A stretch of DNA of 64,000 nucleotides, from NCBI GenBank assembly GCA_945898275.1, contig CAMDHZ010000011.1, forward strand, positions 31,874-95,873. The letters are read 5' to 3'. Positions 1 through 64,000 of the stretch are shown piece after piece. Origin of the DNA: Chitinophaga pinensis. GTDB taxonomy: Bacteria > Bacteroidota > Bacteroidia > UKL13-3. The position numbers were made by a program, and so were the translations under genes. The notes beneath the pieces were generated by a model, which was not told the origin of the DNA, searched no databases, and saw nothing but the letters and a program-made list of their open reading frames with translations. Numbering within the stretch: the stretch's first letter is position 1; each line of letters starts with the position of its first letter.

Positions 1-114
1 ACTATTTAATTTGGTTCATTCAATTTAATATTGGTCTTAAAAAGAATTGAGTTTTAAAATTTAAAAAATATCCAAGCAAAGTTTTTTAATCAACCCCAAA
101 TAACTACTAACTAA

Positions 115-501
115 TTATTGCTTATCAGCAAATCCATAAAGAGGAGGTACTGCTGGTGTGCCAATTATCTCAAGTTTAACACCATTGACAATAGAATCTA
201 TGGGAGTTATTTTAAAGCTTATTAATTCAATTCCATTCCAAAGCATCGAAGTGTCACTGGTTTGTTCATAGGTCCCGTAACAATAAAGGCTATCTAAATT
301 GTTTTGTCTTCTTACCCAGCAATAGTTTCCGTCACTCTTCAGGTCTAACATTTTGTATCCATTAGAATTTACGGTTGAATCCCTATAATATTTGCCAGAT
401 AGTTTATAACTGAAGTTATAATTATTCTGGGTGCTTTCCTCCTTTTTACATGAAAAGAGTAGGTTCAAGCCGAGAAATAGCAAAAGTAATTTTTGTTGCA
501 T
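115..501 (-). CDS. hypothetical lipoprotein (128 aa)
   Basis: ORF with N-terminal signal peptide and lipobox-like LLFSC; no recognisable domain. Confidence 0.45.
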   Translation of the reverse strand: MQQKLLLLFLGLNLLFSCKKEESTQNNYNFSYKLSGKYYRDSTVNSNGYKMLDLKSDGNYCWVRRQNNLDSLYCYGTYEQTSDTSMLWNGIELISFKITPIDSIVNGVKLEIIGTPAVPPLYGFADKQ

Positions 502-551
502 AGTAATGGTTGAGTTTCAAAAATATTATTTGATTGCTATAAAACAAATTG

Positions 552-1169
552 CTACAGTAAAACAATAGCAAGCAAAAGGGTTAATATGAATATACCAAAT
601 CCGCCTAATTCGGTTTTTTCTACTGGCTTACTGTATTTTATCGGATCCTTTTTAAGCAACAATTTTAATTGAAGGCTATCAATTTTATATGCCATGGCTG
701 AACCAAGTTCATTGGCCAATATTTTATTTGTCTGATTATCTATATGCTTTTTATTATAAGGTGTTTTTGCATAGGCATAAAATAGACTATCTTCTTTATC
801 TGAGGTTTTGCATGCAATTAGTGAAGTAGCATATTGATTTTTTAATTCAATTGAAACAATACATTGTTCCAAATTTATGGTTTGAAGGCTCCCATTGTTT
901 CCAACAATATATTGCTTATTAACAAGTTGATTATACAGATTATTAAAAAGTAATTGGTCAAATATATCTAAAGCATTTGTTGCGGTTCCTTTATATATTG
1001 TATCAGGATAAAATGTATAAACTGTATTGTGATTGTTATAATTAACTCCAAGCTGCGGTCTATGGAATTCTAAAGCCCCAACTTCTACTGTTTTGCAAGA
1101 GTTTAACACCAAAAATGAGCCTATAATTAGCAATATATTTTGGGGTTTAATTAGGAAAAAATCACTCAT
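552..1169 (-). CDS. hypothetical lipoprotein (205 aa)
   Basis: ORF with signal peptide and lipobox VLNSC; no recognisable catalytic motif. Confidence 0.45.
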   Translation of the reverse strand: MSDFFLIKPQNILLIIGSFLVLNSCKTVEVGALEFHRPQLGVNYNNHNTVYTFYPDTIYKGTATNALDIFDQLLFNNLYNQLVNKQYIVGNNGSLQTINLEQCIVSIELKNQYATSLIACKTSDKEDSLFYAYAKTPYNKKHIDNQTNKILANELGSAMAYKIDSLQLKLLLKKDPIKYSKPVEKTELGGFGIFILTLLLAIVLL

Positions 1170-1249
1170 GCTTCAGAAAATATCAATTTTCCTGCCAAAA
1201 TATTTTTCAAATAGGTAGTTTGTTGTATTTTGCAAGCTCAACAAAAATT

Positions 1250-3175
1250 ATGAATATTACACTACCAGACGGTTCCGTTCGCTCGTATGAACGGGGTACC
1301 ACCGCCTTAGAAATTGCAAAATCTATTAGCGAAGGATTTGCTAGAAATGTTTTAACTGCAAAGTTTAATGGACAAGTCATTGAATTAAATGACCAATTAC
1401 TTGAAGATGGCTCACTTGTTTTGTTTACATGGGACAGCAAAGAGGGTAAAAATGCTTTTTGGCATTCCTCAGCCCATTTAATGGCCCAAGCAATTGAACA
1501 TTTTTATCCTAAAGTTAATCTAACCATTGGACCTGCAATAGAAAATGGTTTTTATTATGATATTGACTTTCAAGGCGAGGCTTTTTCTGAAAAGGACTTT
1601 AAGCGCATAGAAGATAAAATGCTTGAATTTGCAAGGGAAAAAGCAGAGTTCCATAAAAAGGCTGTTTCCAAATCAGAGGCATTATCTTTTTATCAAAATA
1701 AGGAAAATCCATTCAAAGTTGAATTAATCGAGAATCTAAATGATGGTGAAATAACCTTTTGCACGCATAGTAATTTTACCGACTTATGCAGGGGAGGCCA
1801 TATACCTAACACAGGATTCATAAAATCAGTTAAACTCATGAATGTTGCTGGAGCCTATTGGAGAGGCAAGGAAACCAATCCGCAGTTAACCCGTGTTTAT
1901 GGGATAAGTTTTCCAAAGCAATCGGAGTTAAACGAGTACTTGGAAATGCTTGAGGAAGCCAAAAAGCGCGACCATAGAAAACTTGGTAAAGAATTAGAGA
2001 TTTTTACATTTGACGATGATGTAGGTCCAGGCTTACCACTTTGGTTGCCAAATGGTGGAGCAATAATTGAATTGCTTGAGAAGTTTGCTAAACAAACAGA
2101 AGAGGATGCTGGTTATTCAAGAGTAAAATCTCCACATATTGCGCGCGAAAGCATGTATATTAAAAGTGGACATTTACCGTATTATAAAGATAGTATGTTT
2201 CCTCCAATGGAAATTGATGGCGAGAAGTACTATTTAAAGGCCATGAATTGCCCTCATCATCACAAAATTTTTGCAGCAACCCCAAAAAGTTACAGAGATC
2301 TTCCACTTCGTTACGCAGAATATGGTACTTGTTACCGCTACGAACAAAGTGGTGAGTTATTTGGATTAATGCGCGTAAGAAGCCTGCAAATGAATGATGC
2401 ACACATTTATTGCACTGAAGCACAGTTTGAAGATGAGTTCAAAAAAGTAAACGACCTATATATTAAGTATTTCAGTGTGTTTGGAATTGATAAATATGTC
2501 ATGCGTTTTTCTAAGCATGATCCAGCTAAGCTAGGACAGAAGTACATCAATTCTCCTGAGTTGTGGGCCAAAACAGAAGAAATGGTAAGAAAAGTTTTGG
2601 TAAATCTTGGGGTAAACTTTGTTGAAGTTGAAGATGAAGCAGCTTTTTACGGGCCAAAGATTGATATTCAAATCTATTCGGCAATTGGACGTGAATTTAC
2701 TTTGGCAACAAATCAGGTAGATTTTGCACAAGCAGATAGGTTTGATTTATTTTTTACGAACGAAAAAAATGAAAAAGAAAGACCATTAATCATTCATAGA
2801 GCACCTTTAAGCACGCATGAAAGATTTATAGGGTTTTTATTAGAGCATTATGCTGGAAACTTACCATCTTGGTTAAGTCCTAAACAAGTTTCGATCCTAC
2901 CAATTAGTGATAAGTATGTTCCTTATGCTCAAAAACTTGTTGGTTTAATGAAAAAGAATGATATTCGCGCTTTATTCGACGACAGAAACGAGAAAATAGG
3001 CAAGAAAATCAGGGATGCTGAAGTTAAAAAAATCCCTTTTATGCTTATCATCGGAGAACAAGAAATGCAGGAAGAAAGCGTCTCCGTTAGGAAGCATGGG
3101 CACGGTGATGTTGGAAAAATGTCTTTGAATGAATTTTTAGAATATTTTGAGAATCAATTAACAGTAAAACTATAA
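1250..3175 (+). CDS. thrS: threonine--tRNA ligase
   Basis: N-terminal TGS domain (MNITLPDGS...), class II aaRS core and HxxxH/C editing-domain motifs. Start chosen at MNITLP (M11 of the ORF-track ORF). Confidence 0.95.
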   Translation: MNITLPDGSVRSYERGTTALEIAKSISEGFARNVLTAKFNGQVIELNDQLLEDGSLVLFTWDSKEGKNAFWHSSAHLMAQAIEHFYPKVNLTIGPAIENGFYYDIDFQGEAFSEKDFKRIEDKMLEFAREKAEFHKKAVSKSEALSFYQNKENPFKVELIENLNDGEITFCTHSNFTDLCRGGHIPNTGFIKSVKLMNVAGAYWRGKETNPQLTRVYGISFPKQSELNEYLEMLEEAKKRDHRKLGKELEIFTFDDDVGPGLPLWLPNGGAIIELLEKFAKQTEEDAGYSRVKSPHIARESMYIKSGHLPYYKDSMFPPMEIDGEKYYLKAMNCPHHHKIFAATPKSYRDLPLRYAEYGTCYRYEQSGELFGLMRVRSLQMNDAHIYCTEAQFEDEFKKVNDLYIKYFSVFGIDKYVMRFSKHDPAKLGQKYINSPELWAKTEEMVRKVLVNLGVNFVEVEDEAAFYGPKIDIQIYSAIGREFTLATNQVDFAQADRFDLFFTNEKNEKERPLIIHRAPLSTHERFIGFLLEHYAGNLPSWLSPKQVSILPISDKYVPYAQKLVGLMKKNDIRALFDDRNEKIGKKIRDAEVKKIPFMLIIGEQEMQEESVSVRKHGHGDVGKMSLNEFLEYFENQLTVKL

Positions 3176-3181
3176 AAGTCT

Positions 3182-3796
3182 TTGGCAACACCAACTAATC
3201 CGAATCCAGGTGCAGGAAACAGCCCAGCACCGCAACAAAACAGATTTCAGAGCAGAGGCCGCAGGTCTCTTGAACCTGAGCATAAACTCAATCACCTTAT
3301 CAGAGCTAGTCAGGTTAGGTTGGTAGGAGAAAATATTGAGGTAGGAGTATATACTTTATCTCAAGCGTTAAAGTTTGCAGAGGAGCAAGAATTAGATTTA
3401 GTTGAAATTTCACCAAATGCAGATCCACCTGTTTGTAGAGTTATTGATTACAAAAAGTTTCTTTACGAACAGAAAAAGAAAAAAAAGGAGCAAAAAGCTA
3501 ATCAAGCCAAGTCAGAGGTAAAAGAAATTCGTTTTGGTCCAAATACAGACGATCATGACTTTGACTTTAAGTTTAAACATGCAGAAAACTTCTTAAAGGA
3601 GGGACATAAGGTAAGAGCTTATGTCTTTTTCAAAGGTCGTTCTATTGTTTATAAAGAAAGGGGAGAAGTATTATTGTTGCAATTGGCTCAAAAACTAACA
3701 GAAATTGCAAAAATTGAACAACTACCAAGGTTAGAAGGAAAGAAAATGTTTCTATTAATGAGTCCGAAAGGAAAAGGAGAAGGGAAAAAGTCGTAA
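3182..3796 (+). CDS. infC: translation initiation factor IF-3
   Basis: Conserved IF-3 N- and C-domains ([19 protein letters not shown]..., [19 protein letters not shown]...). No ATG anywhere in the N-terminal region, so a non-canonical start (TTG/ATT/ATA class) is implied. Confidence 0.85.
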
Positions 3797-3821
3797 TAAT
3801 AATAGTATAGGAGTAAAAAAG

Positions 3822-4022
3822 ATGCCTAAAGTAAAAACAAACAGCTCTGCGAAAAAGCGTTTTAAGTTAACACCAAGTGGTAAAATTAAACGTGCGCAGG
3901 CATTCAAAAATCACATTTTAACAAAGAAAACTACCAAGCAAAAACGTGGCTTAACCAAAATGGTTGTAGTTAGTGATGCCGACATGGGATTAGTTAAAAA
4001 CCTATTGGGTGTAGGTAAATAA
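3822..4022 (+). CDS. rpmI: 50S ribosomal protein L35
   Basis: [24 protein letters not shown]... is a typical L35. Confidence 0.9.
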
Positions 4023-4041
4023 CCCAAAAGCTGTAATCAGC

Positions 4042-4123
4042 GGCCTTAAATTAGGAGGGCCTTAAATTCCTGGTTTTATTTGTTAACCCGAACAAAAGCA
4101 AAAAAGTTCCGAATATTTCGGAC
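4042..4123 (+). promoter_or_regulatory. structured rpmI-rplT spacer: direct repeat GGCCTTAAATT x2 (4042-4052, 4058-4068) plus small hairpin CCGAAtatTTCGG (4109-4121)
   Basis: Seen directly in sequence. The 126-nt spacer upstream of rplT is a candidate L20 autoregulatory leader by analogy with infC-rpmI-rplT regulation in other bacteria. Confidence 0.25.
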
Positions 4124-4148
4124 GCTTAGGTTCAAAAACTAAAAAAAT

Positions 4149-4493
4149 ATGCCTCGTTCAGTCAATTCCGTTGCGAGTAGAGCTCGCCGTAAAAAACTCC
4201 TCAAATTAGCCAAAGGTTATTGGGGTAAAAGAAAAAATGTATTAACAATAGCCAAACACTCTATAGAAAAGGGTTTAGGTTATGCATACAGAGACCGTAA
4301 ATCTAAGAAACGTAATTTTCGCAGTTTGTGGATAGTACGTATCAATGCTGGTTCTCGTATTCACGGTTTAAGTTATAGTCAATTTATGAATCTTGTTCAT
4401 AAAAAGGGTTTAGGTTTGAACCGAAAAGTATTAGCTGATATGGCAATGAATCACCCTGAAACATTTGCCGAAATCGTAAAATCTGTAAAATAG
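4149..4493 (+). CDS. rplT: 50S ribosomal protein L20
   Basis: [30 protein letters not shown]... is a canonical L20. Confidence 0.95.
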
Positions 4494-4514
4494 TATCATT
4501 CATTACGACTTTAA

Positions 4515-4551
4515 AACCTCCTTGGCTTCTTGCTAAGGAGGTTTTTTTTTG
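4515..4551 (+). terminator. rho-independent terminator after rplT
   Basis: Hairpin CCTCCTTGG-cttcttg-CTAAGGAGG followed by T9. Confidence 0.7.
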
Positions 4552-5045
4552 ATTGTTTTTCTATTTTAATTGGCGTCAAAAGTATTTTAATTGCTGGTTT
4601 AATGTTTAAGTTAAAAATACGCTTTTTTTATGCCTTTTTCTATCCTTTTTTTAGAATTATTTACATATAAAGAGGAAAAAAGCCTTTTGTATTGTTTTTA
4701 ATTCTCTAGGTATAAAACAACATTAGAAAAGCCTGATTTTATTGACCTTTGGGCTCATTTTTATTCAGGTAAATTGATATTCCACTTAATTAAACTACTA
4801 AAAGTTTTAACCTTTGGGTTAACAATCTTTTTGAGACAAATTCAATTGATTTTGTGTCATAGTGGAGTGTTTTTTCCCAAAATGGTTCTGGCTACTTTTC
4901 TTTCACCTTTGACTTATTTTTTTAAATCTTTGAAAATCAATTATTTGGTTCAAGATTTTTGCAATGGATGGATTTTTGATTCTATCCGCAGATGTCAAAT
5001 GCCTTCGAGGCAGTTGGAAGGTTCTAATTATAGATAATAAAACTT

Positions 5046-5519
5046 ATGAAAATAATTAAATTAAAACAAATGTTGAACAAGATTAATGAGAAGAAAATCA
5101 ATCGATTATTCTCAATTAACCTAGGTTTCTGCCTAGGCATGGCAGCATTTTTTGTGCTATTGCAATCAAATGATGCTTTCGCTCAGGAATCTGAAAGAAA
5201 AATTCATCCGCAATATTTACAAGCATCCCAATCTTTTAAATCAAAGGCGGGTCAAAACAGGGTAGCAGAATTTAATGCTATTGAAAGTTCATTAACTACT
5301 TTTATTGCTAGTGCTGATCCAAAACCTAGTTATGATTATTTTATTGGCGATTTTCAAATTAATACTTCAGAGTTAGTAACTCTTTTAGGGGAACCTGATG
5401 TGAAAATTTCAAATGGAATTTGGGTTTATGTTTTGAATCCAAGCCTAAACTGCAAGGTTTTGGTTGGGATTGACCCAAACGGATATTTAAGTTATATAAC
5501 ACGTAAAGAGTGTAATTAA
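5046..5519 (+). CDS. hypothetical secreted protein (157 aa)
   Basis: ORF with hydrophobic signal segment. It lies immediately upstream of the giant adhesin (19-nt gap) and is possibly co-transcribed. Confidence 0.4.
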   Translation: MKIIKLKQMLNKINEKKINRLFSINLGFCLGMAAFFVLLQSNDAFAQESERKIHPQYLQASQSFKSKAGQNRVAEFNAIESSLTTFIASADPKPSYDYFIGDFQINTSELVTLLGEPDVKISNGIWVYVLNPSLNCKVLVGIDPNGYLSYITRKECN

Positions 5520-5538
5520 TTATCTAAAAAAGAACGAA

Positions 5539-8500
5539 ATGAAAAATTCAATTTATAAATATTTGTTACTATTTGTTGTAGGACTTTTCTCCTTTTTAGG
5601 ATTAGAAGCGCAATATATCTTTACAACAAGTGCAAGCTCAAGTGTAAGTTCTGTTAATACCGGAAGCCAAATTACATACACATTCAATTACTCTACGGCA
5701 GCAAATACCACTTCGGGTCAAAACGTGGTTGCAGAATTAAACTTGCCAGATAATTTAATTCCATTTAATGAAAGTAACTTCAACAGCAATGTTTTGTTTG
5801 CTCCTACACAGATTTCATCGATTACCTATAATTCAGGTTTAAATAAAGTAACCATTAATTATGTTCATCCTTTGCCAGCAGGGGTTACTGGTCAACTTGA
5901 ATTAAAGTTGAAATATATAAATGGAACAACCCCTGATGGCTATGCTCCTGATTTATTTACAAAAGTAACTTTCACAAATGCAGAAGGTGGCAGCCCAGTT
6001 TATTCTGATACCTTAAATATAATTGCAATAGCTTCTTCTCGCTTTACTGTTTCTAAAATTAAGAATTCTGGCGGAGCCATTAACGATTTAACAATTTTCA
6101 AGATTTCAATTGGTAATAGCAGTCCAAATGCTGGTGCATTACAATTAGAAAATCCTGTTCTTAGAGATACGCTTCCAACAGGTGTTACTTTTGTAGAAGC
6201 AACCTCATTTTCAGGTTCAAACGCACCAACCTATGATCCTTTATCTAGAATCATTACTTGGACTTGGTCATCTGGACTATTCAACACAAATTATTCTGGT
6301 AATGCTTATGTGGCAGTAAAATATGAAGAACCTACTTATCAAATTGGATGGTCGGCGTGCAATTCTGCTACTTTAAGTGGCGATTATCCAATCCTTCCTT
6401 TAGGAACCACAGATTATACTCAAAAAACAGGTTCTATTTGTTTTGGCGTTGAGTCACCAACCCCAGATTTGGTTTGCACAGGAGGTGGAATTACTGCTGC
6501 CACTGCTAGTTGGTTGAATAAACACGTAATTTCAGGAACTAGTAATAATCAATTTGCTAATGGATGGTCTAACTTGGGTAATACAGAGTTGGATAGTGTA
6601 ATTTTAACTTACCAGATTGACAAAAGTGTAGATGTTACAACGGTTAAAATAGGAAAATTAGTTGACGGTTTAGCTAGGACTGGTAGAGATACAGTTGATT
6701 TGTTTTTTAAAACTAACCTAAATTCAAGCTGGACTTTTCAGGGAAATCATATCATTACAGCAGATAAAAACGTTTCATTTACTTCAATTTTGGGCGTAGG
6801 GGAATACTTAACAGAAGTAAAATTTAAGATTTATAGCCAGTTGCCAATTGGTGGAAGCCAAAGTTTAACCTATAACGGAAATGTTAGGACTTCAGCAACA
6901 AATGCTAAGGATGGCAGTCCAATTACAGAAGGAACTACCTATAATACCTCAAATCCAGGAGATGATGGAACAACCATTAGTAACAATTCTCAAGGCTCTT
7001 ATTACTATGGTGGAATTGGAACAAACTTTTCAAATTGCTCAGGTACGAGTGAAATTTTAATTTCAAGACCCGTATTCAATTCACCTTCAAAATCAATTCT
7101 TAATGGCTCTAGTTTTAGGGCTAGTGACACAATCAATTATAGATTTAGTGTTCAGTTAGGGGGTAACATGAGCGCACAGAATGTAGTTTTATATGATACT
7201 TTAGATAGCAGATTAACATATATAGCTGGTTCTTCTTCAATCGTAATTTCAGGTAATACAATTGTTCCAACAGTAAATGGTCAAATATTAATTTGGAACT
7301 TAGGAACTGTGCCCGCTAATGGGGCTTCATATACTGTTGATTTTAAAGCAGCAATTGCACCTGGTACAGCACCGGGTTCTATAAACAATAAGATGTTTAT
7401 GTCTGCTGATGCTCCAGCCATTTTTCCAAGAGGTACAAATGACAATGAAAGTACATCGGTTATAACTGCAGTTGCCCTAATTGCCTATAAAGCACAAAAT
7501 GGTTGTGACCCTGGTTTTGTATATTACCCTACCAATGCAATTACAAAGGAAGGTGATATTTTACGTTACAGAGTTACAGTGAAAAATCAAGGTAATGTTG
7601 CCGCAAAAGACTTAACCTTAATTGATGTTTTCCCTTTTATAGGTGATTCTAGAAATTCTCAATGGTTTGCTAATTTGGTTGGTCCAGTTATTTTAACCGA
7701 TCCAAATTCAACAGTTTATTATAATGCAGTTGCTAATCCATGTTATGCTGATTTTTCTCCAGCGGTTAACCCTCCTGGATGCAGTAATCCTGTTTGGACG
7801 CTTACTCCACCTTTAAATATTACTAGTGTAACTGCAATTAAAATTGTTAGGCCTAGTAATTTGACAGCCTTGGACAGCATAGAATTTGAATGGCCAATGC
7901 GTGTTCCTGTGGGCACACCTGCTAATATTCAAATGAACAATACGATTTATTATCAAGTGAGTAGAGCAGATATGGCTGGAACCACAGGTAGATTGTTACC
8001 TGCTGCTCCAAATCAAGTGGGTATGATTACCAGTTGTGCACCTATTTTAGGTTCAATTGGTGATTATGTTTGGATCGACCAAAATGGAAACGGCCTTCAG
8101 GATGAAGCTGCTAATAAAGGATTGAATGGAGTTAAGGTTTATTTATTTGGAACTGGTCCTGATAACCAAATTGGCGGTGGAGATGATGTTTTATTAGACT
8201 CAACCTTTACGGGTAATAATTTCGCTGGAAATCCAGGTTATTATAAGTTTGTTGATTTAGCAGATGGAAAGTACTTTGTTAAGTTCGAAACTAAATATGA
8301 TACCTACAGACTAACCCCAATTAGTAGTCAAAATCCTCAAACTGCCGGAAATAATGATGCAGATTCTAGCGGAAATTCTGGAGTAGTAACTATTAATGTT
8401 GCTGCTGGTGGTATTGATAAAGACAATCCAACAATTGATGCTGGTTATTATCCAATTAATACACCTGTTTGTACCGTTACTAATAATGTAAGTTGTTTTG

Positions 8501-11500
8501 GAAATGCAGATGGAAATGTTTCTGTTAGTGTGAGTGGTATTCTCCCTTACACATACCAGTGGAATACTGGACCTACAACAACAAGTTTAACTAACCTTCC
8601 AATAGGCTCTTATTCAGTTGTAGTTAACTATGGCTATGGCATTACCAGATCTTGCACCGCAACCGTTGCTCAACCAGCAGTTTTAGCTAGCACGTTAACT
8701 GATTCCAATAATATTAGCTGTAGAGGTGGTCAAAATGGTAGCATCAATATCTCTGTAAGCGGTGGCAATGTGCCTTATGGGTATACTTGGAAACGCAATG
8801 GTATCGATATTGTAAATACAAGCCAAGATTTAACCAATATCCTTCCAGGAGAATACATGGTTACGATCTTAGACAATAAAGGATGTTCTACCAGTAGAAC
8901 TGTTGTTTTGACCCAACCTTTGGATTCAGTTTCAACAGTAATCACTTCTTCAAATGTTTCTTGTAATGGTTTATTAGATGGCACAATTTCGCAAACAGTT
9001 AATGGCGGAACAACACCGTATAATTTTAGTTGGACAAAATCTGGTGATTTATTGTTTGGTTCAAGCAATGAAGATATTAATACCTTAGCAGCTGGTACTT
9101 ACTTCTTAGAAATCGAAGATAATAATGGCTGTTTATTACTAGACACCGTTAGCATAACACAACCAACTGTACTTTCTGCTACTTTAGATACAGCAATCGA
9201 CCAAGCTTGTAGTGCAATTCCTTCTGGCTCAATTGAAATTGATGTGGTAGGAGGAACAACGCCTTATACCTACAAATGGACAAATTCTTCTGCACCTGGT
9301 TATTTGCAAACTACACAAGATGTTTATAGTTTATATGGTTCTAACTACAGAGGGGTAGTAACTGATAACAATGGTTGTAGAGATACCGTTTTAGTTACAA
9401 TTGGAAGCCAAGTTGTAGAGGCAGAATTTGATGCAGATCCATTGAATTGTGATGGTACTTATGAATTAACCAATAACAGCATAGGTGCTGATAATTATAC
9501 TTGGTTAATCGAAGGGGTTGCTCCAACAGGTTTTAATAAGAGAGTTTATTGCACAACTACAGATACTTTAATCATTATGGATTTTAATCCGGGTGAATAT
9601 AGAATTACTTTAACAGTTAGCAGCAATGAAGGTTGTGTTGATTCATTAACAAAAAACATTATTGTTATGCCACAACCAATTGCCTTATTTGCTTATGATC
9701 CAATTCCTTGTACAAGCGGAATTAAGTTTACCAATTTATCGGTAAATGGTTCAATTACAACTTGGAATTTTGGAGATTTGGCTTCTGGTTTAAACAATAC
9801 AAGCACAAACAATAATCCTACGCATACTTTCAGTTCAAATGGAACATATAATGTAACATTGATTGCTGGCGATGCCGCTGGTTGTAAGGATACAATTGTT
9901 AGAGCAATTCCTGTTCAATCAGTTGGTATCACTCCAACTGCTGGATTTTCACACTCAATTCAAACTAGTGCTTGTGCAACCCGAGTATTGTTTAATAATA
10001 CTTCTTTAAACGCTAACAGTTACCTTTGGATTTTTGATGACGGTAGTACAAGTAATCTTGCAAATCCTAGTAAGGCTTATCCTGTTGCAGGAACTTATCC
10101 AGTTCAATTAATAAGCTTTAGTGCCTCGGGTTGTTCCGACACAATTGAACATTCTATTGTAATCGGTTCAAACTCTTATGGTGCGATAGCCAAGTTTGTT
10201 GCCAATGACTCGGTTCAGTGTTTGACAAATAATAGGTTTAATTTTATCAATCAATCTTTATACTACGGTCCAGGTTGGGTTTCTAATTACCAATGGAATT
10301 TTGGAGATGGTACAACCAATAATACCAACACATTTGTTTACAATAAACAATATGATACAGCAGGTAGTTACCAAGTTAGGTTAATCGCTATTTCTCCTAA
10401 TGGTTGTAGAGATACAGCTTATCAAATGGTTCGTGTTTTACCTGAGGCTGACCCAACTTTCATCATGACAATTGGATGTGGAATGGTTGCAGCCCTAGAA
10501 CATGCTGTTGATACAAATGTGAGCTATGTATGGAGTTTTGGTGATGGCAATTTTGCAAGCAACCACTTAGATAGCTTCTCTCATACATTTACCACTCCAG
10601 GTAAATACAACATCAGACTTACTACCTATACCCAAAATGGTTGCAGCACAACTTATAGTATTGGCACACTTGCCTCAGATGGCAGGTTGCCAGAACCAGA
10701 CTTTTTCTACTACGTTGCTTGTGCTAACAACATTCAATTTAAAAACACTTCTGAGTGGGGTTCAAGTTATATCTGGGATTTTGGAGATGGTTCTCCAGCT
10801 GACTCAAGTTACGAGCCATACCACAGCTATGCAGCTGCTGGAACCTATAACGTAACCCTTACAGTTTATAATTCTCCTCAGTGTTTAAAATCTATTACTT
10901 ATGCGGTTATTGCTCCTCAAGGTTTGGGAGTTAGATTACCTAGAGCAAGATTGGCTTATTGGGTTGAGCCTTGCACCAATATTACGCATGCAAGAGATAG
11001 CGCTTCAAAAGATGCAACAAATCTCAATTGGTACCTAAATAATACTTGGGTTGCAAATGGAGCAAATGTTGCCATTCCTGATCCAGGTGTTGGAATTTAT
11101 CAATTGAGAATGATTGCTGACAATGGCGTTTGTGCTGATACAACTTATGGTGGTTTTGAGCTACAAGAAAAGCCAGTAGCTGGTTTTGATTTTCTTTCAA
11201 ATACATGTTCAAATACCATCATGGTGAGCAGTAATTCTAAACATGCTACAAGCTACGAATGGAATTTTGACGATGCAGGAACTTTAACAAATACTTCTTA
11301 TGGCGCTTCGGCTTCTCACACCTTCAGTGCAAATGGTACTTATAATGTTAGGTTAATTGCCTACAACCTTACTGGATGTGCAGATACTTTGGTTCAAACC
11401 GTAACTGTTAACAATGGAAATAGTTTAAACAAAGCCAATTTTACTTATATCAACGGTTTATGCAATTGCAAATGCCAAAACACGGTTAAGTTTAACAACT

Positions 11501-12309
11501 TAACACCTGGAAGTGGAAATACTTATTTCTGGACTTTTGGAGATGGAACTTCTTCGGTTCAAGCCAACCCAAGAAAAGGATTCCCGGCAGCTGGAAATTA
11601 CATTGTTACTTTAACGTCTGTTGATAATACAGGTTGTATGAGCACCAAATCAATGAATGTAAATATTGATGCTTCTGTAAATGGCCCAAGTGCTGCATTT
11701 AGCACAGATTACCAAGTTCAATGTGTAGATAGTAACAGCTATAATTTCTATAATCAATCTGCTTACTTAGGTGCAGGTTGGATTAACAAATACTATTGGT
11801 ACTTTGGAGATGGTACAATGGATTCAACAAACTCATTCATCTATAACAAAAAATACACAACTGCTGGAAATTATGTTGTGACTTTAGTTGCTGTTGGAGT
11901 TGAAGGATGCAGAGACACCATGAGTATGTTTATTCAAGTTAGACCGCTTCCTTGCACAGGAGTGCTTAAACTTGTAAACTTACAAGATGGAACTAATTGG
12001 CACATAGATCCAGATATGGGTGGCATATTAAGCAGCTTGAAAGAAGTTAATACTGAACCAAACTTTAGCTTATATCCAAATCCTAATACTGGAAGTTTTG
12101 AAATAAATGTAAGCGGATTAAATGCTAGGGTTTATAATTTAGAAATAAGAGACATAGCTGGCAGGTTGCTTTTTGAACAACGAGAAATGCTAAACAATGG
12201 TTCAGAGAAGTCAATTTCTGCTAGTAACCTTTCAGATGGAGCCTATTTGGTTAGGATACTTACCGAAGAAGGACTGATAACAGAAAGAAAGTTTATTGTT
12301 GTAAAATAG
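5539..12309 (+). CDS. giant T9SS-secreted surface adhesin (2256 aa)
   Basis: Signal peptide, then DUF11-like N-terminal repeats and an SdrD B-like segment (GDYVWIDQNGNGLQDEAANKGLNGVKVYLF). Then a run of SprB-type repeats (CxG..DG.I...V.GG..PY.Y.W) and multiple PKD domains (W.FGDG motifs). The C-terminal type-A T9SS sorting domain is ...YPNPNTGSFEIN...GAYLVRILTEEG.... Confidence 0.85.
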   Translation: MKNSIYKYLLLFVVGLFSFLGLEAQYIFTTSASSSVSSVNTGSQITYTFNYSTAANTTSGQNVVAELNLPDNLIPFNESNFNSNVLFAPTQISSITYNSGLNKVTINYVHPLPAGVTGQLELKLKYINGTTPDGYAPDLFTKVTFTNAEGGSPVYSDTLNIIAIASSRFTVSKIKNSGGAINDLTIFKISIGNSSPNAGALQLENPVLRDTLPTGVTFVEATSFSGSNAPTYDPLSRIITWTWSSGLFNTNYSGNAYVAVKYEEPTYQIGWSACNSATLSGDYPILPLGTTDYTQKTGSICFGVESPTPDLVCTGGGITAATASWLNKHVISGTSNNQFANGWSNLGNTELDSVILTYQIDKSVDVTTVKIGKLVDGLARTGRDTVDLFFKTNLNSSWTFQGNHIITADKNVSFTSILGVGEYLTEVKFKIYSQLPIGGSQSLTYNGNVRTSATNAKDGSPITEGTTYNTSNPGDDGTTISNNSQGSYYYGGIGTNFSNCSGTSEILISRPVFNSPSKSILNGSSFRASDTINYRFSVQLGGNMSAQNVVLYDTLDSRLTYIAGSSSIVISGNTIVPTVNGQILIWNLGTVPANGASYTVDFKAAIAPGTAPGSINNKMFMSADAPAIFPRGTNDNESTSVITAVALIAYKAQNGCDPGFVYYPTNAITKEGDILRYRVTVKNQGNVAAKDLTLIDVFPFIGDSRNSQWFANLVGPVILTDPNSTVYYNAVANPCYADFSPAVNPPGCSNPVWTLTPPLNITSVTAIKIVRPSNLTALDSIEFEWPMRVPVGTPANIQMNNTIYYQVSRADMAGTTGRLLPAAPNQVGMITSCAPILGSIGDYVWIDQNGNGLQDEAANKGLNGVKVYLFGTGPDNQIGGGDDVLLDSTFTGNNFAGNPGYYKFVDLADGKYFVKFETKYDTYRLTPISSQNPQTAGNNDADSSGNSGVVTINVAAGGIDKDNPTIDAGYYPINTPVCTVTNNVSCFGNADGNVSVSVSGILPYTYQWNTGPTTTSLTNLPIGSYSVVVNYGYGITRSCTATVAQPAVLASTLTDSNNISCRGGQNGSINISVSGGNVPYGYTWKRNGIDIVNTSQDLTNILPGEYMVTILDNKGCSTSRTVVLTQPLDSVSTVITSSNVSCNGLLDGTISQTVNGGTTPYNFSWTKSGDLLFGSSNEDINTLAAGTYFLEIEDNNGCLLLDTVSITQPTVLSATLDTAIDQACSAIPSGSIEIDVVGGTTPYTYKWTNSSAPGYLQTTQDVYSLYGSNYRGVVTDNNGCRDTVLVTIGSQVVEAEFDADPLNCDGTYELTNNSIGADNYTWLIEGVAPTGFNKRVYCTTTDTLIIMDFNPGEYRITLTVSSNEGCVDSLTKNIIVMPQPIALFAYDPIPCTSGIKFTNLSVNGSITTWNFGDLASGLNNTSTNNNPTHTFSSNGTYNVTLIAGDAAGCKDTIVRAIPVQSVGITPTAGFSHSIQTSACATRVLFNNTSLNANSYLWIFDDGSTSNLANPSKAYPVAGTYPVQLISFSASGCSDTIEHSIVIGSNSYGAIAKFVANDSVQCLTNNRFNFINQSLYYGPGWVSNYQWNFGDGTTNNTNTFVYNKQYDTAGSYQVRLIAISPNGCRDTAYQMVRVLPEADPTFIMTIGCGMVAALEHAVDTNVSYVWSFGDGNFASNHLDSFSHTFTTPGKYNIRLTTYTQNGCSTTYSIGTLASDGRLPEPDFFYYVACANNIQFKNTSEWGSSYIWDFGDGSPADSSYEPYHSYAAAGTYNVTLTVYNSPQCLKSITYAVIAPQGLGVRLPRARLAYWVEPCTNITHARDSASKDATNLNWYLNNTWVANGANVAIPDPGVGIYQLRMIADNGVCADTTYGGFELQEKPVAGFDFLSNTCSNTIMVSSNSKHATSYEWNFDDAGTLTNTSYGASASHTFSANGTYNVRLIAYNLTGCADTLVQTVTVNNGNSLNKANFTYINGLCNCKCQNTVKFNNLTPGSGNTYFWTFGDGTSSVQANPRKGFPAAGNYIVTLTSVDNTGCMSTKSMNVNIDASVNGPSAAFSTDYQVQCVDSNSYNFYNQSAYLGAGWINKYYWYFGDGTMDSTNSFIYNKKYTTAGNYVVTLVAVGVEGCRDTMSMFIQVRPLPCTGVLKLVNLQDGTNWHIDPDMGGILSSLKEVNTEPNFSLYPNPNTGSFEINVSGLNARVYNLEIRDIAGRLLFEQREMLNNGSEKSISASNLSDGAYLVRILTEEGLITERKFIVVK
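8490..9360 (+). repeat. array of about 7 SprB-type ~80-aa repeats inside the adhesin
   Basis: Recurrent C(F/N/R)G..(D/N)G.I...V.GG..PY.(Y/F).W spacing in the translated sequence. Confidence 0.5.
10170..11945 (+). repeat. duplicated PKD-domain modules inside the adhesin
   Basis: Protein-level duplication: QCLTNNRFNFINQSLYYGPGWVSNYQWNFGDGTTNNTNTFVYNKQYDTAGSYQVRLIAISPNGCRDTAY versus QCVDSNSYNFYNQSAYLGAGWINKYYWYFGDGTMDSTNSFIYNKKYTTAGNYVVTLVAVGVEGCRDTMS, with further W.FGDG copies between them. Confidence 0.6.
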
Positions 12310-12329
12310 ATTTATTGGATTAAACAAAA

Positions 12330-12366
12330 AAAGCCGCCTCAAGCTTGCTTGAGGTGGCTTTTTCTA
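12330..12366 (+). terminator. rho-independent terminator after the adhesin gene
   Basis: AGCCGCCTCAAGC-ttg-CTTGAGGTGGCT hairpin followed by TTTTTC. Confidence 0.7.
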
Positions 12367-12459
12367 TTTAGCGAGTTATTCAGTTGAAAGACTTCCATCA
12401 TAGACTATTGGCGCATGAGATAAAATAATTACCTTCGCAGCACTAAGCACTAGTTTTAA

Positions 12460-13128
12460 ATGATGAAAATACAATGGTGGAAACTTGCCGGAATTTTGCT
12501 GGTACTATACGCCTTAATTGGTGGTTTGGCACTTCCTGTTCCGCAATTGCCTATTTTAGAACAAAGTATTCGTAATTTGTATTACCATGTACCTATGTGG
12601 TTTGGCATGCTAGCCTTGTTAATGGCTTCTGGTTTTTACAGTGTTAAAACGCTAAAAGATGGAAATTTCCAAAACGATATAAAAGCATCTTCTTATGCTG
12701 CAATTGCAGTATTGTATGGAAGTATTGGATTAACAACTGGGATGATTTGGGCCAGAAATACCTGGGGTGTTTATTGGACAAATGACCCAAAATTAAATAG
12801 TGCCGCAATTGGAATGCTCATGTATGCTGCCTATTTTGTGCTAAGAGGCTCTGTGGAAGATGAAGAAAAAAGAGCTAGAATTAGCGCTGTTTACAACCTT
12901 TTTGTGTTGCCAGTATATATCGTATTAATATATATTATGCCGCGTTTAACTGCATCACTTCATCCTGGAAATGGTGGAAACCCAGGCTTTAATAGTTATG
13001 ATTTAGATAGTAGGCTGAGAATGGTTTTTTATCCTGCTGTTTTAGGTTGGATTTTTATAGGGTTTTGGATTGCCGACCTTCAAATAAGAATTAAACAAAT
13101 TGATTTTAAAAAACGTTTAAACGATTAG
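12460..13128 (+). CDS. ccmC: cytochrome c-type biogenesis protein CcmC (heme exporter protein C)
   Basis: Polytopic membrane protein with the tryptophan-rich WWD motif (WARNTWGVYWTNDPKL). Confidence 0.8.
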   Translation: MMKIQWWKLAGILLVLYALIGGLALPVPQLPILEQSIRNLYYHVPMWFGMLALLMASGFYSVKTLKDGNFQNDIKASSYAAIAVLYGSIGLTTGMIWARNTWGVYWTNDPKLNSAAIGMLMYAAYFVLRGSVEDEEKRARISAVYNLFVLPVYIVLIYIMPRLTASLHPGNGGNPGFNSYDLDSRLRMVFYPAVLGWIFIGFWIADLQIRIKQIDFKKRLND

Positions 13129-13129
13129 T

Positions 13130-13294
13130 ATGAAATTTATAATAAATCAAGTTCAACAACATAGTAGCAGTATGCCAGATGCTTCTGGAACAGGAAAATT
13201 TTATGTAGTCATAGGGGTAATCGCCATTTTGTTTATTGGAATTGCAGCTTATTTAGTGAGCCTAGACTTTAAAATTAAAAAACTTGAAAAATGA
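13130..13294 (+). CDS. CcmD-like small membrane protein (54 aa, not in the ORF track)
   Basis: ATG at 13130 starts 2 nt after the ccmC stop. It encodes MKFIINQVQQHSSSMPDASGTGKFYVVIGVIAILFIGIAAYLVSLDFKIKKLEK with a single TM helix. Its stop overlaps the ccmE start (ATGA). Position and size match ccmD. Confidence 0.45.
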   Translation: MKFIINQVQQHSSSMPDASGTGKFYVVIGVIAILFIGIAAYLVSLDFKIKKLEK

Positions 13295-13674
13295 AAAAAT
13301 CTAGCATCATAGGATTAATCATTATAGCCATTGCCATTGCAGCAATTGTTAGCATGTACGGCGATTCTAGCACATACGAAGACTTTTCAGTCGCAAAAGA
13401 TAATCCAGGAAAGGAATATCATGTAGTTGGAACGCTTAATAAGACTAAAGAAAAGTACTACAACCCACAAAAAGATGCCAATTACTTTACTTTTTATTTA
13501 ATCGATCAAAAAGGTGCTGAATGTAAAGTGGTGTACCACAACCCAGAACCACCTGATTTTGATAGGTCTGAGCAAATTGTAATTGTAGGCAGCATGGAAG
13601 GACAAAATTTTGAAGCGAGCAAAATCTTGTTAAAATGTCCAAGCAAATACACAGATAATCAGGTTAAAACCTAA
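13291..13674 (+). CDS. ccmE: cytochrome c-type biogenesis heme chaperone CcmE, CxxxY variant
   Basis: N-terminal TM anchor and OB-fold-sized domain. The C-terminal KCPSKY has a CxxxY motif in place of the canonical HxxxY heme-binding motif. Confidence 0.75.
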   Translation: MKKSSIIGLIIIAIAIAAIVSMYGDSSTYEDFSVAKDNPGKEYHVVGTLNKTKEKYYNPQKDANYFTFYLIDQKGAECKVVYHNPEPPDFDRSEQIVIVGSMEGQNFEASKILLKCPSKYTDNQVKT

Positions 13675-13823
13675 ATAGTAAAGGTTTCGGTTTGAACCAA
13701 TCCTGATTACTTTCCAATTTTTACAAGAAATGACTTTTGTTTGACAGCTTAGCTGGTATTTTTACTTTATTTCCTTTTTGGTTACGGATTACATGTTCTA
13801 ATTTCGTAACCCAATTTTAATAC

Positions 13824-16211
13824 ATGGATTCAATTCAATTTGTAGGTGAAAACCTATTCTGGGGTAACCTTGGTCATACAGCAGTTGTTGTTTCATTTGT
13901 AACATCAATACTTGCTACGCTTTCTTATTTTTTTGCAGAGCGCAATCCTTTAGATGGCTCATGGGCTAAGATTGCTAAGGCTAGTTTTCAATTGCACAGT
14001 CTATCGGTACTCACAATTATTGGTTCTCTGTTCTATATCATTTACGCCCATCTATTCGAATACCATTATGCATGGCAACACAGTAGCCGAGACCTCCCAG
14101 TTTATTACATGATTTCCTGCTTTTGGGAAGGTCAAGAGGGGAGTTTCTTACTTTGGATATTCTGGCAAATGTTTATTGGTCAGATTTTAGTTAGGACCTC
14201 AAAAACTTGGTTATTTCCTGTAATGGCCGTTTTAATGCTCTCTCAAATTGCCTTAACAAGTATGCTTTTAGGGGTAAAGATTTTGGGTTACAAATTAGGT
14301 AGTAGTCCTTTTGAATTACTTAGAAACGCCATGGATGCACCCATCTTTAAAAGGGCAGATTACTTAAGCAAGGTAAAGGATGGTAATGGACTTAATCCTT
14401 TACTTCAAAACTATTGGATGGTAATTCATCCTCCAACATTGTTTTTTGGGTTTGCCACTACCATTGTTCCTTTTGCCTACGCGATTGCTGGATTATGGCG
14501 CAAAGAATATGCGGCTTGGCTCAAACCAGCACTGCCTTGGGCTTTAATTAGTGTGATGGTGCTGGGTGCAGGTATTATTATGGGCGGTTTTTGGGCTTAT
14601 GAGAGTTTAAGTTTTGGAGGCTATTGGGCTTGGGACCCTGTTGAAAACGCTTCTTTAGTGCCTTGGCTTATCCTAATTGCTGGTGTTCATGTGATGATTA
14701 TTCATAAAACCACTGGAAATTCTTTTATAGTAGCATTAATTCTTATCCTAGCAACCTTTCTTTTGGTGTTATATGCAACCTTCCTAACCCGTTCTGGTAT
14801 TCTTGGAAATGCTTCTGTGCACTCATTTACCGACCTAGGAATGAGTGGTCAATTGTTGGTTTTTCTTTTTATGTTTATCCTTTTATCTATTTATTTGATT
14901 ATAATTAGATGGAAAGAATTACCACGCTCTGCCAAAGATGAAGAGATTTATACCCGTGAATTTTGGATGTTTATTGGAAGTTTACTGTTGGTAATTTCTG
15001 CCTTTCAGGTAATTTTAACTACTTCTATTCCTGTTTTTAATAAGATATTTTCTGCTAACATGGCGCCACCTGCCGATGTAATTGGCCATTATAATAAATG
15101 GCAAATGCCAATAGCCATCTTAATTGGTACTTTAACCTCCATCGCACATTTACTTAAATACAAACTGAATAAAAAAGAAACCTTAAAGAAAATTGGAATC
15201 TATGCTGCGATTTCTTTAGTCGTTACAGTAATTTTATTCTTTGGGTTCAAACTAAATAATTATGTTTTTATAGGTTTATTGTTTGCTGGAGTTTTTGCAG
15301 TCATTGGAAATTTTGCAATTCTATTGCCTTTTCTGCGAGGTAAAATTCAATTAGCTGGTGCTAGTGTTGCACATATTGGGTTTGGTGTATTATTAATTGG
15401 TGTTTTAGTTTCTTCTGCCAACAAAGAAGTTATTTCAATTAATGAAAGTGGAGAAGCCTTGAACCCAGATTTTAATAACAAAGAAAATGTTGAGAATATC
15501 TTTCTTGAACGAGGTAAGCCCAACAAAATGGGTGATTATATCATTACCTATGTTAAAGATTCTCTTCATTGGGTTAATACTTATTATCAAGTAAATTACA
15601 AGAAATTGGTTAAAAATGGGGAACTCGATTATGAGTTTAACCTTTATCCAAATGGACAAATCAACCCTAAGTTTGGATTGGTGGCAAACCCCGATACCAA
15701 ACACTATTTAAGTCATGATGTATTTACTTATGTGAGCTCTGTTCCCAATGGAAAATCAGAAGCCAAATTTATCAATGAGAAAATTCATGTGGTTGAAGCA
15801 GGAGATACCCTATATACAAATAATGGATATGCCATTTTGCAAGGTATCAATTCTAATACTGGCGCTGAAAATGTAGATTTGAAAAATTTTCAGGTTTTAC
15901 TAGGAGCCGAACTTAAGATTTATACCCTAAACGAAACCTATGATGCCATGCCAATGTATGGCGTTGAAAATAATTCTGCTGTTAGTTTTGAAGCCCTAGT
16001 GGATGAGGCAAAGCTCAAATTTAGATTTACAGGTGTAGATCCTGAAACTAGAAAAGTAACCATTAGAAGCTACGAAAAAGATACTTCTGGCGAGTTTATC
16101 ATCATGAAAGCCATTGTTTTTCCATGGATAAATTTGGTTTGGGCAGGAACCATCATTATGATTGTTGGCTTCTTTTTATCAATATTGAAAAGGATTAAAG
16201 ACCTAAAGTAA
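13824..16211 (+). CDS. ccmF: cytochrome c-type biogenesis protein CcmF (heme lyase subunit) with a ~250-aa C-terminal extension
   Basis: Many TM helices, WWD motif (FGGYWAWDPVENASLVPWL) and conserved His residues. It is 795 aa versus about 650 typical. Confidence 0.9.
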   Translation: MDSIQFVGENLFWGNLGHTAVVVSFVTSILATLSYFFAERNPLDGSWAKIAKASFQLHSLSVLTIIGSLFYIIYAHLFEYHYAWQHSSRDLPVYYMISCFWEGQEGSFLLWIFWQMFIGQILVRTSKTWLFPVMAVLMLSQIALTSMLLGVKILGYKLGSSPFELLRNAMDAPIFKRADYLSKVKDGNGLNPLLQNYWMVIHPPTLFFGFATTIVPFAYAIAGLWRKEYAAWLKPALPWALISVMVLGAGIIMGGFWAYESLSFGGYWAWDPVENASLVPWLILIAGVHVMIIHKTTGNSFIVALILILATFLLVLYATFLTRSGILGNASVHSFTDLGMSGQLLVFLFMFILLSIYLIIIRWKELPRSAKDEEIYTREFWMFIGSLLLVISAFQVILTTSIPVFNKIFSANMAPPADVIGHYNKWQMPIAILIGTLTSIAHLLKYKLNKKETLKKIGIYAAISLVVTVILFFGFKLNNYVFIGLLFAGVFAVIGNFAILLPFLRGKIQLAGASVAHIGFGVLLIGVLVSSANKEVISINESGEALNPDFNNKENVENIFLERGKPNKMGDYIITYVKDSLHWVNTYYQVNYKKLVKNGELDYEFNLYPNGQINPKFGLVANPDTKHYLSHDVFTYVSSVPNGKSEAKFINEKIHVVEAGDTLYTNNGYAILQGINSNTGAENVDLKNFQVLLGAELKIYTLNETYDAMPMYGVENNSAVSFEALVDEAKLKFRFTGVDPETRKVTIRSYEKDTSGEFIIMKAIVFPWINLVWAGTIIMIVGFFLSILKRIKDLK

Positions 16212-16219
16212 ACAATTTT

Positions 16220-18823
16220 ATGGATATACGTAGTAAGACATTTTTTAATTTGAAACTACGTTTACCATACGCTTTAATAGCCTTTACATTCTTTTTATTT
16301 TCTTTTGAAGCCATTGCCCAAGGAATAAAGGGATTTGTGGTGAACTCAAAAGGAGAGCCAATTCCGTATGTTAGTATTTACGCTCAACCCACTAAACGTG
16401 GCGCAAATTCAAATATTGATGGGAGTTTTTTGTTGAACCTATCCGCTGGCACTTATGAAATTAGTTTTAGTAGCATCGATTATAAACCTAAAGTTTTAAA
16501 AGTAGAGGTAACTGATAAATTGCTAGAATTAAAGGTTGTCCTTGAAGAGCAGAGCTACCAATTAAAAGAGGTTAAGGTTCAGGTGACTAATATAGACCCT
16601 GCTGTTTATATTATGAGGAAAGCCATTGGTGCCGCTCCTTATTATAGACGACAAGTTTTAAAATATGCTGCTAAGGTTTACATCAAAGGTTCTGGAAGTA
16701 TAGATTATGTACCAAAGCTTTTAAAAGGCATGGTTGAGGAATCTTCTGAAATGAAGGTAGGTAAAACATATGTAACCGAAAGCATCAATGAAGTTCAATT
16801 TTTTCAGCCCAATACCTATCGAGAAAAGGTGCTTTCTATGCAAAGCACTATGCCCTTTAAAGAGGGACCAGAACCCATGAGAATGGTTCGAGGAAACATT
16901 TATAATACAGATTATACAGGCGTTATTTCACCTCTTTCTTCTCAAGCTTTTTCGGTGTATAATTTTTTTCTAGAAGGTTCTTTTTATGAAAATGGAAGGG
17001 AAATAAATAAGATTAGGATTGAACCTAAACGAAAAGGTGCTGACATGTATTCTGGCTATCTCTATGTAATTGAAAAGCTTTGGTGTTTGCATAGCTGTGT
17101 GTTGAATAATTTATCAAATGGCGTGAACAGCTCTGTTAAAATTACCTTTAGTCAATTGGCCGAGCAGCCATTAGTTTGGCTGCCAACTACCTATGATTTA
17201 AGTTTCAAAGGAAATTTCTTGGGAATTAAAGGTGGATTTAGATACTTAGGGGCAGTAAGTAACTATAAGGTTACCCTCAATCCAAATCTTAGCCATGAAT
17301 GGTTGAAAGTTGCTTCCAAAGAAGCACTTGAATTAAAAATTGCCAGAGAAACAATTTCTGTTAAATCTAAAAATCAAGTAAAAATTGAAGCATTAGCTGC
17401 CAAAGAAAATCTCAATAAAAGAGAAATGCTGCAATTGGCTTCGCGTTTGAAAAGAGAATCAGAAAAAAGTTTAAATGCCAAGGTATTAGTGTATGATAGT
17501 ACTGAGTTAATAATAGATACCTTAGCATTTAACAAGGACAGCATCTTTTGGGTAGAAAATAGACCTGTACCTCTAATGGTTTCAGAACAAAGTAGTTTTT
17601 TGCAAAAAGATTCCTTATTAAAAACTATTCAAGATTCTTTTCCAAAACCTAAAATAAACAATACTAAATTTAATGTTTTTACTTACCTATTGAATGGAGA
17701 CAGCATCAATTTTAAGTCAAAACATTATTTGTGTTTAAGCAGTCCATTAATAGGTTTAAGGTTAAACTCAGTTAATGGAATTTTTGTAAATACCTATTTT
17801 AGTGTTGGCACAAGTAAAATTCCTCGAGCATGGCGCTATGTGCAAACTTTCCATGTTCCATTGCAACGAAACTTGGTTCAAACCAAAGCAGAATTTCATT
17901 GGCTATTTAAGCCTTATAAACTTGGCCAATTAAACTTATCCGCAGGTATTGTTTTGCAAGATTATAACAAAAATGGAATTACTCCTTTAGAAGATATTTT
18001 TCAATTGATTGTTTTAGGAAACAACTATTCTAAATGGTACATGAATGAATTTGTTGAAGGGTCTATAAATTATGAGGTGTCCAATGGTTTGAACTTAAAA
18101 ATGCATCTAGGCTATTTTCATAGATATGGTTTAGAAAATCAAACTTATTTCAAGGATAAAGAAAGTGCAAAGCCATATCAACCTAACCGCTTACCTGCAA
18201 ATGAAACCTTAGCCAACCATGAAAGTTATCAATTCGGAATAGGATTAGCATACAGGCCATATCAGCTGTATAGGTTCAAACAGAACAAAAAAGAATACCT
18301 AAAAAGCAAGTGGCCCTTGATTCAAGTAAAATACCAAATTGGGGCCGACAAAATATTACAGTTTCAACAGTTGGATTTTCAATTGAGTCAGCTTTTTAGT
18401 CCGCGCCATTGGGTAGAAATCCAATATAAAATGCAAGCAGGGTATTTTTTATCGAATAGGGGTTTATTTCGGCCCGACAAACAATATTTTGCTGGCAATT
18501 TATCGACAATCACGCAAGGGAATTATAAGGAACGGTTTCAAGATTTGCCTTATTATTTGCAAGCATCATCCCAGCAATATATTTCCTTTCACAGTAATTA
18601 TGCCTTTAAGCGCTTGCTTATAAAGCGATTGCCTTATCTTAACCTTAGCAATTTTAAGGAAGCTATTTACTTTAATGCACTTCAGTCAGATAAGCAAACT
18701 TTGTTTTATGAGGTAGGCTATCGAATTACAGAGGTGTTTAGGTTTTTTAGTTTTGGTTTGAACCAAACATTTTATGAAGGAAAGCCCAAGAGTTTAACAC
18801 TTAGGGCAAACATCAATTTCTAA
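16220..18823 (+). CDS. large outer-membrane-associated protein with N-terminal carboxypeptidase-regulatory-like domain (DUF5686-like)
   Basis: Signal peptide; GIKGFVVNSKGEPIPYVSIY...GSFLL...GTYEISFSSIDYKP is a CarbopepD_reg-like beta-sandwich. The large beta-rich remainder is typical of a conserved Bacteroidota family. Confidence 0.5.
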   Translation: MDIRSKTFFNLKLRLPYALIAFTFFLFSFEAIAQGIKGFVVNSKGEPIPYVSIYAQPTKRGANSNIDGSFLLNLSAGTYEISFSSIDYKPKVLKVEVTDKLLELKVVLEEQSYQLKEVKVQVTNIDPAVYIMRKAIGAAPYYRRQVLKYAAKVYIKGSGSIDYVPKLLKGMVEESSEMKVGKTYVTESINEVQFFQPNTYREKVLSMQSTMPFKEGPEPMRMVRGNIYNTDYTGVISPLSSQAFSVYNFFLEGSFYENGREINKIRIEPKRKGADMYSGYLYVIEKLWCLHSCVLNNLSNGVNSSVKITFSQLAEQPLVWLPTTYDLSFKGNFLGIKGGFRYLGAVSNYKVTLNPNLSHEWLKVASKEALELKIARETISVKSKNQVKIEALAAKENLNKREMLQLASRLKRESEKSLNAKVLVYDSTELIIDTLAFNKDSIFWVENRPVPLMVSEQSSFLQKDSLLKTIQDSFPKPKINNTKFNVFTYLLNGDSINFKSKHYLCLSSPLIGLRLNSVNGIFVNTYFSVGTSKIPRAWRYVQTFHVPLQRNLVQTKAEFHWLFKPYKLGQLNLSAGIVLQDYNKNGITPLEDIFQLIVLGNNYSKWYMNEFVEGSINYEVSNGLNLKMHLGYFHRYGLENQTYFKDKESAKPYQPNRLPANETLANHESYQFGIGLAYRPYQLYRFKQNKKEYLKSKWPLIQVKYQIGADKILQFQQLDFQLSQLFSPRHWVEIQYKMQAGYFLSNRGLFRPDKQYFAGNLSTITQGNYKERFQDLPYYLQASSQQYISFHSNYAFKRLLIKRLPYLNLSNFKEAIYFNALQSDKQTLFYEVGYRITEVFRFFSFGLNQTFYEGKPKSLTLRANINF

Positions 18824-19660
18824 TTAATTCGGCAAACTGTTTTTGAATTCTTGGTAACGTTGCGTGAATAATTCGTCATCTCCGCCACTTCCAAGACATT
18901 TCCAAGTAGCTTCAATATTTTCAACTCGGTTATCAGGATTAGGATGGGTGCTAATAAATTCGGGAGGAGAACTTTCACCACCAATTTTTTGGAAAAAGAA
19001 TTTTGCGCCTTGTGGGTCATATTCTGTTCCGTACAAATACCTAACACTATAATCATCGGCTTCTGTTTCATCTGTTCTGCTGAATTTAAGCGATAGAAGC
19101 TGGGCTCCAAGTTGAGCTAATTGGTTAGGGTCACCATTACTTAAAATTTCTAATAACAATTGAACACCAGTTTGCTTTAACATTTGATTTGCGCTATGTC
19201 TTCTGTCTGCATGCGCAATTTCATGGCCCATAACACCTGCAAATTGGGTTTCATTATCTAGAAACTTAATTAAGCCTGTGTACACATAAATATAACCGCC
19301 AGGCGTGCAAAATGCATTTAGTGTTTTATCGTCTTTAATGATTCTAATTCTCCAAGGAAACTCATCTTTGTAATAAACCTTTCCTGAATTTAAGATGTTA
19401 TTTCTAATTCTATAAATGTGTCCATAGGCCACAGAATTGGTGGCAGAATCTAAAATTGGGAAATTAGTTGGATCACTTTCAATTTGATTGACAGCCGTAA
19501 GTCCGAGTTGTTTATCCTGGTTGATACTCATAAGAATGCCAACTGCTCCTCCAGGAGCCTTACCACCACAAGGGTCTTCAAAGGATGCATCTTTATCGCT
19601 TTTGCAAGCAGATAGAATTAATAAAGATACTGTTATGCAAAAAAAGATGTATTTCTTCAT
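18824..19660 (-). CDS. M48-family zinc metallopeptidase lipoprotein
   Basis: Lipoprotein signal (LLILSAC) and HEIAHADRRH (HExxH) zinc motif. Its stop codon abuts the stop of the convergent 16220-18823 gene. Confidence 0.75.
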   Translation of the reverse strand: MKKYIFFCITVSLLILSACKSDKDASFEDPCGGKAPGGAVGILMSINQDKQLGLTAVNQIESDPTNFPILDSATNSVAYGHIYRIRNNILNSGKVYYKDEFPWRIRIIKDDKTLNAFCTPGGYIYVYTGLIKFLDNETQFAGVMGHEIAHADRRHSANQMLKQTGVQLLLEILSNGDPNQLAQLGAQLLSLKFSRTDETEADDYSVRYLYGTEYDPQGAKFFFQKIGGESSPPEFISTHPNPDNRVENIEATWKCLGSGGDDELFTQRYQEFKNSLPN

Positions 19661-19675
19661 GTTGGCAAATATCGA

Positions 19676-21160
19676 CTATTTTTTAAAGAAAACTTTAAAT
19701 GTACTGCCAACATTGATAATACTTTCTGCTTCTATATAACCGCCCATAGTTTCTATTTGTGTTTTGGTGAGAAAAAGTCCTATTCCTCTCGATTCCTTTT
19801 TCTTATGAAAAGTTTGATACATCCCAAAAAGCTTGTCTCCATATTTTTGTAAATCAATTCCAATTCCATTATCTGTAACAGACAAAATCACAAAATCTTT
19901 GTCCTCTTCAGCACTTATTTTTATATAAGAACTCCTTTCTGGAGCGCAATATTTAATTGCATTAGTGAGTAAGTTTAACACGATACTATCTAAAAAGGCG
20001 GGAACTGCTTTGATATTTTGGGATTCTAAAATGTTATTTTCAATAATTACTTCTGCTTTGTTAGCCAAACCAATAACGTTTTCTATTGCTTTTTTTATAA
20101 CTTCAAACAAAGCTAGATTTTCCAATTGGGCAGATATGTCTTCATTTTCATTGGTCATTTTAGACAAATTTCCAATTGTATCTAGCAAGTTTTTACTAGC
20201 AGTTTTTGTAAATGTAAGAAGTTCTTCCTTTTCCATGTTTTCATCAGAATCTAGCGCTAACTCCAGTAAACGTTGGATATTCCCAGCATGACTTCTTAAA
20301 TTGTGGTTAACAATATGAGAATAATTTTTGAACTTAATATTTTGTGATTTTAACAAGGATAAAATTCCAAATAACTCAGTTTCTGCATTTTTTCTTTTTG
20401 TAATATCTTGGTGAATGCCAAACATTAATAGTGGAAGATTTTCATTGGTTCTGGAAATCACCATACCTCTATCATAAATCCAAATCCAATTACCATTTTT
20501 ATGTTTCATTCTTACTTCCATCTCATAATATGGAGAAAGACCGTCAAAGCATTTTTGCAATTGTTTATTGGATTCCTCCAAATCTTTAGGATGTACAAAT
20601 TGTTCCCACGTTCTTATGCTAATAGGCGAAAGTTCTTGTAAGGTATACCCAATGATTTCAGCCCATTTTTCATTAAAAATGGTTTCACCTGTTTGCACAT
20701 TCCACTCCCAAGTTCCTAAGCCAGAACTTAAGATGATGTATTCATTCCTAAGTTTTTCTGACTGAAGGGCCAGTTCAATTTTTTTTCTTTTACCGATGTC
20801 TTGAAAAGTGCCAAACAACTTTTTGCACTTTCCATTTTCAAAAATGGTTTGTCCAATGGTTCGAACCCATTTCTCATTTCCTCTTTGAGTAATGATTTGA
20901 ACATCCAAGTCATATCCTTCTCCTAGTTCTATTGCTTTTTCAATGGCTTTAGAAATTGCATCCCTGCTTTCACCTTCTTTATAAAATAAAATGGCTGTTT
21001 CTAAATTAGGACCAAACGATTCATCTAATTCATGAATGGCTTTAGTAACTTTACTCCAAATAGGAACTTGAGTTGCAAAATCTAATTCCCAATAACCAAT
21101 GTTCGCAACTTCATTTGCTTTTTCTGCAAGCCACAAACTTTCTTCCGCTAAATGGTTCAT
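19676..21160 (-). CDS. cytoplasmic PAS-domain sensor histidine kinase
   Basis: Tandem PAS-like regions, H-box (VNHNLRSHAGNIQ) and HATPase_c G-boxes (DNGIGID..., GIGLFLTK...). No TM segments. Confidence 0.85.
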   Translation of the reverse strand: MNHLAEESLWLAEKANEVANIGYWELDFATQVPIWSKVTKAIHELDESFGPNLETAILFYKEGESRDAISKAIEKAIELGEGYDLDVQIITQRGNEKWVRTIGQTIFENGKCKKLFGTFQDIGKRKKIELALQSEKLRNEYIILSSGLGTWEWNVQTGETIFNEKWAEIIGYTLQELSPISIRTWEQFVHPKDLEESNKQLQKCFDGLSPYYEMEVRMKHKNGNWIWIYDRGMVISRTNENLPLLMFGIHQDITKRKNAETELFGILSLLKSQNIKFKNYSHIVNHNLRSHAGNIQRLLELALDSDENMEKEELLTFTKTASKNLLDTIGNLSKMTNENEDISAQLENLALFEVIKKAIENVIGLANKAEVIIENNILESQNIKAVPAFLDSIVLNLLTNAIKYCAPERSSYIKISAEEDKDFVILSVTDNGIGIDLQKYGDKLFGMYQTFHKKKESRGIGLFLTKTQIETMGGYIEAESIINVGSTFKVFFKK

Positions 21161-21283
21161 TTAAACAAAATTGATTTTTTAAAAAAATATGTTGCTTGAA
21201 CAAATTTTACTAATCAATTCTGTGTAAAGGTAGACTAGGGTTATTTTTCTTAAAATGATTTTGGTCAGTTGCTTATATGTTCT

Positions 21284-22834
21284 TTATTTGGTTTCCAATA
21301 CAATAAAAGGGACCAACATTTCTTCCATACTTATTCCACCATGTTGAAATGAATTAGTATACATATTTACATGGTAGTTATAATTGTTTGGATAAACCAT
21401 AAAGTCTTCACCTGTGGCAAAAACATATGAAGTACTTACGTTCTGCTTTGGCAAATAGGCTTCGCTTGGGTTTTTAATCGTAAACAAATCCTTTTCATTA
21501 TAGTTTAAATTTCTGCCTTGTTTGTACCTTAGGTTTGTGCTGGTATGTCTATCTCCAACGATTTTAATTGGGTTGTTAACCCTAATGCTTCCATGGTCTG
21601 TTGTTATAATTACCCTAGCCTTTTTACTGGCAATTTTTTTAATGGCATCAAATAGGGGAGAGTGTTCGAACCAACTTGCCGTGATGCTTCTATAGGCTGC
21701 TTCATCTTCTGCCAATTCTTTCATCACATTCATTTCGGTTCTGGCATGACTTAGCATATCAACAAAATTATAAACGATTACATTCAAGTGGTTATTCCAC
21801 ATGTTAGGCACTTTGTCGGCTAAGTCTTTGCCCGCATTCAAGTTAGTTATTTTGGTATAACTAAATTTGTCTTTTATGCCAGCACGATTAAGTTGTCTGC
21901 CCAATAAATCTTCCTCATGTATATTTTTACCCTCGTCTTCTTCTTCATTAACCCAAAGATTTGGATATAATTTTTCAATTTCGCTTGGGAGCATTCCTGC
22001 AAAAAAGGAATTACGCGCATAATGCGTGGTTGTAGGAAGAATGGTTAGGTATAAATCATCTGTAACAACTGAGAATAATTCATTGAGTTGTTGTTGTATT
22101 ACTTTCCATTGGTCGAACCTAAAATTGTCGATTAAAATAATAAAAGTTGGTGTTTCATCTTTTAATAAAGGAATTATCCTTCTATTAAAAACTGTGTGTG
22201 ACATTGAGGGAGTGCTATCATCGGACTTCTTTAAAAATTTAAGGTAGTTTTCCTTTACAAATTTAGTCCAACCATTATTGGCATCTCTTTTTTGCATGGC
22301 CAAAATTTCGTCCATCCCAGTTTCGCCACTTTTAGCCAATTCTAGTTCCCAGTACACAAGTTTTCTGTACATGTTTACCCATCCTTCAAAACTGTTGACA
22401 TCATATAAATCCATGCTCAACTGTCTAAATTCTTGTTGGTAATTCTGTGCAGTTTTTTCAGTAACCAATTGCCTTCCGTCTAAAATTTTCTTGAGCGAAA
22501 GCAAAATCTGACTACTATTTACGGGTTTAATTAAATAATCTGCAATTTGGTTTCCAATGGCATCCTCCATGATGTGCTCTTCTTCGCTTTTGGTAATCAT
22601 GATAATTGGAATATCTGGCTTAAGCTGTTTTATTTGGGCTAAGGTTTCAATCCCAGAAATTCCAGGCATATTTTCATCCAAGAAAATTACATCATAGTTT
22701 TGAGATTTTACCTTTTCTACGGCGTCAACCCCATTGGTAACTTTATCTACTGTATAACCTTTGTTGCTAAGAAACAGTATGTGAGGCTTAAGAAGATCAA
22801 TCTCATCGTCGGCCCAGAGTATGGATGCGTTCAT
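21284..22834 (-). CDS. porX: PorX-like response regulator: receiver domain fused to PglZ (alkaline-phosphatase-like) domain
   Basis: N-terminal REC (ILWADDE..., phospho-acceptor context DVIFLDENMPG, ...LIKP) followed by a ~380-aa PglZ-type domain. Length (516 aa) and architecture match the T9SS regulator PorX. Confidence 0.75.
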   Translation of the reverse strand: MNASILWADDEIDLLKPHILFLSNKGYTVDKVTNGVDAVEKVKSQNYDVIFLDENMPGISGIETLAQIKQLKPDIPIIMITKSEEEHIMEDAIGNQIADYLIKPVNSSQILLSLKKILDGRQLVTEKTAQNYQQEFRQLSMDLYDVNSFEGWVNMYRKLVYWELELAKSGETGMDEILAMQKRDANNGWTKFVKENYLKFLKKSDDSTPSMSHTVFNRRIIPLLKDETPTFIILIDNFRFDQWKVIQQQLNELFSVVTDDLYLTILPTTTHYARNSFFAGMLPSEIEKLYPNLWVNEEEDEGKNIHEEDLLGRQLNRAGIKDKFSYTKITNLNAGKDLADKVPNMWNNHLNVIVYNFVDMLSHARTEMNVMKELAEDEAAYRSITASWFEHSPLFDAIKKIASKKARVIITTDHGSIRVNNPIKIVGDRHTSTNLRYKQGRNLNYNEKDLFTIKNPSEAYLPKQNVSTSYVFATGEDFMVYPNNYNYHVNMYTNSFQHGGISMEEMLVPFIVLETK

Positions 22835-22840
22835 ATTTTA

Positions 22841-22848
22841 TATATTTG
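22841..22848 (+). promoter_or_regulatory. candidate Bacteroidota -7 promoter box TATATTTG for the HD-domain gene
   Basis: Matches the TAnnTTTG consensus 28 nt upstream of the GTG start. No clear -33 TTTG element. Confidence 0.2.
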
Positions 22849-22875
22849 CGAAGTAACGCAATATAATCAATACTA

Positions 22876-24114
22876 GTGTCGCTTAATAAACTCAAAAATT
22901 TTAATGATCCAGTTTATGGATTTGTTAGCATCCCATGTGATTTGGTTTACGATATCATTTCTCATCCTTGGTTTCAGCGTTTAAGAAGAATTAAGCAGTT
23001 AGGTTTGTCCAACTATGTTTATCCTGGCGCTCAGCACACTCGCTTTCAACATGTAATTGGCGCTATGAGTTTAACACAAGACGCAATTGCAACTCTTGAG
23101 CAAAAAGGAGTTAGGATCAAACCAGAAGAAAAAGAAGCTGTTTATGCAGCAATATTATTACATGATATTGGACATGGTCCTTTTTCGCATACCCTTGAAA
23201 ATATTTTAGTTAAGGGGATTTCACATGAGCAAATATCCCTGCATTTAATGGAGCAAATGAACCTAGAAATGAATGGAAGGTTAAGTTTATGCATTGATAT
23301 CTTTACAAATAAATATCACAAACATTTCTTGCATCAGTTGGTAAGCAGTCAATTAGACATGGATAGGCTAGATTATCTTAGAAGAGATAGCTTTTTTACA
23401 GGAGTTCAAGAAGGGGTTGTTGGGCAAGATAGAATCATTAAAATGCTCAATGTATTTGAAGGTGAATTAGTGGTTGACGAAAAAGGAATCTATAGCATCG
23501 AAAAGTTTTTAATTGCCAGAAGGTTAATGTATTGGCAAGTTTACCTTCATAAAACAGTGGTTGCAGCAGAAAGCATTTTAATTAAAGCAGTGGAAAGAGC
23601 TTTTGTTTTAGCTGCAAATGGTAAGCAGTTATTCGCCTCACCAGCCTTTGCCTATTTTCTAAATAACCAGCCACATGCATCAAGTTTTTTTTCTGATAAA
23701 GAAGGAATAAAATCTTATACACAGCTGGACGATAATGATATAATGACTTCCATAAAAGTATGGTGTAACCATGAAGATCTCATCTTGAGAGATTTATGTC
23801 TTATGCTTAGAGATAGACAACTTCCAAAAATTGTTTTTTCTAATGAGCCATTTCAAGAAATGGAGCTAGACCGTTTAAAAGGTTTCGTTTTGAACCAAAA
23901 GAACATCAGTTATGCTGAAAGTGATTATTTTGTATATACCGACTCTATTAAGAACCGTGCATATAATTTAGACCATTTTCATATAAATATTCTTTATAAA
24001 GACGGTACTTTAATGGATATTGCGAAAGCATCTGACCAATATAATATTGAAACACTTGCACGTTCAGTTACCAAATATTTCCTTTGTTATCCAAAATACC
24101 TTGAACCTAAATAA
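22876..24114 (+). CDS. HD-domain phosphohydrolase (dGTPase-like)
   Basis: H..HV.GAMSL ... LLHDIGHGPFSH HD motif. Non-ATG (GTG) start. This family is a conserved neighbour of lpxD in Bacteroidota. Confidence 0.75.
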   Translation: MSLNKLKNFNDPVYGFVSIPCDLVYDIISHPWFQRLRRIKQLGLSNYVYPGAQHTRFQHVIGAMSLTQDAIATLEQKGVRIKPEEKEAVYAAILLHDIGHGPFSHTLENILVKGISHEQISLHLMEQMNLEMNGRLSLCIDIFTNKYHKHFLHQLVSSQLDMDRLDYLRRDSFFTGVQEGVVGQDRIIKMLNVFEGELVVDEKGIYSIEKFLIARRLMYWQVYLHKTVVAAESILIKAVERAFVLAANGKQLFASPAFAYFLNNQPHASSFFSDKEGIKSYTQLDDNDIMTSIKVWCNHEDLILRDLCLMLRDRQLPKIVFSNEPFQEMELDRLKGFVLNQKNISYAESDYFVYTDSIKNRAYNLDHFHINILYKDGTLMDIAKASDQYNIETLARSVTKYFLCYPKYLEPK

Positions 24115-24123
24115 TTTTATTAC

Positions 24124-25161
24124 ATGCAAATAAGCCTAAATGAACTTGCGAAGTTGTTAAATGGAGAGTTGATAGGAGATGGCGCACAAACCGTTCATAC
24201 GGTAGCCAAAATAGAAGAAGGATTTGCAGGTGCCTTATCCTTTTTAGCTAACTCCAAATACGAGGAGCATTTATACACCACTAAATCTACCGCTGTCTTG
24301 GTAAATAAAACTTTCCAGCCTGCAGCTCCATATAATACAACACTTATAAAAGTAGATGATTCTTATGCGGCCTTTACCTATTTACTAGAAAAGTTCAGTA
24401 ATCCAAGTGCGCAATTTATTGGGTTTGAACCAATGAGTTTTATAGATACCACTGCTAAACTAGGCAATGAGGTATATGTTGGTGCATTTGCTTATGTAAG
24501 TAAAGGAGCTGTAGTTGGTGATAATAGCAAAATTTTCCCGCAAGTATTTTTAGGTACCAATGTAAAAATAGGTTCAAACTGTATTATTTATCCTGGGGTT
24601 AAAATTTATCACGATTGTGTAATAGGTGATAATTGTATTATACATGCTAGCAGTGTAATTGGTAGCGATGGATTTGGTTTTGCACCTTTGCCAGATGGCT
24701 CATACAAAAAAATACCCCAAACAGGAAATGTAATTGTGGAAGATGATGTTGAAATTGGTTCAAATTGCAGTATTGACCGCGCTACTATGGGTTCAACCAT
24801 TATTAGAAAAGGGGTGAAGTTGGATAATCTCATTCAAATTGCCCATAATGTTGAAGTAGGAGAACATACGGTTATGGCAGGTCAATCTGGAATAGCCGGT
24901 TCAACTAAATTGGGAAAGTTTGTAGTAGTTGGTGGGCAAGTTGCTATTTCTGGTCACCTACAAATAGCAAATAAAAACCAATTTGGTGGGCAATCTGGGG
25001 TAAATACCAATATAAATGAAGAGGGTAAAAAATGGTTTGGAACACCAGTTTTAGAATTGCGTGATGCTTTGAGAGCTGGCGCTGTTACTAGACGTTTGCC
25101 CGAATTATTAAGCCGAATTGAAGCACTTGAAAAAGAGTTATCGGCTTTTAAAAAAGATTAA
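24124..25161 (+). CDS. lpxD: UDP-3-O-(3-hydroxyacyl)glucosamine N-acyltransferase
   Basis: Left-handed beta-helix hexapeptide repeats and an LpxD-type N-terminus and C-terminal helix. Confidence 0.9.
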   Translation: MQISLNELAKLLNGELIGDGAQTVHTVAKIEEGFAGALSFLANSKYEEHLYTTKSTAVLVNKTFQPAAPYNTTLIKVDDSYAAFTYLLEKFSNPSAQFIGFEPMSFIDTTAKLGNEVYVGAFAYVSKGAVVGDNSKIFPQVFLGTNVKIGSNCIIYPGVKIYHDCVIGDNCIIHASSVIGSDGFGFAPLPDGSYKKIPQTGNVIVEDDVEIGSNCSIDRATMGSTIIRKGVKLDNLIQIAHNVEVGEHTVMAGQSGIAGSTKLGKFVVVGGQVAISGHLQIANKNQFGGQSGVNTNINEEGKKWFGTPVLELRDALRAGAVTRRLPELLSRIEALEKELSAFKKD

Positions 25162-25227
25162 AATTAAGAGAAATAATAAAAATTGCGGGCAATTTCCCTG
25201 CTATTCTTTTTTATTTGCAGAATAATT

Positions 25228-26616
25228 ATGAAGCAAACAACTATTGCAAAAGCGGTGAGTTTAGAAGGTGTAGGCCTTCATACAGGTCAGAATGTGCATA
25301 TGACCTTTTTGCCAGCAGCCGATAATTACGGCATTAAGTTTCAAAGGGTTGACTTACCAGAGCAGCCTATTGTAGATGCAGATGTAGACAATGTGGTAGA
25401 CACCAGCAGAGGCACTACAATTGAGCAAAATGGTGCAAGAATTGCTACAGTAGAGCATGTTATGGCTGCTTTAGCAGGTTTGGAAATAGACAATTGTCTG
25501 GTTCAAATTGATGGTGGAGAAACCCCAATTATGGATGGTAGCTCTAAGTTTTTTATGAAAGCCTTACGTGAGGCAGGTATTACCGAATTAGAAGCAGAGC
25601 GTGAATATTTCTCCATTCCACAAAATGTATATTACACCGAAGATGATAGAAATGTAGAAATGATTGCCATGCCCTTAGACGACTATCGTTTAACTGTAAT
25701 GGTAGATTATAATTCTCCTGTCTTAGGAAGCCAACATGCTTCAATTACCAGTTTAAAGGAATTTGAAAAAGACATCTCAAGTTGCAGAACCTTTTGCTTT
25801 TTGCATGAACTTGAATTACTCTACAATAATGGATTAATCAGAGGTGGAGATTTAAACAATGCAATAGTAATTGTAGACAGGGTAATTGAAGACAATGAAT
25901 TAGACCATTTGGCTAAAATGTTTAATAAGCCTAAGGTTGAAGTAAAAAAGGAAGGCATCTTAAATAATGTTGACTTGCGTTTTCATAATGAACCTGCGCG
26001 ACACAAGCTGTTAGATTTAATTGGAGATTTGGCCTTGATTGGCACACCAATCAAAGCACAAATTATGGCTGCAAGGCCAGGACATGCTGCCAACGTAGCC
26101 TTTGGAAAGAAAATCAAAGCCTTAATCAAAAAAACACGAAATTCACATAAGGTTCCAAAAAACGACCCAAACAAAGCCCCTCTTTATAATTCTCAAGATA
26201 TTGAGAAATTATTACCTCACAGATTTCCTTTTTTATTGGTTGATAAGGTTGTAGAAATGGGCCAAAATCACATTGTGGCAGTTAAAAATGTAACCATAAA
26301 TGAACAATTCTTTCAAGGACATTTCCCCGGAAACCCTGTAATGCCTGGAGTTTTAATCATAGAGGCTATGGCACAAAGCGGTGGAGTCCTTATTTTATCT
26401 AAAGTAGAAGACCCAGAAAACTATAACACCTATTTCATGAAAATTGATAATGCAAAGTTCAAAGAAAAAGTTATTCCTGGGGATACCTTGGTGTTTCGAC
26501 TTGATTTAACTGCTCCAATCCGTAGAGGAATTTGTGTAATGAAAGGCAGTGCTTTTGTAGGCGATAAACTCGTTGCAGAAGCCGAATTAATGGCTTCCGT
26601 AGCAAAAAGTAAATAA
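25228..26616 (+). CDS. lpxC/fabZ: bifunctional UDP-3-O-acyl-GlcNAc deacetylase / 3-hydroxyacyl-ACP dehydratase
   Basis: N-terminal LpxC (MKQTTIAKAVSLEGVGLHTGQ...) fused to C-terminal FabZ hotdog (LLPHRFPFLLVDKV...FFQGHFPGNPVMPGVL). This fusion is typical of Bacteroidota. Confidence 0.9.
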   Translation: MKQTTIAKAVSLEGVGLHTGQNVHMTFLPAADNYGIKFQRVDLPEQPIVDADVDNVVDTSRGTTIEQNGARIATVEHVMAALAGLEIDNCLVQIDGGETPIMDGSSKFFMKALREAGITELEAEREYFSIPQNVYYTEDDRNVEMIAMPLDDYRLTVMVDYNSPVLGSQHASITSLKEFEKDISSCRTFCFLHELELLYNNGLIRGGDLNNAIVIVDRVIEDNELDHLAKMFNKPKVEVKKEGILNNVDLRFHNEPARHKLLDLIGDLALIGTPIKAQIMAARPGHAANVAFGKKIKALIKKTRNSHKVPKNDPNKAPLYNSQDIEKLLPHRFPFLLVDKVVEMGQNHIVAVKNVTINEQFFQGHFPGNPVMPGVLIIEAMAQSGGVLILSKVEDPENYNTYFMKIDNAKFKEKVIPGDTLVFRLDLTAPIRRGICVMKGSAFVGDKLVAEAELMASVAKSK

Positions 26617-26617
26617 A

Positions 26618-27400
26618 ATGATTCATAGTTTAGCTTATATAGACCAACAAGCCAAATTAGCAGAAAATGTTGTTGTAGATCCTTTTTCAGTTATTCATAA
26701 TGATGTTGAAATAGGTGAAGGTACTTGGATTGGTTCAAACGTAACAATTTATCCTGGTGCTAGAATTGGAAAAAATGTTAAAATCTTTCCTGGTGCAGTT
26801 ATTTCTGCAGTTCCTCAAGATTTAAAATTTGATGGCGAAGAAACGCATGTAATAATTGGTGATAACACTACCATTCGTGAATGTGTTACTATCAATAGAG
26901 GCACAAAAGATAAGTTTAAAACAGAAGTTGGTTCAAACTGCCTAATTATGGCTTACTCTCATTTGGCACATGATTGCATTGTAGGCAATAACGTGATAAT
27001 TGCAAATGGTGTGCAAGCAGCAGGTCATGTTACAATCCAAGATTATGCTAGAATTGGTGGACTATCTGCCATTCATCAATTTGGATTAGTTGGCAGAAAC
27101 GTTATGATTGAAGGCGGCAGCATGGTTAGCAAAGATGTTCCACCTTTTGTTAAGGCAGGAAGATATCCCTTAACCTACGAAGGTGTAAATGCAGTTGGAT
27201 TGAGACGTGCAGGATTCTCAAATGAGAAAATAAACGAAATTCAAGACATTTATCGTGTGCTTTTTGTGCATAACACAAACTTAAGTAAAGCGCTCGAATT
27301 GGTTGAGCGTGATTTTGGTTCAACCCTAGAAAGAGATGAAATTTTATCTTTTATCAAGAGCTCAGAACGCGGAGTTCTTAAAGGATTTAGCAGCCGATAA
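26618..27400 (+). CDS. lpxA: acyl-ACP--UDP-GlcNAc O-acyltransferase
   Basis: Hexapeptide-repeat protein with an LpxA-type C-terminal helical domain, directly after lpxC/fabZ. Confidence 0.9.
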   Translation: MIHSLAYIDQQAKLAENVVVDPFSVIHNDVEIGEGTWIGSNVTIYPGARIGKNVKIFPGAVISAVPQDLKFDGEETHVIIGDNTTIRECVTINRGTKDKFKTEVGSNCLIMAYSHLAHDCIVGNNVIIANGVQAAGHVTIQDYARIGGLSAIHQFGLVGRNVMIEGGSMVSKDVPPFVKAGRYPLTYEGVNAVGLRRAGFSNEKINEIQDIYRVLFVHNTNLSKALELVERDFGSTLERDEILSFIKSSERGVLKGFSSR

Positions 27401-27403
27401 ATT

Positions 27404-28024
27404 TTGGAAGTAATTCTTTCTGATATTGGAAAGCGTTTCAATTCGCAGTGGATATTTAAAGGAATTACGCACACTTTCTTGCCAAATAGCATAAGCGCGC
27501 TAACGGGCAATAACGGTAGTGGTAAATCAACTTTGCTTCAAATTATTTATGGTTTTCAAACCTACAGCCGAGGTAAAATCTCATGGGAACTCAATAATGA
27601 AAGCCTAATCGATGAAACCCTACCTGGAAAAATTTCACTTGCAGCCCCTTATTTAGAATTGCCTGAAGAGTTTACTTTAGAAGAAATGCTTAGATTTCAC
27701 TTTAGCATCGTTCCTCCTAAGACAGCTAATTCAAAAGAAGAAATGCTAAAATCTGCTGGTTTAGCTGGGCAAGAGCAAAAATTCATAAAACATTTTTCTT
27801 CAGGAATGAAACAAAGGTTAAAGCTATTATTAGCATTTTACAGCAATTCTCCTTTGTTATTGCTCGACGAACCTTGCTCGAACCTAGATGAAAATGGTAT
27901 AAATTGGTATAGAAACATACTTGAAGCAAATATTGGCCAACGAACAATTATCATTGCTAGTAATCAAACGTTTGAATACCAGGGCTGTCAATCCATCATA
28001 AATGTATCTCAATTTAGGCCTTAA
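27404..28024 (+). CDS. ccmA: small ABC-type ATPase, probable heme exporter CcmA
   Basis: Walker A GNNGSGKST, signature FSSGMKQR and Walker B LLLLDEP. At 206 aa it aligns colinearly with E. coli CcmA (AGLAG.E ... LS.G...R ... ILDEP...D.NG). No adjacent permease. TTG start. Confidence 0.5.
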   Translation: MEVILSDIGKRFNSQWIFKGITHTFLPNSISALTGNNGSGKSTLLQIIYGFQTYSRGKISWELNNESLIDETLPGKISLAAPYLELPEEFTLEEMLRFHFSIVPPKTANSKEEMLKSAGLAGQEQKFIKHFSSGMKQRLKLLLAFYSNSPLLLLDEPCSNLDENGINWYRNILEANIGQRTIIIASNQTFEYQGCQSIINVSQFRP

Positions 28025-29123
28025 TCAGTTTTTGAATTTCCTGAGCGCCTTTTAAACCCGCATTTTCATCTCCAAAAAGTGCGCTTAATTCTGCATAATC
28101 ACCACGCATTTTTTCTAGTTTAGAACCTCCCGGCAAAATTTGTATCAACTCTTCAAGTAAATGCGCTTTGGTGTAATCTTTTTGAACCAACTCATTTATT
28201 GCCAATCTATCCAAGTTTAAATTTACCAATGAAACATATTTAACTTTTACAACCCTAATGGCAATATTATAGGAAATTGGATGCGCTGCATAGCCACAAA
28301 CTTGCGGCACACCCATAATCGCGGTTTCTAAGGAGGCTGTACCACTGCAAACTACTGCTGCTGTTGCATGTTTAAGAATTTGAGCTGTTTCTCCAAACAC
28401 AATATTTACGGTTGGGTTTAGCCATTCTTCATAAAATGATTTTTCTAAACCTGGTGCGCCTGCAATTAAAAATTGATATTCTGGTAAGTCATTGGCCAAA
28501 CTTAGCATAGGTGGCAACATTCTTTTTACTTCTTGCTTTCTGCTTCCAGGCAACAAAGCTATGATTGGCTTGTATTTATCTGCCCCAATTTCTTCTAAAA
28601 ACCCAGGACGAGGAAAAGTTTGTTTGGCTTGTTGAACCAATGGATTTCCTACATAAACCGAGTTTACTTTCCATTTCTTAAAATAGTTTGGTTCAAATGG
28701 AAAAATGAGCAAAAGTAAGTCTACATATTTTTCAATTTTATAACCTCTTTTTTCATTCCAAGCCCAGATTTTAGGGGCAATATAATAACAGGTTTTGATG
28801 CCATTTTCTTTGCCAAACTTAGCCATTCTAAGGTTAAAACCAGGGTAATCAACAAGTATAAGCACATCTGGATTAAATGCTAAAACATGAGATTGGCACC
28901 GTTTTAAATTTCCAAAAACTTCTCTAATTCGCATCAATACTTCCACAAACCCCATAATGGTAATGTCTTTGTAATGTTGCAATAAACCTGGTGCTATTTT
29001 TTGCATGGCATCGCCACCCCAATATTGAAATTCTGCTTTGGGGTCTTCAACCAAAATTCCTTGCATTAAACTTGCTGCCAAGGCATCACCACTGGCTTCT
29101 CCAGCTATTAAAAAATATTTCAT
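28014..29123 (-). CDS. lpxB: lipid-A-disaccharide synthase
   Basis: MKYFLIAGEASGDALAASLMQ... is a canonical LpxB (GT19). Its ATG overlaps the stop of the upstream 396-aa gene (ATGA). Confidence 0.9.
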   Translation of the reverse strand: MKYFLIAGEASGDALAASLMQGILVEDPKAEFQYWGGDAMQKIAPGLLQHYKDITIMGFVEVLMRIREVFGNLKRCQSHVLAFNPDVLILVDYPGFNLRMAKFGKENGIKTCYYIAPKIWAWNEKRGYKIEKYVDLLLLIFPFEPNYFKKWKVNSVYVGNPLVQQAKQTFPRPGFLEEIGADKYKPIIALLPGSRKQEVKRMLPPMLSLANDLPEYQFLIAGAPGLEKSFYEEWLNPTVNIVFGETAQILKHATAAVVCSGTASLETAIMGVPQVCGYAAHPISYNIAIRVVKVKYVSLVNLNLDRLAINELVQKDYTKAHLLEELIQILPGGSKLEKMRGDYAELSALFGDENAGLKGAQEIQKLIKA

Positions 29124-30310
29124 TGTTCAAAAAATGAGACTGTACTTCCTACCCAATTCAAGTCTTTGTTAAAATTAACACCAATCATTTTTCCCCTACT
29201 TAAACGTGTTAGCGAAATGGCTAATGTTGGTTTTTCGTCTTCATCTGGCCATAGATACATCATCCTAACTTCACATTTTACACCGCCTTCAGGTGTGTCT
29301 ATGGCTTCAGTATAAGTTACTTTTTTCTGAAGTATCCAATTTTCTGGGTCTTTGATAGACTTGATATCACTTTCTTTTACGTCTATGATGACACCTGCCC
29401 CAGCAAAGCTGAAAAGCGGTTTTAAGACATAGTTTTCTAAATCTTCTGGGATTTCTTTCACATGGTTTAGAAACTGCGTTTCTGGTACAAAGGCATGTTT
29501 TAAAAATGGCATGCTGTATTTACTAATTTGGTAAAACCAATTAGGATGTGAAACCCATTCAACTTCTAAATCATCAAACAAATTTACACGGTAAGTAAAA
29601 TGGGAATTGTTTTGTAAGTCGTCAAAAATTACGCGGTTATAAATTCGTTTTACTTCAACGGTTTTTCCGTTTTTGTAGTAAAACAGTTTTTTTTCTGTTT
29701 GAACCAATTCGCTTAAGCACACTACTTCGATGCCCAAAAGTGCTTGAGTTAGGTGAAAATCTACTCGCGTTTTTTGTTTATGTGGTTCTATTTCTAACAA
29801 GATAACTTCGGATGGATTATGTTCTCCTAAAATAGTTCTACGCAATAATTCTATATAAGAGGTTTGGTTCAAACCGCCCAATAAATGTGTGTATTGAGAA
29901 GTAATGGAGAATTCTTTTTGATATGCATTGCCTAAATAATTCATCCAACCAAACAAGCTGGCAAAGCCTTGCAGTTCTATGAGTTGTGGCTCTAATTCAT
30001 TGTTTAAGTCTCGGCAAATTGCAAAATCTATGCATATAAAATTGCTATGAGAGGAGACGTTTTTTACATTCAAACCTTCTGGTACCGCTTTTTTACTAGC
30101 TTCTAAGAATTCAGCAGTTTGAAGCGTACTAATTATTTCTTGACAAGCGCTTTCTAGTTTTAGTTGTAGTTGTTTTGGAATAAATACCGGACTTTCGGCC
30201 ACTCTAAAATCTATGGAATGCTGGCAATCTTCTTGCAAGCCTTGCAAGAAATTTTCATATTGCTTTCTATCAAAATTAGCATTGATATTATTCCTAAGTG
30301 CTGCTATCAT
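29120..30310 (-). CDS. hypothetical protein, possibly ATP-grasp-like ligase (396 aa)
   Basis: No firm motif. Weak ATP-grasp-like elements (KPLFSFAGAGV, E.RMMYL, MIGVNFNKD). Translationally coupled at both ends (ATGA overlaps) within the GCS2-GATase-X-lpxB operon. Confidence 0.3.
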   Translation of the reverse strand: MIAALRNNINANFDRKQYENFLQGLQEDCQHSIDFRVAESPVFIPKQLQLKLESACQEIISTLQTAEFLEASKKAVPEGLNVKNVSSHSNFICIDFAICRDLNNELEPQLIELQGFASLFGWMNYLGNAYQKEFSITSQYTHLLGGLNQTSYIELLRRTILGEHNPSEVILLEIEPHKQKTRVDFHLTQALLGIEVVCLSELVQTEKKLFYYKNGKTVEVKRIYNRVIFDDLQNNSHFTYRVNLFDDLEVEWVSHPNWFYQISKYSMPFLKHAFVPETQFLNHVKEIPEDLENYVLKPLFSFAGAGVIIDVKESDIKSIKDPENWILQKKVTYTEAIDTPEGGVKCEVRMMYLWPDEDEKPTLAISLTRLSRGKMIGVNFNKDLNWVGSTVSFFEQ

Positions 30311-31128
30311 TTCTTACTCACAATAGGTTGATTTATTTTATCATGGGCATTCCTTAGGAAAACTGGTAACATCAATTGCTGTGTCAATGCTATTTTTTTA
30401 GGGTCTTCCAAACTTTCAACCATATCATTATATTTCTTTAGACCATAGTTTTGTATGACTAACTCTTTTTTCTCTTTTTCTCCTAAATAATGCAACATGC
30501 CTTTGGCATCAGCTTCAGGATGAAATTGTGTACCAAAAATCTCTGGTGTAAATTCAATAGCCATAGTAGCCCTTTCAAAACTTACGTGTGGCCTTTGTTT
30601 TTCAATGGCTAAAATTTTTGCACCTATTTCATCAAGCGCTATTAAATTAGGTTGAATAACTTGCCATTTTCTTGAATCAACAGCGTAAAATGGGTCGGGT
30701 AGGGCAGCTATGATAGCATTTTGCTTTCCTTGTTTTGTGGGATGTATTGGGAAAATCCCAAAGGACTCACTTTGCCTTTTGTTTACCACAGCCAAATTAA
30801 AATGAAAGCACATCAGTTGAAAGCTATGGCAAATTAAGAACAGCCATTTTTTATTTGGTTCAACTAGATTATAAGCTATAATATCTTCCACTAAGCTTTT
30901 CCATGAAGCTTCCCAACCTTCTGCATCTATTGGGCTTCCTGGTCCTCCGCTACTTATGTATATATCAAAGGCTAAGTTAGGAATTTCATTTGCTCCTCTT
31001 ATATCAAATACTTGTTTGTTTACTGTAACGTTATGTGTTAGGGCAAAGGAATCAACCAATTGATGAATATTACGCATCCCTTGGTTAGGCTCCCCTTTGT
31101 ACATGTCTAAGATAGCAACTGATAACAT
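30307..31128 (-). CDS. class I glutamine amidotransferase-like protein (peptidase C26 / PuuD-like)
   Basis: Nucleophile-elbow ICHSFQ and catalytic FGTQFHPE motifs. Confidence 0.7.
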   Translation of the reverse strand: MLSVAILDMYKGEPNQGMRNIHQLVDSFALTHNVTVNKQVFDIRGANEIPNLAFDIYISSGGPGSPIDAEGWEASWKSLVEDIIAYNLVEPNKKWLFLICHSFQLMCFHFNLAVVNKRQSESFGIFPIHPTKQGKQNAIIAALPDPFYAVDSRKWQVIQPNLIALDEIGAKILAIEKQRPHVSFERATMAIEFTPEIFGTQFHPEADAKGMLHYLGEKEKKELVIQNYGLKKYNDMVESLEDPKKIALTQQLMLPVFLRNAHDKINQPIVSKK

Positions 31129-31131
31129 AAT

Positions 31132-32238
31132 TTATATGCCTTGCAAGGTAGTATTGGTAATATAATCTACCAATTCTATCCAGTTTTTATTTTGGTAATA
31201 AACCTTAAGTTGCCTGTCTGCTCCTGTGCCTTGCTCCATCATTCTATGCACATAATTGATATCATCTCTTGAACCCAAATCATCTACCACATCGTCTATA
31301 AAATCAAGTAATTCGAGTATAAGTTCTTTTGTTGGAACTTCGGCTTGCTTGCCAAAATCTATCATTACGCCATCTAATCCATACCTCGAAGCACGCCATT
31401 TGTTCTCTGCAATGAGCGCACGTCTGTAATGAATGAACTCCAAATTTTGTTGCTTAAGCTTGCAAAGTTTGGCACATAAAGCCTGAAAAACTGCTGCAAT
31501 GGCGAGAGTTTCGTCTAGAAGCATCGGGATATCACAAATCCTAAACTCTACAGTGTCAAAAACAGGATGAACCCTTAAATCCCACCAAATTTTCTTAGCA
31601 TTATCTATGCAACCTGTCTTAACCAAAAGCTTTACATAATTGTCATATTCTTCCCAACTTTCAAAGTAATCTGGAATTCCTGTTCTTGGGAATTTATCAA
31701 AAACCTTTGTTCTAAAACTTTTGAAGCCAGTATCTCTGCCTTCCCAAAAGGGAGAGTTAGCCGATAATGCATAAACATGTGGTAAAAAATAGCGCATAGA
31801 ATTAGCAATGTGAATGGCCAATTGTTTATTGGGCATACCCACATGTACATGTAGCCCAAAGATTAAATTGGAACGTGCAGCTTCCTGCATTTCATTTACA
31901 ATTTGGTGGTACCTTGGATTATCCGTAATAAGCTGTGTACTCCAATGACTAAAGGGATGCGTGCCGCTAGCACCAATTGTAAAACCCAAATCATTGGCCA
32001 CAGTATGGATGGTTTTTCTTAGGTTACCTAAATCTTTTCTGGCTTCTGTGGTATTTGCACATATTCCTGTTCCTGCTTCTACAACTGCCTGATGCATCTC
32101 TGCCTTTACTTGGTCGCCTGGTAATATCTTTTCGGCAGCAGTAACTATTTTTTGGTCGTGCGGCGCCAAAGCCCTGGTCTCTGGATTGATAACCATGTAT
32201 TCTTCTTCAATCCCTATGGTAAATTGTTTTAGATCCAT
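31132..32238 (-). CDS. carboxylate-amine ligase, glutamate-cysteine ligase family 2 (YbdK-like)
   Basis: FTIGIEEEYMVINPETRAL... N-terminus and overall GCS2 pattern. Confidence 0.8.
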   Translation of the reverse strand: MDLKQFTIGIEEEYMVINPETRALAPHDQKIVTAAEKILPGDQVKAEMHQAVVEAGTGICANTTEARKDLGNLRKTIHTVANDLGFTIGASGTHPFSHWSTQLITDNPRYHQIVNEMQEAARSNLIFGLHVHVGMPNKQLAIHIANSMRYFLPHVYALSANSPFWEGRDTGFKSFRTKVFDKFPRTGIPDYFESWEEYDNYVKLLVKTGCIDNAKKIWWDLRVHPVFDTVEFRICDIPMLLDETLAIAAVFQALCAKLCKLKQQNLEFIHYRRALIAENKWRASRYGLDGVMIDFGKQAEVPTKELILELLDFIDDVVDDLGSRDDINYVHRMMEQGTGADRQLKVYYQNKNWIELVDYITNTTLQGI

Positions 32239-32268
32239 TGTATTAGGATTTGGAGGTTAAGTTGACTT

Positions 32269-35200
32269 TTAATTTGTAATTTGAATTTTAGAATAGCCAT
32301 TACCACTTGGAATAACTTCTACATGTGTGGCAATCCGTTCTTTAAGTTCTGATAAATGGGAAATTACGCCAATTATTTTACCTTCACTTTGCAAATTAGA
32401 CAAGGCAGAAAGCGCTACATCTAAATAATCCGAGTCTAAGGTTCCAAAACCTTCATCAATAAATAGGGTGTCTATACGCATGTTTTTGCTCGCCATGTTA
32501 GATAGTCCCAATGCCAAGGATAGAGAAACAATAAACTTCTCTCCACCCGAAAGATTCTGGGCAGTACGCTCTTCATTGTTTTGAAATTTATCTACCACAG
32601 ATAATTCAAAGGGATTACTAATTTCTCCTGTTCTTTTGAGTAAGTATCTTTCCGACATTTTTTGCAACTGTTTGTTGGCCAAAGCTATCAAATGTTCAAA
32701 CGTTAAGGCTTGAGCAAAATTGCGATATTTTCTGCCATCACTTGCGCCAATGAGCCTATCTAAATTACTCCATTTATTGCAGGTTTCTTGTTGTTTTACT
32801 TTCTCTTTAAATTTAATTCCTCTTTCCTTTAAAGCCAATGCATTTGCATTTATAGCTTGTTGGTTCGCACCTATTTTTTGCAAAATAAAATCTGAATTTT
32901 GTTTCTTTTCTTTAAGTGTTATTTCAATTTCTTCAATGGCTTTCTCACTTAGTTTTTGAGATTGCTTTGCTATAAGTTCCTTTTCCTTTTCTTTAAAAAT
33001 TGCCTCAATTTTGGTTAACTCTATACTAGCAGTTTGATTTGATTTGTCTGCTTCATCCCTAACAAATTCAGCTTCTTGCAATTGATTTTTAAGCATGCTT
33101 TCTTCTTTATCCACCTGTTTTTCTCCAAATATTTCAAGACGTGCTAGGGTTAAATCTGACTTTTCAATTTCAATCTCTCCTCTTTCTTTTTCTTTCTCTT
33201 TAAGTTGTGATAGGCCATTATTAAAATTATTTTCAAAAATAGTTAGTTGATTGTTTAACGCTTGTTTATCTTTAGTTAATTCTTCAATACTTTTTTGATT
33301 GAATGTCCAATCCTCAAGGCATTTTTTGAGGGATTCGATGGTATCAACCTCATAATATTTTAGCCCATTTAAAAAGGAATTTGCTGCTTGGTTATGCTTT
33401 TCTTGTAGCGTTTTGGCTAATTCATTTTTACTGACAATATCTTGTTCAATTAAACTCAACTGCAACTTTATATCCATCATTCCTTGCTCAGCTTTTTGCC
33501 TTTCTTTTATTAAGATAGGTAGTTGTTGATCGCGTAAGTCAGTTATTTCTTTTTCAATTTCTGTGGCTTTATCAAGGTTGCTTTTTATGTTTTTGAAGTC
33601 GTTTTGTTTGCTAGTTAAAAGAGTTTGAAGAACCTCAATTTTATTTGACGCTTCAGGATAAACAAAACCATGATTTAAGGCTACTAAGGCTTTCTTCTGT
33701 TTTAAAAGATTTTCAATTAACTCCTGCAATTGCTTTTCGGCTTTGGCTTTTAAGGCTATGTTGTTATTTCGGTTTGAACCTACTTCGGCAAGTTTAATTT
33801 CTTGAGTGGATTTAACTTTTGTTTTTTGGTCGAGTTCCGATTTTAGATTAAACAATGCTTGTTCTTGATTTCCGATTGAAGGAATATTTCCTATAGCATA
33901 TGGGTGTTCAATTGCTCCGCAAAGCGGACAGGCCTCACCATCTTTTAGGTGTTGCCTATGTTCTGCCAAACTTAATATGGTTCTATTTAAAAGTATATTT
34001 TCTTCTAAGAGTTTAATTTGTAAATTTAGGTTGGTTATGCTTGTGTTTTCAATTTCAATCTGTCCTTCAAGCAAGTAAGTTTCCTTGTCAAACAAAAGCA
34101 AATTTTGGTCATATTCTGCTGTTTCACCCTGGCTTTTAAGGATTGCCATTTCTGTTTCTATTAAGCCTTTGAGTTCCGTTCCAAAGTTTGTTATTTTCTC
34201 CTTTTCTGATTGTAATTCAGAAAGTTCCTTTCCTGCTAAAACGTTTAGTAATTCTTGTTTTCTTTCCTCAAGCTCCTTGTTCTTTAGGGTTAACCTTTGG
34301 TCACTTGTATGATACGACTCATTCGCTAACGTTGCTTCAACTTTCTTTTGGTTTAAAGTTTGGTTCAACCCAACAATTTCATTGTTTATTTTTGTTAGTG
34401 ATTGGTTTTCCAATTGCAGGGAAAGATGTTCTTTTTCAATTGCAGCAAATTGTGAAAGGAGTGTTTCATATTTTAAATGATTTGCTTTCCAATCCTCTTT
34501 CTCTATAAGTTTTTTATTGGTTAACAGCAGTTGTTCTTTATACTTTTCAATTTTATGTTGAAGGCTTTTATTTTCAATTCCCAAGGATGCAAGCGTGTCC
34601 AAAATTGGTTTTAGTAAATTTTGTCTAATAGCTATTTTAGTATCTAGTTCTCTTACTTGCTTAAAAATTGGTTCATGCTTGCTTAATGTTTCTTTCGATA
34701 TCAACACACTTTTTTCAGCTTGTTCTATCTTACTTTTTGTTCTTTTTGCAATTTCTTCTAGTGCTGGTAAGTTTTGTTTTGCATCTTGAATTTGCTTTTG
34801 TAAAATGCTTAAGTCTAACAGCCATTTTCTTACAGATTCTAAGTTTTGCAACTCTTTCTCTAAATACTTTTTCTCCTTTTCTAATAAACTAATTTCGTTT
34901 TCTAATGTATTAGTTTCTTCATCAGAAAGCACTTTAATTGCTTCTACGGCAAGTAAAATTTTTTCAAGTTTTTCTTTTTCAATTCTGTTGCGTTCAAACA
35001 CTTTCTTAGAAATTTCTCCATAAATTTCTGTTCCAGTTATTTGCTCTAATAACTCACCTTTATCGTTTTTGTCTGCTTGTAGAAAGGCTGCAAAACTTCC
35101 TTGGGCAAGCATAATTACTTTGGTAAATTGCTCAAAACTAAGTCCAATAATTTCAATAATTTTAGTATCACAAGCACGAACTTGGTCGGCAATAATTATT

Positions 35201-35550
35201 CCATCAGCATCTGAAATAATGCGGTTAACTGGTTTTAAGTTTCCAGTTTTTGTTCTCTCTTGCTTCCAAGCGCTTTTCCATATTTTACCTTCAACCTCAA
35301 AGTTGATTTCTGCATAACAATCCTTCTCACCTCTTGTCATTACTGCATTTTCATTGCCCGAAATTTCTACTCTTGGAGTTTTGCCATAAAATGCCAATGC
35401 AATAGCATCTAGTATAGAACTCTTGCCAGCGCCTGTTTTACCAGTAATGGCAAACAAGCCATCATTGGTAAACACGGAATTTGTAAAATCAATTTCATTT
35501 TCTCCTGCAAGGGAATTAATGTTTTTAAATTTAAGTTTTAAAATTCTCAT
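32269..35550 (-). CDS. sbcC: DNA double-strand break repair ATPase SbcC (Rad50-like)
   Basis: N-terminal Walker A (ITGKTGAGKSSILDAI), long coiled coil, zinc hook CPLCG, and C-terminal signature/Walker B (LSGGEKFIVSLSLAL...LFIDEGFGTLD). Confidence 0.9.
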   Translation of the reverse strand: MRILKLKFKNINSLAGENEIDFTNSVFTNDGLFAITGKTGAGKSSILDAIALAFYGKTPRVEISGNENAVMTRGEKDCYAEINFEVEGKIWKSAWKQERTKTGNLKPVNRIISDADGIIIADQVRACDTKIIEIIGLSFEQFTKVIMLAQGSFAAFLQADKNDKGELLEQITGTEIYGEISKKVFERNRIEKEKLEKILLAVEAIKVLSDEETNTLENEISLLEKEKKYLEKELQNLESVRKWLLDLSILQKQIQDAKQNLPALEEIAKRTKSKIEQAEKSVLISKETLSKHEPIFKQVRELDTKIAIRQNLLKPILDTLASLGIENKSLQHKIEKYKEQLLLTNKKLIEKEDWKANHLKYETLLSQFAAIEKEHLSLQLENQSLTKINNEIVGLNQTLNQKKVEATLANESYHTSDQRLTLKNKELEERKQELLNVLAGKELSELQSEKEKITNFGTELKGLIETEMAILKSQGETAEYDQNLLLFDKETYLLEGQIEIENTSITNLNLQIKLLEENILLNRTILSLAEHRQHLKDGEACPLCGAIEHPYAIGNIPSIGNQEQALFNLKSELDQKTKVKSTQEIKLAEVGSNRNNNIALKAKAEKQLQELIENLLKQKKALVALNHGFVYPEASNKIEVLQTLLTSKQNDFKNIKSNLDKATEIEKEITDLRDQQLPILIKERQKAEQGMMDIKLQLSLIEQDIVSKNELAKTLQEKHNQAANSFLNGLKYYEVDTIESLKKCLEDWTFNQKSIEELTKDKQALNNQLTIFENNFNNGLSQLKEKEKERGEIEIEKSDLTLARLEIFGEKQVDKEESMLKNQLQEAEFVRDEADKSNQTASIELTKIEAIFKEKEKELIAKQSQKLSEKAIEEIEITLKEKKQNSDFILQKIGANQQAINANALALKERGIKFKEKVKQQETCNKWSNLDRLIGASDGRKYRNFAQALTFEHLIALANKQLQKMSERYLLKRTGEISNPFELSVVDKFQNNEERTAQNLSGGEKFIVSLSLALGLSNMASKNMRIDTLFIDEGFGTLDSDYLDVALSALSNLQSEGKIIGVISHLSELKERIATHVEVIPSGNGYSKIQITN

Positions 35551-36767
35551 TAATCAGCACCCCCCACATTTAAACTGTCTACAATTTCTCGGTAAGATTC
35601 TATCAAAGTAGTTTTCTGTTCTTCGTTAATGTTGGATTTTTCTAAAAGTTTATTAAATACTTCAGAAGTGTTAAGTTCTTCTAAGGAAAGGGTAGCGTCT
35701 TCTAATGATAAAACTTCATTCATAAATTGTCTGTTTTGAAGTTTTAATACTTCAATATTGCTGTCCTTTATATGTTCATTTACCCAGGTATGAAAATCTG
35801 GAAAAAGTTCATCGCCTTTGTAAATAATTTCTACCCAAACATTACTTTTATCTTGTTTCAATTTTTGAAGGCTTTCCAAAATATTAGCTTTGTTACCCGT
35901 AATTGATGCAAGTTTTTGAAAGACAGGGATCTCAATGGTTTCAATAGTTCTTCCATTATTAAAATCAATTATATAAACGCATTTGCTTTGTTTTGCCTCT
36001 CCAAAACCCATTGGAATAGGGGAACCGCAATACCTAATATGCTCCTTAATAGTTGAAGGAACATGGTAATGTCCTAGTGCGACATAATCAAAAGTGTCAG
36101 GAAAAATATCGCTACCAACAGCTTCTATATTGCCAATGTAAGTTTCGCGCACACCATCATCTTCGTTTCTTTTCCCACCAGCAACAGACAAATGTCCTGT
36201 AGCAATTATGGGTAGGTTTGAACCAATCTCTATCCGTTTTTGAAAAGCCAAGGCTGCTATCGCCTCGTAATGTTTTTTGATGTTTTCGTTGATGCGCTTA
36301 GACCTATCACTATAACTTTCTCCTTCTGCAAACCTACTAATATCCCTTTCTCTTAAAAATGGAACACCACAAACAATTGCAATTGGATTTTCTAGTTGTT
36401 CCTTTATCACAAGAATTTCATCTTCAATATTTTCTGTAGCATTGCCTATTACGCTAACGTTCAGCGCTGCAAGTATTGCTTTAGGAGCATTCAAAAAACT
36501 TGGAGAATCATGATTTCCGCCTACCACAACCACATTTTTACAGGCAGTATGTTTGATTTTTATCAAAAAGTCGTAATACATTTTTTGTGAAGTACTACTT
36601 GGAGATGCTGTGTCAAAAATATCTCCAGCTACCAATAATAAATCTATCTTTTGTGCTTGAATGGTATTGATAAGCCAACTCAAAAATGCTTTGTGTTCCT
36701 CTGTGCGCTCTTTTTTAGCATAGAGTGTTCTGCCTAGGTGCCAATCGGAGGTATGAAGTATTCTCAT
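35550..36767 (-). CDS. sbcD: exonuclease SbcD (Mre11-like)
   Basis: MRILHTSDWHLG... calcineurin-like phosphoesterase motifs (GDIFD, GNHD, GHYH). It overlaps sbcC by 1 nt. Confidence 0.9.
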   Translation of the reverse strand: MRILHTSDWHLGRTLYAKKERTEEHKAFLSWLINTIQAQKIDLLLVAGDIFDTASPSSTSQKMYYDFLIKIKHTACKNVVVVGGNHDSPSFLNAPKAILAALNVSVIGNATENIEDEILVIKEQLENPIAIVCGVPFLRERDISRFAEGESYSDRSKRINENIKKHYEAIAALAFQKRIEIGSNLPIIATGHLSVAGGKRNEDDGVRETYIGNIEAVGSDIFPDTFDYVALGHYHVPSTIKEHIRYCGSPIPMGFGEAKQSKCVYIIDFNNGRTIETIEIPVFQKLASITGNKANILESLQKLKQDKSNVWVEIIYKGDELFPDFHTWVNEHIKDSNIEVLKLQNRQFMNEVLSLEDATLSLEELNTSEVFNKLLEKSNINEEQKTTLIESYREIVDSLNVGGAD

Positions 36768-36818
36768 GTACCCGCAAATTGCGCAAAAAATTTAGCTACT
36801 CAAATTTTAGTTTTGAAC

Positions 36819-37511
36819 CTACAATACATATAGTTTCCAATCAATGGGTTCTAGGTTTTTGCTGACTAACCATTCATTGGTTGCACTAAAATGTTTACAA
36901 TCAAAAAAGCCTTTATGCGCTGAAAGTGGTGAAGGATGTGGTGCTTTTAAGATTAGATGTTTATGTGCATCTATTAAACTTGCTTTACTTTGAGCAAATG
37001 CACCCCAAAGCATAAAACTTACATGGTCTTTTTGCGCACTTATTGTTTTGATTACTTCATCTGTAAACTCTTCCCATCCTTTCTTTTGGTGACTGCCCGC
37101 ATTGCCGGCTTCTACAGTTAAGGTTGCATTCAAAAGCAAAACCCCTCGTTCTGCCCATTTACTTAAATTGCCACTAGCTGGAATCATAAATCCTGGAACA
37201 TCTGCCATACAGGCTTTAAGGATATTTAACAAAGAGGGAGGATAAGGCACGCCATCATTCACAGAAAAACTTAAGCCATGCGCTTGGTTAGGCCCGTGGT
37301 ATGGGTCTTGACCTAAAATAACAACTTTTACATCCTCAAACTTGGTTCTGTTAAACGCCTCGAAAATCAAGGGTCCTGGAGGGTAAATAATTTTACCAGC
37401 TGCCTTTTCTTTCTTTAAGAACTGACTTAAATTTTTAAAAGAAGGAGCCTCAAAAGCTGCTGCTAGTTTTTCTTTCCAAGAATCCTCTATTTTGACTGAA
37501 ACATTTGCCAT
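36819..37511 (-). CDS. ung: uracil-DNA glycosylase
   Basis: VKVVILGQDPYHGPNQAHGLSFSV and HPSPLSA motifs. Start taken at MANVSV (M18 of the ORF-track ORF). Confidence 0.9.
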   Translation of the reverse strand: MANVSVKIEDSWKEKLAAAFEAPSFKNLSQFLKKEKAAGKIIYPPGPLIFEAFNRTKFEDVKVVILGQDPYHGPNQAHGLSFSVNDGVPYPPSLLNILKACMADVPGFMIPASGNLSKWAERGVLLLNATLTVEAGNAGSHQKKGWEEFTDEVIKTISAQKDHVSFMLWGAFAQSKASLIDAHKHLILKAPHPSPLSAHKGFFDCKHFSATNEWLVSKNLEPIDWKLYVL

Positions 37512-37615
37512 AAGTGCCAACCCTTTTTTTATATGAAGCCTTCCAAATTTAATATAAAACAAGTGTTATATTCAAATACCTTGCATTTGTCACGTTTGCA
37601 CTTCACTTTTGCCAT

Positions 37616-38428
37616 ATGGAATTGCAAACACTAATTGAAAATGCTTGGGATAACAGGGCATTGTTAAAAGAAGAAAACACTCGAATTGCTATTGAGAAGG
37701 TTATTGAACAATTAGATAAAGGAACCTTGCGCGTGGCAGAACCTATAAATGATGGCTGGCAGGTTAATGATTGGATAAAAAAGGCAGTAATTCTTTATTT
37801 TCCAATTCGCCAAATGGAAACCATAGAAGTTGGACCAATGGAGTTTCATGATAAAATGGCACTCAAAAAGAATTATGCAGAACTTGGTGTGCGTGTGGTT
37901 CCTCATGGAATTGCGCGTTATGGTGCTTTTTTAGCAAAAGGTGTTATCATGATGCCGAGTTATGTAAATATTGGTGCTTATGTTGATGAAGGCACTATGG
38001 TTGATACTTGGGCAACCGTTGGTTCTTGTGCACAAATAGGAAAAAACGTTCACCTAAGCGGTGGGGTTGGAATTGGTGGTGTGCTAGAACCTGTTCAAGC
38101 CGCGCCTGTAATCATTGAAGATAATTGCTTTATTGGATCAAGATGCATTGTTGTAGAAGGAGTGAGGGTAGAAAAGGAAGCAGTGCTTGGTGCAGGTGTT
38201 ACCTTAACCATGAGCACCAAAATTATTGATGTTACTGGCAACGAACCTGTCGAGTATAAAGGTATTGTTCCCGCGCGTTCTGTTGTAATTCCAGGATCTT
38301 ACACCAAAACATTTGCTGCTGGAGATTTCCAGGTGCCTTGTGCTTTAATTATTGGAAAACGTAAACCAAGCACAGATTTAAAAACATCTTTAAACAATGC
38401 CCTTAGAGAGTATGATGTAGCAGTTTAA
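37616..38428 (+). CDS. dapD: 2,3,4,5-tetrahydropyridine-2,6-dicarboxylate N-succinyltransferase
   Basis: Short DapD-type N-terminal domain plus hexapeptide beta-helix (GAYVDEGTMVDTWATVGSCAQIGKNVHLSGGVGIGGVLEP). Confidence 0.85.
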   Translation: MELQTLIENAWDNRALLKEENTRIAIEKVIEQLDKGTLRVAEPINDGWQVNDWIKKAVILYFPIRQMETIEVGPMEFHDKMALKKNYAELGVRVVPHGIARYGAFLAKGVIMMPSYVNIGAYVDEGTMVDTWATVGSCAQIGKNVHLSGGVGIGGVLEPVQAAPVIIEDNCFIGSRCIVVEGVRVEKEAVLGAGVTLTMSTKIIDVTGNEPVEYKGIVPARSVVIPGSYTKTFAAGDFQVPCALIIGKRKPSTDLKTSLNNALREYDVAV

Positions 38429-40615
38429 TCATAACCTTAAACGTACACTTAATACTAAATTTCTACCAGCCGCACTAATTCCAGAACGGTAGGTTCTATA
38501 CCTTTCATCAAGTATGTTCTCCAATGCTACTTGAAAGTCATAATACCTTTTAAAGGTATAAGATATTCTAAAATTCAAGGTTTGCCAAGCTGGGGAATAA
38601 GGCAAGCCGTTCGCATCTTTTGCATATAAAAAAGCACTGCCTTTGGCCTCTTGAGATAAATCATCGTTTTGCATACTAGCTGCCCAGTTTAGGTAGAAAC
38701 TTGTTTCCAATTGCTTCGCAGAGTGGCTTAAAACAAAGTTGCCAAAACTTGGACTTAAATGCACCATTGGACTTTGGATGCCATCCTCTGTTTCTTCAAT
38801 TCCTTTTTGAAAATTATATGTTCCTCTTAAACTAAATTGAAAAGGTAAAGAGATCATTGCAATTGCATGAAAGCCGTAAACCCTTGCAAATGCTCCATTT
38901 TGTAAGGTTTGAATCTTACTCATCACGCCATCATATAGCAAACTATCCAAGCCATTTACTGTGCTACTTCTTCTAACCATAGCGCCATTCAAGTAAGTAT
39001 AGTATCCACAAAAGTCTAAAGTCAAATACTTCCATATAAGTAGGTTCAAACCACTTTCTGCCTGCCAGGCTTGTTCTGCATTTAAATTATTATTTGGTAA
39101 CAATACCGCTCCTGGTTCCGAGTCAAATACTTTGCCTAAATCATCTACATTTGGTGCTCTAAACCCACTTGATAAATTAAATCTAAAACTGTTTGTGGCT
39201 GTTGCATTATAAACCCAACCTAGGGCTCCTGTAAAAGCTGGTTTAAAACTATTTGTATTTTCAAATTGGATGGGGAAGTAATTTGCATTGTTAGAAAAAT
39301 CAGCATTTACTGCAAAGTAATTTGCCCTAATACCAGCATTTAAATGGTGTTTTTGGGCAGGCGTATATTGAAAGGCTGCATACAAAGCACCTGTCTGCCA
39401 AAAGGAATTTGGATAACGTGATGGTCCGTTTTCTAATTGCTGGGTATAAATGTTTAGGTTGGTGCCAGTTGATTTCACTTGGTTACCAACCCATTCTGCT
39501 CCATATCTTAAATTGGTTTTGATTCCAAAGTGTTTTTCAAAATCTAGGTTCAAACTGTAAGCATTTACCTTTTCGATTCTATTTTTTAGAATAGGGTCAT
39601 TGAAATTTCTGTCATGTCGACTTTCTTGAAATTGTTGGAAAGCTAAATGAATTTTGGCATTATCAAACCAAAAGTTCGCCTTTTTAAAATCGGCTTCAAG
39701 TAAGTTCATTAACCAAATTTGAGGGCCATAATACCACTCAGCACTATAAGGATTCCCATTAGTCCGCAACCTATTGAGTCGATCGTATCTTGGGTTATTG
39801 CTAGATTTTGAATAGTTAGTTGTCCATTCTATTTCCAAATGTTTGTTTGGTTCAAACCGAAACTTTTGCAAAATATTGAATTGCGAGTAGGCTGATGGAG
39901 ATTGTAACAAGGGCTCATTGATTTGTACTTTTCTATCAAGAGTATCAAATTTTTGCACGACAAAGGTTTGCAAATAATCATTTGGGCCGTTTGAACCCAT
40001 TTTTAAATCTCCAAATTGATTGGCTGTGAATGCAGTAAGGGAGGCAAAGTGGGTTGAACCAAGATTGATTCGACCATGATAGGTAAACTCATTATTGGCA
40101 GATGAAAAACGGGAAGCTACTTGTGCTGAGGATTTAAAGCCATCTTTCTCAAATTTAGGTTGTATGGTTTTAAAACTAATTACACCTCCAATGGCATCGC
40201 TTCCATGCATTACCGAACCTGGACCATAGCAAATCTCTGCCTTTTCAATCACAAATGGGTCTAAAACAACAACTTGTTGTAGGTTTCCAGCTCTAAAAAT
40301 GGCGGTGTTCATTCGAACTCCGTCAATGGCTAATAACAATCGGTTGGTACCAAAGCCTCTTATCATTGGGCTTCCGCCGCTTTGTTGACTTTTCTGAATA
40401 AATACTTCCCCGCCTAATCCAAGTAAATCTGCCGCTGTTTGTGGTTGAAACTGTTTAATTTGTTTTTGAGAAATTACTCCTGTTTTGAGTGTTAAAGTTT
40501 TAAATGCTGTTGGCAATCTAAACGCATTTATTACTAGCGAGTCCAATATATTGGCTTGACCCAATAGTTGAAAAGAAAGTAAACCACCTACAAAAATTAG
40601 GAAAAGCCTTTTCAT
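38429..40615 (-). CDS. TonB-dependent outer-membrane receptor
   Basis: Signal peptide from MKRLFLIFVGGLLSF, plug-domain motifs, beta-barrel with C-terminal aromatic residue. The ORF-track N-terminal extension (to 40780) is spurious and would overlap the next gene. Confidence 0.85.
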   Translation of the reverse strand: MKRLFLIFVGGLLSFQLLGQANILDSLVINAFRLPTAFKTLTLKTGVISQKQIKQFQPQTAADLLGLGGEVFIQKSQQSGGSPMIRGFGTNRLLLAIDGVRMNTAIFRAGNLQQVVVLDPFVIEKAEICYGPGSVMHGSDAIGGVISFKTIQPKFEKDGFKSSAQVASRFSSANNEFTYHGRINLGSTHFASLTAFTANQFGDLKMGSNGPNDYLQTFVVQKFDTLDRKVQINEPLLQSPSAYSQFNILQKFRFEPNKHLEIEWTTNYSKSSNNPRYDRLNRLRTNGNPYSAEWYYGPQIWLMNLLEADFKKANFWFDNAKIHLAFQQFQESRHDRNFNDPILKNRIEKVNAYSLNLDFEKHFGIKTNLRYGAEWVGNQVKSTGTNLNIYTQQLENGPSRYPNSFWQTGALYAAFQYTPAQKHHLNAGIRANYFAVNADFSNNANYFPIQFENTNSFKPAFTGALGWVYNATATNSFRFNLSSGFRAPNVDDLGKVFDSEPGAVLLPNNNLNAEQAWQAESGLNLLIWKYLTLDFCGYYTYLNGAMVRRSSTVNGLDSLLYDGVMSKIQTLQNGAFARVYGFHAIAMISLPFQFSLRGTYNFQKGIEETEDGIQSPMVHLSPSFGNFVLSHSAKQLETSFYLNWAASMQNDDLSQEAKGSAFLYAKDANGLPYSPAWQTLNFRISYTFKRYYDFQVALENILDERYRTYRSGISAAGRNLVLSVRLRL

Positions 40616-40625
40616 GGCTGAAGCG

Positions 40626-41321
40626 TTAATTCCCTCTGTTCTTGTAATTCTTAAAATTGCGATTCTTTTTAAAATTGCGATTTTTATTATTGTTGTTATT
40701 GTTGCGTGGGCTTCCAAAATTATCAGAGCCAATAGTTTGAACTTTCCTTTGTTGCATGTATTTAAACTGCAAATCTTCACTTTCTTCTAACCTAATTTTC
40801 CCTTGACTTAGTTCTGTAAGGTGATGCATTACTTCATCATCTTGCAACATTTCTAAATTCCAAGCTTTACTGCTCATTTTCATAAATGAACCAATGGCAT
40901 TGATATAGGCAGTGCGTTGGGGACCTTCTTCCATTTCAGCCAATTTTTCAATCATTTTAGCAACGGTTTTACCATAAAATCTATACTTAATTCTAGATTG
41001 CGGGTAAGCCATTGGTTCAGGCCGAGTTGAAATAGTTTCTTTGGTTGGAATTGGATATGGAGAATCTACATCCAATTTAAAATCGCTCATGATAAAGAGG
41101 TGGTCCCAAAGTTTAATTTTATAGTCAGCCACATCCTTTAACTGAGGATTGAATTGGTTCAAGAGTCGAATAATTTCTTCTGCAATTTTCTGTCTTCTAT
41201 CTCTATTAGGTTCTCCAATGGCTACTTCAATCATATTTTGTATGATTCTGCCATGTTCTGAAATCCTTAATTTACCTCTTTCGGTATTGTATTGTAAGCT
41301 TAAAGTCATGTAGGATTGCAA
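40626..41321 (-). CDS. DUF4290-family protein with Asn/Lys-rich C-terminal tail
   Basis: Conserved Bacteroidota family pattern (MTLSLQYNTERGKLRISEHGRIIQNMIEVAI...). Tail NNNNNKNRNFKKNRNFKNYKNRGN is encoded by a near-tandem DNA repeat. Confidence 0.55.
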   Translation of the reverse strand: MQSYMTLSLQYNTERGKLRISEHGRIIQNMIEVAIGEPNRDRRQKIAEEIIRLLNQFNPQLKDVADYKIKLWDHLFIMSDFKLDVDSPYPIPTKETISTRPEPMAYPQSRIKYRFYGKTVAKMIEKLAEMEEGPQRTAYINAIGSFMKMSSKAWNLEMLQDDEVMHHLTELSQGKIRLEESEDLQFKYMQQRKVQTIGSDNFGSPRNNNNNNKNRNFKKNRNFKNYKNRGN

Positions 41322-41341
41322 TATATGATTTTTTATTAAGT

Positions 41342-43000
41342 TTAATTCATTAATTCTCTCGCTGCAGCTTTTACATTTTCAGAAGGATTTTCGCCACTTA
41401 ACATCCTAGCAATTTCTGTAACTCGTTCTTCGTAACTGAGTGATTTTATATGGGTTTGGGTGATTTCTCCTTCTGAATCTTTGTAAACATACAAATGCTG
41501 TTGGGCTTTTCCAGCAATTTGTGGCAAATGGGTAATGGCAATCACTTGATGATTTTTTGCATGTTGTTGCATTACTTGTGCCACTTTTTGCGCTGCTTCT
41601 CCAGAAATTCCAGTGTCAATTTCGTCGAATACAATACTAGGCAGTTGAACCTTATCGGCAATTAAGGATTTAATACAGAGCATTAATCTACTTAATTCAC
41701 CTCCACTAGCTACTTTATTGATGGGTTGTGGTTCAAAACCTTTATTCGCGCTAAATAAAAAGCTTATCTCTTCTGCACCTTCTGTGGTATATTTTTCCAT
41801 TGCTAGCTCTTGAAGGTCTATTGCAAAAACAGCGTTTGGCAAGGCAACTTGACTTAATAATTCATTTACTTGCTCGCAGGCATTGTTAAGGGCTGCTTTC
41901 CGTGTATTTCTTAAGTTTAGCGCAAACTCAACCATATTAGATGTGGTTTTCTCTACCAATGCTTTTGCGTCTTCAATCTCGTTTTCTAAACTACCAAGCG
42001 CCTCAAATCTTGCCTCAAATGTTTTCATTATGGCAATAAGTTCAGAAGTATCCTTAACCTTATGTTTCTTTTGTAAATGAAAGAGTTGTTGTAACCTGCT
42101 TTCTGCAGCCTGCAATGCTTCTGGGTCGAGTTGGGTTTTGTCGGCCACGGTTTGCAACTCCCTCGAAAGGTCTTTTAAATCTTCTAGGTTCGAATCTAGC
42201 CTTTCTAACAATGACTTTAAAACAATATGATGCTTAGCCGCGGCTGCAAGCTGGGAGCGACCTTCACGCAACTGGTCTAAGATGGCAAGTTCTCCTCCTT
42301 CTAGTAGTCCACTCACAAAACTTGCTGCTACTTGAATGCCTTCAGCATTGCTTAATTCATCTAATCGTGTTTCTAGAATTTCTTGTTCACCCTCTTTTGG
42401 ATTTAACTCTTGTAATTCACTTAATACAAATCGGAGGTAATCTTCATCCTGCCTTGAGTTTGCTTCTTTTTGTTGCAATTCTTGTAAAGCTAAGAGCGCC
42501 TTTTTGTAAGATTTAAAAGCATATTTATAATCAGCCAAAACATCTTGATTATTGGCAATAGCATCTAAAACTTGAAGCTGAAAACTACTTTCATTCAATT
42601 CAAGGGTTTGATGCTGTGAAACAATATCAATTAATTGAAGGCCAAATGCCCTTAATACTTGCAAGGTAACTGGAGTATCGTTGATAAATGCCCTAGATTT
42701 TCCATTTGATGTAAGTTCCCTACGCACAAGACATGGATTAATTTCATCCAATTCATTTGCTTCAAAGAAATTTTGAAGTTGATAACCTTCTATGGAAAAA
42801 GCTGCTTCAATGATGCACTTGTCTTTGCCTTGCATCACGTCTTTAGTATCTGCACGATTGCCTAAAATAAGCCCTAAAGCCCCCATTAAAATGGATTTTC
42901 CAGCGCCAGTTTCGCCAGTAATAATATTTAGACCTCTATCAAATTGAATTTGAGAGGAACTGATAATTGCAAAATTTTGAATGCTGAGTGATAATAGCAT
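41342..43000 (-). CDS. recN: DNA repair protein RecN
   Basis: MLLSLSIQNFAIISSSQIQF...ITGETGAGKSIL Walker A, coiled coil, and C-terminal SMC-like signature (ASGGELSRLMLCIK...IVFDEIDTGISG). ATG at 43000 preferred over the TTG of the ORF track. Confidence 0.9.
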   Translation of the reverse strand: MLLSLSIQNFAIISSSQIQFDRGLNIITGETGAGKSILMGALGLILGNRADTKDVMQGKDKCIIEAAFSIEGYQLQNFFEANELDEINPCLVRRELTSNGKSRAFINDTPVTLQVLRAFGLQLIDIVSQHQTLELNESSFQLQVLDAIANNQDVLADYKYAFKSYKKALLALQELQQKEANSRQDEDYLRFVLSELQELNPKEGEQEILETRLDELSNAEGIQVAASFVSGLLEGGELAILDQLREGRSQLAAAAKHHIVLKSLLERLDSNLEDLKDLSRELQTVADKTQLDPEALQAAESRLQQLFHLQKKHKVKDTSELIAIMKTFEARFEALGSLENEIEDAKALVEKTTSNMVEFALNLRNTRKAALNNACEQVNELLSQVALPNAVFAIDLQELAMEKYTTEGAEEISFLFSANKGFEPQPINKVASGGELSRLMLCIKSLIADKVQLPSIVFDEIDTGISGEAAQKVAQVMQQHAKNHQVIAITHLPQIAGKAQQHLYVYKDSEGEITQTHIKSLSYEERVTEIARMLSGENPSENVKAAARELMN

Positions 43001-43058
43001 AATAGCCTGCAAATATATCTACTCATTGATAAGGTCAATGCAGTCTTTTCAACATTAA

Positions 43059-44633
43059 TTATTCAATAATCAATTTTTGTAACACACGTTGTTCGCCCAA
43101 AGTACTTTCTATCAAATAGATTCCAGAAGGTATGGTTTGAACCAAAACTTTTGAGGCGGCTCTTTGCACTAGTGTTTCTTGATATATTTCCACACCAAGT
43201 AGGTTGAAAATTTTTACTTGAAGAGGTTGGTTAAAACTATTCTCTATTTGAAAATAATCTTTTGCAGGATTTGGGAAAAATTTAACGCCTGTGAAAGTTT
43301 GTGCTGCGGCAGGTAATCCTGTTGGCCAAACCTGAATGTAATTTTCCTTGGTGAGTGACACAGATCCTGCAGCATTTGTTGCCCTCAACCTAACCGAGTA
43401 ATTACCTTTATTAGAAAATTTTACTTTTGGATTCTGACTAAATGCGTTAGTGCTTTCTAAAAATTGAACGCCAGTATTTGGGATAAATGTCCATTGCCAA
43501 GCCACTGGATTGCCTGTTGTTTTATCTGTGATTGTAACCGTTTCTTCCATACTGGGCAGAAGTTTATCTGCCTCAAAATCAACTTCTAATCCTTGTGATA
43601 CCGAAATGTAATCTGTTCTTATGGTATCATCAAAACCTCCATTATAATTAACAGCAAGTCTAATAGAATATTTTCCTAAAGCGTCAAATAGGATTCTAGG
43701 GATTTCACTTTTATTATTTGTATTGGCAACATACCTAAAAGTATTTGGGGTTATTGTCCATGTATAACCGGTTGGAAGACCTAAAGATTGATTATTAAGT
43801 GTAATAGTATCTTTTGTGGTACAAGTGGTTCGGCTTGCAGTAAACCTTGCATTGGTTTTATATAATTCTGGTCTATTTATATCCTTATACCTGATTTTTG
43901 TTTCTTGCGTAAAGTTATTTACAACAACCTCCATTAATGGGAACTTTTGGTTTTTGCCAAACCAATAGTATTCAGTACGGCTATTTGGAATAGGGATTCC
44001 AAAACCATTAATTGAAATCGAATCAAATCCATTAACTTCCGACTTCACTCTGATACAATTAAAAGTGCCATAAGGAGTTGTAATGCTTCCCCAACCATCC
44101 ACTTCCGTTTTTCTGGTTCCGGTTTGAACCAAAGCACCAAGTCCTAGTAGGTTTGCACTTCCTTCATAATTACCTTCTTTGATGTAGCCAAAATTGAGTG
44201 GAAATTTAAAGATGGTATCACGTTTAGTATAAACAATGCCAAGTGGTAAGTTTTGCACTGTAGCGCCTTTTCCAACATTTACCAATGCTGTATTATTACT
44301 TCTGTAAAATCCAAAAACATTAGAGGCAAACCCTAAGCCTCCAATTGGCACTAAACCCAATTGCTCTGGTAAACCATAATTAGCTGTAAAGAATTGTATA
44401 AAATACGGAGTGCCAGTAGGGGAATAGTACCTTTGAATGTCTTGGGTACTAGGTGCAATTTTGCTGAAATCCCAAGTTTGGTTGGTTCCAGAATTTGTAT
44501 AATTGTTAATAGAGGTTCCAACAGAATATCTTAAAGTATCGCCGGCCGCAGGCATGTCCGAATTTTGAATGGTAATTTGGGCTTTTACTTCAACTAGAAA
44601 TAAAATCGATAGAATTAAAACTTTGATTCTCAT
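43059..44633 (-). CDS. secreted protein with PKD-like repeats and T9SS C-terminal sorting domain
   Basis: Signal peptide; C-terminal KFFPNPAKDYFQIEN...GIYLIESTLGEQRVLQKLIIE is a type-A T9SS CTD. Confidence 0.7.
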   Translation of the reverse strand: MRIKVLILSILFLVEVKAQITIQNSDMPAAGDTLRYSVGTSINNYTNSGTNQTWDFSKIAPSTQDIQRYYSPTGTPYFIQFFTANYGLPEQLGLVPIGGLGFASNVFGFYRSNNTALVNVGKGATVQNLPLGIVYTKRDTIFKFPLNFGYIKEGNYEGSANLLGLGALVQTGTRKTEVDGWGSITTPYGTFNCIRVKSEVNGFDSISINGFGIPIPNSRTEYYWFGKNQKFPLMEVVVNNFTQETKIRYKDINRPELYKTNARFTASRTTCTTKDTITLNNQSLGLPTGYTWTITPNTFRYVANTNNKSEIPRILFDALGKYSIRLAVNYNGGFDDTIRTDYISVSQGLEVDFEADKLLPSMEETVTITDKTTGNPVAWQWTFIPNTGVQFLESTNAFSQNPKVKFSNKGNYSVRLRATNAAGSVSLTKENYIQVWPTGLPAAAQTFTGVKFFPNPAKDYFQIENSFNQPLQVKIFNLLGVEIYQETLVQRAASKVLVQTIPSGIYLIESTLGEQRVLQKLIIE

Positions 44634-44685
44634 TCACAATGTTACATAAATTTAGCAATTTACGTAAATGTAAAAAACGAATTCC

Positions 44686-45423
44686 TTAACGCTTCTCTAA
44701 AACTACTAAAAGCCTAGCAGAAAATACAGATGGAAAAAGTCCTAATAACTTGTCAATAACCTTGATAATAGGATATGAAAAAGCTGGATAAAATGAAGGT
44801 CCACTAAAACCACCAGAAGCTAAATATGCAAATGAAACGATTCTTTTTATGCTAGGCTTCTTCCAATGATCAAAATCAATTGGTAATTCCTTTTTTACAA
44901 AAAATCTCCAAGCTGAAGCTTGTGCTGCGAAATAGGTATTTTGTTTTGCAAATGTAGCAAGGTCAAATTCATGTTGAAATGCTAAAGGCTCATGGTGAAA
45001 ATTTCCGTAAACAAAACGCCCAATCCAACTCATATCTGGCTCCATCAGAATAACTTTACCACCAGGTTTTAAAACTCTTTCTGCCTCCTTTAAAAATGCA
45101 ATTGGAAATTCTAAATGATGCCAAACATCAAATAAAATAATGTTAGATAATGATTTATCCGGGAATGAAATCTGATAAGCATTTTCTGTTTTTTCAAGCC
45201 ATGGATTTTGAAAAATATCTGAGGTGGTACAATAGGGAATAATATCTTTTATTCTTCCAATTCCTGAGCCAATTTCTAAGGTTAAACCAGGTGATTTGTC
45301 TGTAATTTGCGATTCAATTTTTTGGTATAAATGATAATATGATTTTCTCAAACCTGGTTTCTTTTTCCAATAAGATTTGTTTAAAAGAATTTCTGTATTG
45401 TGTTGCTGAATCTTTTCTTCCAT
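44686..45423 (-). CDS. class I SAM-dependent methyltransferase
   Basis: Motif I LEIGSGIGR and motif post-I/II (LKPGGKVILMEP). Confidence 0.7.
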   Translation of the reverse strand: MEEKIQQHNTEILLNKSYWKKKPGLRKSYYHLYQKIESQITDKSPGLTLEIGSGIGRIKDIIPYCTTSDIFQNPWLEKTENAYQISFPDKSLSNIILFDVWHHLEFPIAFLKEAERVLKPGGKVILMEPDMSWIGRFVYGNFHHEPLAFQHEFDLATFAKQNTYFAAQASAWRFFVKKELPIDFDHWKKPSIKRIVSFAYLASGGFSGPSFYPAFSYPIIKVIDKLLGLFPSVFSARLLVVLEKR

Positions 45424-45427
45424 AAGT

Positions 45428-46267
45428 TTATTTTAACACAACATTAATAGAGCCTCCAGCAGGTATAAGTTGTAATAAAGAATTATCTAATGGGATAGAT
45501 TTCCCATTAGGTAAAGAGCAATTATATTGATGGGTTTTTAGTAAATCTATGAGGATTTCAAAGGAATATCCTCTTTCCTTAAAAACGTAAGGTGCAAACT
45601 CCATAACGAGGATTGGCTTTTGCTCATTTAATAGATGTTTTGCACCTTTCAAAACATCAATTTCAAAACCATCAACATCAATTTTGATTAGGTTTACTTT
45701 GGGCTTTTGTAATTCAAGGTACCAATCATCAAGTCTTAACTTCTTGGCATGGGTCAATGATTCAAATACTCCTAGATGAATAGGATGGGCATTGGATGAA
45801 TCTCCCGCACTGAGTGGCCATCTTGAAGGAATTGATTCTGGGATATTATCGTTAATTTCATCAATTAAAAGCGCTTGAATTAAGGTTAAATTTGAACTAA
45901 ATTCACTATTTAAAGAGGCGTTTTTACATAATTTTTTAAAGGCGTAATCGGTAGGTTCAAAGGCTATTACTTTTCCATTTTCGCCTGTTAACTTAGAAAA
46001 GTGTATAGTATGTGCGCCAATATTAGCCCCGATATCTAAAATGGTAAATCCAGGTTGAATTAGTTTTTTATAAGTATGGAATGTTTCTGGTTCAAAAACA
46101 CCTTGAAGGAAAATTGAAAAGTCTATGCCATCAGTGAGGTCTAATTCCCATTTAATGCCCTTACGTAAAAATATTCCATGGTTAGATTTACATGATAAGG
46201 CTCTTAATGTCCTGATTACTTTGCTGCTTATTCCTGCTAGCTTTATTTTGGCTTTAGTACTTAACAT
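45428..46267 (-). CDS. FkbM-family methyltransferase
   Basis: ILDIGANIGAHTIHFSKLTGENGKVIAFEPTDYAFKKL is an FkbM-type SAM-binding region. Confidence 0.7.
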   Translation of the reverse strand: MLSTKAKIKLAGISSKVIRTLRALSCKSNHGIFLRKGIKWELDLTDGIDFSIFLQGVFEPETFHTYKKLIQPGFTILDIGANIGAHTIHFSKLTGENGKVIAFEPTDYAFKKLCKNASLNSEFSSNLTLIQALLIDEINDNIPESIPSRWPLSAGDSSNAHPIHLGVFESLTHAKKLRLDDWYLELQKPKVNLIKIDVDGFEIDVLKGAKHLLNEQKPILVMEFAPYVFKERGYSFEILIDLLKTHQYNCSLPNGKSIPLDNSLLQLIPAGGSINVVLK

Positions 46268-46272
46268 TTACT

Positions 46273-48129
46273 TTATTGATATTTTATTTTAAACATAGGT
46301 GCCCATTTGTGAATTTCTTCTTTATTAGGAAGTGGAGGTAGAACACAGTTTTTATGAGGAATTATTAAATAATTATCATTGTTGTAAACTATGCCTTTAA
46401 TCAAATCTTTATTTTCTAAAAAATAATCTTTTAAAGGTTCAAATTTAGAAAATTTGCAACTGTAGGTAATATATTCCAACCATTTAACTACTGCTGTTTG
46501 ATTTGTAGAAATTGATTCAAAACCAATCCATTTATTCGCTTTAATATTTGAGTCTAATATTAGTGTAATAGAATTATTTCTTAAATTATTAGGTCCTTCT
46601 TTCCAAGTTACAAATGTGTAAAGCATCGAGGCAACAAAAGTTAATATTACAAAAATTGGTATTTTTAAATTTGATGAATTAGAAATTAAATTTGTTTGTA
46701 ATTTTTGTTGATGATTTTCATTGTTTAAAAACAAATTTTTAATTCCAAAAAAGGAAAGAGGTAAAATTAATGAAAAGCTTGTTAGAAGAGTTGCAGTGAT
46801 TCGCCAGCGACCATCATTAAAAACTATTGGTGCAAAACTTAGGTAACTTATAATCCCAATAAGACATACTAATGCCAGAATCAAATTGATTTTAAAAAGG
46901 CTTAAAATCAAAAACATCATAATGCATAATCCAACTATGGAAATAAGAAGGTTAATTTTGTTGCTTAGATTTATATTTATGATTATTTGAAATAATTTTT
47001 GAACTAAGGTTATATATGCATCTTTCAAAGAATGAATTAAGTAAATATAGGATTGATTTGGTTGTTTTTTAAAAGTTTCAATGGCTTCTTCCTTCATTTT
47101 TCGGTTTAAGTCATTATAGTTTAAACTTGGATATTTATTAGTAATATAATTAGTGGCTTCATCCCAATTAGTATTTCTTGCAATTCCTAGTAAAACACTT
47201 CCTGTATTCCCATTCACGGTGGCGTTTTTATGTCCAATAAAGTTAAATGTTAATTTTGGAATTAATAACATAGTTAAAAAACAAATACTACAGAACATAA
47301 ATGTCTTCACTAACCTTTTGAACCAAGGTGTTTTAGTATTAAACAAAAATATACAACTAAAAAGTATTGGTAAAAAATAGTTAAAAGGTCTAAGCGTATT
47401 TGAAATGCTAATTAAAATAAGACCTAGAATAATGGGCCTATTATCCTCAAAATTTTTTATTTCTAAAAGAGAATTAATCCCTGCTAGAGTGAAAATTAGA
47501 CCATTTATCTCTGTCAACCAAGTAGGCAAAAATGGCGAAACCCAAAATACTAATAAAAGCCAAGCAATGATACTTAATTGCATACCAATCATTTGTCTAA
47601 CTTGAAACCAAAAATATCCAATTACTAAGGAAAGAAAGAAGATTCTTACTAAAAAGAATCCTAATGGTGTTTTAGCTCCTAGAAAAAAGAAAAAGAAATT
47701 TATTACGGAGTTTAAGGGTCTCCAAGAATTTAACATTGAAAGGGTTTCCTTAGGCCAGTCTATTGTTTCTTTGTAATATGCACCAGCATCTGAGAAAGGC
47801 ACGATTCCTCCTATAGTAAACCAACTATTTTCATGTGTGCTGCGCATTGCCGCATTAAATCCTATAACTAAAAATATCGCAGTAATTAATACAAAAAATG
47901 ATGCCTTATTAAAAAAGCTTATTGAGAAAGTAGAAGATTTTATTTTGATAAATCCAATCAAGTAAATAATAAATGAAAAAATAAATAAAAGCTTTAGAAC
48001 ATAATCAAAATGGTTTAGTGTAATGTATTTATCGAAATATATCAATGAAGAATCAATTAAGAATCCTAAAAAAATCCCCAATATTGCGCTAAAGATCGTT
48101 ATTAATAGTTTTATAAAATTACCTTCCAT
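46273..48129 (-). CDS. polytopic membrane protein, GT-C-like glycosyltransferase candidate (618 aa)
   Basis: More than 12 predicted TM helices and a large C-terminal soluble domain. Its start ATG overlaps the stop of the upstream GT2 (TGATG). Confidence 0.5.
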   Translation of the reverse strand: MEGNFIKLLITIFSAILGIFLGFLIDSSLIYFDKYITLNHFDYVLKLLFIFSFIIYLIGFIKIKSSTFSISFFNKASFFVLITAIFLVIGFNAAMRSTHENSWFTIGGIVPFSDAGAYYKETIDWPKETLSMLNSWRPLNSVINFFFFFLGAKTPLGFFLVRIFFLSLVIGYFWFQVRQMIGMQLSIIAWLLLVFWVSPFLPTWLTEINGLIFTLAGINSLLEIKNFEDNRPIILGLILISISNTLRPFNYFLPILFSCIFLFNTKTPWFKRLVKTFMFCSICFLTMLLIPKLTFNFIGHKNATVNGNTGSVLLGIARNTNWDEATNYITNKYPSLNYNDLNRKMKEEAIETFKKQPNQSYIYLIHSLKDAYITLVQKLFQIIININLSNKINLLISIVGLCIMMFLILSLFKINLILALVCLIGIISYLSFAPIVFNDGRWRITATLLTSFSLILPLSFFGIKNLFLNNENHQQKLQTNLISNSSNLKIPIFVILTFVASMLYTFVTWKEGPNNLRNNSITLILDSNIKANKWIGFESISTNQTAVVKWLEYITYSCKFSKFEPLKDYFLENKDLIKGIVYNNDNYLIIPHKNCVLPPLPNKEEIHKWAPMFKIKYQ

Positions 48130-49426
48130 CAGTTAAACATTAACTTCTTAGCGGCAAATAAGGTCATCCTTAATAATATAACACCGTGCTTCCAGCGACT
48201 AATATTTGTATCCCCATAAAGTCGGTCGCGATATTTTATAGGAACCTCAACAATTTTTAGCCCAAGACGGTTGGCTCCAAAGATTAAATCAAAATCTCCA
48301 AATGGATCAAAATCTCCAAAGTAACTTCTATTGTCAACTATTTTTTGGTAGTTTTTTTAGTCAAAACTTTTGTTCCGCATAGTGTGTCTTTTAACCTTGT
48401 ACCTAAAAGGTATGAAATAGTAATTGCAAAAAACTTATTTCCTATCATGTTAAAGAAACGCATGGCCTTTTTCTCCATTGGATAAACCAATCTGCTGCCA
48501 TTAATAAATTCACCTTTTTCTTGATAAATTGCGTTATAAAATTTTGGCAATTCTTCAGGGGGGACAGTCAAATCAGCGTCTAAAATCATTAGAATTTCAT
48601 TTTCTGCTATAGAAAACCCTTTTCTAACTGCATCTCCTTTTCCTTTGCCATCTTGCTGAATAATCTTAATTCTGTTTTGCCATTTATTAAGGTACTCTGG
48701 TTTTTGACTAATTTCTTTGATTTTCTCCCAAGTGTTATCTGTAGAATTTCCTTCTACAAATATTAATTCATCATTTGGACCCATCAAAGGAGTTCTAATA
48801 AGCGCATTTTCAATATTACCAGCCTCGTTTCTTGCTGGTATTACTACAGAAACTGAAGGTTTATTTATCCATTGGTTTTTAATTGGTTTAAGAATGGCAA
48901 TTCTAACTAAACAAAAACTTCGAATTATAGGTAATACCGCAATGAATTTATTGATAAAATCTGATAATATTGGAATATTGAAGGGTAGTAATAATTTGGG
49001 TTGGTCTCTAACAATTTCGAAATTTGAGAGTAATGCAAAGGAATTAACATCATCTGGTGAAATCCAATTCATTTCAGGTCTTTTCTTCCTTATCCCAATC
49101 AAATCTGCAAACCGTATCATAGGTTTCCATAAAGAGCTGTAATAAACTAATATAACCCTAGTTTCTATCTCGCAAATCTGATGTATTAAATTAAGGTTTG
49201 ATTGAATATCTTCCCAATAATGAATGCTCCCATTTACAATTATGTACGCAGTGTCCTGCTTTTTATTTAATTTACCTGTTACAAGATCCTTAATTTCAAA
49301 AGATTCATAAAAATCCCAATTGCCATTTTTAAGATGATTATTGGATGGGTCAATTTCTATAACCGGGTTATTAGGTCTGATACTAACACTTAGATAGTCT
49401 TTTATTTTTTTATAAAGGTAGCTCAT
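48129..49426 (-). pseudogene. family-2 glycosyltransferase (polyprenyl-phosphate sugar synthase type) with N-terminal ~190-aa extension, frameshifted in an A6/A7 homopolymer region
   Basis: ORF 48338-49426 carries the GT2 core (VSVVIPARNEAGNIE...ILDADLT...). The conserved GT2 C-terminus (YQKIVDNRSYFGDFDPFGDFDLIFGANRLGLKIVEVPIKYRDRLYGDTNISRWKHGVILLRMTLFAAKKLMFN) continues in another frame from 48345 to the stop at 48129-48131. The frame changes at AAAAAAACTACCAAAAAATAG (about 48340-48360 on the minus strand). Confidence 0.65.
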
Positions 49427-49566
49427 AAATTTCTACAAATAAGTGAAAATTAATGCGCATTAGGAAAGTTAAAATTGCCTTTCTTTCTTTTTTTAATTAA
49501 AAATCAAAGTTCTGACTTATTTAATTCCAATTTAATGACCTGCCAAATTTCAAGTTTTTAATATAT

Positions 49567-50160
49567 TCACTTATTCCTAGGCATTTTTATTAAAACCATA
49601 GGCTCAACAAAGGCTTCCAAATTCAAAAGCTCCTTTTCAATTTTTGAGTTCCATTTAATTTGGTTTATGTAATTCAATGAATGATTCGTTTCTTCATCAT
49701 ATTGTAGTTGAACTTTTTCACATTCTTTTTTATAAGAATCAAAAATAGTAGCTACTTCTTTGTTTAGTTTGGTGGTGTTTATACTAAGATTTTCAATAAG
49801 TTTTTTACGCATTTTTCTGCAATAAATTTCAACTATATCAAAGTGTCTGCGTTCATGGTCTAATGCTGTATCAGAAGCTGTTTTTGTCCAAGCATCATTG
49901 CACAAGAAAACAGCTACTATTTTTACGCCTAAACTATCTCTTGAAATCTGTACCGAATTTAATTTAATAGCATAAGCTATTTCTGCCGCATGTTTTGAAT
50001 ATATCTTGGGCTTCCCTTGAAAATCTGACCATATAATGTCTCGCTCACCCCATGTGATTTCAGAATTAACAGATTTAAAACCGCCAAATAAAACGATAAG
50101 CAAGTAAGCTAAACTTGAAAACTGCCAAAACTTTGATTTTCTTAAGAAACTTGTAGTCAT
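49567..50160 (-). CDS. putative secreted Zn-dependent peptidase (DUF922-like)
   Basis: N-terminal TM/signal segment; HERRH (HExxH) motif in LDHERRHFDIVEIY. Confidence 0.45.
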   Translation of the reverse strand: MTTSFLRKSKFWQFSSLAYLLIVLFGGFKSVNSEITWGERDIIWSDFQGKPKIYSKHAAEIAYAIKLNSVQISRDSLGVKIVAVFLCNDAWTKTASDTALDHERRHFDIVEIYCRKMRKKLIENLSINTTKLNKEVATIFDSYKKECEKVQLQYDEETNHSLNYINQIKWNSKIEKELLNLEAFVEPMVLIKMPRNK

Positions 50161-50249
50161 TTTTAGTTTGAAGGTAATGGTGAAAGTAATTATTTAATCA
50201 TTAGCTAAACTGATTAAGCAGATTCCTAATTGTTAATCAAAGGTATAAA

Positions 50250-50290
50250 AATAAAAAAAGCCTGATTTTGTTATACAAAATCAAGCTTTT
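50250..50290 (-). terminator. intrinsic terminator downstream of tRNA-Ser
   Basis: Hairpin GCCTGATTTTGT-tat-ACAAAATCAAGC followed on the minus strand by a U-run (plus-strand A7). Confidence 0.55.
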
Positions 50291-50293
50291 CTT

Positions 50294-50381
50294 TGGCGGA
50301 GAGTTAGGGATTCGAACCCCAGGTCCTGTAACAGACAACAGTTTTCAAGACTGCCGCAATCGACCACTCTGCCAACTCTCC
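50294..50381 (-). tRNA. tRNA-Ser (anticodon TGA)
   Basis: Reverse complement GGAGAGTTGGCAGAGTGGTCGATTGCGGCAGTCTTGAAAACTGTTGTCTGTTACAGGACCTGGGGTTCGAATCCCTAACTCTCCGCCA. It has a 7-bp acceptor stem, anticodon loop CU-UGA-AA, long variable arm, TTCGAAT T-loop and encoded CCA. Confidence 0.9.
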
Positions 50382-50385
50382 GGTG

Positions 50386-50417
50386 CAAAAGTAAGCTTCT
50401 GAGTTTTTTCTGCCAAA
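50386..50417 (-). promoter_or_regulatory. candidate Bacteroidota-type promoter for tRNA-Ser (-33 TTTG / -7 TACTTTTG)
   Basis: Minus-strand TTTG at 50414-50417, 20-nt spacer, then TACTTTTG at 50386-50393, which matches TAnnTTTG. It ends 4 nt before the mature tRNA 5' end. Confidence 0.3.
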
Positions 50418-50425
50418 TAAAAATC

Positions 50426-50463
50426 AAAAAAAAACCCGATAAGCTAAGCCTATCGGGTTTTTC
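50426..50463. terminator. bidirectional intrinsic terminator (3' of the M43 protease gene)
   Basis: Hairpin CCCGATA-agctaagcc-TATCGGG flanked by A9 upstream and T5 downstream on the plus strand. Confidence 0.7.
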
Positions 50464-50478
50464 TATATTATCTTACTG

Positions 50479-52740
50479 TTACTCAACCACTATTTTATGT
50501 GATAATTTGTTACCACCAACATTTAATTCAACAAAATATAGCCCAGAACGAAGATTCATGGTGTTTCTATCTAGCTCTAATTTCTGAATTCCGGCATTTT
50601 GGGTACCACTAAATACAGTTCCCATTTCTTTACCTGTTACATCATATACCTTTACCAATACCTCTTCTTTGTTCGCTAATTCATAGCTTAATTGGGTAGC
50701 ATTGTTAAATGGATTAGGTTGTGCTGTAAACTTTAAATATTCTGCTAATAATTCTTGGCTCAAGCCTGTTGTTAAGCCAACACGAACATTATCTATGTAA
50801 AAGTTATTACCACCAGCATATTCAAATTCAACTTTGAAAAGAACATTATCTGTTTTCGGTATAGCATTTCCATTAATTCTAACCAATTTCCATTTCGATT
50901 TATCAGATGGTATAAAATCTATGGTGCTAGCCAAAGTTCCAGCTGTACCTGTGCCTATTGTCGAAATAGCGCTGCTTCCAACTGTTGACCTAGTTTGCCA
51001 TGTTTTACCACAATCTATAGAAGAATAAACTCTTAGTTGTTCTTGTGTGTTGCCACCACCAACATTTGCGCTCAAAGTGCCTTGGGCAAAGGCATAATAA
51101 AATTCAAAATAAGGATTTGTAATGCCTGTAAAATCAAAACTAGGCGAAATTAATGAAGAAACTGTTCCTACAGATGACAAAGCATTAAAAGGGTCTCTCA
51201 ACAATCGCATACTAGCATTGTTTTCATACGAAATTGGAAAACGTGCAAATTGATTTTTTGGGTTTTCATGAACAAATCTCCATCCTTTTTCTTTCCAATT
51301 ATTTTGATACCACCAATCGGCGGTGTAATTATCCTTAGGTAAATTGGCAGATTTTGGTTGAATAGTTACATAATCATTTAATAAGGTTGTTGTTGTTCCA
51401 TTCGGTCCAGTTACTTTCAAGGTTACATCATAAGTTCCTGGGGCGTCATACTGAATTTGAGGTGGGTTCAAACCAGTAAATGTTGCAGGTGTGCCACCTT
51501 CAAAAGTCCATTCATGAGTGCTAATAGTGCCTCCATAAGAAAAATTTAGGAAACTAATTTTTTGACCAGCACAGGTAACAGGAGTTTGAGTATTAAAAGC
51601 TGCTACTGGCGGACAAGTTGCAGGTCCGTCAATAACACCAGTAAAACGTAAATTTTCTTCTGACCAAAGTGTTTTGCGAATATCATCCAAAACCTTGTGC
51701 ATACGCCCCTTTTGTTCTAAAGTAAACATGTTACTTGCACAATTTCCAATAAAATAATCCATGTAAGCTTCTTGTAAATCTGGTCTATCTGGCTTTTCAG
51801 TTGAACAAGTATTGAAACTTTTATTGTTACAACGATTACGTAAAGGTTCAGTAGAGCTCGGATTGAAATAAGTAGGAGGGGTATCCATTACTCCATCGCC
51901 ATCTAATCCGCAACTGTCTGTTGAAATTTGAAAAGGATGATATAAACCTAACCAATGTCCAACTTCATGGGTTGATGTTGTAACATTAGGTGTTTGTCCT
52001 GGTTGAGAAGTTCCTGTGTTTCCAAACTCGTTATGAATTACCATGATACCATCTGTTGAAGCTCCACCTCCAAAACCAAATGGAAACTGGGCGTATCCTG
52101 CAATACCGATAGAATTACCTCTATTAATGCTTCTAACCACCCAAATATTAAAATAACGCTTGGTATCCCAAACACTAGTTTTCTTTAAATCATCATTACC
52201 TTTACTTGCTAAAGGAGTATGAATTCTAACTATGCCATTGGTGCAATTTCCTTGGGGATCTTTTTTTGCGAGTCTAAACTCAATTTCTGTATCAGCAGCT
52301 AAGTTTTTATAGTCATAATAAAAGCTATCAGTACTCTCAGGGCTTGCCTTGAACCAACCTGCTCTGCGATTTACCGTATCATTAACATTATTTCTAAATG
52401 ACCTATTTAAAAAATTAATTTCACTTAAAACTTGAGCCTCACTAATGTTTTCACTTCCATTATTATGGAAAACATGCACTACAACAGGAATAATGTACTT
52501 TGGAGCCGCTTTTTTACCAAGTTGTTGATTTGTTTTGTAATCCTCTGGTTTATAAGTTGCCTGAAACTGTCTGTAATCAGCCTCAAATTTAGCTTTGGCA
52601 TCTTTAATTGAAGGATTCTGTTTGATAAGCGTTTCTAAATGTTCGTCTGTACCGCAGCGGTGTTGCTGGGCCATCACTACGTGGCCACTTATTGCCAGCG
52701 CACCAATCAGTAATAGTTTTTTCATATTTAGCCTTTTCAT
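50479..52740 (-). CDS. secreted M43 (pappalysin/cytophagalysin-type) zinc metalloprotease with PKD domain and T9SS C-terminal sorting domain
   Basis: Signal peptide; HEVGHWLGLYHPF extended zinc motif characteristic of M43; C-terminal ...GLYFVELNVGGNKLSHKIVVE T9SS CTD. Confidence 0.85.
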   Translation of the reverse strand: MKRLNMKKLLLIGALAISGHVVMAQQHRCGTDEHLETLIKQNPSIKDAKAKFEADYRQFQATYKPEDYKTNQQLGKKAAPKYIIPVVVHVFHNNGSENISEAQVLSEINFLNRSFRNNVNDTVNRRAGWFKASPESTDSFYYDYKNLAADTEIEFRLAKKDPQGNCTNGIVRIHTPLASKGNDDLKKTSVWDTKRYFNIWVVRSINRGNSIGIAGYAQFPFGFGGGASTDGIMVIHNEFGNTGTSQPGQTPNVTTSTHEVGHWLGLYHPFQISTDSCGLDGDGVMDTPPTYFNPSSTEPLRNRCNNKSFNTCSTEKPDRPDLQEAYMDYFIGNCASNMFTLEQKGRMHKVLDDIRKTLWSEENLRFTGVIDGPATCPPVAAFNTQTPVTCAGQKISFLNFSYGGTISTHEWTFEGGTPATFTGLNPPQIQYDAPGTYDVTLKVTGPNGTTTTLLNDYVTIQPKSANLPKDNYTADWWYQNNWKEKGWRFVHENPKNQFARFPISYENNASMRLLRDPFNALSSVGTVSSLISPSFDFTGITNPYFEFYYAFAQGTLSANVGGGNTQEQLRVYSSIDCGKTWQTRSTVGSSAISTIGTGTAGTLASTIDFIPSDKSKWKLVRINGNAIPKTDNVLFKVEFEYAGGNNFYIDNVRVGLTTGLSQELLAEYLKFTAQPNPFNNATQLSYELANKEEVLVKVYDVTGKEMGTVFSGTQNAGIQKLELDRNTMNLRSGLYFVELNVGGNKLSHKIVVE

Positions 52741-52804
52741 TTGACGGGCAAATTAATAATTTATTTATATAAGTCAACCCCATAGGTTGGTTGGTTGCGT
52801 CAAA

Positions 52805-53296
52805 TTATGCTCTTTTTTGTTCCCAAACCTCCAAATTAGTCATTTTCCCATCTTCAAAAACCAATCGCACTGCGGTGTTTACTTTCTGGAAGCCATGATT
52901 TCCGCAAGCTCCAGGGTTTATCAACAACCAATTGTTTATTGGGTCTTTCATAATACGTAAAATATGAGAATGACCGCAAATCACTAAATCTGGTTTATAA
53001 TCTTTAATTATATTCCTAAAACTAGGTGAATAATACTTTGGATATCCGCCAATATGGATAATAAAAACTTTTACTCCCTCTATTTCAAAGTTTAAATATT
53101 CCGGATATTTTTTTCTAATAGGTTGCCCATCTATATTTCCATAAACTCCTCTAATAGGTTTCAGCTTTTCTAATTTTTCGTCAACTCCAGGTCCCCAATC
53201 TCCAGCATGCCAAATCTCGTCACAATCTGCAAAAAAACTTTCTAAAGCTGAATTGAAAAATCCATGTGTGTCGCTTAGAATTCCTATTCGTTTCAT
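52805..53296 (-). CDS. metallophosphoesterase (YfcE/MJ0936 family)
   Basis: MKRIGILSDTHG...GDWG...GNID...GHSH calcineurin-like motifs, 163 aa. Confidence 0.8.
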   Translation of the reverse strand: MKRIGILSDTHGFFNSALESFFADCDEIWHAGDWGPGVDEKLEKLKPIRGVYGNIDGQPIRKKYPEYLNFEIEGVKVFIIHIGGYPKYYSPSFRNIIKDYKPDLVICGHSHILRIMKDPINNWLLINPGACGNHGFQKVNTAVRLVFEDGKMTNLEVWEQKRA

Positions 53297-53320
53297 AATT
53301 TTTTATTCATCTTTGAACCT

Positions 53321-53926
53321 ATGATTAACTTAACAATAATAATCATTGCAGTTACTGCAATAATAAGTATTCAAGCTTTTAGTAATCACAAAATGATGAA
53401 TCGGTTTATTTTATATCCTTATCAAATGGAGCGAGAAAAGCAGTGGTTTAGGTTTTTATCAAGCGGTTTTTTGCATGCAGATTGGATGCATTTAATAATC
53501 AATATGTTTGTTTTATATAGCTTCGGCTCAATTGTAGAAACCTATTATGATTACTTTTTTGGTTCAGCCTCAAAAATTATTTTTCTACTTTTATATCTAA
53601 GTAGTATTGTAGCAGCCTCTGCAAGTAGTTTTTATAAAAATAAGGACAACCCCAGTTATCGATCTTTAGGAGCTTCAGGGGCTGTTTCTGCAATTACTAC
53701 AACTAGTATTCTATTCGCACCTATGGCTAAAATTTACCTTTATGGTATCATTGGTTTGCCAAACATTGTGGCTGGAGTTTTATATTTGATTTATTCTCAA
53801 TATGCTTCGCGTAATTCAAACGATAACATTAATCATGAAGCTCATTTTTATGGTGCTGTTTATGGAGTATTATTTACGCTTGTTGCAAAACCAAGAATCT
53901 TTTTATATTTCTTGAACCAATTTTAA
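53321..53926 (+). CDS. rhomboid-family intramembrane serine protease
   Basis: Six TM helices, catalytic GASGAVSA (GxSG) and conserved His in the AHFYGAVYGV helix. Confidence 0.8.
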   Translation: MINLTIIIIAVTAIISIQAFSNHKMMNRFILYPYQMEREKQWFRFLSSGFLHADWMHLIINMFVLYSFGSIVETYYDYFFGSASKIIFLLLYLSSIVAASASSFYKNKDNPSYRSLGASGAVSAITTTSILFAPMAKIYLYGIIGLPNIVAGVLYLIYSQYASRNSNDNINHEAHFYGAVYGVLFTLVAKPRIFLYFLNQF

Positions 53927-54504
53927 AACATAAATCCAACTCTTATCATTAATGGATTAGCATAAAAGCTATTTTCATCATGCAAGACATCATATAAGGC
54001 AAATATAAAAACCCCTGTTTTTCCTCCATATCCGCCACCTAATAGAAGTTGGTTGCTCCAAAAACGTTCGTAATTGTTTTTTGTTAAATTATAACGTTCA
54101 TAATTAATGGGTTGCCATTCTCCATGCGCAAAAATTGAGGGCAAAACTTGCTGTCTTGCAAAAATTATGGGTCCATAAATATTGGTAGAATATTTTTGAC
54201 CTAAATTGTTTTTAACTTGGTAATAAATATAAGTTGCTCCAACACCTGCCATGGTTTTTGGTAGAAAATAATAACCAACCATCGGTTGAAGCATTAAAAA
54301 ACTAACACCATTAGAAAGAGTACCACCTACATTTCCTCCAAACGTTAACTTATCTTTATCAAATCCCTTCTTATCTTTTTCATAAGTTTTTAGTTCTTCT
54401 CTCTTCTTAGCCTCCTCTTCATCTAACTGTTGCACTTTTCTTTGGGCTGAACCAAGAGAGCTAAAACCTATTAATAGACCTAATAAGATGACAACTTTTT
54501 TCAT
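53923..54504 (-). CDS. small outer-membrane beta-barrel protein candidate
   Basis: Signal peptide MKKVVILLGLLIGFSSLGSAQ, a K/E-rich linker, then alternating-hydrophobic strands with C-terminal Phe (..IRVGFMF). Start taken at M23 of the ORF-track ORF. Confidence 0.45.
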   Translation of the reverse strand: MKKVVILLGLLIGFSSLGSAQRKVQQLDEEEAKKREELKTYEKDKKGFDKDKLTFGGNVGGTLSNGVSFLMLQPMVGYYFLPKTMAGVGATYIYYQVKNNLGQKYSTNIYGPIIFARQQVLPSIFAHGEWQPINYERYNLTKNNYERFWSNQLLLGGGYGGKTGVFIFALYDVLHDENSFYANPLMIRVGFMF

Positions 54505-54585
54505 ATTGGGCAAAAATAAATGAATTAAATCAATAAAATTAAGCATATGTTTTATTAATTCGCACTGCATTCAACGCTCAAAAAC

Positions 54586-55656
54586 ATGAATAAAGTACAC
54601 AATTTCTCTGCTGGTCCGGCAATTTTACCCCAATCAGCTATTGATGCTAGTATCCAAGCGCTTCAAAACTTTGGAGGAACTGGTTTATCATTAATCGAAG
54701 TTTCTCACAGAGGCAAGGAGTTTGAAGCCGTAGTTGCAGAAGCCTGCAACCTTGTGAAGGAAATTCTTAATCTTGGAGCAGATTATGAAGTGATTTTTCT
54801 ACAAGGTGGTGCAAGTTTGCAGTTTGATATGATTCCAATGAACTTCCTTGCTCCAGGCAAAACCGCTGCTTACGTTAATACTGGAGTTTGGGCAAGCAGA
54901 GCCATAAAAGAGGCAAAAATGTTTGGCGATGTTAATGTTTTGGCTTCAAGTGAAGACAATAATTTCTCATACATACCAAAAGATTATAGTATTCCTGCTG
55001 ATGCAGCCTATTATCATTGCACAAGTAATAACACCATTTATGGAACTGAAATGTTTGCCTTTCCAGAAACCAATGTGCCTATGATTTGTGACATGAGTTC
55101 AGATATTTTTAGCAGACCTTTTGATGCTTCAAAATTCGATATGATTTATGCTGGTGCACAAAAAAATATGGGTCCTGCTGGTACAACGCTGGTAATTCTG
55201 AAAAAGTCGTTTTTAGAGAAGGCAAATGCTAAAGTACCAACCATGCTTAATTATAAAATTCATGTTGAAAACGGAAGTATGTATAACACGCCTAGCGTTT
55301 TTGCCATTTTTGTTTGCATGCATACTTTGCGTTGGATTAAAGAAATTGGTTTAGAAGCAATGGGAGTTAGAAACAAAGCAAAAGCAGATTTGCTTTATGC
55401 AGAAATTGATAGAAATTCTATGTTTAAAGGAACTGTTGCAACTGAAGATAGAAGTAGAATGAACGTTAATTTTGTTTTGACCGATAAATCTCATGAAGAG
55501 CCTTTTTTAAAGTTCTGTTCAGAAAGAAATTTGAGCGGACTTAAAGGACATCGTTCTGTAGGTGGATTAAGAGCTTCTTTATATAATGCCCTAGAAATTG
55601 AAAGTGTTCAGGCATTGGTTGATGCAATGCAAACCTATGAAAAATTACAAGCCTAA
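54586..55656 (+). CDS. serC: phosphoserine aminotransferase
   Basis: MNKVHNFSAGPAILPQS... is a canonical SerC N-terminus with PLP-fold pattern. Confidence 0.9.
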   Translation: MNKVHNFSAGPAILPQSAIDASIQALQNFGGTGLSLIEVSHRGKEFEAVVAEACNLVKEILNLGADYEVIFLQGGASLQFDMIPMNFLAPGKTAAYVNTGVWASRAIKEAKMFGDVNVLASSEDNNFSYIPKDYSIPADAAYYHCTSNNTIYGTEMFAFPETNVPMICDMSSDIFSRPFDASKFDMIYAGAQKNMGPAGTTLVILKKSFLEKANAKVPTMLNYKIHVENGSMYNTPSVFAIFVCMHTLRWIKEIGLEAMGVRNKAKADLLYAEIDRNSMFKGTVATEDRSRMNVNFVLTDKSHEEPFLKFCSERNLSGLKGHRSVGGLRASLYNALEIESVQALVDAMQTYEKLQA

Positions 55657-55675
55657 AATTTAAATTACAAATCGT

Positions 55676-56644
55676 ATGATAAGAATATTAGCAAATGATG
55701 GCATCGACCAAAGCGGAAAGTTTTTGTTGGAAACGGCAGGATATGAAGTTGTAACACAAAAAATTGCACAAGAAGACTTAATTAAAGAATTAAACAATTT
55801 TGATGCAATTTTAGTTAGATCAGCTACCAAAGTAAGAAAAGATTTAATGGATGCTTGTCCAAATCTAAAGTTAATTGGCAGAGGAGGAGTAGGTATGGAC
55901 AATATCGATATTGAATATGCTAAAAACAAAGGAATCAAAGTTGTAAATACGCCTGCTTCATCCTCTGTAAGTGTGGCTGAATTAGTATTTGCTCATTTAT
56001 TTAGTGGTATAAGATTTCTGCAAATTACCAATAGAATAATGCCAAATGAAGGCAATACAAAATTTGGAGACCTTAAAAAGGTATCAAGCAATGGAACCGA
56101 GTTGCAAGGTAAAACCATGGGTATTTATGGTTTTGGAAGAATTGGACAAGAGGTCGCAAAAATGGCAATTGGTTTAGGAATGAAGGTTCTTGCATTTGAT
56201 CCATATGTAGAGCATGTTGAAATTGCTTTAAACTTGCCAATGCTTGGTTCAAACCAAAGAATAAAAGTTCAGTTGAATACTGTAAGCGAACAGTCTGTAG
56301 TTGCACAAAGTGATTTTATTACTTTTCATATTCCTTTTAATGAAGGTTCAAAAGCTCCAATAGATAAAGATGTAATTGCAAGAATGAAAAAAGGAGTAGG
56401 CTTAATTAATTGTTCTAGAGGTGGAGTAATTTCAGAAGCTGACTTACTTGAAGCACTTAATTCTGGTCAGGTAGCCTTTGCTGGTTTAGATGTTTTTGAG
56501 AAAGAACCTCCAGTTAACATGGCAATCCTACAACACCCACATGTGAGTTTAAGTCCACATATTGGAGGTAGTACAAAGGAAGCTCAAAATAGAATCAGTA
56601 TTGAATTAGCTGAAAAGGTAATTGAGTTTTTTAAAAATAATTAA
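55676..56644 (+). CDS. serA: D-3-phosphoglycerate dehydrogenase (short form)
   Basis: D-isomer 2-hydroxyacid dehydrogenase NAD-binding GxGxxG (GIYGFGRIGQ) and catalytic-domain motifs. It lies adjacent to serC. Confidence 0.8.
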   Translation: MIRILANDGIDQSGKFLLETAGYEVVTQKIAQEDLIKELNNFDAILVRSATKVRKDLMDACPNLKLIGRGGVGMDNIDIEYAKNKGIKVVNTPASSSVSVAELVFAHLFSGIRFLQITNRIMPNEGNTKFGDLKKVSSNGTELQGKTMGIYGFGRIGQEVAKMAIGLGMKVLAFDPYVEHVEIALNLPMLGSNQRIKVQLNTVSEQSVVAQSDFITFHIPFNEGSKAPIDKDVIARMKKGVGLINCSRGGVISEADLLEALNSGQVAFAGLDVFEKEPPVNMAILQHPHVSLSPHIGGSTKEAQNRISIELAEKVIEFFKNN

Positions 56645-56655
56645 TTCAATTACAA

Positions 56656-57915
56656 ATGGCAATAGTTAAACCCTTTGCAGCTTTGCGTCCAAACAAGGAC
56701 AAGGCAAAAGATGTTTCATCGCCACCATTTGATGCGGGAGCCAAGGATTTGGCCTTTCATGAAATCATGAATAATCCGTATTCTTATTTAAATGTAGTAA
56801 AACCTTATTTACATTTTAAAGGAGAAAAAAAGAATCCAGAAAAGCATTTTCCTTCAGGTTTAGCCTTTTTGAAAAAGCTTATTCAAGAAGGAATCATGAT
56901 TAAAGAAGATGCGCCTGCCTTTTATATTTATAGATTAATTAAGGGAAGTCAGGCTTATGCGGGAATAATTGCCGCTGCATCAGTTGATGATTATTTAGAA
57001 AACAGAATCCTAAAACATGAAAACACGCTAACTGAGAAGCAACTTGAAATTGCAGAACACATTAGTTTTTTTAACAACTTAGGTAATCCAGTTTTACTTA
57101 CATATCCAGATGATCAATCCATTGATATGCTAATTGATCAATACATCATGAAGCATGTTCCTGAATATAATTTTATTAGCCAAGACCAAATAAAACATAA
57201 TTTATGGGTAGTAAGTGAGCAAGCTGATATTGAATTATTAGAAACTAGGTTTGCAGGTATTGAAAAGCTATATATTGCTGATGGGCATCATAGGTCTGCT
57301 GGCTCTGCAGAGTTTTGTTTGCAAAAGAGAAAAGGGAACGAAAACTATACTGGATCGGAGAGTTTTAACTTTTTTCCTGTTTGCCTAATTCCATTTAGTC
57401 GTCTCACGATTTTCGAATACCATAGGTTAGTAAAGGATAAGGAAAAAGTTGATGATAACAATTTTCTAGAAAAAATACGGGAATTTTTTAACGCAACTCC
57501 AAGTGGACATTTGCCAGTTCAACCTTTACACAAGAAAGAATTTGGGATTTACTTTCACAACAAAGCTTATTTACTTCAATTAAAACCTGAAATTGAAGCA
57601 AGCTTAAAAGGCACCTTAGATAACCTAGATGTTAGTATTGTTGAACAATATATTTTAAATAATATTTTCGGTATTTTAGATAGCAAAACAGACCATCGCC
57701 TTTCTTTTATGGATGGCGGAAAAGGAATTGGACATTTGCAGGAAGCTGTTGATTCTGGTGAGTTTGACTTGGCTATCACATTATATCCTACAAGTATTGA
57801 AGAAGTAAAAAAGGTTGCGGAAGAAAACCTTATCATGCCGCCTAAATCAACTTGGATTGAACCCAAAATAAGGACTGGTTTAATTGTATTAGACCATTCG
57901 GAAGATAATGAATAG
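56656..57915 (+). CDS. DUF1015-family protein
   Basis: MAIVKPFAALRPNKD... is a typical DUF1015 N-terminus. This family is a conserved serA/serC neighbour. Confidence 0.65.
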   Translation: MAIVKPFAALRPNKDKAKDVSSPPFDAGAKDLAFHEIMNNPYSYLNVVKPYLHFKGEKKNPEKHFPSGLAFLKKLIQEGIMIKEDAPAFYIYRLIKGSQAYAGIIAAASVDDYLENRILKHENTLTEKQLEIAEHISFFNNLGNPVLLTYPDDQSIDMLIDQYIMKHVPEYNFISQDQIKHNLWVVSEQADIELLETRFAGIEKLYIADGHHRSAGSAEFCLQKRKGNENYTGSESFNFFPVCLIPFSRLTIFEYHRLVKDKEKVDDNNFLEKIREFFNATPSGHLPVQPLHKKEFGIYFHNKAYLLQLKPEIEASLKGTLDNLDVSIVEQYILNNIFGILDSKTDHRLSFMDGGKGIGHLQEAVDSGEFDLAITLYPTSIEEVKKVAEENLIMPPKSTWIEPKIRTGLIVLDHSEDNE

Positions 57916-58690
57916 CAAAGAACAAAAATTAGCTGCATTTGGTCGCTTGTTAGACATCATGGACGAACTTCGAGAAAAATGTCCATGGGATAAAAAGCAA
58001 ACTAATGAAACACTTCGACATTTAACTATCGAAGAGACCTATGAATTATCAGATGCCTTGCTTAAAAATGATACCCAAGAAATAAAAAAGGAACTTGGAG
58101 ATGTTATGTTGCATATAGTGTTTTATGCGCGCATTGCAAGCGAACAAAATCACTTTGATATTGCAGATGTTTTAAATGTATTGTGCGAAAAACTCATCGT
58201 TAGACATCCGCATATTTATGGAAATGTAGTTGCAGAAACAGAAGAACAGGTAAAGGAAAATTGGGAACAAATAAAGCTTAAGGAAGGAAATAAATCTGTG
58301 TTAAGTGGAGTTTCCAAAGGCACACCTTCCATTGTAAAGGCTTATCGAATGCAAGAGAAAGCTGCACAAGTGGGTTTCGACTGGAACACAGCAGATCAAG
58401 TTTGGGATAAGGTAGAGGAAGAATTAATTGAACTGAAAAACGAGTTGGTTCAACCCGATAACCAAAAGAAAAGCCAAGAAGAATTTGGTGATTTATTATT
58501 TGCCTTAATCAATCTTGCGCGTAAATCAGGTTTGAACCCAGACGATGCATTAGAATTTACCAACACAAAATTCTTGAATCGATTTATGTTTATTGAGTCT
58601 AGGGCAAAGGATATTGGCAAAAGTTTAACAGAAATGAGCCTCGAGGAAATGGATGAGATTTGGAATGAAGCCAAACTAAACCAACTTTGA
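57908..58690 (+). CDS. mazG: nucleoside triphosphate pyrophosphohydrolase MazG
   Basis: Two MazG EExxE-type repeats (TIEETYELSDAL..., EEELIELKNEL...EEFGDLLFALINLAR). Confidence 0.85.
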   Translation: MNSKEQKLAAFGRLLDIMDELREKCPWDKKQTNETLRHLTIEETYELSDALLKNDTQEIKKELGDVMLHIVFYARIASEQNHFDIADVLNVLCEKLIVRHPHIYGNVVAETEEQVKENWEQIKLKEGNKSVLSGVSKGTPSIVKAYRMQEKAAQVGFDWNTADQVWDKVEEELIELKNELVQPDNQKKSQEEFGDLLFALINLARKSGLNPDDALEFTNTKFLNRFMFIESRAKDIGKSLTEMSLEEMDEIWNEAKLNQL

Positions 58691-58755
58691 GTTTACCCAT
58701 TTTTAAGGGCAAATGAACTTTTGAATGAAATTAGTGTTAATTAAAAAAAGAAATT

Positions 58756-59070
58756 ATGGTAGTCAAAGTTAATGATGTTGAATTCGCAGAAAAATTAAAA
58801 TCAGAAGAAAAACTTATTGTTAAATTTTACGCTGATTGGTGCGGAAGTTGCAGGTTATTTGCACCTAAATTTACAAAGTTAAGTAACAATGAAGCATATA
58901 CTGGAATAACTTTTCTAGATATCAATGCTGAAGAAAACCCAGAAGCTAGAAAGCTTGCAGGGGTAAATAACTTGCCATTTTTTGCTACTTTCAAAAATGG
59001 ACAAATTGTAAAGGCTGATAATACTTCGAAAGAGGAAAATGTTGATGCCATGATTAAAGAATTACTTTAA
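58756..59070 (+). CDS. thioredoxin-family protein with WCGSC active site
   Basis: FYADWCGSCRLFAPKF is a thioredoxin fold with a CGSC motif instead of CGPC. No signal peptide. Confidence 0.75.
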   Translation: MVVKVNDVEFAEKLKSEEKLIVKFYADWCGSCRLFAPKFTKLSNNEAYTGITFLDINAEENPEARKLAGVNNLPFFATFKNGQIVKADNTSKEENVDAMIKELL

Positions 59071-59071
59071 T

Positions 59072-59314
59072 ATGAAATTACCTGTAATAAAAAATTTAGC
59101 AGAAACCCACAACCTTGAAACCTTGAAGCAAGCTGAAGAACTTTTGCTTAATGGTGAAAATTTGCCATTTGAAGTTGGGGGAGAGGATGAAGGCGAACAA
59201 CTCACGCATATTTTGGGGGCAATTGATATTTTGGAAAGAGTGAAAAATGATGGAATTGACCTCAGAACTGCAATTCGTGGCTTTTCTGAACGTGTAAGAA
59301 ACTCAATTTCATAG
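59072..59314 (+). CDS. small acidic hypothetical protein (80 aa)
   Basis: ORF only; follows thioredoxin with a 1-nt gap. Confidence 0.35.
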   Translation: MKLPVIKNLAETHNLETLKQAEELLLNGENLPFEVGGEDEGEQLTHILGAIDILERVKNDGIDLRTAIRGFSERVRNSIS

Positions 59315-59407
59315 TCTTAAAAATGTTGAAATGTTTTATATAAATTTATTAGAAACTGAAACCAATTATACCTCAAAAGGCTATTTTTGCGAGGTTTAAA
59401 GAAGAAT

Positions 59408-59770
59408 ATGTCATCAGCAATTGATTATACAGCTATTTTTATACAATTTATTGTAGCAATGGGCTTTGTGGTTACCACAATGGTGGTTTCTCATATGGCA
59501 GGACCTAAAAGGAAAACTTCTGATAAATTGGCCGTGTTTGAATGTGGTATTGATTCGGAAGGAAATGCGAGAATGCCTTTTTCCATTCGCTATTTTTTAA
59601 CAGCCATTTTGTTTGTAATGTTTGATGTGGAAGTAATTTTTATGTATCCATGGGCTGTTAATTTTAAGGCTTTAGGTCCAATTGGTTTTTATGAAATGCT
59701 ATTATTTACAGGAACTTTGCTATTAGGATTTATTTATATTTGGAAAAAAGGTGCCCTTAAGTGGGAATAA
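59408..59770 (+). CDS. nuoA: NADH-quinone oxidoreductase subunit A
   Basis: Three TM helices and FECGIDSEGNARMPFSIRYFLTAILFVMFDVEVIFMYPWA conserved core. Start at MSSAIDY preferred over the upstream ORF-track ATG. Confidence 0.9.
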   Translation: MSSAIDYTAIFIQFIVAMGFVVTTMVVSHMAGPKRKTSDKLAVFECGIDSEGNARMPFSIRYFLTAILFVMFDVEVIFMYPWAVNFKALGPIGFYEMLLFTGTLLLGFIYIWKKGALKWE

Positions 59771-59792
59771 ACAATAAACAACAAACCGTTAT

Positions 59793-60335
59793 ATGTCAAC
59801 CATACAACTAACTGATGCACCTGCCGGAATTGAAGGGCAAGGCTTTTTTGCCACTAGCTTTGAAAAAGCAGTAGGTTTAGCGAGAGCCAATTCGATTTGG
59901 CCACTACCTTTTGCAACAAGCTGCTGCGGTATTGAATTTATGGCAACCATGGCATCAAATTACGATTTAGCGCGTTTTGGTTCAGAAAGAATCTCTTTCT
60001 CACCACGACAAGCAGATTTGTTAATGGTAATGGGAACTATTGCAAAGAAAATGGGACCGGTTTTAAGACAGGTTTATTTGCAAATGGCTGAACCAAGATG
60101 GGTTATCGCTGTAGGAGCATGTGCTTCTAGCGGTGGTATATTTGATACATACTCCGTATTGCAAGGCATTGATAAGGTTATTCCTGTTGATGTTTACGTT
60201 CCAGGTTGCCCGCCACGTCCAGAACAAATTATTGATGGTATTACTAAAATTCAAGAGTTGGTGAAAAATGAGCCCATCAGAAGAAGAAATTCACCTGAGT
60301 ACAAAGCTTTACTAGCCAGTTATGGTATACAATAA
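59793..60335 (+). CDS. nuoB: NADH-quinone oxidoreductase subunit B
   Basis: CCGIEFMA...GACASSGG...VPGCPP shows the N2 Fe-S cluster cysteine pattern. Confidence 0.95.
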   Translation: MSTIQLTDAPAGIEGQGFFATSFEKAVGLARANSIWPLPFATSCCGIEFMATMASNYDLARFGSERISFSPRQADLLMVMGTIAKKMGPVLRQVYLQMAEPRWVIAVGACASSGGIFDTYSVLQGIDKVIPVDVYVPGCPPRPEQIIDGITKIQELVKNEPIRRRNSPEYKALLASYGIQ

Positions 60336-60841
60336 TGAGCACAATAAGTAACGGATATATCTTAAACGAAATTTCTGAGCAATTTCCTGATTCAGTGATT
60401 GACTCATTAGAATCTTATGGTATGCTAAGTATCGAAGTAAAAGCAAATGATATTATAGCCATACTTAGTTTCCTTAAAACTCATCCTCAAATTCAAATGA
60501 ATTTTTTGACTGATGTATGTGGTATTCATTATCCAGACCAAATCGGCAAAGAATTAGGTGTCGTGTATCATTTACACAGTTTCACCAATAATGTTCGGTT
60601 GAGATTGAAATGTTTTGTTCCTTCCGAAAAGCCAGAAATTCATACTATTACAAGTGTTTTTGAAGCAGCAAATTGGCAAGAACGTGAAACATTTGATTTC
60701 TATGGCATTGAATTCGTGGGCCATCCAAATTTAACACGTATCTTAAATGTGGATGAAATGGATTATTTCCCCCTTAGAAAGGAATATCCTTTAGAAGATC
60801 AAACAAGAACAGATAAAGACGATTCATATTTTGGAAGGTAA
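60335..60841 (+). CDS. nuoC: NADH-quinone oxidoreductase subunit C
   Basis: 30-kDa subunit pattern (ERETFDFYGIEFVGHPNL...). It is separate from nuoD, not fused. Confidence 0.9.
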   Translation: MSTISNGYILNEISEQFPDSVIDSLESYGMLSIEVKANDIIAILSFLKTHPQIQMNFLTDVCGIHYPDQIGKELGVVYHLHSFTNNVRLRLKCFVPSEKPEIHTITSVFEAANWQERETFDFYGIEFVGHPNLTRILNVDEMDYFPLRKEYPLEDQTRTDKDDSYFGR

Positions 60842-60845
60842 ACAC

Positions 60846-62042
60846 ATGGAAAAAATCGAGACTAGCTATGATTATAAACCCGAGTTTACCCAATTAAATC
60901 TCGGTCCTACACATCCTGCTACCCACGGGATATTTCAGAATATCTTGACCATGGATGGAGAGATTATTGTTAATGCAGAACAAACAGTTGGATACATTCA
61001 TCGTGCGTTTGAAAAGATAGCAGAGAAAAGACCCTACTACCAAGTAACCCCGCTAACAGACAGGTTAAATTACTGTTCGTCGCCCATCAATAATATGGGA
61101 TGGCACATGACAGTTGAAAAACTGTTGGGTGTTGAAACACCAAAGCGTGTGGATTACATGCGTATCATCATAATGGAATTAGCGCGTATTGCAGATCATC
61201 TTATATGTAACTCGGTAATCGGAGTGGATGTAGGTGCGCTTACAGGTTTTACTTACGTTTTTCAATGGCGCGAAAAGATTTATGACATTTACGAAGAAAT
61301 CTGTGGTGCTAGGTTAACTACAAATATTGGAAGAATCGGAGGGCTAGAAAGAGATTTTTCTCCAGCATGCCTAAAGAAAATAAAAGAATTTATAGCTGAG
61401 TTTCCTGCTGCTTTAATTGAATTTACCAATTTACTAGAACGCAACAGAATTTTTATGGACAGAACCATTGGAGCTGGACCTATTTCTGTGGATAGGGCTT
61501 TAGCCTATGGCTTTACTGGACCTAACCTGCGTGCAGCAGGATTAGATTATGATGTTAGGGTAATGAATCCTTACAGCAGCTATCAGGATTTTGATTTTGT
61601 TATTCCAATTGGCACCCAAGGCGACACCTATGATAGATTTATGGTTCGTCAACAAGAAATGTGGGAGAGTTTAAAAATTGTTAAACAAGCCTTTGAAAAC
61701 CTTCCAGAAGGTAAGTTTTTTGCCGATGTACCTGATTTCTTCCTGCCTCCTAAAGAAGAAGTTTATCATAACATGGAAGCTTTAATCTTCCATTTTAAAA
61801 TTGTGATGGGAGAAGCTGATGTTCCAGTAGGAGAGGTTTACCATGCAGTGGAAGGTGGTAATGGAGAATTGGGTTATTATTTAGTAAGTGATGGCGGCAG
61901 AGCAGCATATAGGTTACACTTTAGAAGGCCATGTTTTATTTATTATCAGGCATATCCTGAAATGATAAAAGGTTCTACTTTAAGTGATGCCATCGTTACC
62001 ATGAGTAGTATGAATGTAATTGCTGGTGAATTAGATGCTTAA
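60846..62042 (+). CDS. nuoD: NADH-quinone oxidoreductase subunit D
   Basis: 49-kDa subunit motifs (LNLGPTHPATHG...). Start at MEKIETSYDYK preferred. Confidence 0.95.
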   Translation: MEKIETSYDYKPEFTQLNLGPTHPATHGIFQNILTMDGEIIVNAEQTVGYIHRAFEKIAEKRPYYQVTPLTDRLNYCSSPINNMGWHMTVEKLLGVETPKRVDYMRIIIMELARIADHLICNSVIGVDVGALTGFTYVFQWREKIYDIYEEICGARLTTNIGRIGGLERDFSPACLKKIKEFIAEFPAALIEFTNLLERNRIFMDRTIGAGPISVDRALAYGFTGPNLRAAGLDYDVRVMNPYSSYQDFDFVIPIGTQGDTYDRFMVRQQEMWESLKIVKQAFENLPEGKFFADVPDFFLPPKEEVYHNMEALIFHFKIVMGEADVPVGEVYHAVEGGNGELGYYLVSDGGRAAYRLHFRRPCFIYYQAYPEMIKGSTLSDAIVTMSSMNVIAGELDA

Positions 62043-62592
62043 GATTGAACCAATGGAGAACGAAGTAAAATTTAATAGTGAATCGCTTGCAGTTATCGAA
62101 AAGATAGTAGCAAGATACCCTGATGGAAAACATAAATCAGCCTTAATACCTGTCTTACATTTGGCTCAAGCCGAATTTGAAGGATGGTTAAGCCCTGCTG
62201 CCATGGATGAAGTTGCACGTGTGTTGAACCTAAAACCAATTGAAGTATATGAGGTTGCCAGTTTTTATACTATGTTTAACCTTAATCCAGTTGGGAAATG
62301 TTTGATTGAGGTTTGCAGAACTAGCAGTTGCTGGTTAAGAGGTGCAAATGAAATTGTTGAGCACATCGAAAAGAAACTAAATATTAAAGATGGTGAAACT
62401 ACTGCTGATGGAATGTTCTCCTTGAAAACAGTTGAATGCCTTGGTAGTTGCGGCACAGCCCCGATGATGATGATTGGCGCCCAATTTCATGAGAACCTCA
62501 CTTATGAAAAGGTAGATACTATCTTGGATTCTTGTAAAACAGAAAACAAGCGTAAAACTTATTTCGATAACGTAAATATAGAGCATTATTAA
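62035..62592 (+). CDS. nuoE: NADH-quinone oxidoreductase subunit E
   Basis: 24-kDa subunit 2Fe-2S cysteines (CRTSSC...CLGSCGTAP). The true start may be the downstream MENEVKF. Confidence 0.9.
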   Translation: MLKIEPMENEVKFNSESLAVIEKIVARYPDGKHKSALIPVLHLAQAEFEGWLSPAAMDEVARVLNLKPIEVYEVASFYTMFNLNPVGKCLIEVCRTSSCWLRGANEIVEHIEKKLNIKDGETTADGMFSLKTVECLGSCGTAPMMMIGAQFHENLTYEKVDTILDSCKTENKRKTYFDNVNIEHY

Positions 62593-62598
62593 TCTGGT

Positions 62599-63942
62599 AT
62601 GGGAAAGAAGTTATTATTAGCATATGATCACGTTCCTGGTATCAAGGGATTTGAAGTATACCGTGCAAATGGTGGATATAAGTCTGTAGAAAAGGCAGTT
62701 AAAACTATGAGTCCAGATGCAGTCGTAGAAGAAGTTAAAAAGTCTGGCTTAAGAGGTAGAGGTGGGGCAGGTTTTCCTACTGGAATGAAATGGAGCTTTT
62801 TGGCTAAGCCAGAAGGAGTTGCACGTTACTTAGTTTGCAATGCAGACGAATCTGAACCGGGTACTTTTAAAGACAGATATTTAATGTCGCGTATTCCACA
62901 TATTTTGGTGGAAGGCATGATTACCTCTGGGTTTGCATTAGGTGCTACAGCTGGTTATATTTATATTAGAGGAGAATATTTCTATATAGTTTCCATTTTA
63001 GAAAAAGCGATTGAAGAAGCTTATGCCAATGGATTTTTAGGCAAAAATATTTTAGGTTCTGGCTTTAATTATGATCTTTATGTGCATGTAGGCGCTGGTG
63101 CATATATCTGTGGGGAAGAAACAGCCTTATTAGAAAGTTTGGAAGGTAAACGAGGCAATCCAAGAATTAAGCCGCCATTTCCAGCGATTGCAGGTTTGTA
63201 TGGCTGCCCTACAGTGGTAAACAATGTTGAAACAATCGCTGCGGTTGTTCCAATTATCAATGATGGGGGTGAAGCTTATGCTGCAGTGGGTATTGGAAAA
63301 TCAGCTGGAACAAAATTAATATCCGCTTCAGGACACATCAATAAACCGGGTGTGTATGAAATTGAAATGGGAATTACAGTAGAAGATTTCATTTATAGTG
63401 ATGAATATTGTGGAGGAATTAAGAACGGCAAAAAATTGAAGGCAGTTGTAGCTGGAGGTTCTTCTGTTCCTATTCTACCTGCAGATAAAATATTAACTAC
63501 ACCATCTGGCGAAAAACGATTAATGAGTTACGAAAGCCTTGCGGATGGCGGATTTGCAAGCGGTACTATGCTTGGTTCTGGTGGTTTTATAGTAATGGAT
63601 GAAACCGCATCCGTGGTAGAAAACCTGCATACTTTTGCAAGGTTTTACCACCATGAAAGCTGCGGACAATGCAGTCCATGCCGCGAAGGAACAGGTTGGA
63701 TGGAGAAAATTCTGCATAAGATATTAGATGGACATGGAACCATGGAAGACATTGAATTGCTTTGGGAAATTCAGTCTAAAATTGAAGGAAATACCATTTG
63801 TCCATTAGGCGATGCAGCTGCTTGGCCTGTAGCAAGTGCTATCAGACATTTTAGAAGTGAGTTTGAGGAGTATGTTAAAAATTCAAATAATTTAAAAAAA
63901 GTACGTCACTACGATTCTGTAAACCAATTGGTAAGCGCATAA
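62599..63942 (+). CDS. nuoF: NADH-quinone oxidoreductase subunit F
   Basis: 51-kDa subunit with FMN/NADH-binding glycine-rich segments (GLRGRGGAGFPTG) and 4Fe-4S cysteines (ESCGQCSPCREG...ICPLGD). Confidence 0.95.
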   Translation: MGKKLLLAYDHVPGIKGFEVYRANGGYKSVEKAVKTMSPDAVVEEVKKSGLRGRGGAGFPTGMKWSFLAKPEGVARYLVCNADESEPGTFKDRYLMSRIPHILVEGMITSGFALGATAGYIYIRGEYFYIVSILEKAIEEAYANGFLGKNILGSGFNYDLYVHVGAGAYICGEETALLESLEGKRGNPRIKPPFPAIAGLYGCPTVVNNVETIAAVVPIINDGGEAYAAVGIGKSAGTKLISASGHINKPGVYEIEMGITVEDFIYSDEYCGGIKNGKKLKAVVAGGSSVPILPADKILTTPSGEKRLMSYESLADGGFASGTMLGSGGFIVMDETASVVENLHTFARFYHHESCGQCSPCREGTGWMEKILHKILDGHGTMEDIELLWEIQSKIEGNTICPLGDAAAWPVASAIRHFRSEFEEYVKNSNNLKKVRHYDSVNQLVSA

Positions 63943-63954
63943 AATTGATTATAA

Positions 63955-64000
63955 ATGGCTAAAGTAACAATAGACGGAAAAACAATAGAGGTAGCAGATG
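63955..64000 (+). CDS. nuoG: NADH-quinone oxidoreductase subunit G, first 15 codons only (truncated by window end)
   Basis: MAKVTIDGKTIEVAD is a typical NuoG N-terminus; operon position after nuoF. Confidence 0.55.
   Translation, partial: MAKVTIDGKTIEVAD

Follow-up and report, generated by a model that had tools for sequence, protein, structure and literature searches.

The window, the 64,000-nt stretch of DNA analysed here, carries genes such as rplT, lpxA, lpxD, sbcC and sbcD, and a short word recurs throughout them (Table 1). The initial annotation had reported 16 exact copies of the decamer GGTTYRAACC and judged them over-represented. The over-representation stands: the window contains 17 exact copies, including one at 11391 that had been missed, compared to 0.27 on average and never more than 2 in 100 dinucleotide-preserving shuffles. 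Most of the coordinates were right, but three move (29868 to 29866, 36225 to 36215 and 39044 to 39043). The 8-9-mer variants also exist, with small offsets from the positions first given: GGTTCAAAC starts at 10165, 15244, 18273, 26732 and 26930, and TTTGAACC starts at 23889, 29698 and 36812. At 53304, where a further TTTGAACC had been placed, the site is CTTTGAACC; TTTGAACC starts at 53312.

Table 1. Copies of the word in the window, with strand and gene context
Word	Position	Strand	Context
Perfect 12-mer TTGGTTCAAACC	11389..11400	+	2256-aa SprB/PKD adhesin gene, frame L-V-Q
Perfect 12-mer	13689..13700	-	Intergenic, between ccmE and ccmF; extends to TTGGTTCAAACCGAAAC
Perfect 12-mer, full 14-mer TTGGTTCAAACCAA	17873..17884	+	DUF5686/CarboxypepD_reg gene
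Perfect 12-mer (14-mer)	18755..18766	-	DUF5686/CarboxypepD_reg gene, orientation opposite to 17873 copy
Perfect 12-mer	24422..24433	-	lpxD; orthologous site in L002 is TTGGTTCAAGCC
Perfect 12-mer	29864..29875	+	396-aa ORF without Pfam match
Perfect 12-mer	36215..36226	-	sbcD; orthologous position in L290 is TTGGTTCAAACT
Perfect 12-mer (TTTGGTTCAAACCGAAA)	39847..39858	+	TonB-dependent receptor gene; retained by 5 of 6 aligned lineages, centre CG in L294
Perfect 12-mer	43134..43145	-	PKD/T9SS-tail protein gene; retained by L286 and L290
Perfect 12-mer	44121..44132	-	Same PKD/T9SS-tail protein gene as 43134 copy; TTTGGTTCAAACCGGAA
Perfect 12-mer (14-mer)	56244..56255	+	2-hydroxyacid dehydrogenase gene
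TCGGTTCAAACC	4413..4424	-	rplT; decamer exact, 12-mer with one mismatch
GGTTCGAACC	20858..20867	.	PAS histidine-kinase gene; sole copy with perfectly palindromic CG centre
TAGGTTCAAACC	33771..33782	-	sbcC; same position in L290 and L293 is TTGGTTCAAACCGAAA
TAGGTTCAAACC	39041..39052	+	TonB-dependent receptor gene; shared only with L286
TGGGTTCAAACC	51463..51474	+	M43 peptidase/T9SS gene
TGGGTTCAAACC	58529..58540	-	MazG-family gene
TTGGTTCAAAAC, one mismatch	23887..23898	-	HD-domain gene
TTGGTTCAAACG	26730..26741	+	lpxA; I-G-S-N hexapeptide repeat, other codons in relatives
TTGGTTCAAACT	26928..26939	+	lpxA; V-G-S-N, other codons in relatives
TTGGTTCAACCC variant (A10 to C)	27315..27326	+	lpxA
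TTGGTTCAAACA, one mismatch	29696..29707	-	
TTGGTTCAACCC variant	34360..34371	+	sbcC; same position in L293 is TTGGTTCAAACC
TTGGTTCAACCC variant	40051..40062	-	TonB receptor gene; retained by L286, L290 and, except for the second base (TAGGTTCAACCC), L293
TTGGTTCAACCC variant	58445..58456	+	MazG-family gene
Further sites (n = 29), exact TTGGTTCA or GGTTCAAAC core, 2-4 mismatches to 12-mer	11..62053	.	Starts: 11, 695, 4945, 6212, 9056, 10163, 12050, 15242, 18271, 24569, 24755, 28179, 28629, 28688, 30855, 34668, 39545, 39988, 40883, 41012, 41154, 47315, 52346, 53559, 53909, 54444, 59977, 60085, 62042

Checked against higher-order Markov backgrounds, as had been suggested, the motif family remained the top k-mer outlier in the window at k = 8, 9, 10, 11 and 12 (Markov-3 and Markov-5). 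The core TTGGTTCA is present in 41 copies compared to ~7.5 expected; GGTTCAAACC in 16 copies, compared to 0.34 (Markov-3) or 1.19 (Markov-5); and the 12-mer TTGGTTCAAACC in 11 copies, compared to 0.06 or 0.28, respectively. Overall, the excess was 5 to 150 times expectation in the genes of this lineage, which belongs to uncultured freshwater Bacteroidia, and in those of its relatives, a pattern resembling that of DNA uptake sequences in Neisseria and Haemophilus. The 83-kb extended contig contains 14 perfect, 17 one-off and 44 two-off matches to the 12-mer, while Markov-3 simulations of 83 kb predicted 0.09, 1.8 and 18.8. The excess is thus graded, with perfect matches far above one-off and one-off above two-off, a grading also found for USS. 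The 8-mer occurs ~0.6 times per kb and the 10-mer 0.26 times per kb; for USS and DUS the figure is roughly 0.8-0.9 per kb. Motif density does not change in the 19.4 kb of this contig that lie outside the window.

The description of the motif as a near-palindromic decamer was incomplete. Although the decamer excess is real, the conserved unit is an asymmetric 8-mer core, TTGGTTCA(R), and not a palindrome. In the window's subclade this core is usually extended and has grown to ~15 nt (TTGGTTCAAACC-R-A-A); the motif looks palindromic because of the subclade-specific AACC extension, which gives the inner-subclade form a partial dyad symmetry, TT(Y)GGTT-CA-AACC(R)AA. Dyad symmetry is not an essential property. 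Perfectly palindromic centres were rare (CG once and TA never, compared to 22 CA/TG, in the 83 kb), the half-site TTGGTT was not enriched (195 copies compared to 177 expected) and the mirror word TTGGTTTG was at expectation (15 compared to 15.0). The transition neighbour TTGGTTTA was not depleted (17 compared to 19.0 expected), and neither GTTTAAAC nor TTCGAA was avoided. Many copies had been thought to extend to a longer palindrome, but the full 14-mer TTGGTTYRAACCAA has only three copies in the window. Similarity among copies never runs past ~17-21 nt, beyond which the flanks are unique, and the spacing between copies does not depart from random.

As originally noted, copies fall in several reading frames, in both gene orientations and, in a few cases, in intergenic DNA. 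They occupy five of the six frames, and in the sixth the motif would give rise to an in-frame TGA stop. The ratio of same-strand to antisense copies, 23:15, is the ~3:2 ratio of allowed frames. Codon usage does not explain the excess, in agreement with the initial annotation: when synonymous codons were shuffled in 51 ORFs, TTGGTTCA fell to 7.3±2.4 copies compared to 38 observed, and the decamer to 0.6 compared to 15. The I/V-G-S-N peptides of LpxA and LpxD are encoded by TTGGTTCAAAC here and by ATTGGCAGCAAT and similar sequences in relatives, and alignments of orthologous sites revealed substitutions only, with no indels. The excess originates at the DNA level, through point substitutions. 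The 6.8-kb adhesin gene, which had been described as free of the motif, contains an exact 12-mer at 11389, 9-mers at 6214 and 10165, and three copies of TTGGTTCA. Intergenic enrichment was not found, with 3 of 41 copies in the ~5% of the window that is non-coding; copies form no inverted pairs or terminators and are not associated with terminators. The reported absence of strand bias also stands: nine loci of 12-83 kb contained 70 copies on the plus strand and 62 on the minus strand, and orientation switches back and forth over distances of a few hundred bases.

The rate at which orthologous motif sites were conserved was 3-8 times that of control words. Between the window and L293, three of six decamers were conserved, compared to a baseline of 0.08 (p=0.0085); between L293 and L290, GGTTCAA was conserved at 8 of 10 sites, compared to 0.15 (p=9e-6). 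The TTTGGTTCAAACCGGAA site at 44121 does not differ among the six aligned lineages, although overall identity is only 66-93%. Gains are specific to individual lineages, and L294 contains decayed copies.

The motif was not found in ~150 other Bacteroidota loci. In 80 genome loci the decamer was essentially nil, with one copy each in L036 and L052. It was not found among 80 metagenome loci; L095, the sole metagenome locus in the top-15 list by density, has 0 decamers. The motif was enriched in all sampled relatives down to ~81% PorX and ~57% RecN identity, most weakly in two. Enrichment of TTGGTTCA was 5-9 fold in L290, L293, L295, L296, L002 and L298, ~6 fold in L299 and weaker, ~3.6 fold, in L297. 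Decamer enrichment was confined to the inner subclade (L286, L290, L293, L295, L296 and L297), while L002 and L298 are enriched for TTGGTTCA without AACC. The restriction of the AACC extension to the inner subclade looks like a dialect. The clade contains no cultured organism, and the literature searched is consistent with the earlier statement that no such motif has been described for it.

Several processes could produce a hyperabundant short word. We give next to no weight to a dispersed mobile repeat (MITE/REP-like), a transposon footprint, a recurrent peptide motif or codon usage. In LpxA/LpxD, some copies do fall on codons for the hexapeptide repeat I-G-S-N, but the five frames, both orientations and the synonymous shuffle refute an origin in peptides or codons. 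The motif is not a MITE, because its flanks are unique and the orthologous alignments lack insertions; the copies are independent short sites, as first proposed, and not parts of a longer repeat. High copy number is shared with the REP/BIME, Correia and dRS3/NTS repeats, and those of Neisseria are linked to transformation, NTS being the target of Ssn nucleases. However, these are hairpin-forming repeats of 20-150 nt that are mostly intergenic, whereas here an 8-15-nt word lies inside reading frames, with neither an extended repeat nor a stable hairpin. That the word is a polar signal, whether a Chi-type one for recombination (RecBCD/AddAB) or a KOPS/AIMS-type one for segregation, is very improbable. 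An asymmetric 8-mer that is over-represented several-fold resembles both Chi (e.g., GCTGGTGG) and KOPS/AIMS, and a 5-8 fold enrichment is within Chi's size and excess range. Chi and KOPS are strongly co-oriented with replication, however, and the mixed, unskewed orientations at all nine loci contradict such a signal. It is also improbable that a neutral mutational or repair bias, very-short-patch-like or another templated correction, turns near-matches into a functionless word. Such a bias would account for the origin of copies from near-matches by point substitution, and the lineage-specific excess and seeming decay in L294 would fit the gain or loss of a repair enzyme. Nevertheless, a 150-fold excess of the 12-mer demands recognition of ~10-12 positions, while known VSP-type biases yield modest excesses. 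Moreover, the transition neighbours TTGGTTTA and TTGGTTTG are undepleted, no Vsr- or Dcm-type gene was seen, and the UDG-family gene at 36819-37562 is conserved even in the motif-poor L294.

A HIP1-like role deserves more attention, although we consider it somewhat unlikely. The word would be a site for an intracellular protein, such as a factor that organises the nucleoid or an orphan methyltransferase with its partner, and would be under chromosome-level selection independent of uptake. Like cyanobacterial HIP1 (GCGATCGC), it is hyperabundant both inside and outside coding DNA, each of which holds copies according to its share of the sequence, and has lineage-specific variants. Its sites are also conserved between genomes above control words, the property from which selection on HIP1 was inferred (PMC5861425), and the partial dyad symmetry of the inner-subclade form would suit a dimeric binder. 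However, HIP1 is perfectly palindromic and is linked to GATC/CGATCG methyltransferases. Here, the ancestral conserved unit is asymmetric, since in L002 and L298 the excess is of TTGGTTCA without AACC; perfectly palindromic centres are unfavoured; and the half-site and mirror word are at expectation, such that a perfect-palindrome reading fails. No DNA methyltransferase was found in the 83 kb, no link to one is visible, and there is no avoidance of GTTTAAAC or TTCGAA. Nonetheless, selection acting on a binding function inside the cell predicts the site conservation and lineage restriction equally well.

We tentatively favour a clade-specific, orientation-neutral, hyperabundant self-DNA tag resembling DUS/USS, maintained by biased uptake or recombination. 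The initial annotation had raised this resemblance, and density, strand neutrality, substitution origin, site conservation and a clade-restricted distribution with dialect-like variants agree with it, while the lack of concentration in intergenic inverted repeats or terminators and the random-like spacing do not. The word would be read during DNA uptake or transformation. Some component of a DNA uptake or recombination pathway that binds DNA sequence-specifically may favour fragments that carry the word. Point-mutated alleles closer to it would then enter conspecific cells and recombine there more often, and because of this, copies would pile up wherever the protein sequence tolerates them and be retained. 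No ComEC, ComEA, DprA or pilin-type genes lie in the 83 kb available, which is uninformative and not counter-evidence; a receptor (ComP/ComN-type) is not visible either. Such a process is plausible in this phylum: in Riemerella, naturally competent Flavobacteriaceae, no specific uptake word has been identified, although R. columbina favours its own DNA (PMC7965970).

The word differs from DUS/USS in belonging to another phylum (Bacteroidota), in its unrelated sequence and in the partial dyad symmetry of its inner-subclade form. In Neisseriaceae and Pasteurellaceae, moreover, about half of all DUES, as DUS and USS are together called, lie in predicted terminators (bioRxiv 10.1101/2025.10.24.684340). 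In other respects it resembles both the Neisseriaceae DUS (GCCGTCTGAA and dialects) and the Pasteurellaceae USS (AAGTGCGGT types): it is a short asymmetric word of 8-12 nt, here at ~0.3-0.6 per kb, with two equally frequent orientations, a graded copy excess, intragenic copies only in stop-free frames and an origin in point substitutions, synonymous ones included, and it is common to a family-level clade in which the core is conserved and the flanks are lineage-specific.

GGTTYRAACC occurs 17 times in the window, compared to 0.27 on average and at most 2 in 100 dinucleotide-preserving shuffles. We counted all k-mers on both strands and derived expectations from third- and fifth-order Markov models (M3 and M5). 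The initial annotation had allowed that counts might lie near Markov expectation; the motif family was the top outlier at each k from 8 to 12 with both models. The 10-mer GGTTCAAACC was present in 16 copies (0.34 expected with M3 and 1.19 with M5), the 12-mer TTGGTTCAAACC in 11 (0.06 and 0.28), and the 8-mer core TTGGTTCA in 41 (7.5 and 20.8). The last of these M5 values is too high, since the motif's own sub-words inflate it. The copies listed initially were essentially right, except that one at 11391 was missed and three sites were 1-10 nt off.

The window corresponds to bases 31866-95865 of the 138.8-kb metagenome contig k141_1812372 (ENA ERZ27280281), and contigs from Logan ERR3719164 are 100% identical to it and so reveal no polymorphism. 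Adding 9.4 kb on the left and 9.9 kb on the right from the same metagenome contig gave 83 kb. These flanks (~19 kb) contain nine copies of TTGGTTCA and six decamers, a density equal to that of the window and likewise seen in relatives. Over the 83 kb we observed 14 perfect 12-mers, 17 with one mismatch, 44 with two, and 147 with three, compared to 0.09, 1.8, 18.8, and 139 in M3 simulations. By extrapolation from the 83 kb, the whole genome would hold about 500-1700 copies. Their spacing is indistinguishable from random (CV 0.89 vs 0.97, p = 0.27).

When all copies were oriented, the constant part proved to be the asymmetric TTGGTTCA, followed mostly by AACC and then by R-A-A. In 12-mers with one mismatch, nearly all changes fell at positions 2, 10 (A to C), 11, and 12; single copies were altered at positions 1 and 5, and none at positions 3, 4, or 6-9. 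The palindromic look stressed in the initial annotation is secondary: among the 23 copies of GGTTNNAACC in the 83 kb, the center was CA/TG in 22, CG in one, and TA in none, and both the half-site TTGGTT (195 vs 177) and the mirror word TTGGTTTG (15 vs 15) occur at expectation.

The asymmetry of the core allows a test of orientation. Copies in nine loci numbered 70 on the plus and 62 on the minus strand; no single locus was skewed, and orientation switches within a few hundred bases. Chi and KOPS are co-oriented with replication. The absence of skew in the nine loci therefore rules out Chi-like or KOPS-like signals, and we rejected a polar motif.

Most copies lie within genes. Thirty-eight of the 41 core copies are inside ORFs and three are intergenic, ~5% of the window being non-coding. 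Core copies occupy five out of six reading frames; in the sixth, which is empty, TGAACCAA would put TGA in frame. The split by gene strand (23 same-strand and 15 antisense) fits the 3:2 proportion of stop-free frames. In a synonymous-codon shuffle of 51 ORFs that kept protein sequences and codon usage, 7.3±2.4 copies of TTGGTTCA were expected and 38 observed; the corresponding values were 0.6 and 15 for the decamer and 0.25 and 10 for the 12-mer. A few copies code for I/V-G-S-N, the hexapeptide repeat of LpxA/LpxD, with TTGGTTCAAAC in the window genome. Relatives spell this peptide with different codons, such as ATTGGCAGCAAT, and the pressure therefore acts on DNA. The giant adhesin gene, initially thought to be free of the motif, does carry it.

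The initial annotation had also raised the possibility that the copies are parts of a longer, MITE-like repeat. Their flanks are unrelated, and similarity detected by a repeat finder ends after about 17-21 nt. Because there is no unit of at least 30-40 nt, orthologous sites show no indels, and 93% of copies are intragenic, we rejected a MITE/REP dispersed repeat. Among the repeats listed for the window, none are inverted pairs lying close together downstream of genes.

The genes in the window, which encode PorX, a SusC-like protein, and proteins with T9SS sorting domains and include thrS, sbcCD, and recN, identify the organism as one of the Bacteroidota, equipped with a type IX secretion system. 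When one genome per GTDB species was scanned with PorX as anchor, 80 loci were obtained; those closest to the window came from freshwater-lake MAGs (73-85% PorX identity) and the others (<=63%) from Flavobacteriales, Sphingobacteriales, and other groups. The decamer was essentially absent from these 80 loci, with single copies only in L036 and L052. Among the matches listed from a PorX scan of metagenomes, all were distant (<=62% identity) except L086 (77%), and a search of the 80 metagenome loci, of which the best 15 by density were listed, did not find the decamer. The motif was absent from about 150 other Bacteroidota loci.

Motif counts in the window block and in graded relatives picked via RecN and PorX homologues (protein identity to the window)
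Locus	Identity	Decamer, observed/expected	TTGGTTCA, observed/expected
Window block		7/0.11	
L286	RecN 96%	5/0.07	
L290	RecN 90%	5/0.09	13/2.5
L293	RecN 84%	5/0.10	14/2.1
L295	RecN 74%	4/0.10	9/1.9
L296 (same genome as L295)	PorX 92%	4/0.06	8/1.6
L297	PorX 85%	3/0.08	9/2.5
L294	RecN 76%	1/0.07	4/1.6
L002	PorX 84%	0	12/1.5 (shuffles 0.88)
L298	PorX 82%, RecN 57%	1/0.05	12/1.6 (shuffles 1.27)
L299	PorX 81%	0	5/0.8

Enrichment of TTGGTTCA extends down to about 81% PorX or about 57% RecN identity, and there was no excess of the motif in relatives at 73-78% PorX identity (L003-L007 and L086). The AACC extension appears only at PorX identities of at least 85%; in the outer lineages the core lacks this arm and is followed by A or G as the ninth base, with variable bases after it. 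Provisionally, a clade about as deep as a family is delimited by the 8-mer core and its inner part by the AACC(GAAA) extension, boundaries that rest on 12-22 kb sampled per lineage. A core with a variable extension has the form of DUS "dialects."

We aligned a 12.5-kb syntenic block (PKD protein gene–recN–TonB receptor gene–sbcCD) from six lineages, with 93% down to 66% identity to the window. Copies and non-copies differed by substitutions only, with no indels. One site was identical in all six lineages and another was kept in five (see the feature table). Further sites occur in L290, L293, or L295 alone, and each lineage thus goes on gaining copies. With L290 as outgroup, the gains and losses that separate the window from L286 (93% identity) numbered only a few. 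Full conservation of motif sites was 3-8x commoner than that of all same-length words or neighboring words. From the window to L293, 3/6 decamers were conserved vs 0.08 (p = 0.0085), and from L293 to L290, 8/10 copies of GGTTCAA vs 0.15 (p = 9e-6).

L294, the sister of L295 (81% nucleotide identity; ENA ERZ4209337 NODE_2314), has one decamer and four copies of TTGGTTCA in its whole 21.7-kb locus. Where L295 or others hold perfect copies, it contains decayed GGTTTAAACC (like TTGGATCA, a point variant of the word), TTGGTTCGAACC, and TTGGATCAAACC. These decayed copies suggest, on thin data from one locus, that the process maintaining the motif may have been lost in L294.

Several other identities for the word were rejected. 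The tRNA T-arm consensus is GGTTCRANYCC, which GGTTCAAACC resembles. By inspection, a 7-nt T-loop with G53:C61 and G52:C62 would need one base more than the word has, and a T-arm is also contradicted by copies on both strands and in all frames. The PmeI site GTTTAAAC differs from the word by one transition, and the word also includes the TTCGAA core; neither site is avoided, and restriction avoidance was discarded. The Bacteroidetes -7 promoter box, TAnnTTTG, fits only two copies, and the copies are intragenic. A scan of viral contigs for TTGGTTCAAACCAA gave single chance matches only and no contig with several, a result with no bearing on the host's phages. Genes for ComEC, ComEA, DprA, pilins, a ComP/ComN-type receptor, a DNA methyltransferase, or Vsr were found neither in the 83 kb nor in the relatives' loci (about 190 kb), regions that make up ~3% of the genomes.

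Three classes of hyperabundant oligomers are recognized: Chi, uptake sequences, and HIP1 (PMC4390886). As a lineage-specific hyperabundant oligomer, our motif is of a known kind; its sequence, phylum, coding-embedded distribution, and visible dialect series are new to the extent that the literature could be searched. We found no paper reporting the word as a genomic motif and none describing uptake sequences in Bacteroidota. The best explanation, which we favor tentatively from its resemblance to known systems, is that the motif may be a word like the uptake sequences DUS/USS (also termed DUES). Shared features are word length, density, stop-free frame usage, origin by substitution, and an excess of perfect copies relative to near-perfect ones. 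Like DUS/USS, the motif is one 9-12-mer far above expectation, is equally frequent in both orientations without replication or transcription polarity, and is confined to a clade of family level that shows dialects. To date, uptake sequences are recognized only in Neisseriaceae and Pasteurellaceae, and about 50% of DUES lie in terminators or intergenic inverted repeats (bioRxiv 10.1101/2025.10.24.684340), whereas our motif, with its three intergenic copies, is not concentrated there. Riemerella, also of the Bacteroidota, is naturally competent, R. columbina favors its own DNA, and the k-mer search in that study returned only A-rich words (PMC7965970); it is therefore plausible that this phylum has an uptake word, and none is described.

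An intracellular function like that of HIP1 ranks after the DUS/USS-like reading and seems unlikely. The motif shares with HIP1 the conservation of sites above control words. The perfect palindromy that defines HIP1 fails for the motif, the core of which is asymmetric. Next comes neutral repair bias, which we consider improbable: transition neighbors are not depleted (TTGGTTTA, 17 copies vs 19 expected), which argues, with low power, against a VSP-type repair signature. Polar and mobile-element readings are essentially excluded; the motif is without the polarity that defines Chi. The remaining probability lies with some explanation outside those considered. In its fullest form, the uptake reading would make this the first DUES-type self-recognition outside Proteobacteria. 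It is possible, if rather doubtful, that this uncultured clade of freshwater Bacteroidia tags its own DNA with TTGGTTCA(AACC) and prefers conspecific uptake or recombination through a receptor unrelated to ComP/ComN, with dialects evolving between sublineages and at least one loss.

To our knowledge, only two families, both proteobacterial, show sequence-biased DNA uptake, and whether uptake sequences originate by molecular drive or selection is still argued from those two alone. If the uptake reading is true, the motif would be an independent third case in another phylum, with graded dialects, lineage-specific gains, and an apparent loss, and thus a natural comparative system for testing drive vs selection. 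Profiling motif-positive vs motif-negative genomes could then reveal a new kind of DNA receptor, conspecific transformation would shape the genomes of common freshwater Bacteroidia, and the word on donor DNA would be a practical genetic handle once isolates exist. Should the role be intracellular instead, the motif would be a second HIP1-type puzzle, with an asymmetric core.

Positions of features in the window and in relatives' loci
Locus	Positions	Feature
Window	5539-12309	2256-aa SprB/PKD/SdrD_B adhesin with T9SS C-terminal sorting domain
Window	10288-11812	Adhesin internal repeats, family D1, periodicity about 240-270 nt
Window	32269-37562	sbcC, sbcD, and UDG-superfamily gene, adjacent; recN 4 kb away
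Window	38429-40780 and 40626-41321	Longest-ORF calls overlapping by 155 nt
Window	39849	Motif site kept in 5/6 lineages; CG center in L294
Window	44121	Motif site TTTGGTTCAAACCGGAA, identical in 6/6 lineages
Window	44634-50478	GC 0.30 block; glycosyltransferase, FkbM, and Methyltransf_11 genes and a 618-aa ORF without Pfam match
Window	44686-46267	Methyltransf_11/21 genes, within the glycosyltransferase island
L002	11542-11615	Tandem array, 15-nt unit ATACGCTCAGTAAAA, about 4-5 copies
L006	14287-14315	TTGCGCAAT x3 in tandem, 10-nt spacing; operator-like look
L009	218-21486	AGGAATTG 12x, both strands, dispersed, vs about 2 expected in 21.5 kb
L299	11552-11768	G-rich 7/28-nt array (GAGATGG, about 27 copies) directly 3' of porX

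The block of low GC content resembles a variable surface-polysaccharide island. L286 lacks it between DUF922 and the PKD gene, L290 and L295 have it in rearranged form with one extra gene, and it is motif-poor, with one TTGGTTCA and no decamers in 5.8 kb. The DNA-repair neighborhood of sbcC, sbcD, the UDG-superfamily gene, and recN is kept in all relatives examined, with no evident link to the motif. For the overlapping ORFs, relatives' calls are shorter (TonB-dependent receptor, 728 aa; DUF4290 protein, 227 aa), and the true starts are therefore probably downstream of the listed GTG and TTG.

Excesses of TTGCGCAA and AATCTTCC in L003-L007, considered as those lineages' own words, were only apparent, since they reflect local tandem clusters and a palindrome counted twice; for TTGCGCAA in L005-L007, the source is the TTGCGCAAT cluster of L006 together with this double counting. 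In L009, a distant Flavobacteriales MAG (binchicken_co385_33), the excess of AGGAATTG is marginally significant after multiple testing and could be another lineage-specific abundant word.

Follow-up and report, generated by a model that had tools for sequence, protein, structure and literature searches.

The three minus-strand genes that precede lpxB in the 64-kb window (the whole stretch of DNA analysed here) probably represent the distal half of a deletion-truncated six-gene cluster that makes and trims a small metabolite, and their overlap with lpxB probably reflects inherited gene order. The full cluster in relatives consists of one esterase gene and, reading divergently from it, genes for a second esterase, a RimK-like ATP-grasp enzyme, a GCS2/YbdK ligase, a GATase-fold protein and a 396-aa ligase, both esterases being of the PF00756 type. 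We saw this cluster at L081, L083, L084/85, L086, L088, L092 and about 25 of the loci L001-L080. It is widely conserved in aerobic Bacteroidota and uncharacterised; a literature search for its experimental characterisation found none.

The original prediction described four closely packed minus-strand genes, with 3 nt between the first two and an ATGA overlap at each of the next two junctions, and the junction sequences are exactly these. The GCS2 gene (31132-32238, 368 aa) ends in TAA and is separated by the 3 nt 'att' from the ATG of the GATase-fold gene (30307-31128, 273 aa), which shares a 4-nt ATGA overlap ('aaATGAta') with the 396-aa ligase gene (X396, 29120-30310); the latter overlaps lpxB (28014-29123, 369 aa) in the same manner ('caATGAaa'). 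The run begins further upstream, with sbcD-sbcC (32269-36767, minus strand, assigned from ORFs and Pfam), which overlap each other; sbcC ends 30 nt before GCS2 and the pair is the likely source of read-through transcription in the window strain. Among same-strand neighbour pairs in the window, 11 of 36 lie no more than 3 nt apart and 24 of 36 no more than 30 nt apart. Since junctions are tight as a rule in this 92%-coding window, the packing of GCS2, GATase, X396 and lpxB is a weak sign of a functional link.

Comparison with sister strain L088 (94-95% DNA identity) points to what happened upstream. By blastn, L088 positions 1-4816 correspond to window positions 37094-32279 (95.1%) and L088 positions 8059-21191 to 32252-19118 (93.8%), and the 3,242 bp that lie between the two blocks in L088 are matched by 26 bp in the window (32253-32278). 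The L088 segment encodes an antitoxin, a ParE toxin, an esterase, an alpha/beta-hydrolase and a RimK-like ATP-grasp protein. A recent 3.2-kb deletion, which this comparison places to the base, took the first three cluster genes together with the divergent promoter region, and GCS2 now follows sbcC at a distance of only 30 nt. The trio had been put forward as a functional unit; that claim gives way to a six-gene cluster from which three genes have been lost here.

Within the cluster the GATase and the 396-aa ligase form the conserved core. At 67 of 78 loci the GATase gene immediately precedes the ligase gene, in many cases by only a few nucleotides, and a survey of neighbourhoods in relatives, suggested with the original prediction, found the collinear trio GCS2-GATase-X396 at 28 of 71 loci. 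Many Chitinophagaceae loci carry the GATase-ligase pair without an adjacent GCS2 gene, and for this reason GCS2 and the pair may act on different molecules. PADLOC models gave no match to the six cluster proteins at E<=0.01. Iyer, Abhiman, Burroughs and Aravind are said to have described in 2009 (Mol Biosyst 5:1636) operons of ATP-grasp, GCS2/GS-like ligase, amidotransferase and hydrolase genes with peptide-derived metabolites as predicted products; the cluster fits the general kind of these predicted non-ribosomal amidoligase operons.

The assignment of the 368-aa protein to the YbdK/GCS2 carboxylate-amine ligase family held up, its sequence scoring as a clear member: 219 bits against PF04107 (cut-off 21), 525 bits against NCBIfam PRK13515 (NF010039; cut-off 371) and 308.6 bits against TIGR02050 (cut-off 176.4). 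It also matches the E. coli YbdK structure 1r8g (E=7e-54), and 1r8g and PRK13515 together mark a clear common family for the two proteins. YbdK reportedly has weak gamma-Glu-Cys ligase activity (Lehmann et al. 2004). To our knowledge its physiological substrate is itself without assignment, and E. coli ybdK is not known to stand in a context of a GATase gene with two ATP-grasp ligases and esterases.

The 273-aa protein matches PF00117 (34.5 bits, cut-off 22.8) and contains the two motifs on which its earlier GATase assignment drew, ICHSFQ and FGTQFHPE. Residues C100, Q104, H203 and E205 are invariant among 30 homologues, and the AF2 model (pLDDT 92.9) has as its best Foldseek matches SMU.1228c, the gamma-glutamyl peptidase GGP1, DnfC and TM1158; of 106 PDB matches at E<=1e-3, all among the matches listed have the GATase1 fold. 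We assign the protein on this basis to the class I glutamine amidotransferase (GATase1) fold, as a stand-alone protein with an intact Cys-His-Glu triad. Its description as C26/PuuD-like is not supported: Pfam Peptidase_C26 (PF07722) does not match it at E up to 1, and the general GATase family alone does. The idea of a gamma-glutamyl ligase paired with a gamma-glutamyl hydrolase nevertheless stays viable, because the closest characterised structural neighbour of the model is Arabidopsis GGP1 (Foldseek E about 1e-12, TM 0.65-0.74). GGP1 is a gamma-glutamyl peptidase, placed by its authors in MEROPS C26, with a C100/H192/E194 triad and a Gln, Q104, that binds gamma-Glu (PMC12958103). Both the triad and the Gln at Cys+4 are present in the GATase. 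A second parallel is E. coli puuA/puuD, in which a GS-superfamily ligase gene adjoins the gene of a GATase-fold hydrolase; there, however, the ligase is GlnA-type and not GCS2, and the GATase of the cluster is tied more tightly to the ATP-grasp ligase than to GCS2. Sequence identity in these comparisons is 14-15%, and the missing Peptidase_C26 match is a further difference. Sequence and fold appear compatible with either reaction for the GATase, hydrolase or ammonia donor.

The 396-aa protein was said to have only faint ATP-grasp-like features, and by sequence this is so (GSP_synth E=0.086, MptN E=0.052). Its best curated matches are below their cut-offs, PF03738 scoring 12.4 bits where 29.3 are required and NF040720 12.6 bits where 350 are; none of the curated models (Pfam GSP_synth, GSH_synth_ATP and CP_ATPgrasp; NCBIfam) passed its threshold, and a profile of 30 homologues found no match among PDB sequences at E up to 10. 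The fold bears out the suggestion of a third ligase: pre-ATP-grasp and ATP-grasp domains are arranged as in GS, GspS and YgiC, the matches being GS, hGS, GspS, TryS and YgiC, and the protein clearly belongs in the GS/GSP-synthetase ATP-grasp fold clade. The proposal of a novel family stands insofar as no Pfam or NCBIfam family covers the protein, and is not supported insofar as a new kind of enzyme was meant. Catalytic signatures are conserved, namely K297 in VLKPLFSFAG, Q328/K330, E347/R349 and E112. For example, Y-V-L-K297-P-L-F-S-F-A-G-x-G-V is invariant or near-invariant in 30 homologues, and the ATP-binding Lys and Gly-rich loop align with YVVKPIFSREGANV of YgiC. The invariant I111-E112-L-Q114-G-F resembles IEINT of human GS, a Gln standing where the human enzyme has Asn, and may be the counterpart of E-x-N, the Mg2+-binding acidic/amide motif of human GS. 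The closest known systems include eukaryotic-type glutathione and homoglutathione synthetases and the fungal E-64 ligase Cp1B, which couples an acid with an amino acid, as well as YgiC and YjfC, which are peptide-spermidine ligases (PMC12568646). Identity of the 396-aa ligase to YgiC/YjfC, GspS and trypanothione synthetase-amidase is 10-14%. GspS-type systems differ in that the GSP_synth model falls short of the 396-aa protein, as given above, and in that the GspS hydrolase is CHAP-type whereas the partner hydrolase of the cluster has a GATase1 fold and is a separate polypeptide.

What might the cluster make? The likeliest function, judged from the families together, would be the stepwise ATP-dependent synthesis of a small gamma-glutamyl or peptidyl-amine metabolite and its trimming by a cysteine hydrolase. 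From family chemistry, both GCS2 and the 396-aa enzyme would turn a carboxylate into an acyl-phosphate at the expense of ATP and couple it to an amine. The product of GCS2 would most likely be a gamma-glutamyl amide, and the 396-aa enzyme would most likely act as YgiC, GspS and glutathione synthetase do, lengthening a small peptide or acid at its free carboxylate by an amino acid or polyamine. The GATase-fold protein, which accompanies the 396-aa ligase at nearly every locus, would most likely cleave a gamma-glutamyl amide bond of the same metabolite, in trimming or in turnover; a ligase with a hydrolase has parallels in the synthetase/amidase pairing of glutathionylspermidine synthetase, in PuuA/PuuD and in GGP1. 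More speculatively, the six proteins, namely three ATP-dependent amide ligases unrelated to one another, two esterases and a Cys hydrolase specific for gamma-glutamyl bonds, may make an undiscovered small peptide or peptidyl-polyamine metabolite, an idea that we regard as unlikely. If it is true, aerobic Bacteroidota could widely contain a glutathione- or glutathionylspermidine-like compound, the 396-aa protein would be the first member of a new family of ATP-grasp ligases, and the window strain would be a ready-made natural half-pathway mutant.

The GATase could instead be a true glutaminase subunit. Its ammonia would pass through a channel to the 396-aa ATP-grasp enzyme (or to GCS2), and that enzyme would activate a carboxylate and turn it into a carboxamide. 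Glutamine-dependent amidoligases of this sort have precedents in CarA/CarB, in MurT/GatD and in AsnO of NAGGN dipeptide-amide synthesis. The intact triad and Gln-binding Q104 suit a glutaminase, the structural neighbours of the model include the true glutaminase subunits PabA, TrpG, GuaA-N and DnfC, and a helical C-terminal extension of about 65 residues in the model could be a docking surface. A GATase gene just upstream of a ligase gene is likewise the usual glutaminase/synthase arrangement, compatible with this reading and unspecific. However, no ATP-grasp enzyme characterised so far from the GS/GSP-synthetase clade is known to us to take ammonia as its nucleophile. The documented members YgiC/YjfC, Cp1B and homoglutathione synthetase use amino acids or polyamines (PMC12568646). 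In addition, the 120 top-ranking GATase homologues and the 150 top-ranking ligase representatives include no GATase-ligase fusion, and the closest stand-alone structural relatives of known function include the hydrolase GGP1. We regard the amidoligase as unlikely on this evidence.

Less likely again is a low-molecular-weight thiol pathway resembling that of glutathione or glutathionylspermidine, in which GCS2 would make gamma-Glu-Cys, the RimK-like and/or the 396-aa ligase would extend it by more residues or by a polyamine, the GATase would be a GGP1-like peptidase and the PF00756 esterases would be S-acyl thioesterases. The nearest characterised relatives do come from glutathione chemistry (GS, hGS, GspS, TryS and YgiC for the ligase, GGP1 for the GATase, YbdK for GCS2), and GCS2 is exceptionally constrained (dN/dS = 0.02 against sister strains). 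The cluster esterases match PF00756, and this Pfam family also includes S-formylglutathione hydrolases. Against this, the likeness is at the level of the fold only (10-15% identity), the GshB, eukaryotic-GS and S-formylglutathione-hydrolase models all score below threshold, and the top NCBIfam match of the esterases is enterochelin esterase, far under its cut-off. Surveys moreover assign bacillithiol derivatives to the Bacteroidetes (PMC6282198), and the window strain lives in nature without half of the cluster.

That survival raises the question of whether the trio in this strain has lost its function and is decaying, now that its partners and promoter are gone. The deletion did remove three of the six genes with the divergent promoter region, and tblastn across the 64-kb window found none of the three, which could lie elsewhere in the genome. 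Yet all three remaining ORFs are intact and full length, and in pairwise comparison with the sister strain they show dN/dS of 0.02-0.13, values as low as those of sbcCD; GCS2, the GATase and the 396-aa gene are on these ratios still under purifying selection. Since many Chitinophagaceae carry the GATase-ligase pair by itself, the distal genes evidently do not need the proximal ones close by in order to function, and lpxB downstream still requires transcription through or near the trio. A remnant is accordingly improbable.

Finally, the coupling to lpxB, a neighbour outside the conserved cluster, had been taken as significant. The gene itself was correctly identified (PF02684, 271 bits; TIGR00215, 239.9 bits, cut-off 190). 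It adjoins the ligase gene only in the clade of the window, however (L081, L083, L086, L088 and L091, 63-95% identity), and lpxB, lpxA, lpxC/fabZ and lpxD are found within 6 kb at 0 of 80 other Bacteroidota loci. In the next-closest relatives, where X396 identity is 56-59% (L084/85, L092, L001, L002), lpxB is absent and unrelated genes follow the ligase. No convincing terminator-like site separates the ligase gene from lpxB on the minus strand, the total count being below the shuffled expectation, and scans for sigma-70-type and Bacteroidota TAnnTTTG promoters together with synonymous-site conservation placed no promoter or terminator reliably. A tie to lipid A or LPS synthesis, such as an amine or peptide substituent with lpxB co-regulated, could draw on this lack of a terminator and on the 4-nt overlap beside lpxD-lpxC/fabZ-lpxA, but it is largely refuted by the synteny survey and is very improbable; overlapping junctions are also common in the window genome. 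The whole neighbourhood is collinear within the clade and simple inheritance therefore explains the linkage: the ligase/lpxB overlap is a local accident of gene order, inherited in one compact-genome clade, and is no sign of lipid A biochemistry. Every clade member down to 63% identity keeps the overlap, across saturated synonymous divergence; its retention is expected from descent and would also be compatible with selection.

What is the 396-residue protein encoded on the minus strand at 29120-30310, and in what company does it act? Its gene belongs to a run of four minus-strand ORFs that includes a GCS2 carboxylate-amine ligase gene (31132-32238, 368 aa; PF04107, 219 bits; NCBIfam PRK13515, 525 bits), a class I GATase gene (30307-31128, 273 aa; PF00117, 34.5 bits) and lpxB (28014-29123, 369 aa; PF02684, 271 bits; TIGR00215, 240 bits). 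These curated models back the family calls of the original prediction, and the window sequence carries its one 3-nt spacer and two ATGA overlaps exactly as it gave them. For the 396-residue protein Pfam and NCBIfam gave sub-threshold matches only (GSP_synth pre-ATP-grasp, E=0.086; MptN, E=0.052), which agrees with the earlier statement that its ATP-grasp-like features are only faint, and nothing significant was returned by phmmer or by a 30-sequence profile against the PDB. Public data hold more than 8000 homologues at E<=1e-3; the best 120 of these are nearly all 394-400 aa long, unnamed or "hypothetical" and lacking a precomputed Pfam domain, and a few UniRef homologues are named "circularly permuted ATP-grasp superfamily protein". 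An exhaustive profile search found 1640 representatives at 50% clustering, and the family is therefore compact. Despite these numbers, it is a ligase family without a curated model, name or established product.

Sequence-only searches having come back empty, the kinship of the protein was resolved only by structure prediction followed by a fold search. With 30 homologues as input, AlphaFold2 produced a confident model (pLDDT 89.7, pTM 0.90), for which Foldseek gave 24 matches in the PDB at E<=1e-3, all from one clade: the putative glutathionylspermidine synthase 3n6x, yeast and human glutathione synthetase, soybean homoglutathione synthetase, nematode GS-like effectors, E. coli GspS, YgiC and YjfC, and the fungal E-64 ligase Cp1B. 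The motif Y-V-L-K-P-L-F-S-F-A-G-x-G-V is invariant or nearly so in 30 homologues, and in alignment it coincides with the ATP-binding Lys and the Gly-loop of YgiC; residues E112, Q114, R222, N225, R226, Q328, K330, E347 and R349 are also invariant, a pattern consistent with a working active site. Because the fold matches all fall in one clade and the ATP-binding motif aligns with that of YgiC, the model identifies the protein as a divergent, new family-level member of the known GS/GspS/YgiC ligase clade and not as a new fold, and the suggestion that it might be a novel kind of protein is not supported. To our knowledge, every characterised member of this clade couples an amino acid or a polyamine to a free carboxylate on a small peptide or acid. 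For example, YgiC and YjfC ligate peptides to spermidine, Cp1B couples epoxysuccinate with an amino acid, and homoglutathione synthetase adds beta-alanine to gamma-Glu-Cys (PMC12568646).

Several homologues of the ligase depart from this plan. Four high-GC ones (P0154, P0161, P0191 and P0196) carry a signal-peptide-like N-terminus together with an Ala-rich extension of about 150-190 aa, an odd arrangement for an ATP-dependent enzyme. Contexts of distant high-GC homologues were read from short contigs; on one of these, L093 (homologue at 545-2221), the gene that follows codes for a PGM1-like ATP-grasp peptide ligase. The 870-aa homologue P0128 joins a sodium:solute symporter (PF00474) to a full-length ligase domain and is either a real fusion or a product of merged gene calls. 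Fusions were considered as evidence of partnership and set aside: the long homologues are P0128 or proteins with signal-peptide and Ala-rich extensions, and no GATase fusion is among them.

The GATase has a gamma-glutamyl-specific Cys-His-Glu hydrolase fold. Residues C100, Q104, H203 and E205 are invariant among 30 homologues, and the best fold matches of its structure model (pLDDT 92.9) are the stand-alone GATase1 proteins SMU.1228c, GGP1, DnfC, TM1158 and MetA acyltransferases; the match to GGP1, the Arabidopsis gamma-glutamyl peptidase, has an E value of about 1e-12 and a TM score of 0.65-0.74. True glutaminase subunits rank below these stand-alone proteins among the matches. The GGP1 triad is C100/H192/E194, its Q104 binds the gamma-glutamyl moiety, and its S1 subsite is, according to the authors, one that C26 peptidases have in common with class I GATases (PMC12958103). 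Since the GGP1-type residues are kept and this subsite is shared, the enzyme almost certainly attacks a gamma-glutamyl amide, either glutamine, as an ammonia donor, or gamma-Glu-X, as a peptidase. The former underlies the main rival to the scheme that we propose below, in which the GATase feeds ammonia to a ligase and the product is a carboxamide. Calling the enzyme "PuuD-like" expresses an analogy and not membership, since Pfam Peptidase_C26 has no match to it.

Is the association of these genes conserved? A genome scan assembled 80 Bacteroidota loci, from Chitinophagaceae, Pedobacter, Mucilaginibacter, Chitinophaga, Dyadobacter, Spirosoma, Larkinella, a Cryomorphaceae MAG and others. In 67 of the 78 assessable loci the ligase gene is immediately preceded by a co-directional GATase gene, a strong pairing, and GCS2, GATase and ligase genes are collinear in 28 of 71; the synteny of the trio in relatives thus stands. 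Clustering of all flanking ORFs revealed a larger conserved unit: two divergent esterase genes, the second of which is followed in the same direction by genes for a RimK-like ATP-grasp protein, GCS2, GATase and the ligase. This six-gene unit occurs in Sphingobacteriaceae, Cytophagales, Chitinophaga and the window's own relatives, where exact-protein look-ups found it in full at ligase identities of 95% (L086 and the sister strain, L088), 74% (L081), 67% (L083), 59% (L084 and L085) and 58% (L092); in L091 (63%) the upstream end is cut and the cluster is visible only from the third gene on. PF00756 or general alpha/beta-hydrolase models recognise the esterases, and the RimK-like protein (330-354 aa) weakly matches RimK and LysX models (E=1e-8). 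Two ATP-dependent carboxylate-amine ligase families are present here and a third in relatives. Genes outside the core vary, with a cupin at 14 loci, Amidohydro_3 at nine, a class III aminotransferase at six and an M42 glutamyl aminopeptidase at five. In L007, L018, L030 and L039 the position upstream of the ligase is held, in place of the GATase gene, by one for a protein of some 268 aa (cluster c24) that is unrelated to it and has a signal-peptide-like N-terminus, adjoining a gene that sequence motifs mark as short-chain dehydrogenase-like.

Within the trio, GCS2 is far more conserved than the neighbouring genes. The protein is 94% identical to its L081 counterpart, where the GATase and ligase reach 74-75% and sbcC 61%, and it is 77-79% identical to those of L001 and L002, where the ligase is 56-58% identical. 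We know of no established natural substrate for YbdK-type GCS2 enzymes.

We propose that the cluster would direct the stepwise, NRPS-independent build-up of a small gamma-glutamyl or peptidyl-amine metabolite, and that the GATase-fold enzyme would trim or turn over its gamma-glutamyl bond. Precedents are the GspS synthetase/amidase, PuuA/PuuD and GGP1. A more specific reading, in which the product would be a glutathione- or glutathionylspermidine-like compound, has fold-level resemblance as its sole basis, and the bacillithiol derivatives reported to be prevalent in Bacteroidetes (PMC6282198) weaken it. A role in anti-phage defence was rejected, as PADLOC gave no matches. Rfam searches of the window and five related loci returned only a tRNA and a Flavo-1 RNA, and no riboswitch that would name the metabolite; the Flavo-1 sRNA (RF01705, 42.3 bits, just over the gathering score) lies at 10462-10525 of L004, from Pedobacter sp. 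KACC 23697, about 3.3 kb downstream of the cluster. No study of the cluster came up when the full-text literature was searched for this combination of genes. The feature is an amide-ligase cluster that is uncharacterised but looks conventional; in its full form the 396-residue ligase accompanies two other amide ligases, and in this strain it is truncated. What gives it value is a metabolite pathway widespread among aerobic Bacteroidota and not a new principle: once identified, the product, possibly a gamma-glutamyl peptide or peptidyl-amine, would extend the known biochemistry of soil and freshwater Bacteroidota by one metabolite and would give a YbdK-type GCS2 enzyme its first physiological context.

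The original prediction, partly right in its interpretation, had also attached significance to the coupling with lpxB, and this part, like the possibly novel kind of protein, is not supported. In L081, L083, L086, L088 and L091 (ligase identity 63-95%) lpxB overlaps the ligase stop by 4 nt and adjoins a convergent ABC-lpxA-lpxC/fabZ-lpxD block; in the next relatives (56-59%) unrelated genes follow the ligase, and none of lpxB, lpxA, lpxC/fabZ or lpxD lies within 6 kb of it in any of the 80 surveyed loci. Junctions that overlap or nearly abut are commonplace in the window, where 11 of 36 same-strand neighbour pairs are at most 3 nt apart, 24 of 36 are at most 30 nt apart, and coding density is at least 92%. 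The linkage is inherited synteny within one compact-genome lineage, and the coupling is incidental. No terminator was found between the ligase gene and lpxB, no TTTG/TAnnTTTG match with proper spacing was found as an lpxB promoter within the ligase gene, and synonymous-site conservation showed no 3'-end peak in that gene when lpxB-linked relatives were compared with controls. Nor did any Bacteroidota-type promoter convince. Co-transcription of the trio with lpxB, as first suggested, is therefore plausible, although an internal lpxB promoter may be present.

On the other side, the co-directional sbcC gene, which overlaps sbcD, has its end 30 nt upstream of GCS2, a neighbour that had been missed. 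In the window's own contig GCS2 thus follows sbcC directly, without the first three cluster genes, and both esterases and the RimK-like ligase are absent from the rest of the 64-kb window. Alignment to the sister strain L088 runs at 95.1% identity up to the sbcC end and resumes, at 93.8%, 14 nt ahead of the GCS2 start; in between, 3,242 bp of L088 (4817-8058), encoding an Unstab_antitox/ParE toxin-antitoxin pair, both esterases and the RimK-like ligase, are replaced by 26 unrelated bp (32253-32278), with breakpoints within about 10 nt of the sbcC and ATP-grasp stops. Because the six-gene order is widespread, the window shows a derived deletion. It also removed the divergent esterase promoter region, so transcription of the trio and lpxB must now come from sbcDC or from internal promoters that escape detection. 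All three genes that are left are intact and evolve under purifying selection (dN/dS in pairwise comparison with L088: GCS2 0.02, GATase 0.13, ligase 0.11), values that do not support the idea that they are decaying. This strain-level 3.2-kb deletion shows that the cluster can be divided into its proximal and distal halves, and makes the strain a natural comparison for metabolomics. Across 28014-36767, dS against L088 climbs toward the deletion, from lpxB (0.15) through the ligase (0.23) and GATase (0.35) to GCS2 (0.49), with sbcC at 0.16 and sbcD at 0.12 on the other side, a gradient that recombination may have left behind when a tract carrying the deletion allele was brought in.

Finally, we note three features elsewhere in the window. 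The 3' ends of lpxB and the ABC-ATPase gene convergent with it (27404-28024) overlap by 11 nt, at 28014-28024, which leaves no room for a terminator between these converging transcription units. The LpxC/FabZ fusion (25183-26616) is 477 aa long as a mechanical ORF from TTG 25183; because the gene calls in the window's own contig and in relatives give 462 aa, its true start is probably 45 nt downstream. The plus strand carries a 2256-aa ORF at 5539-12309.
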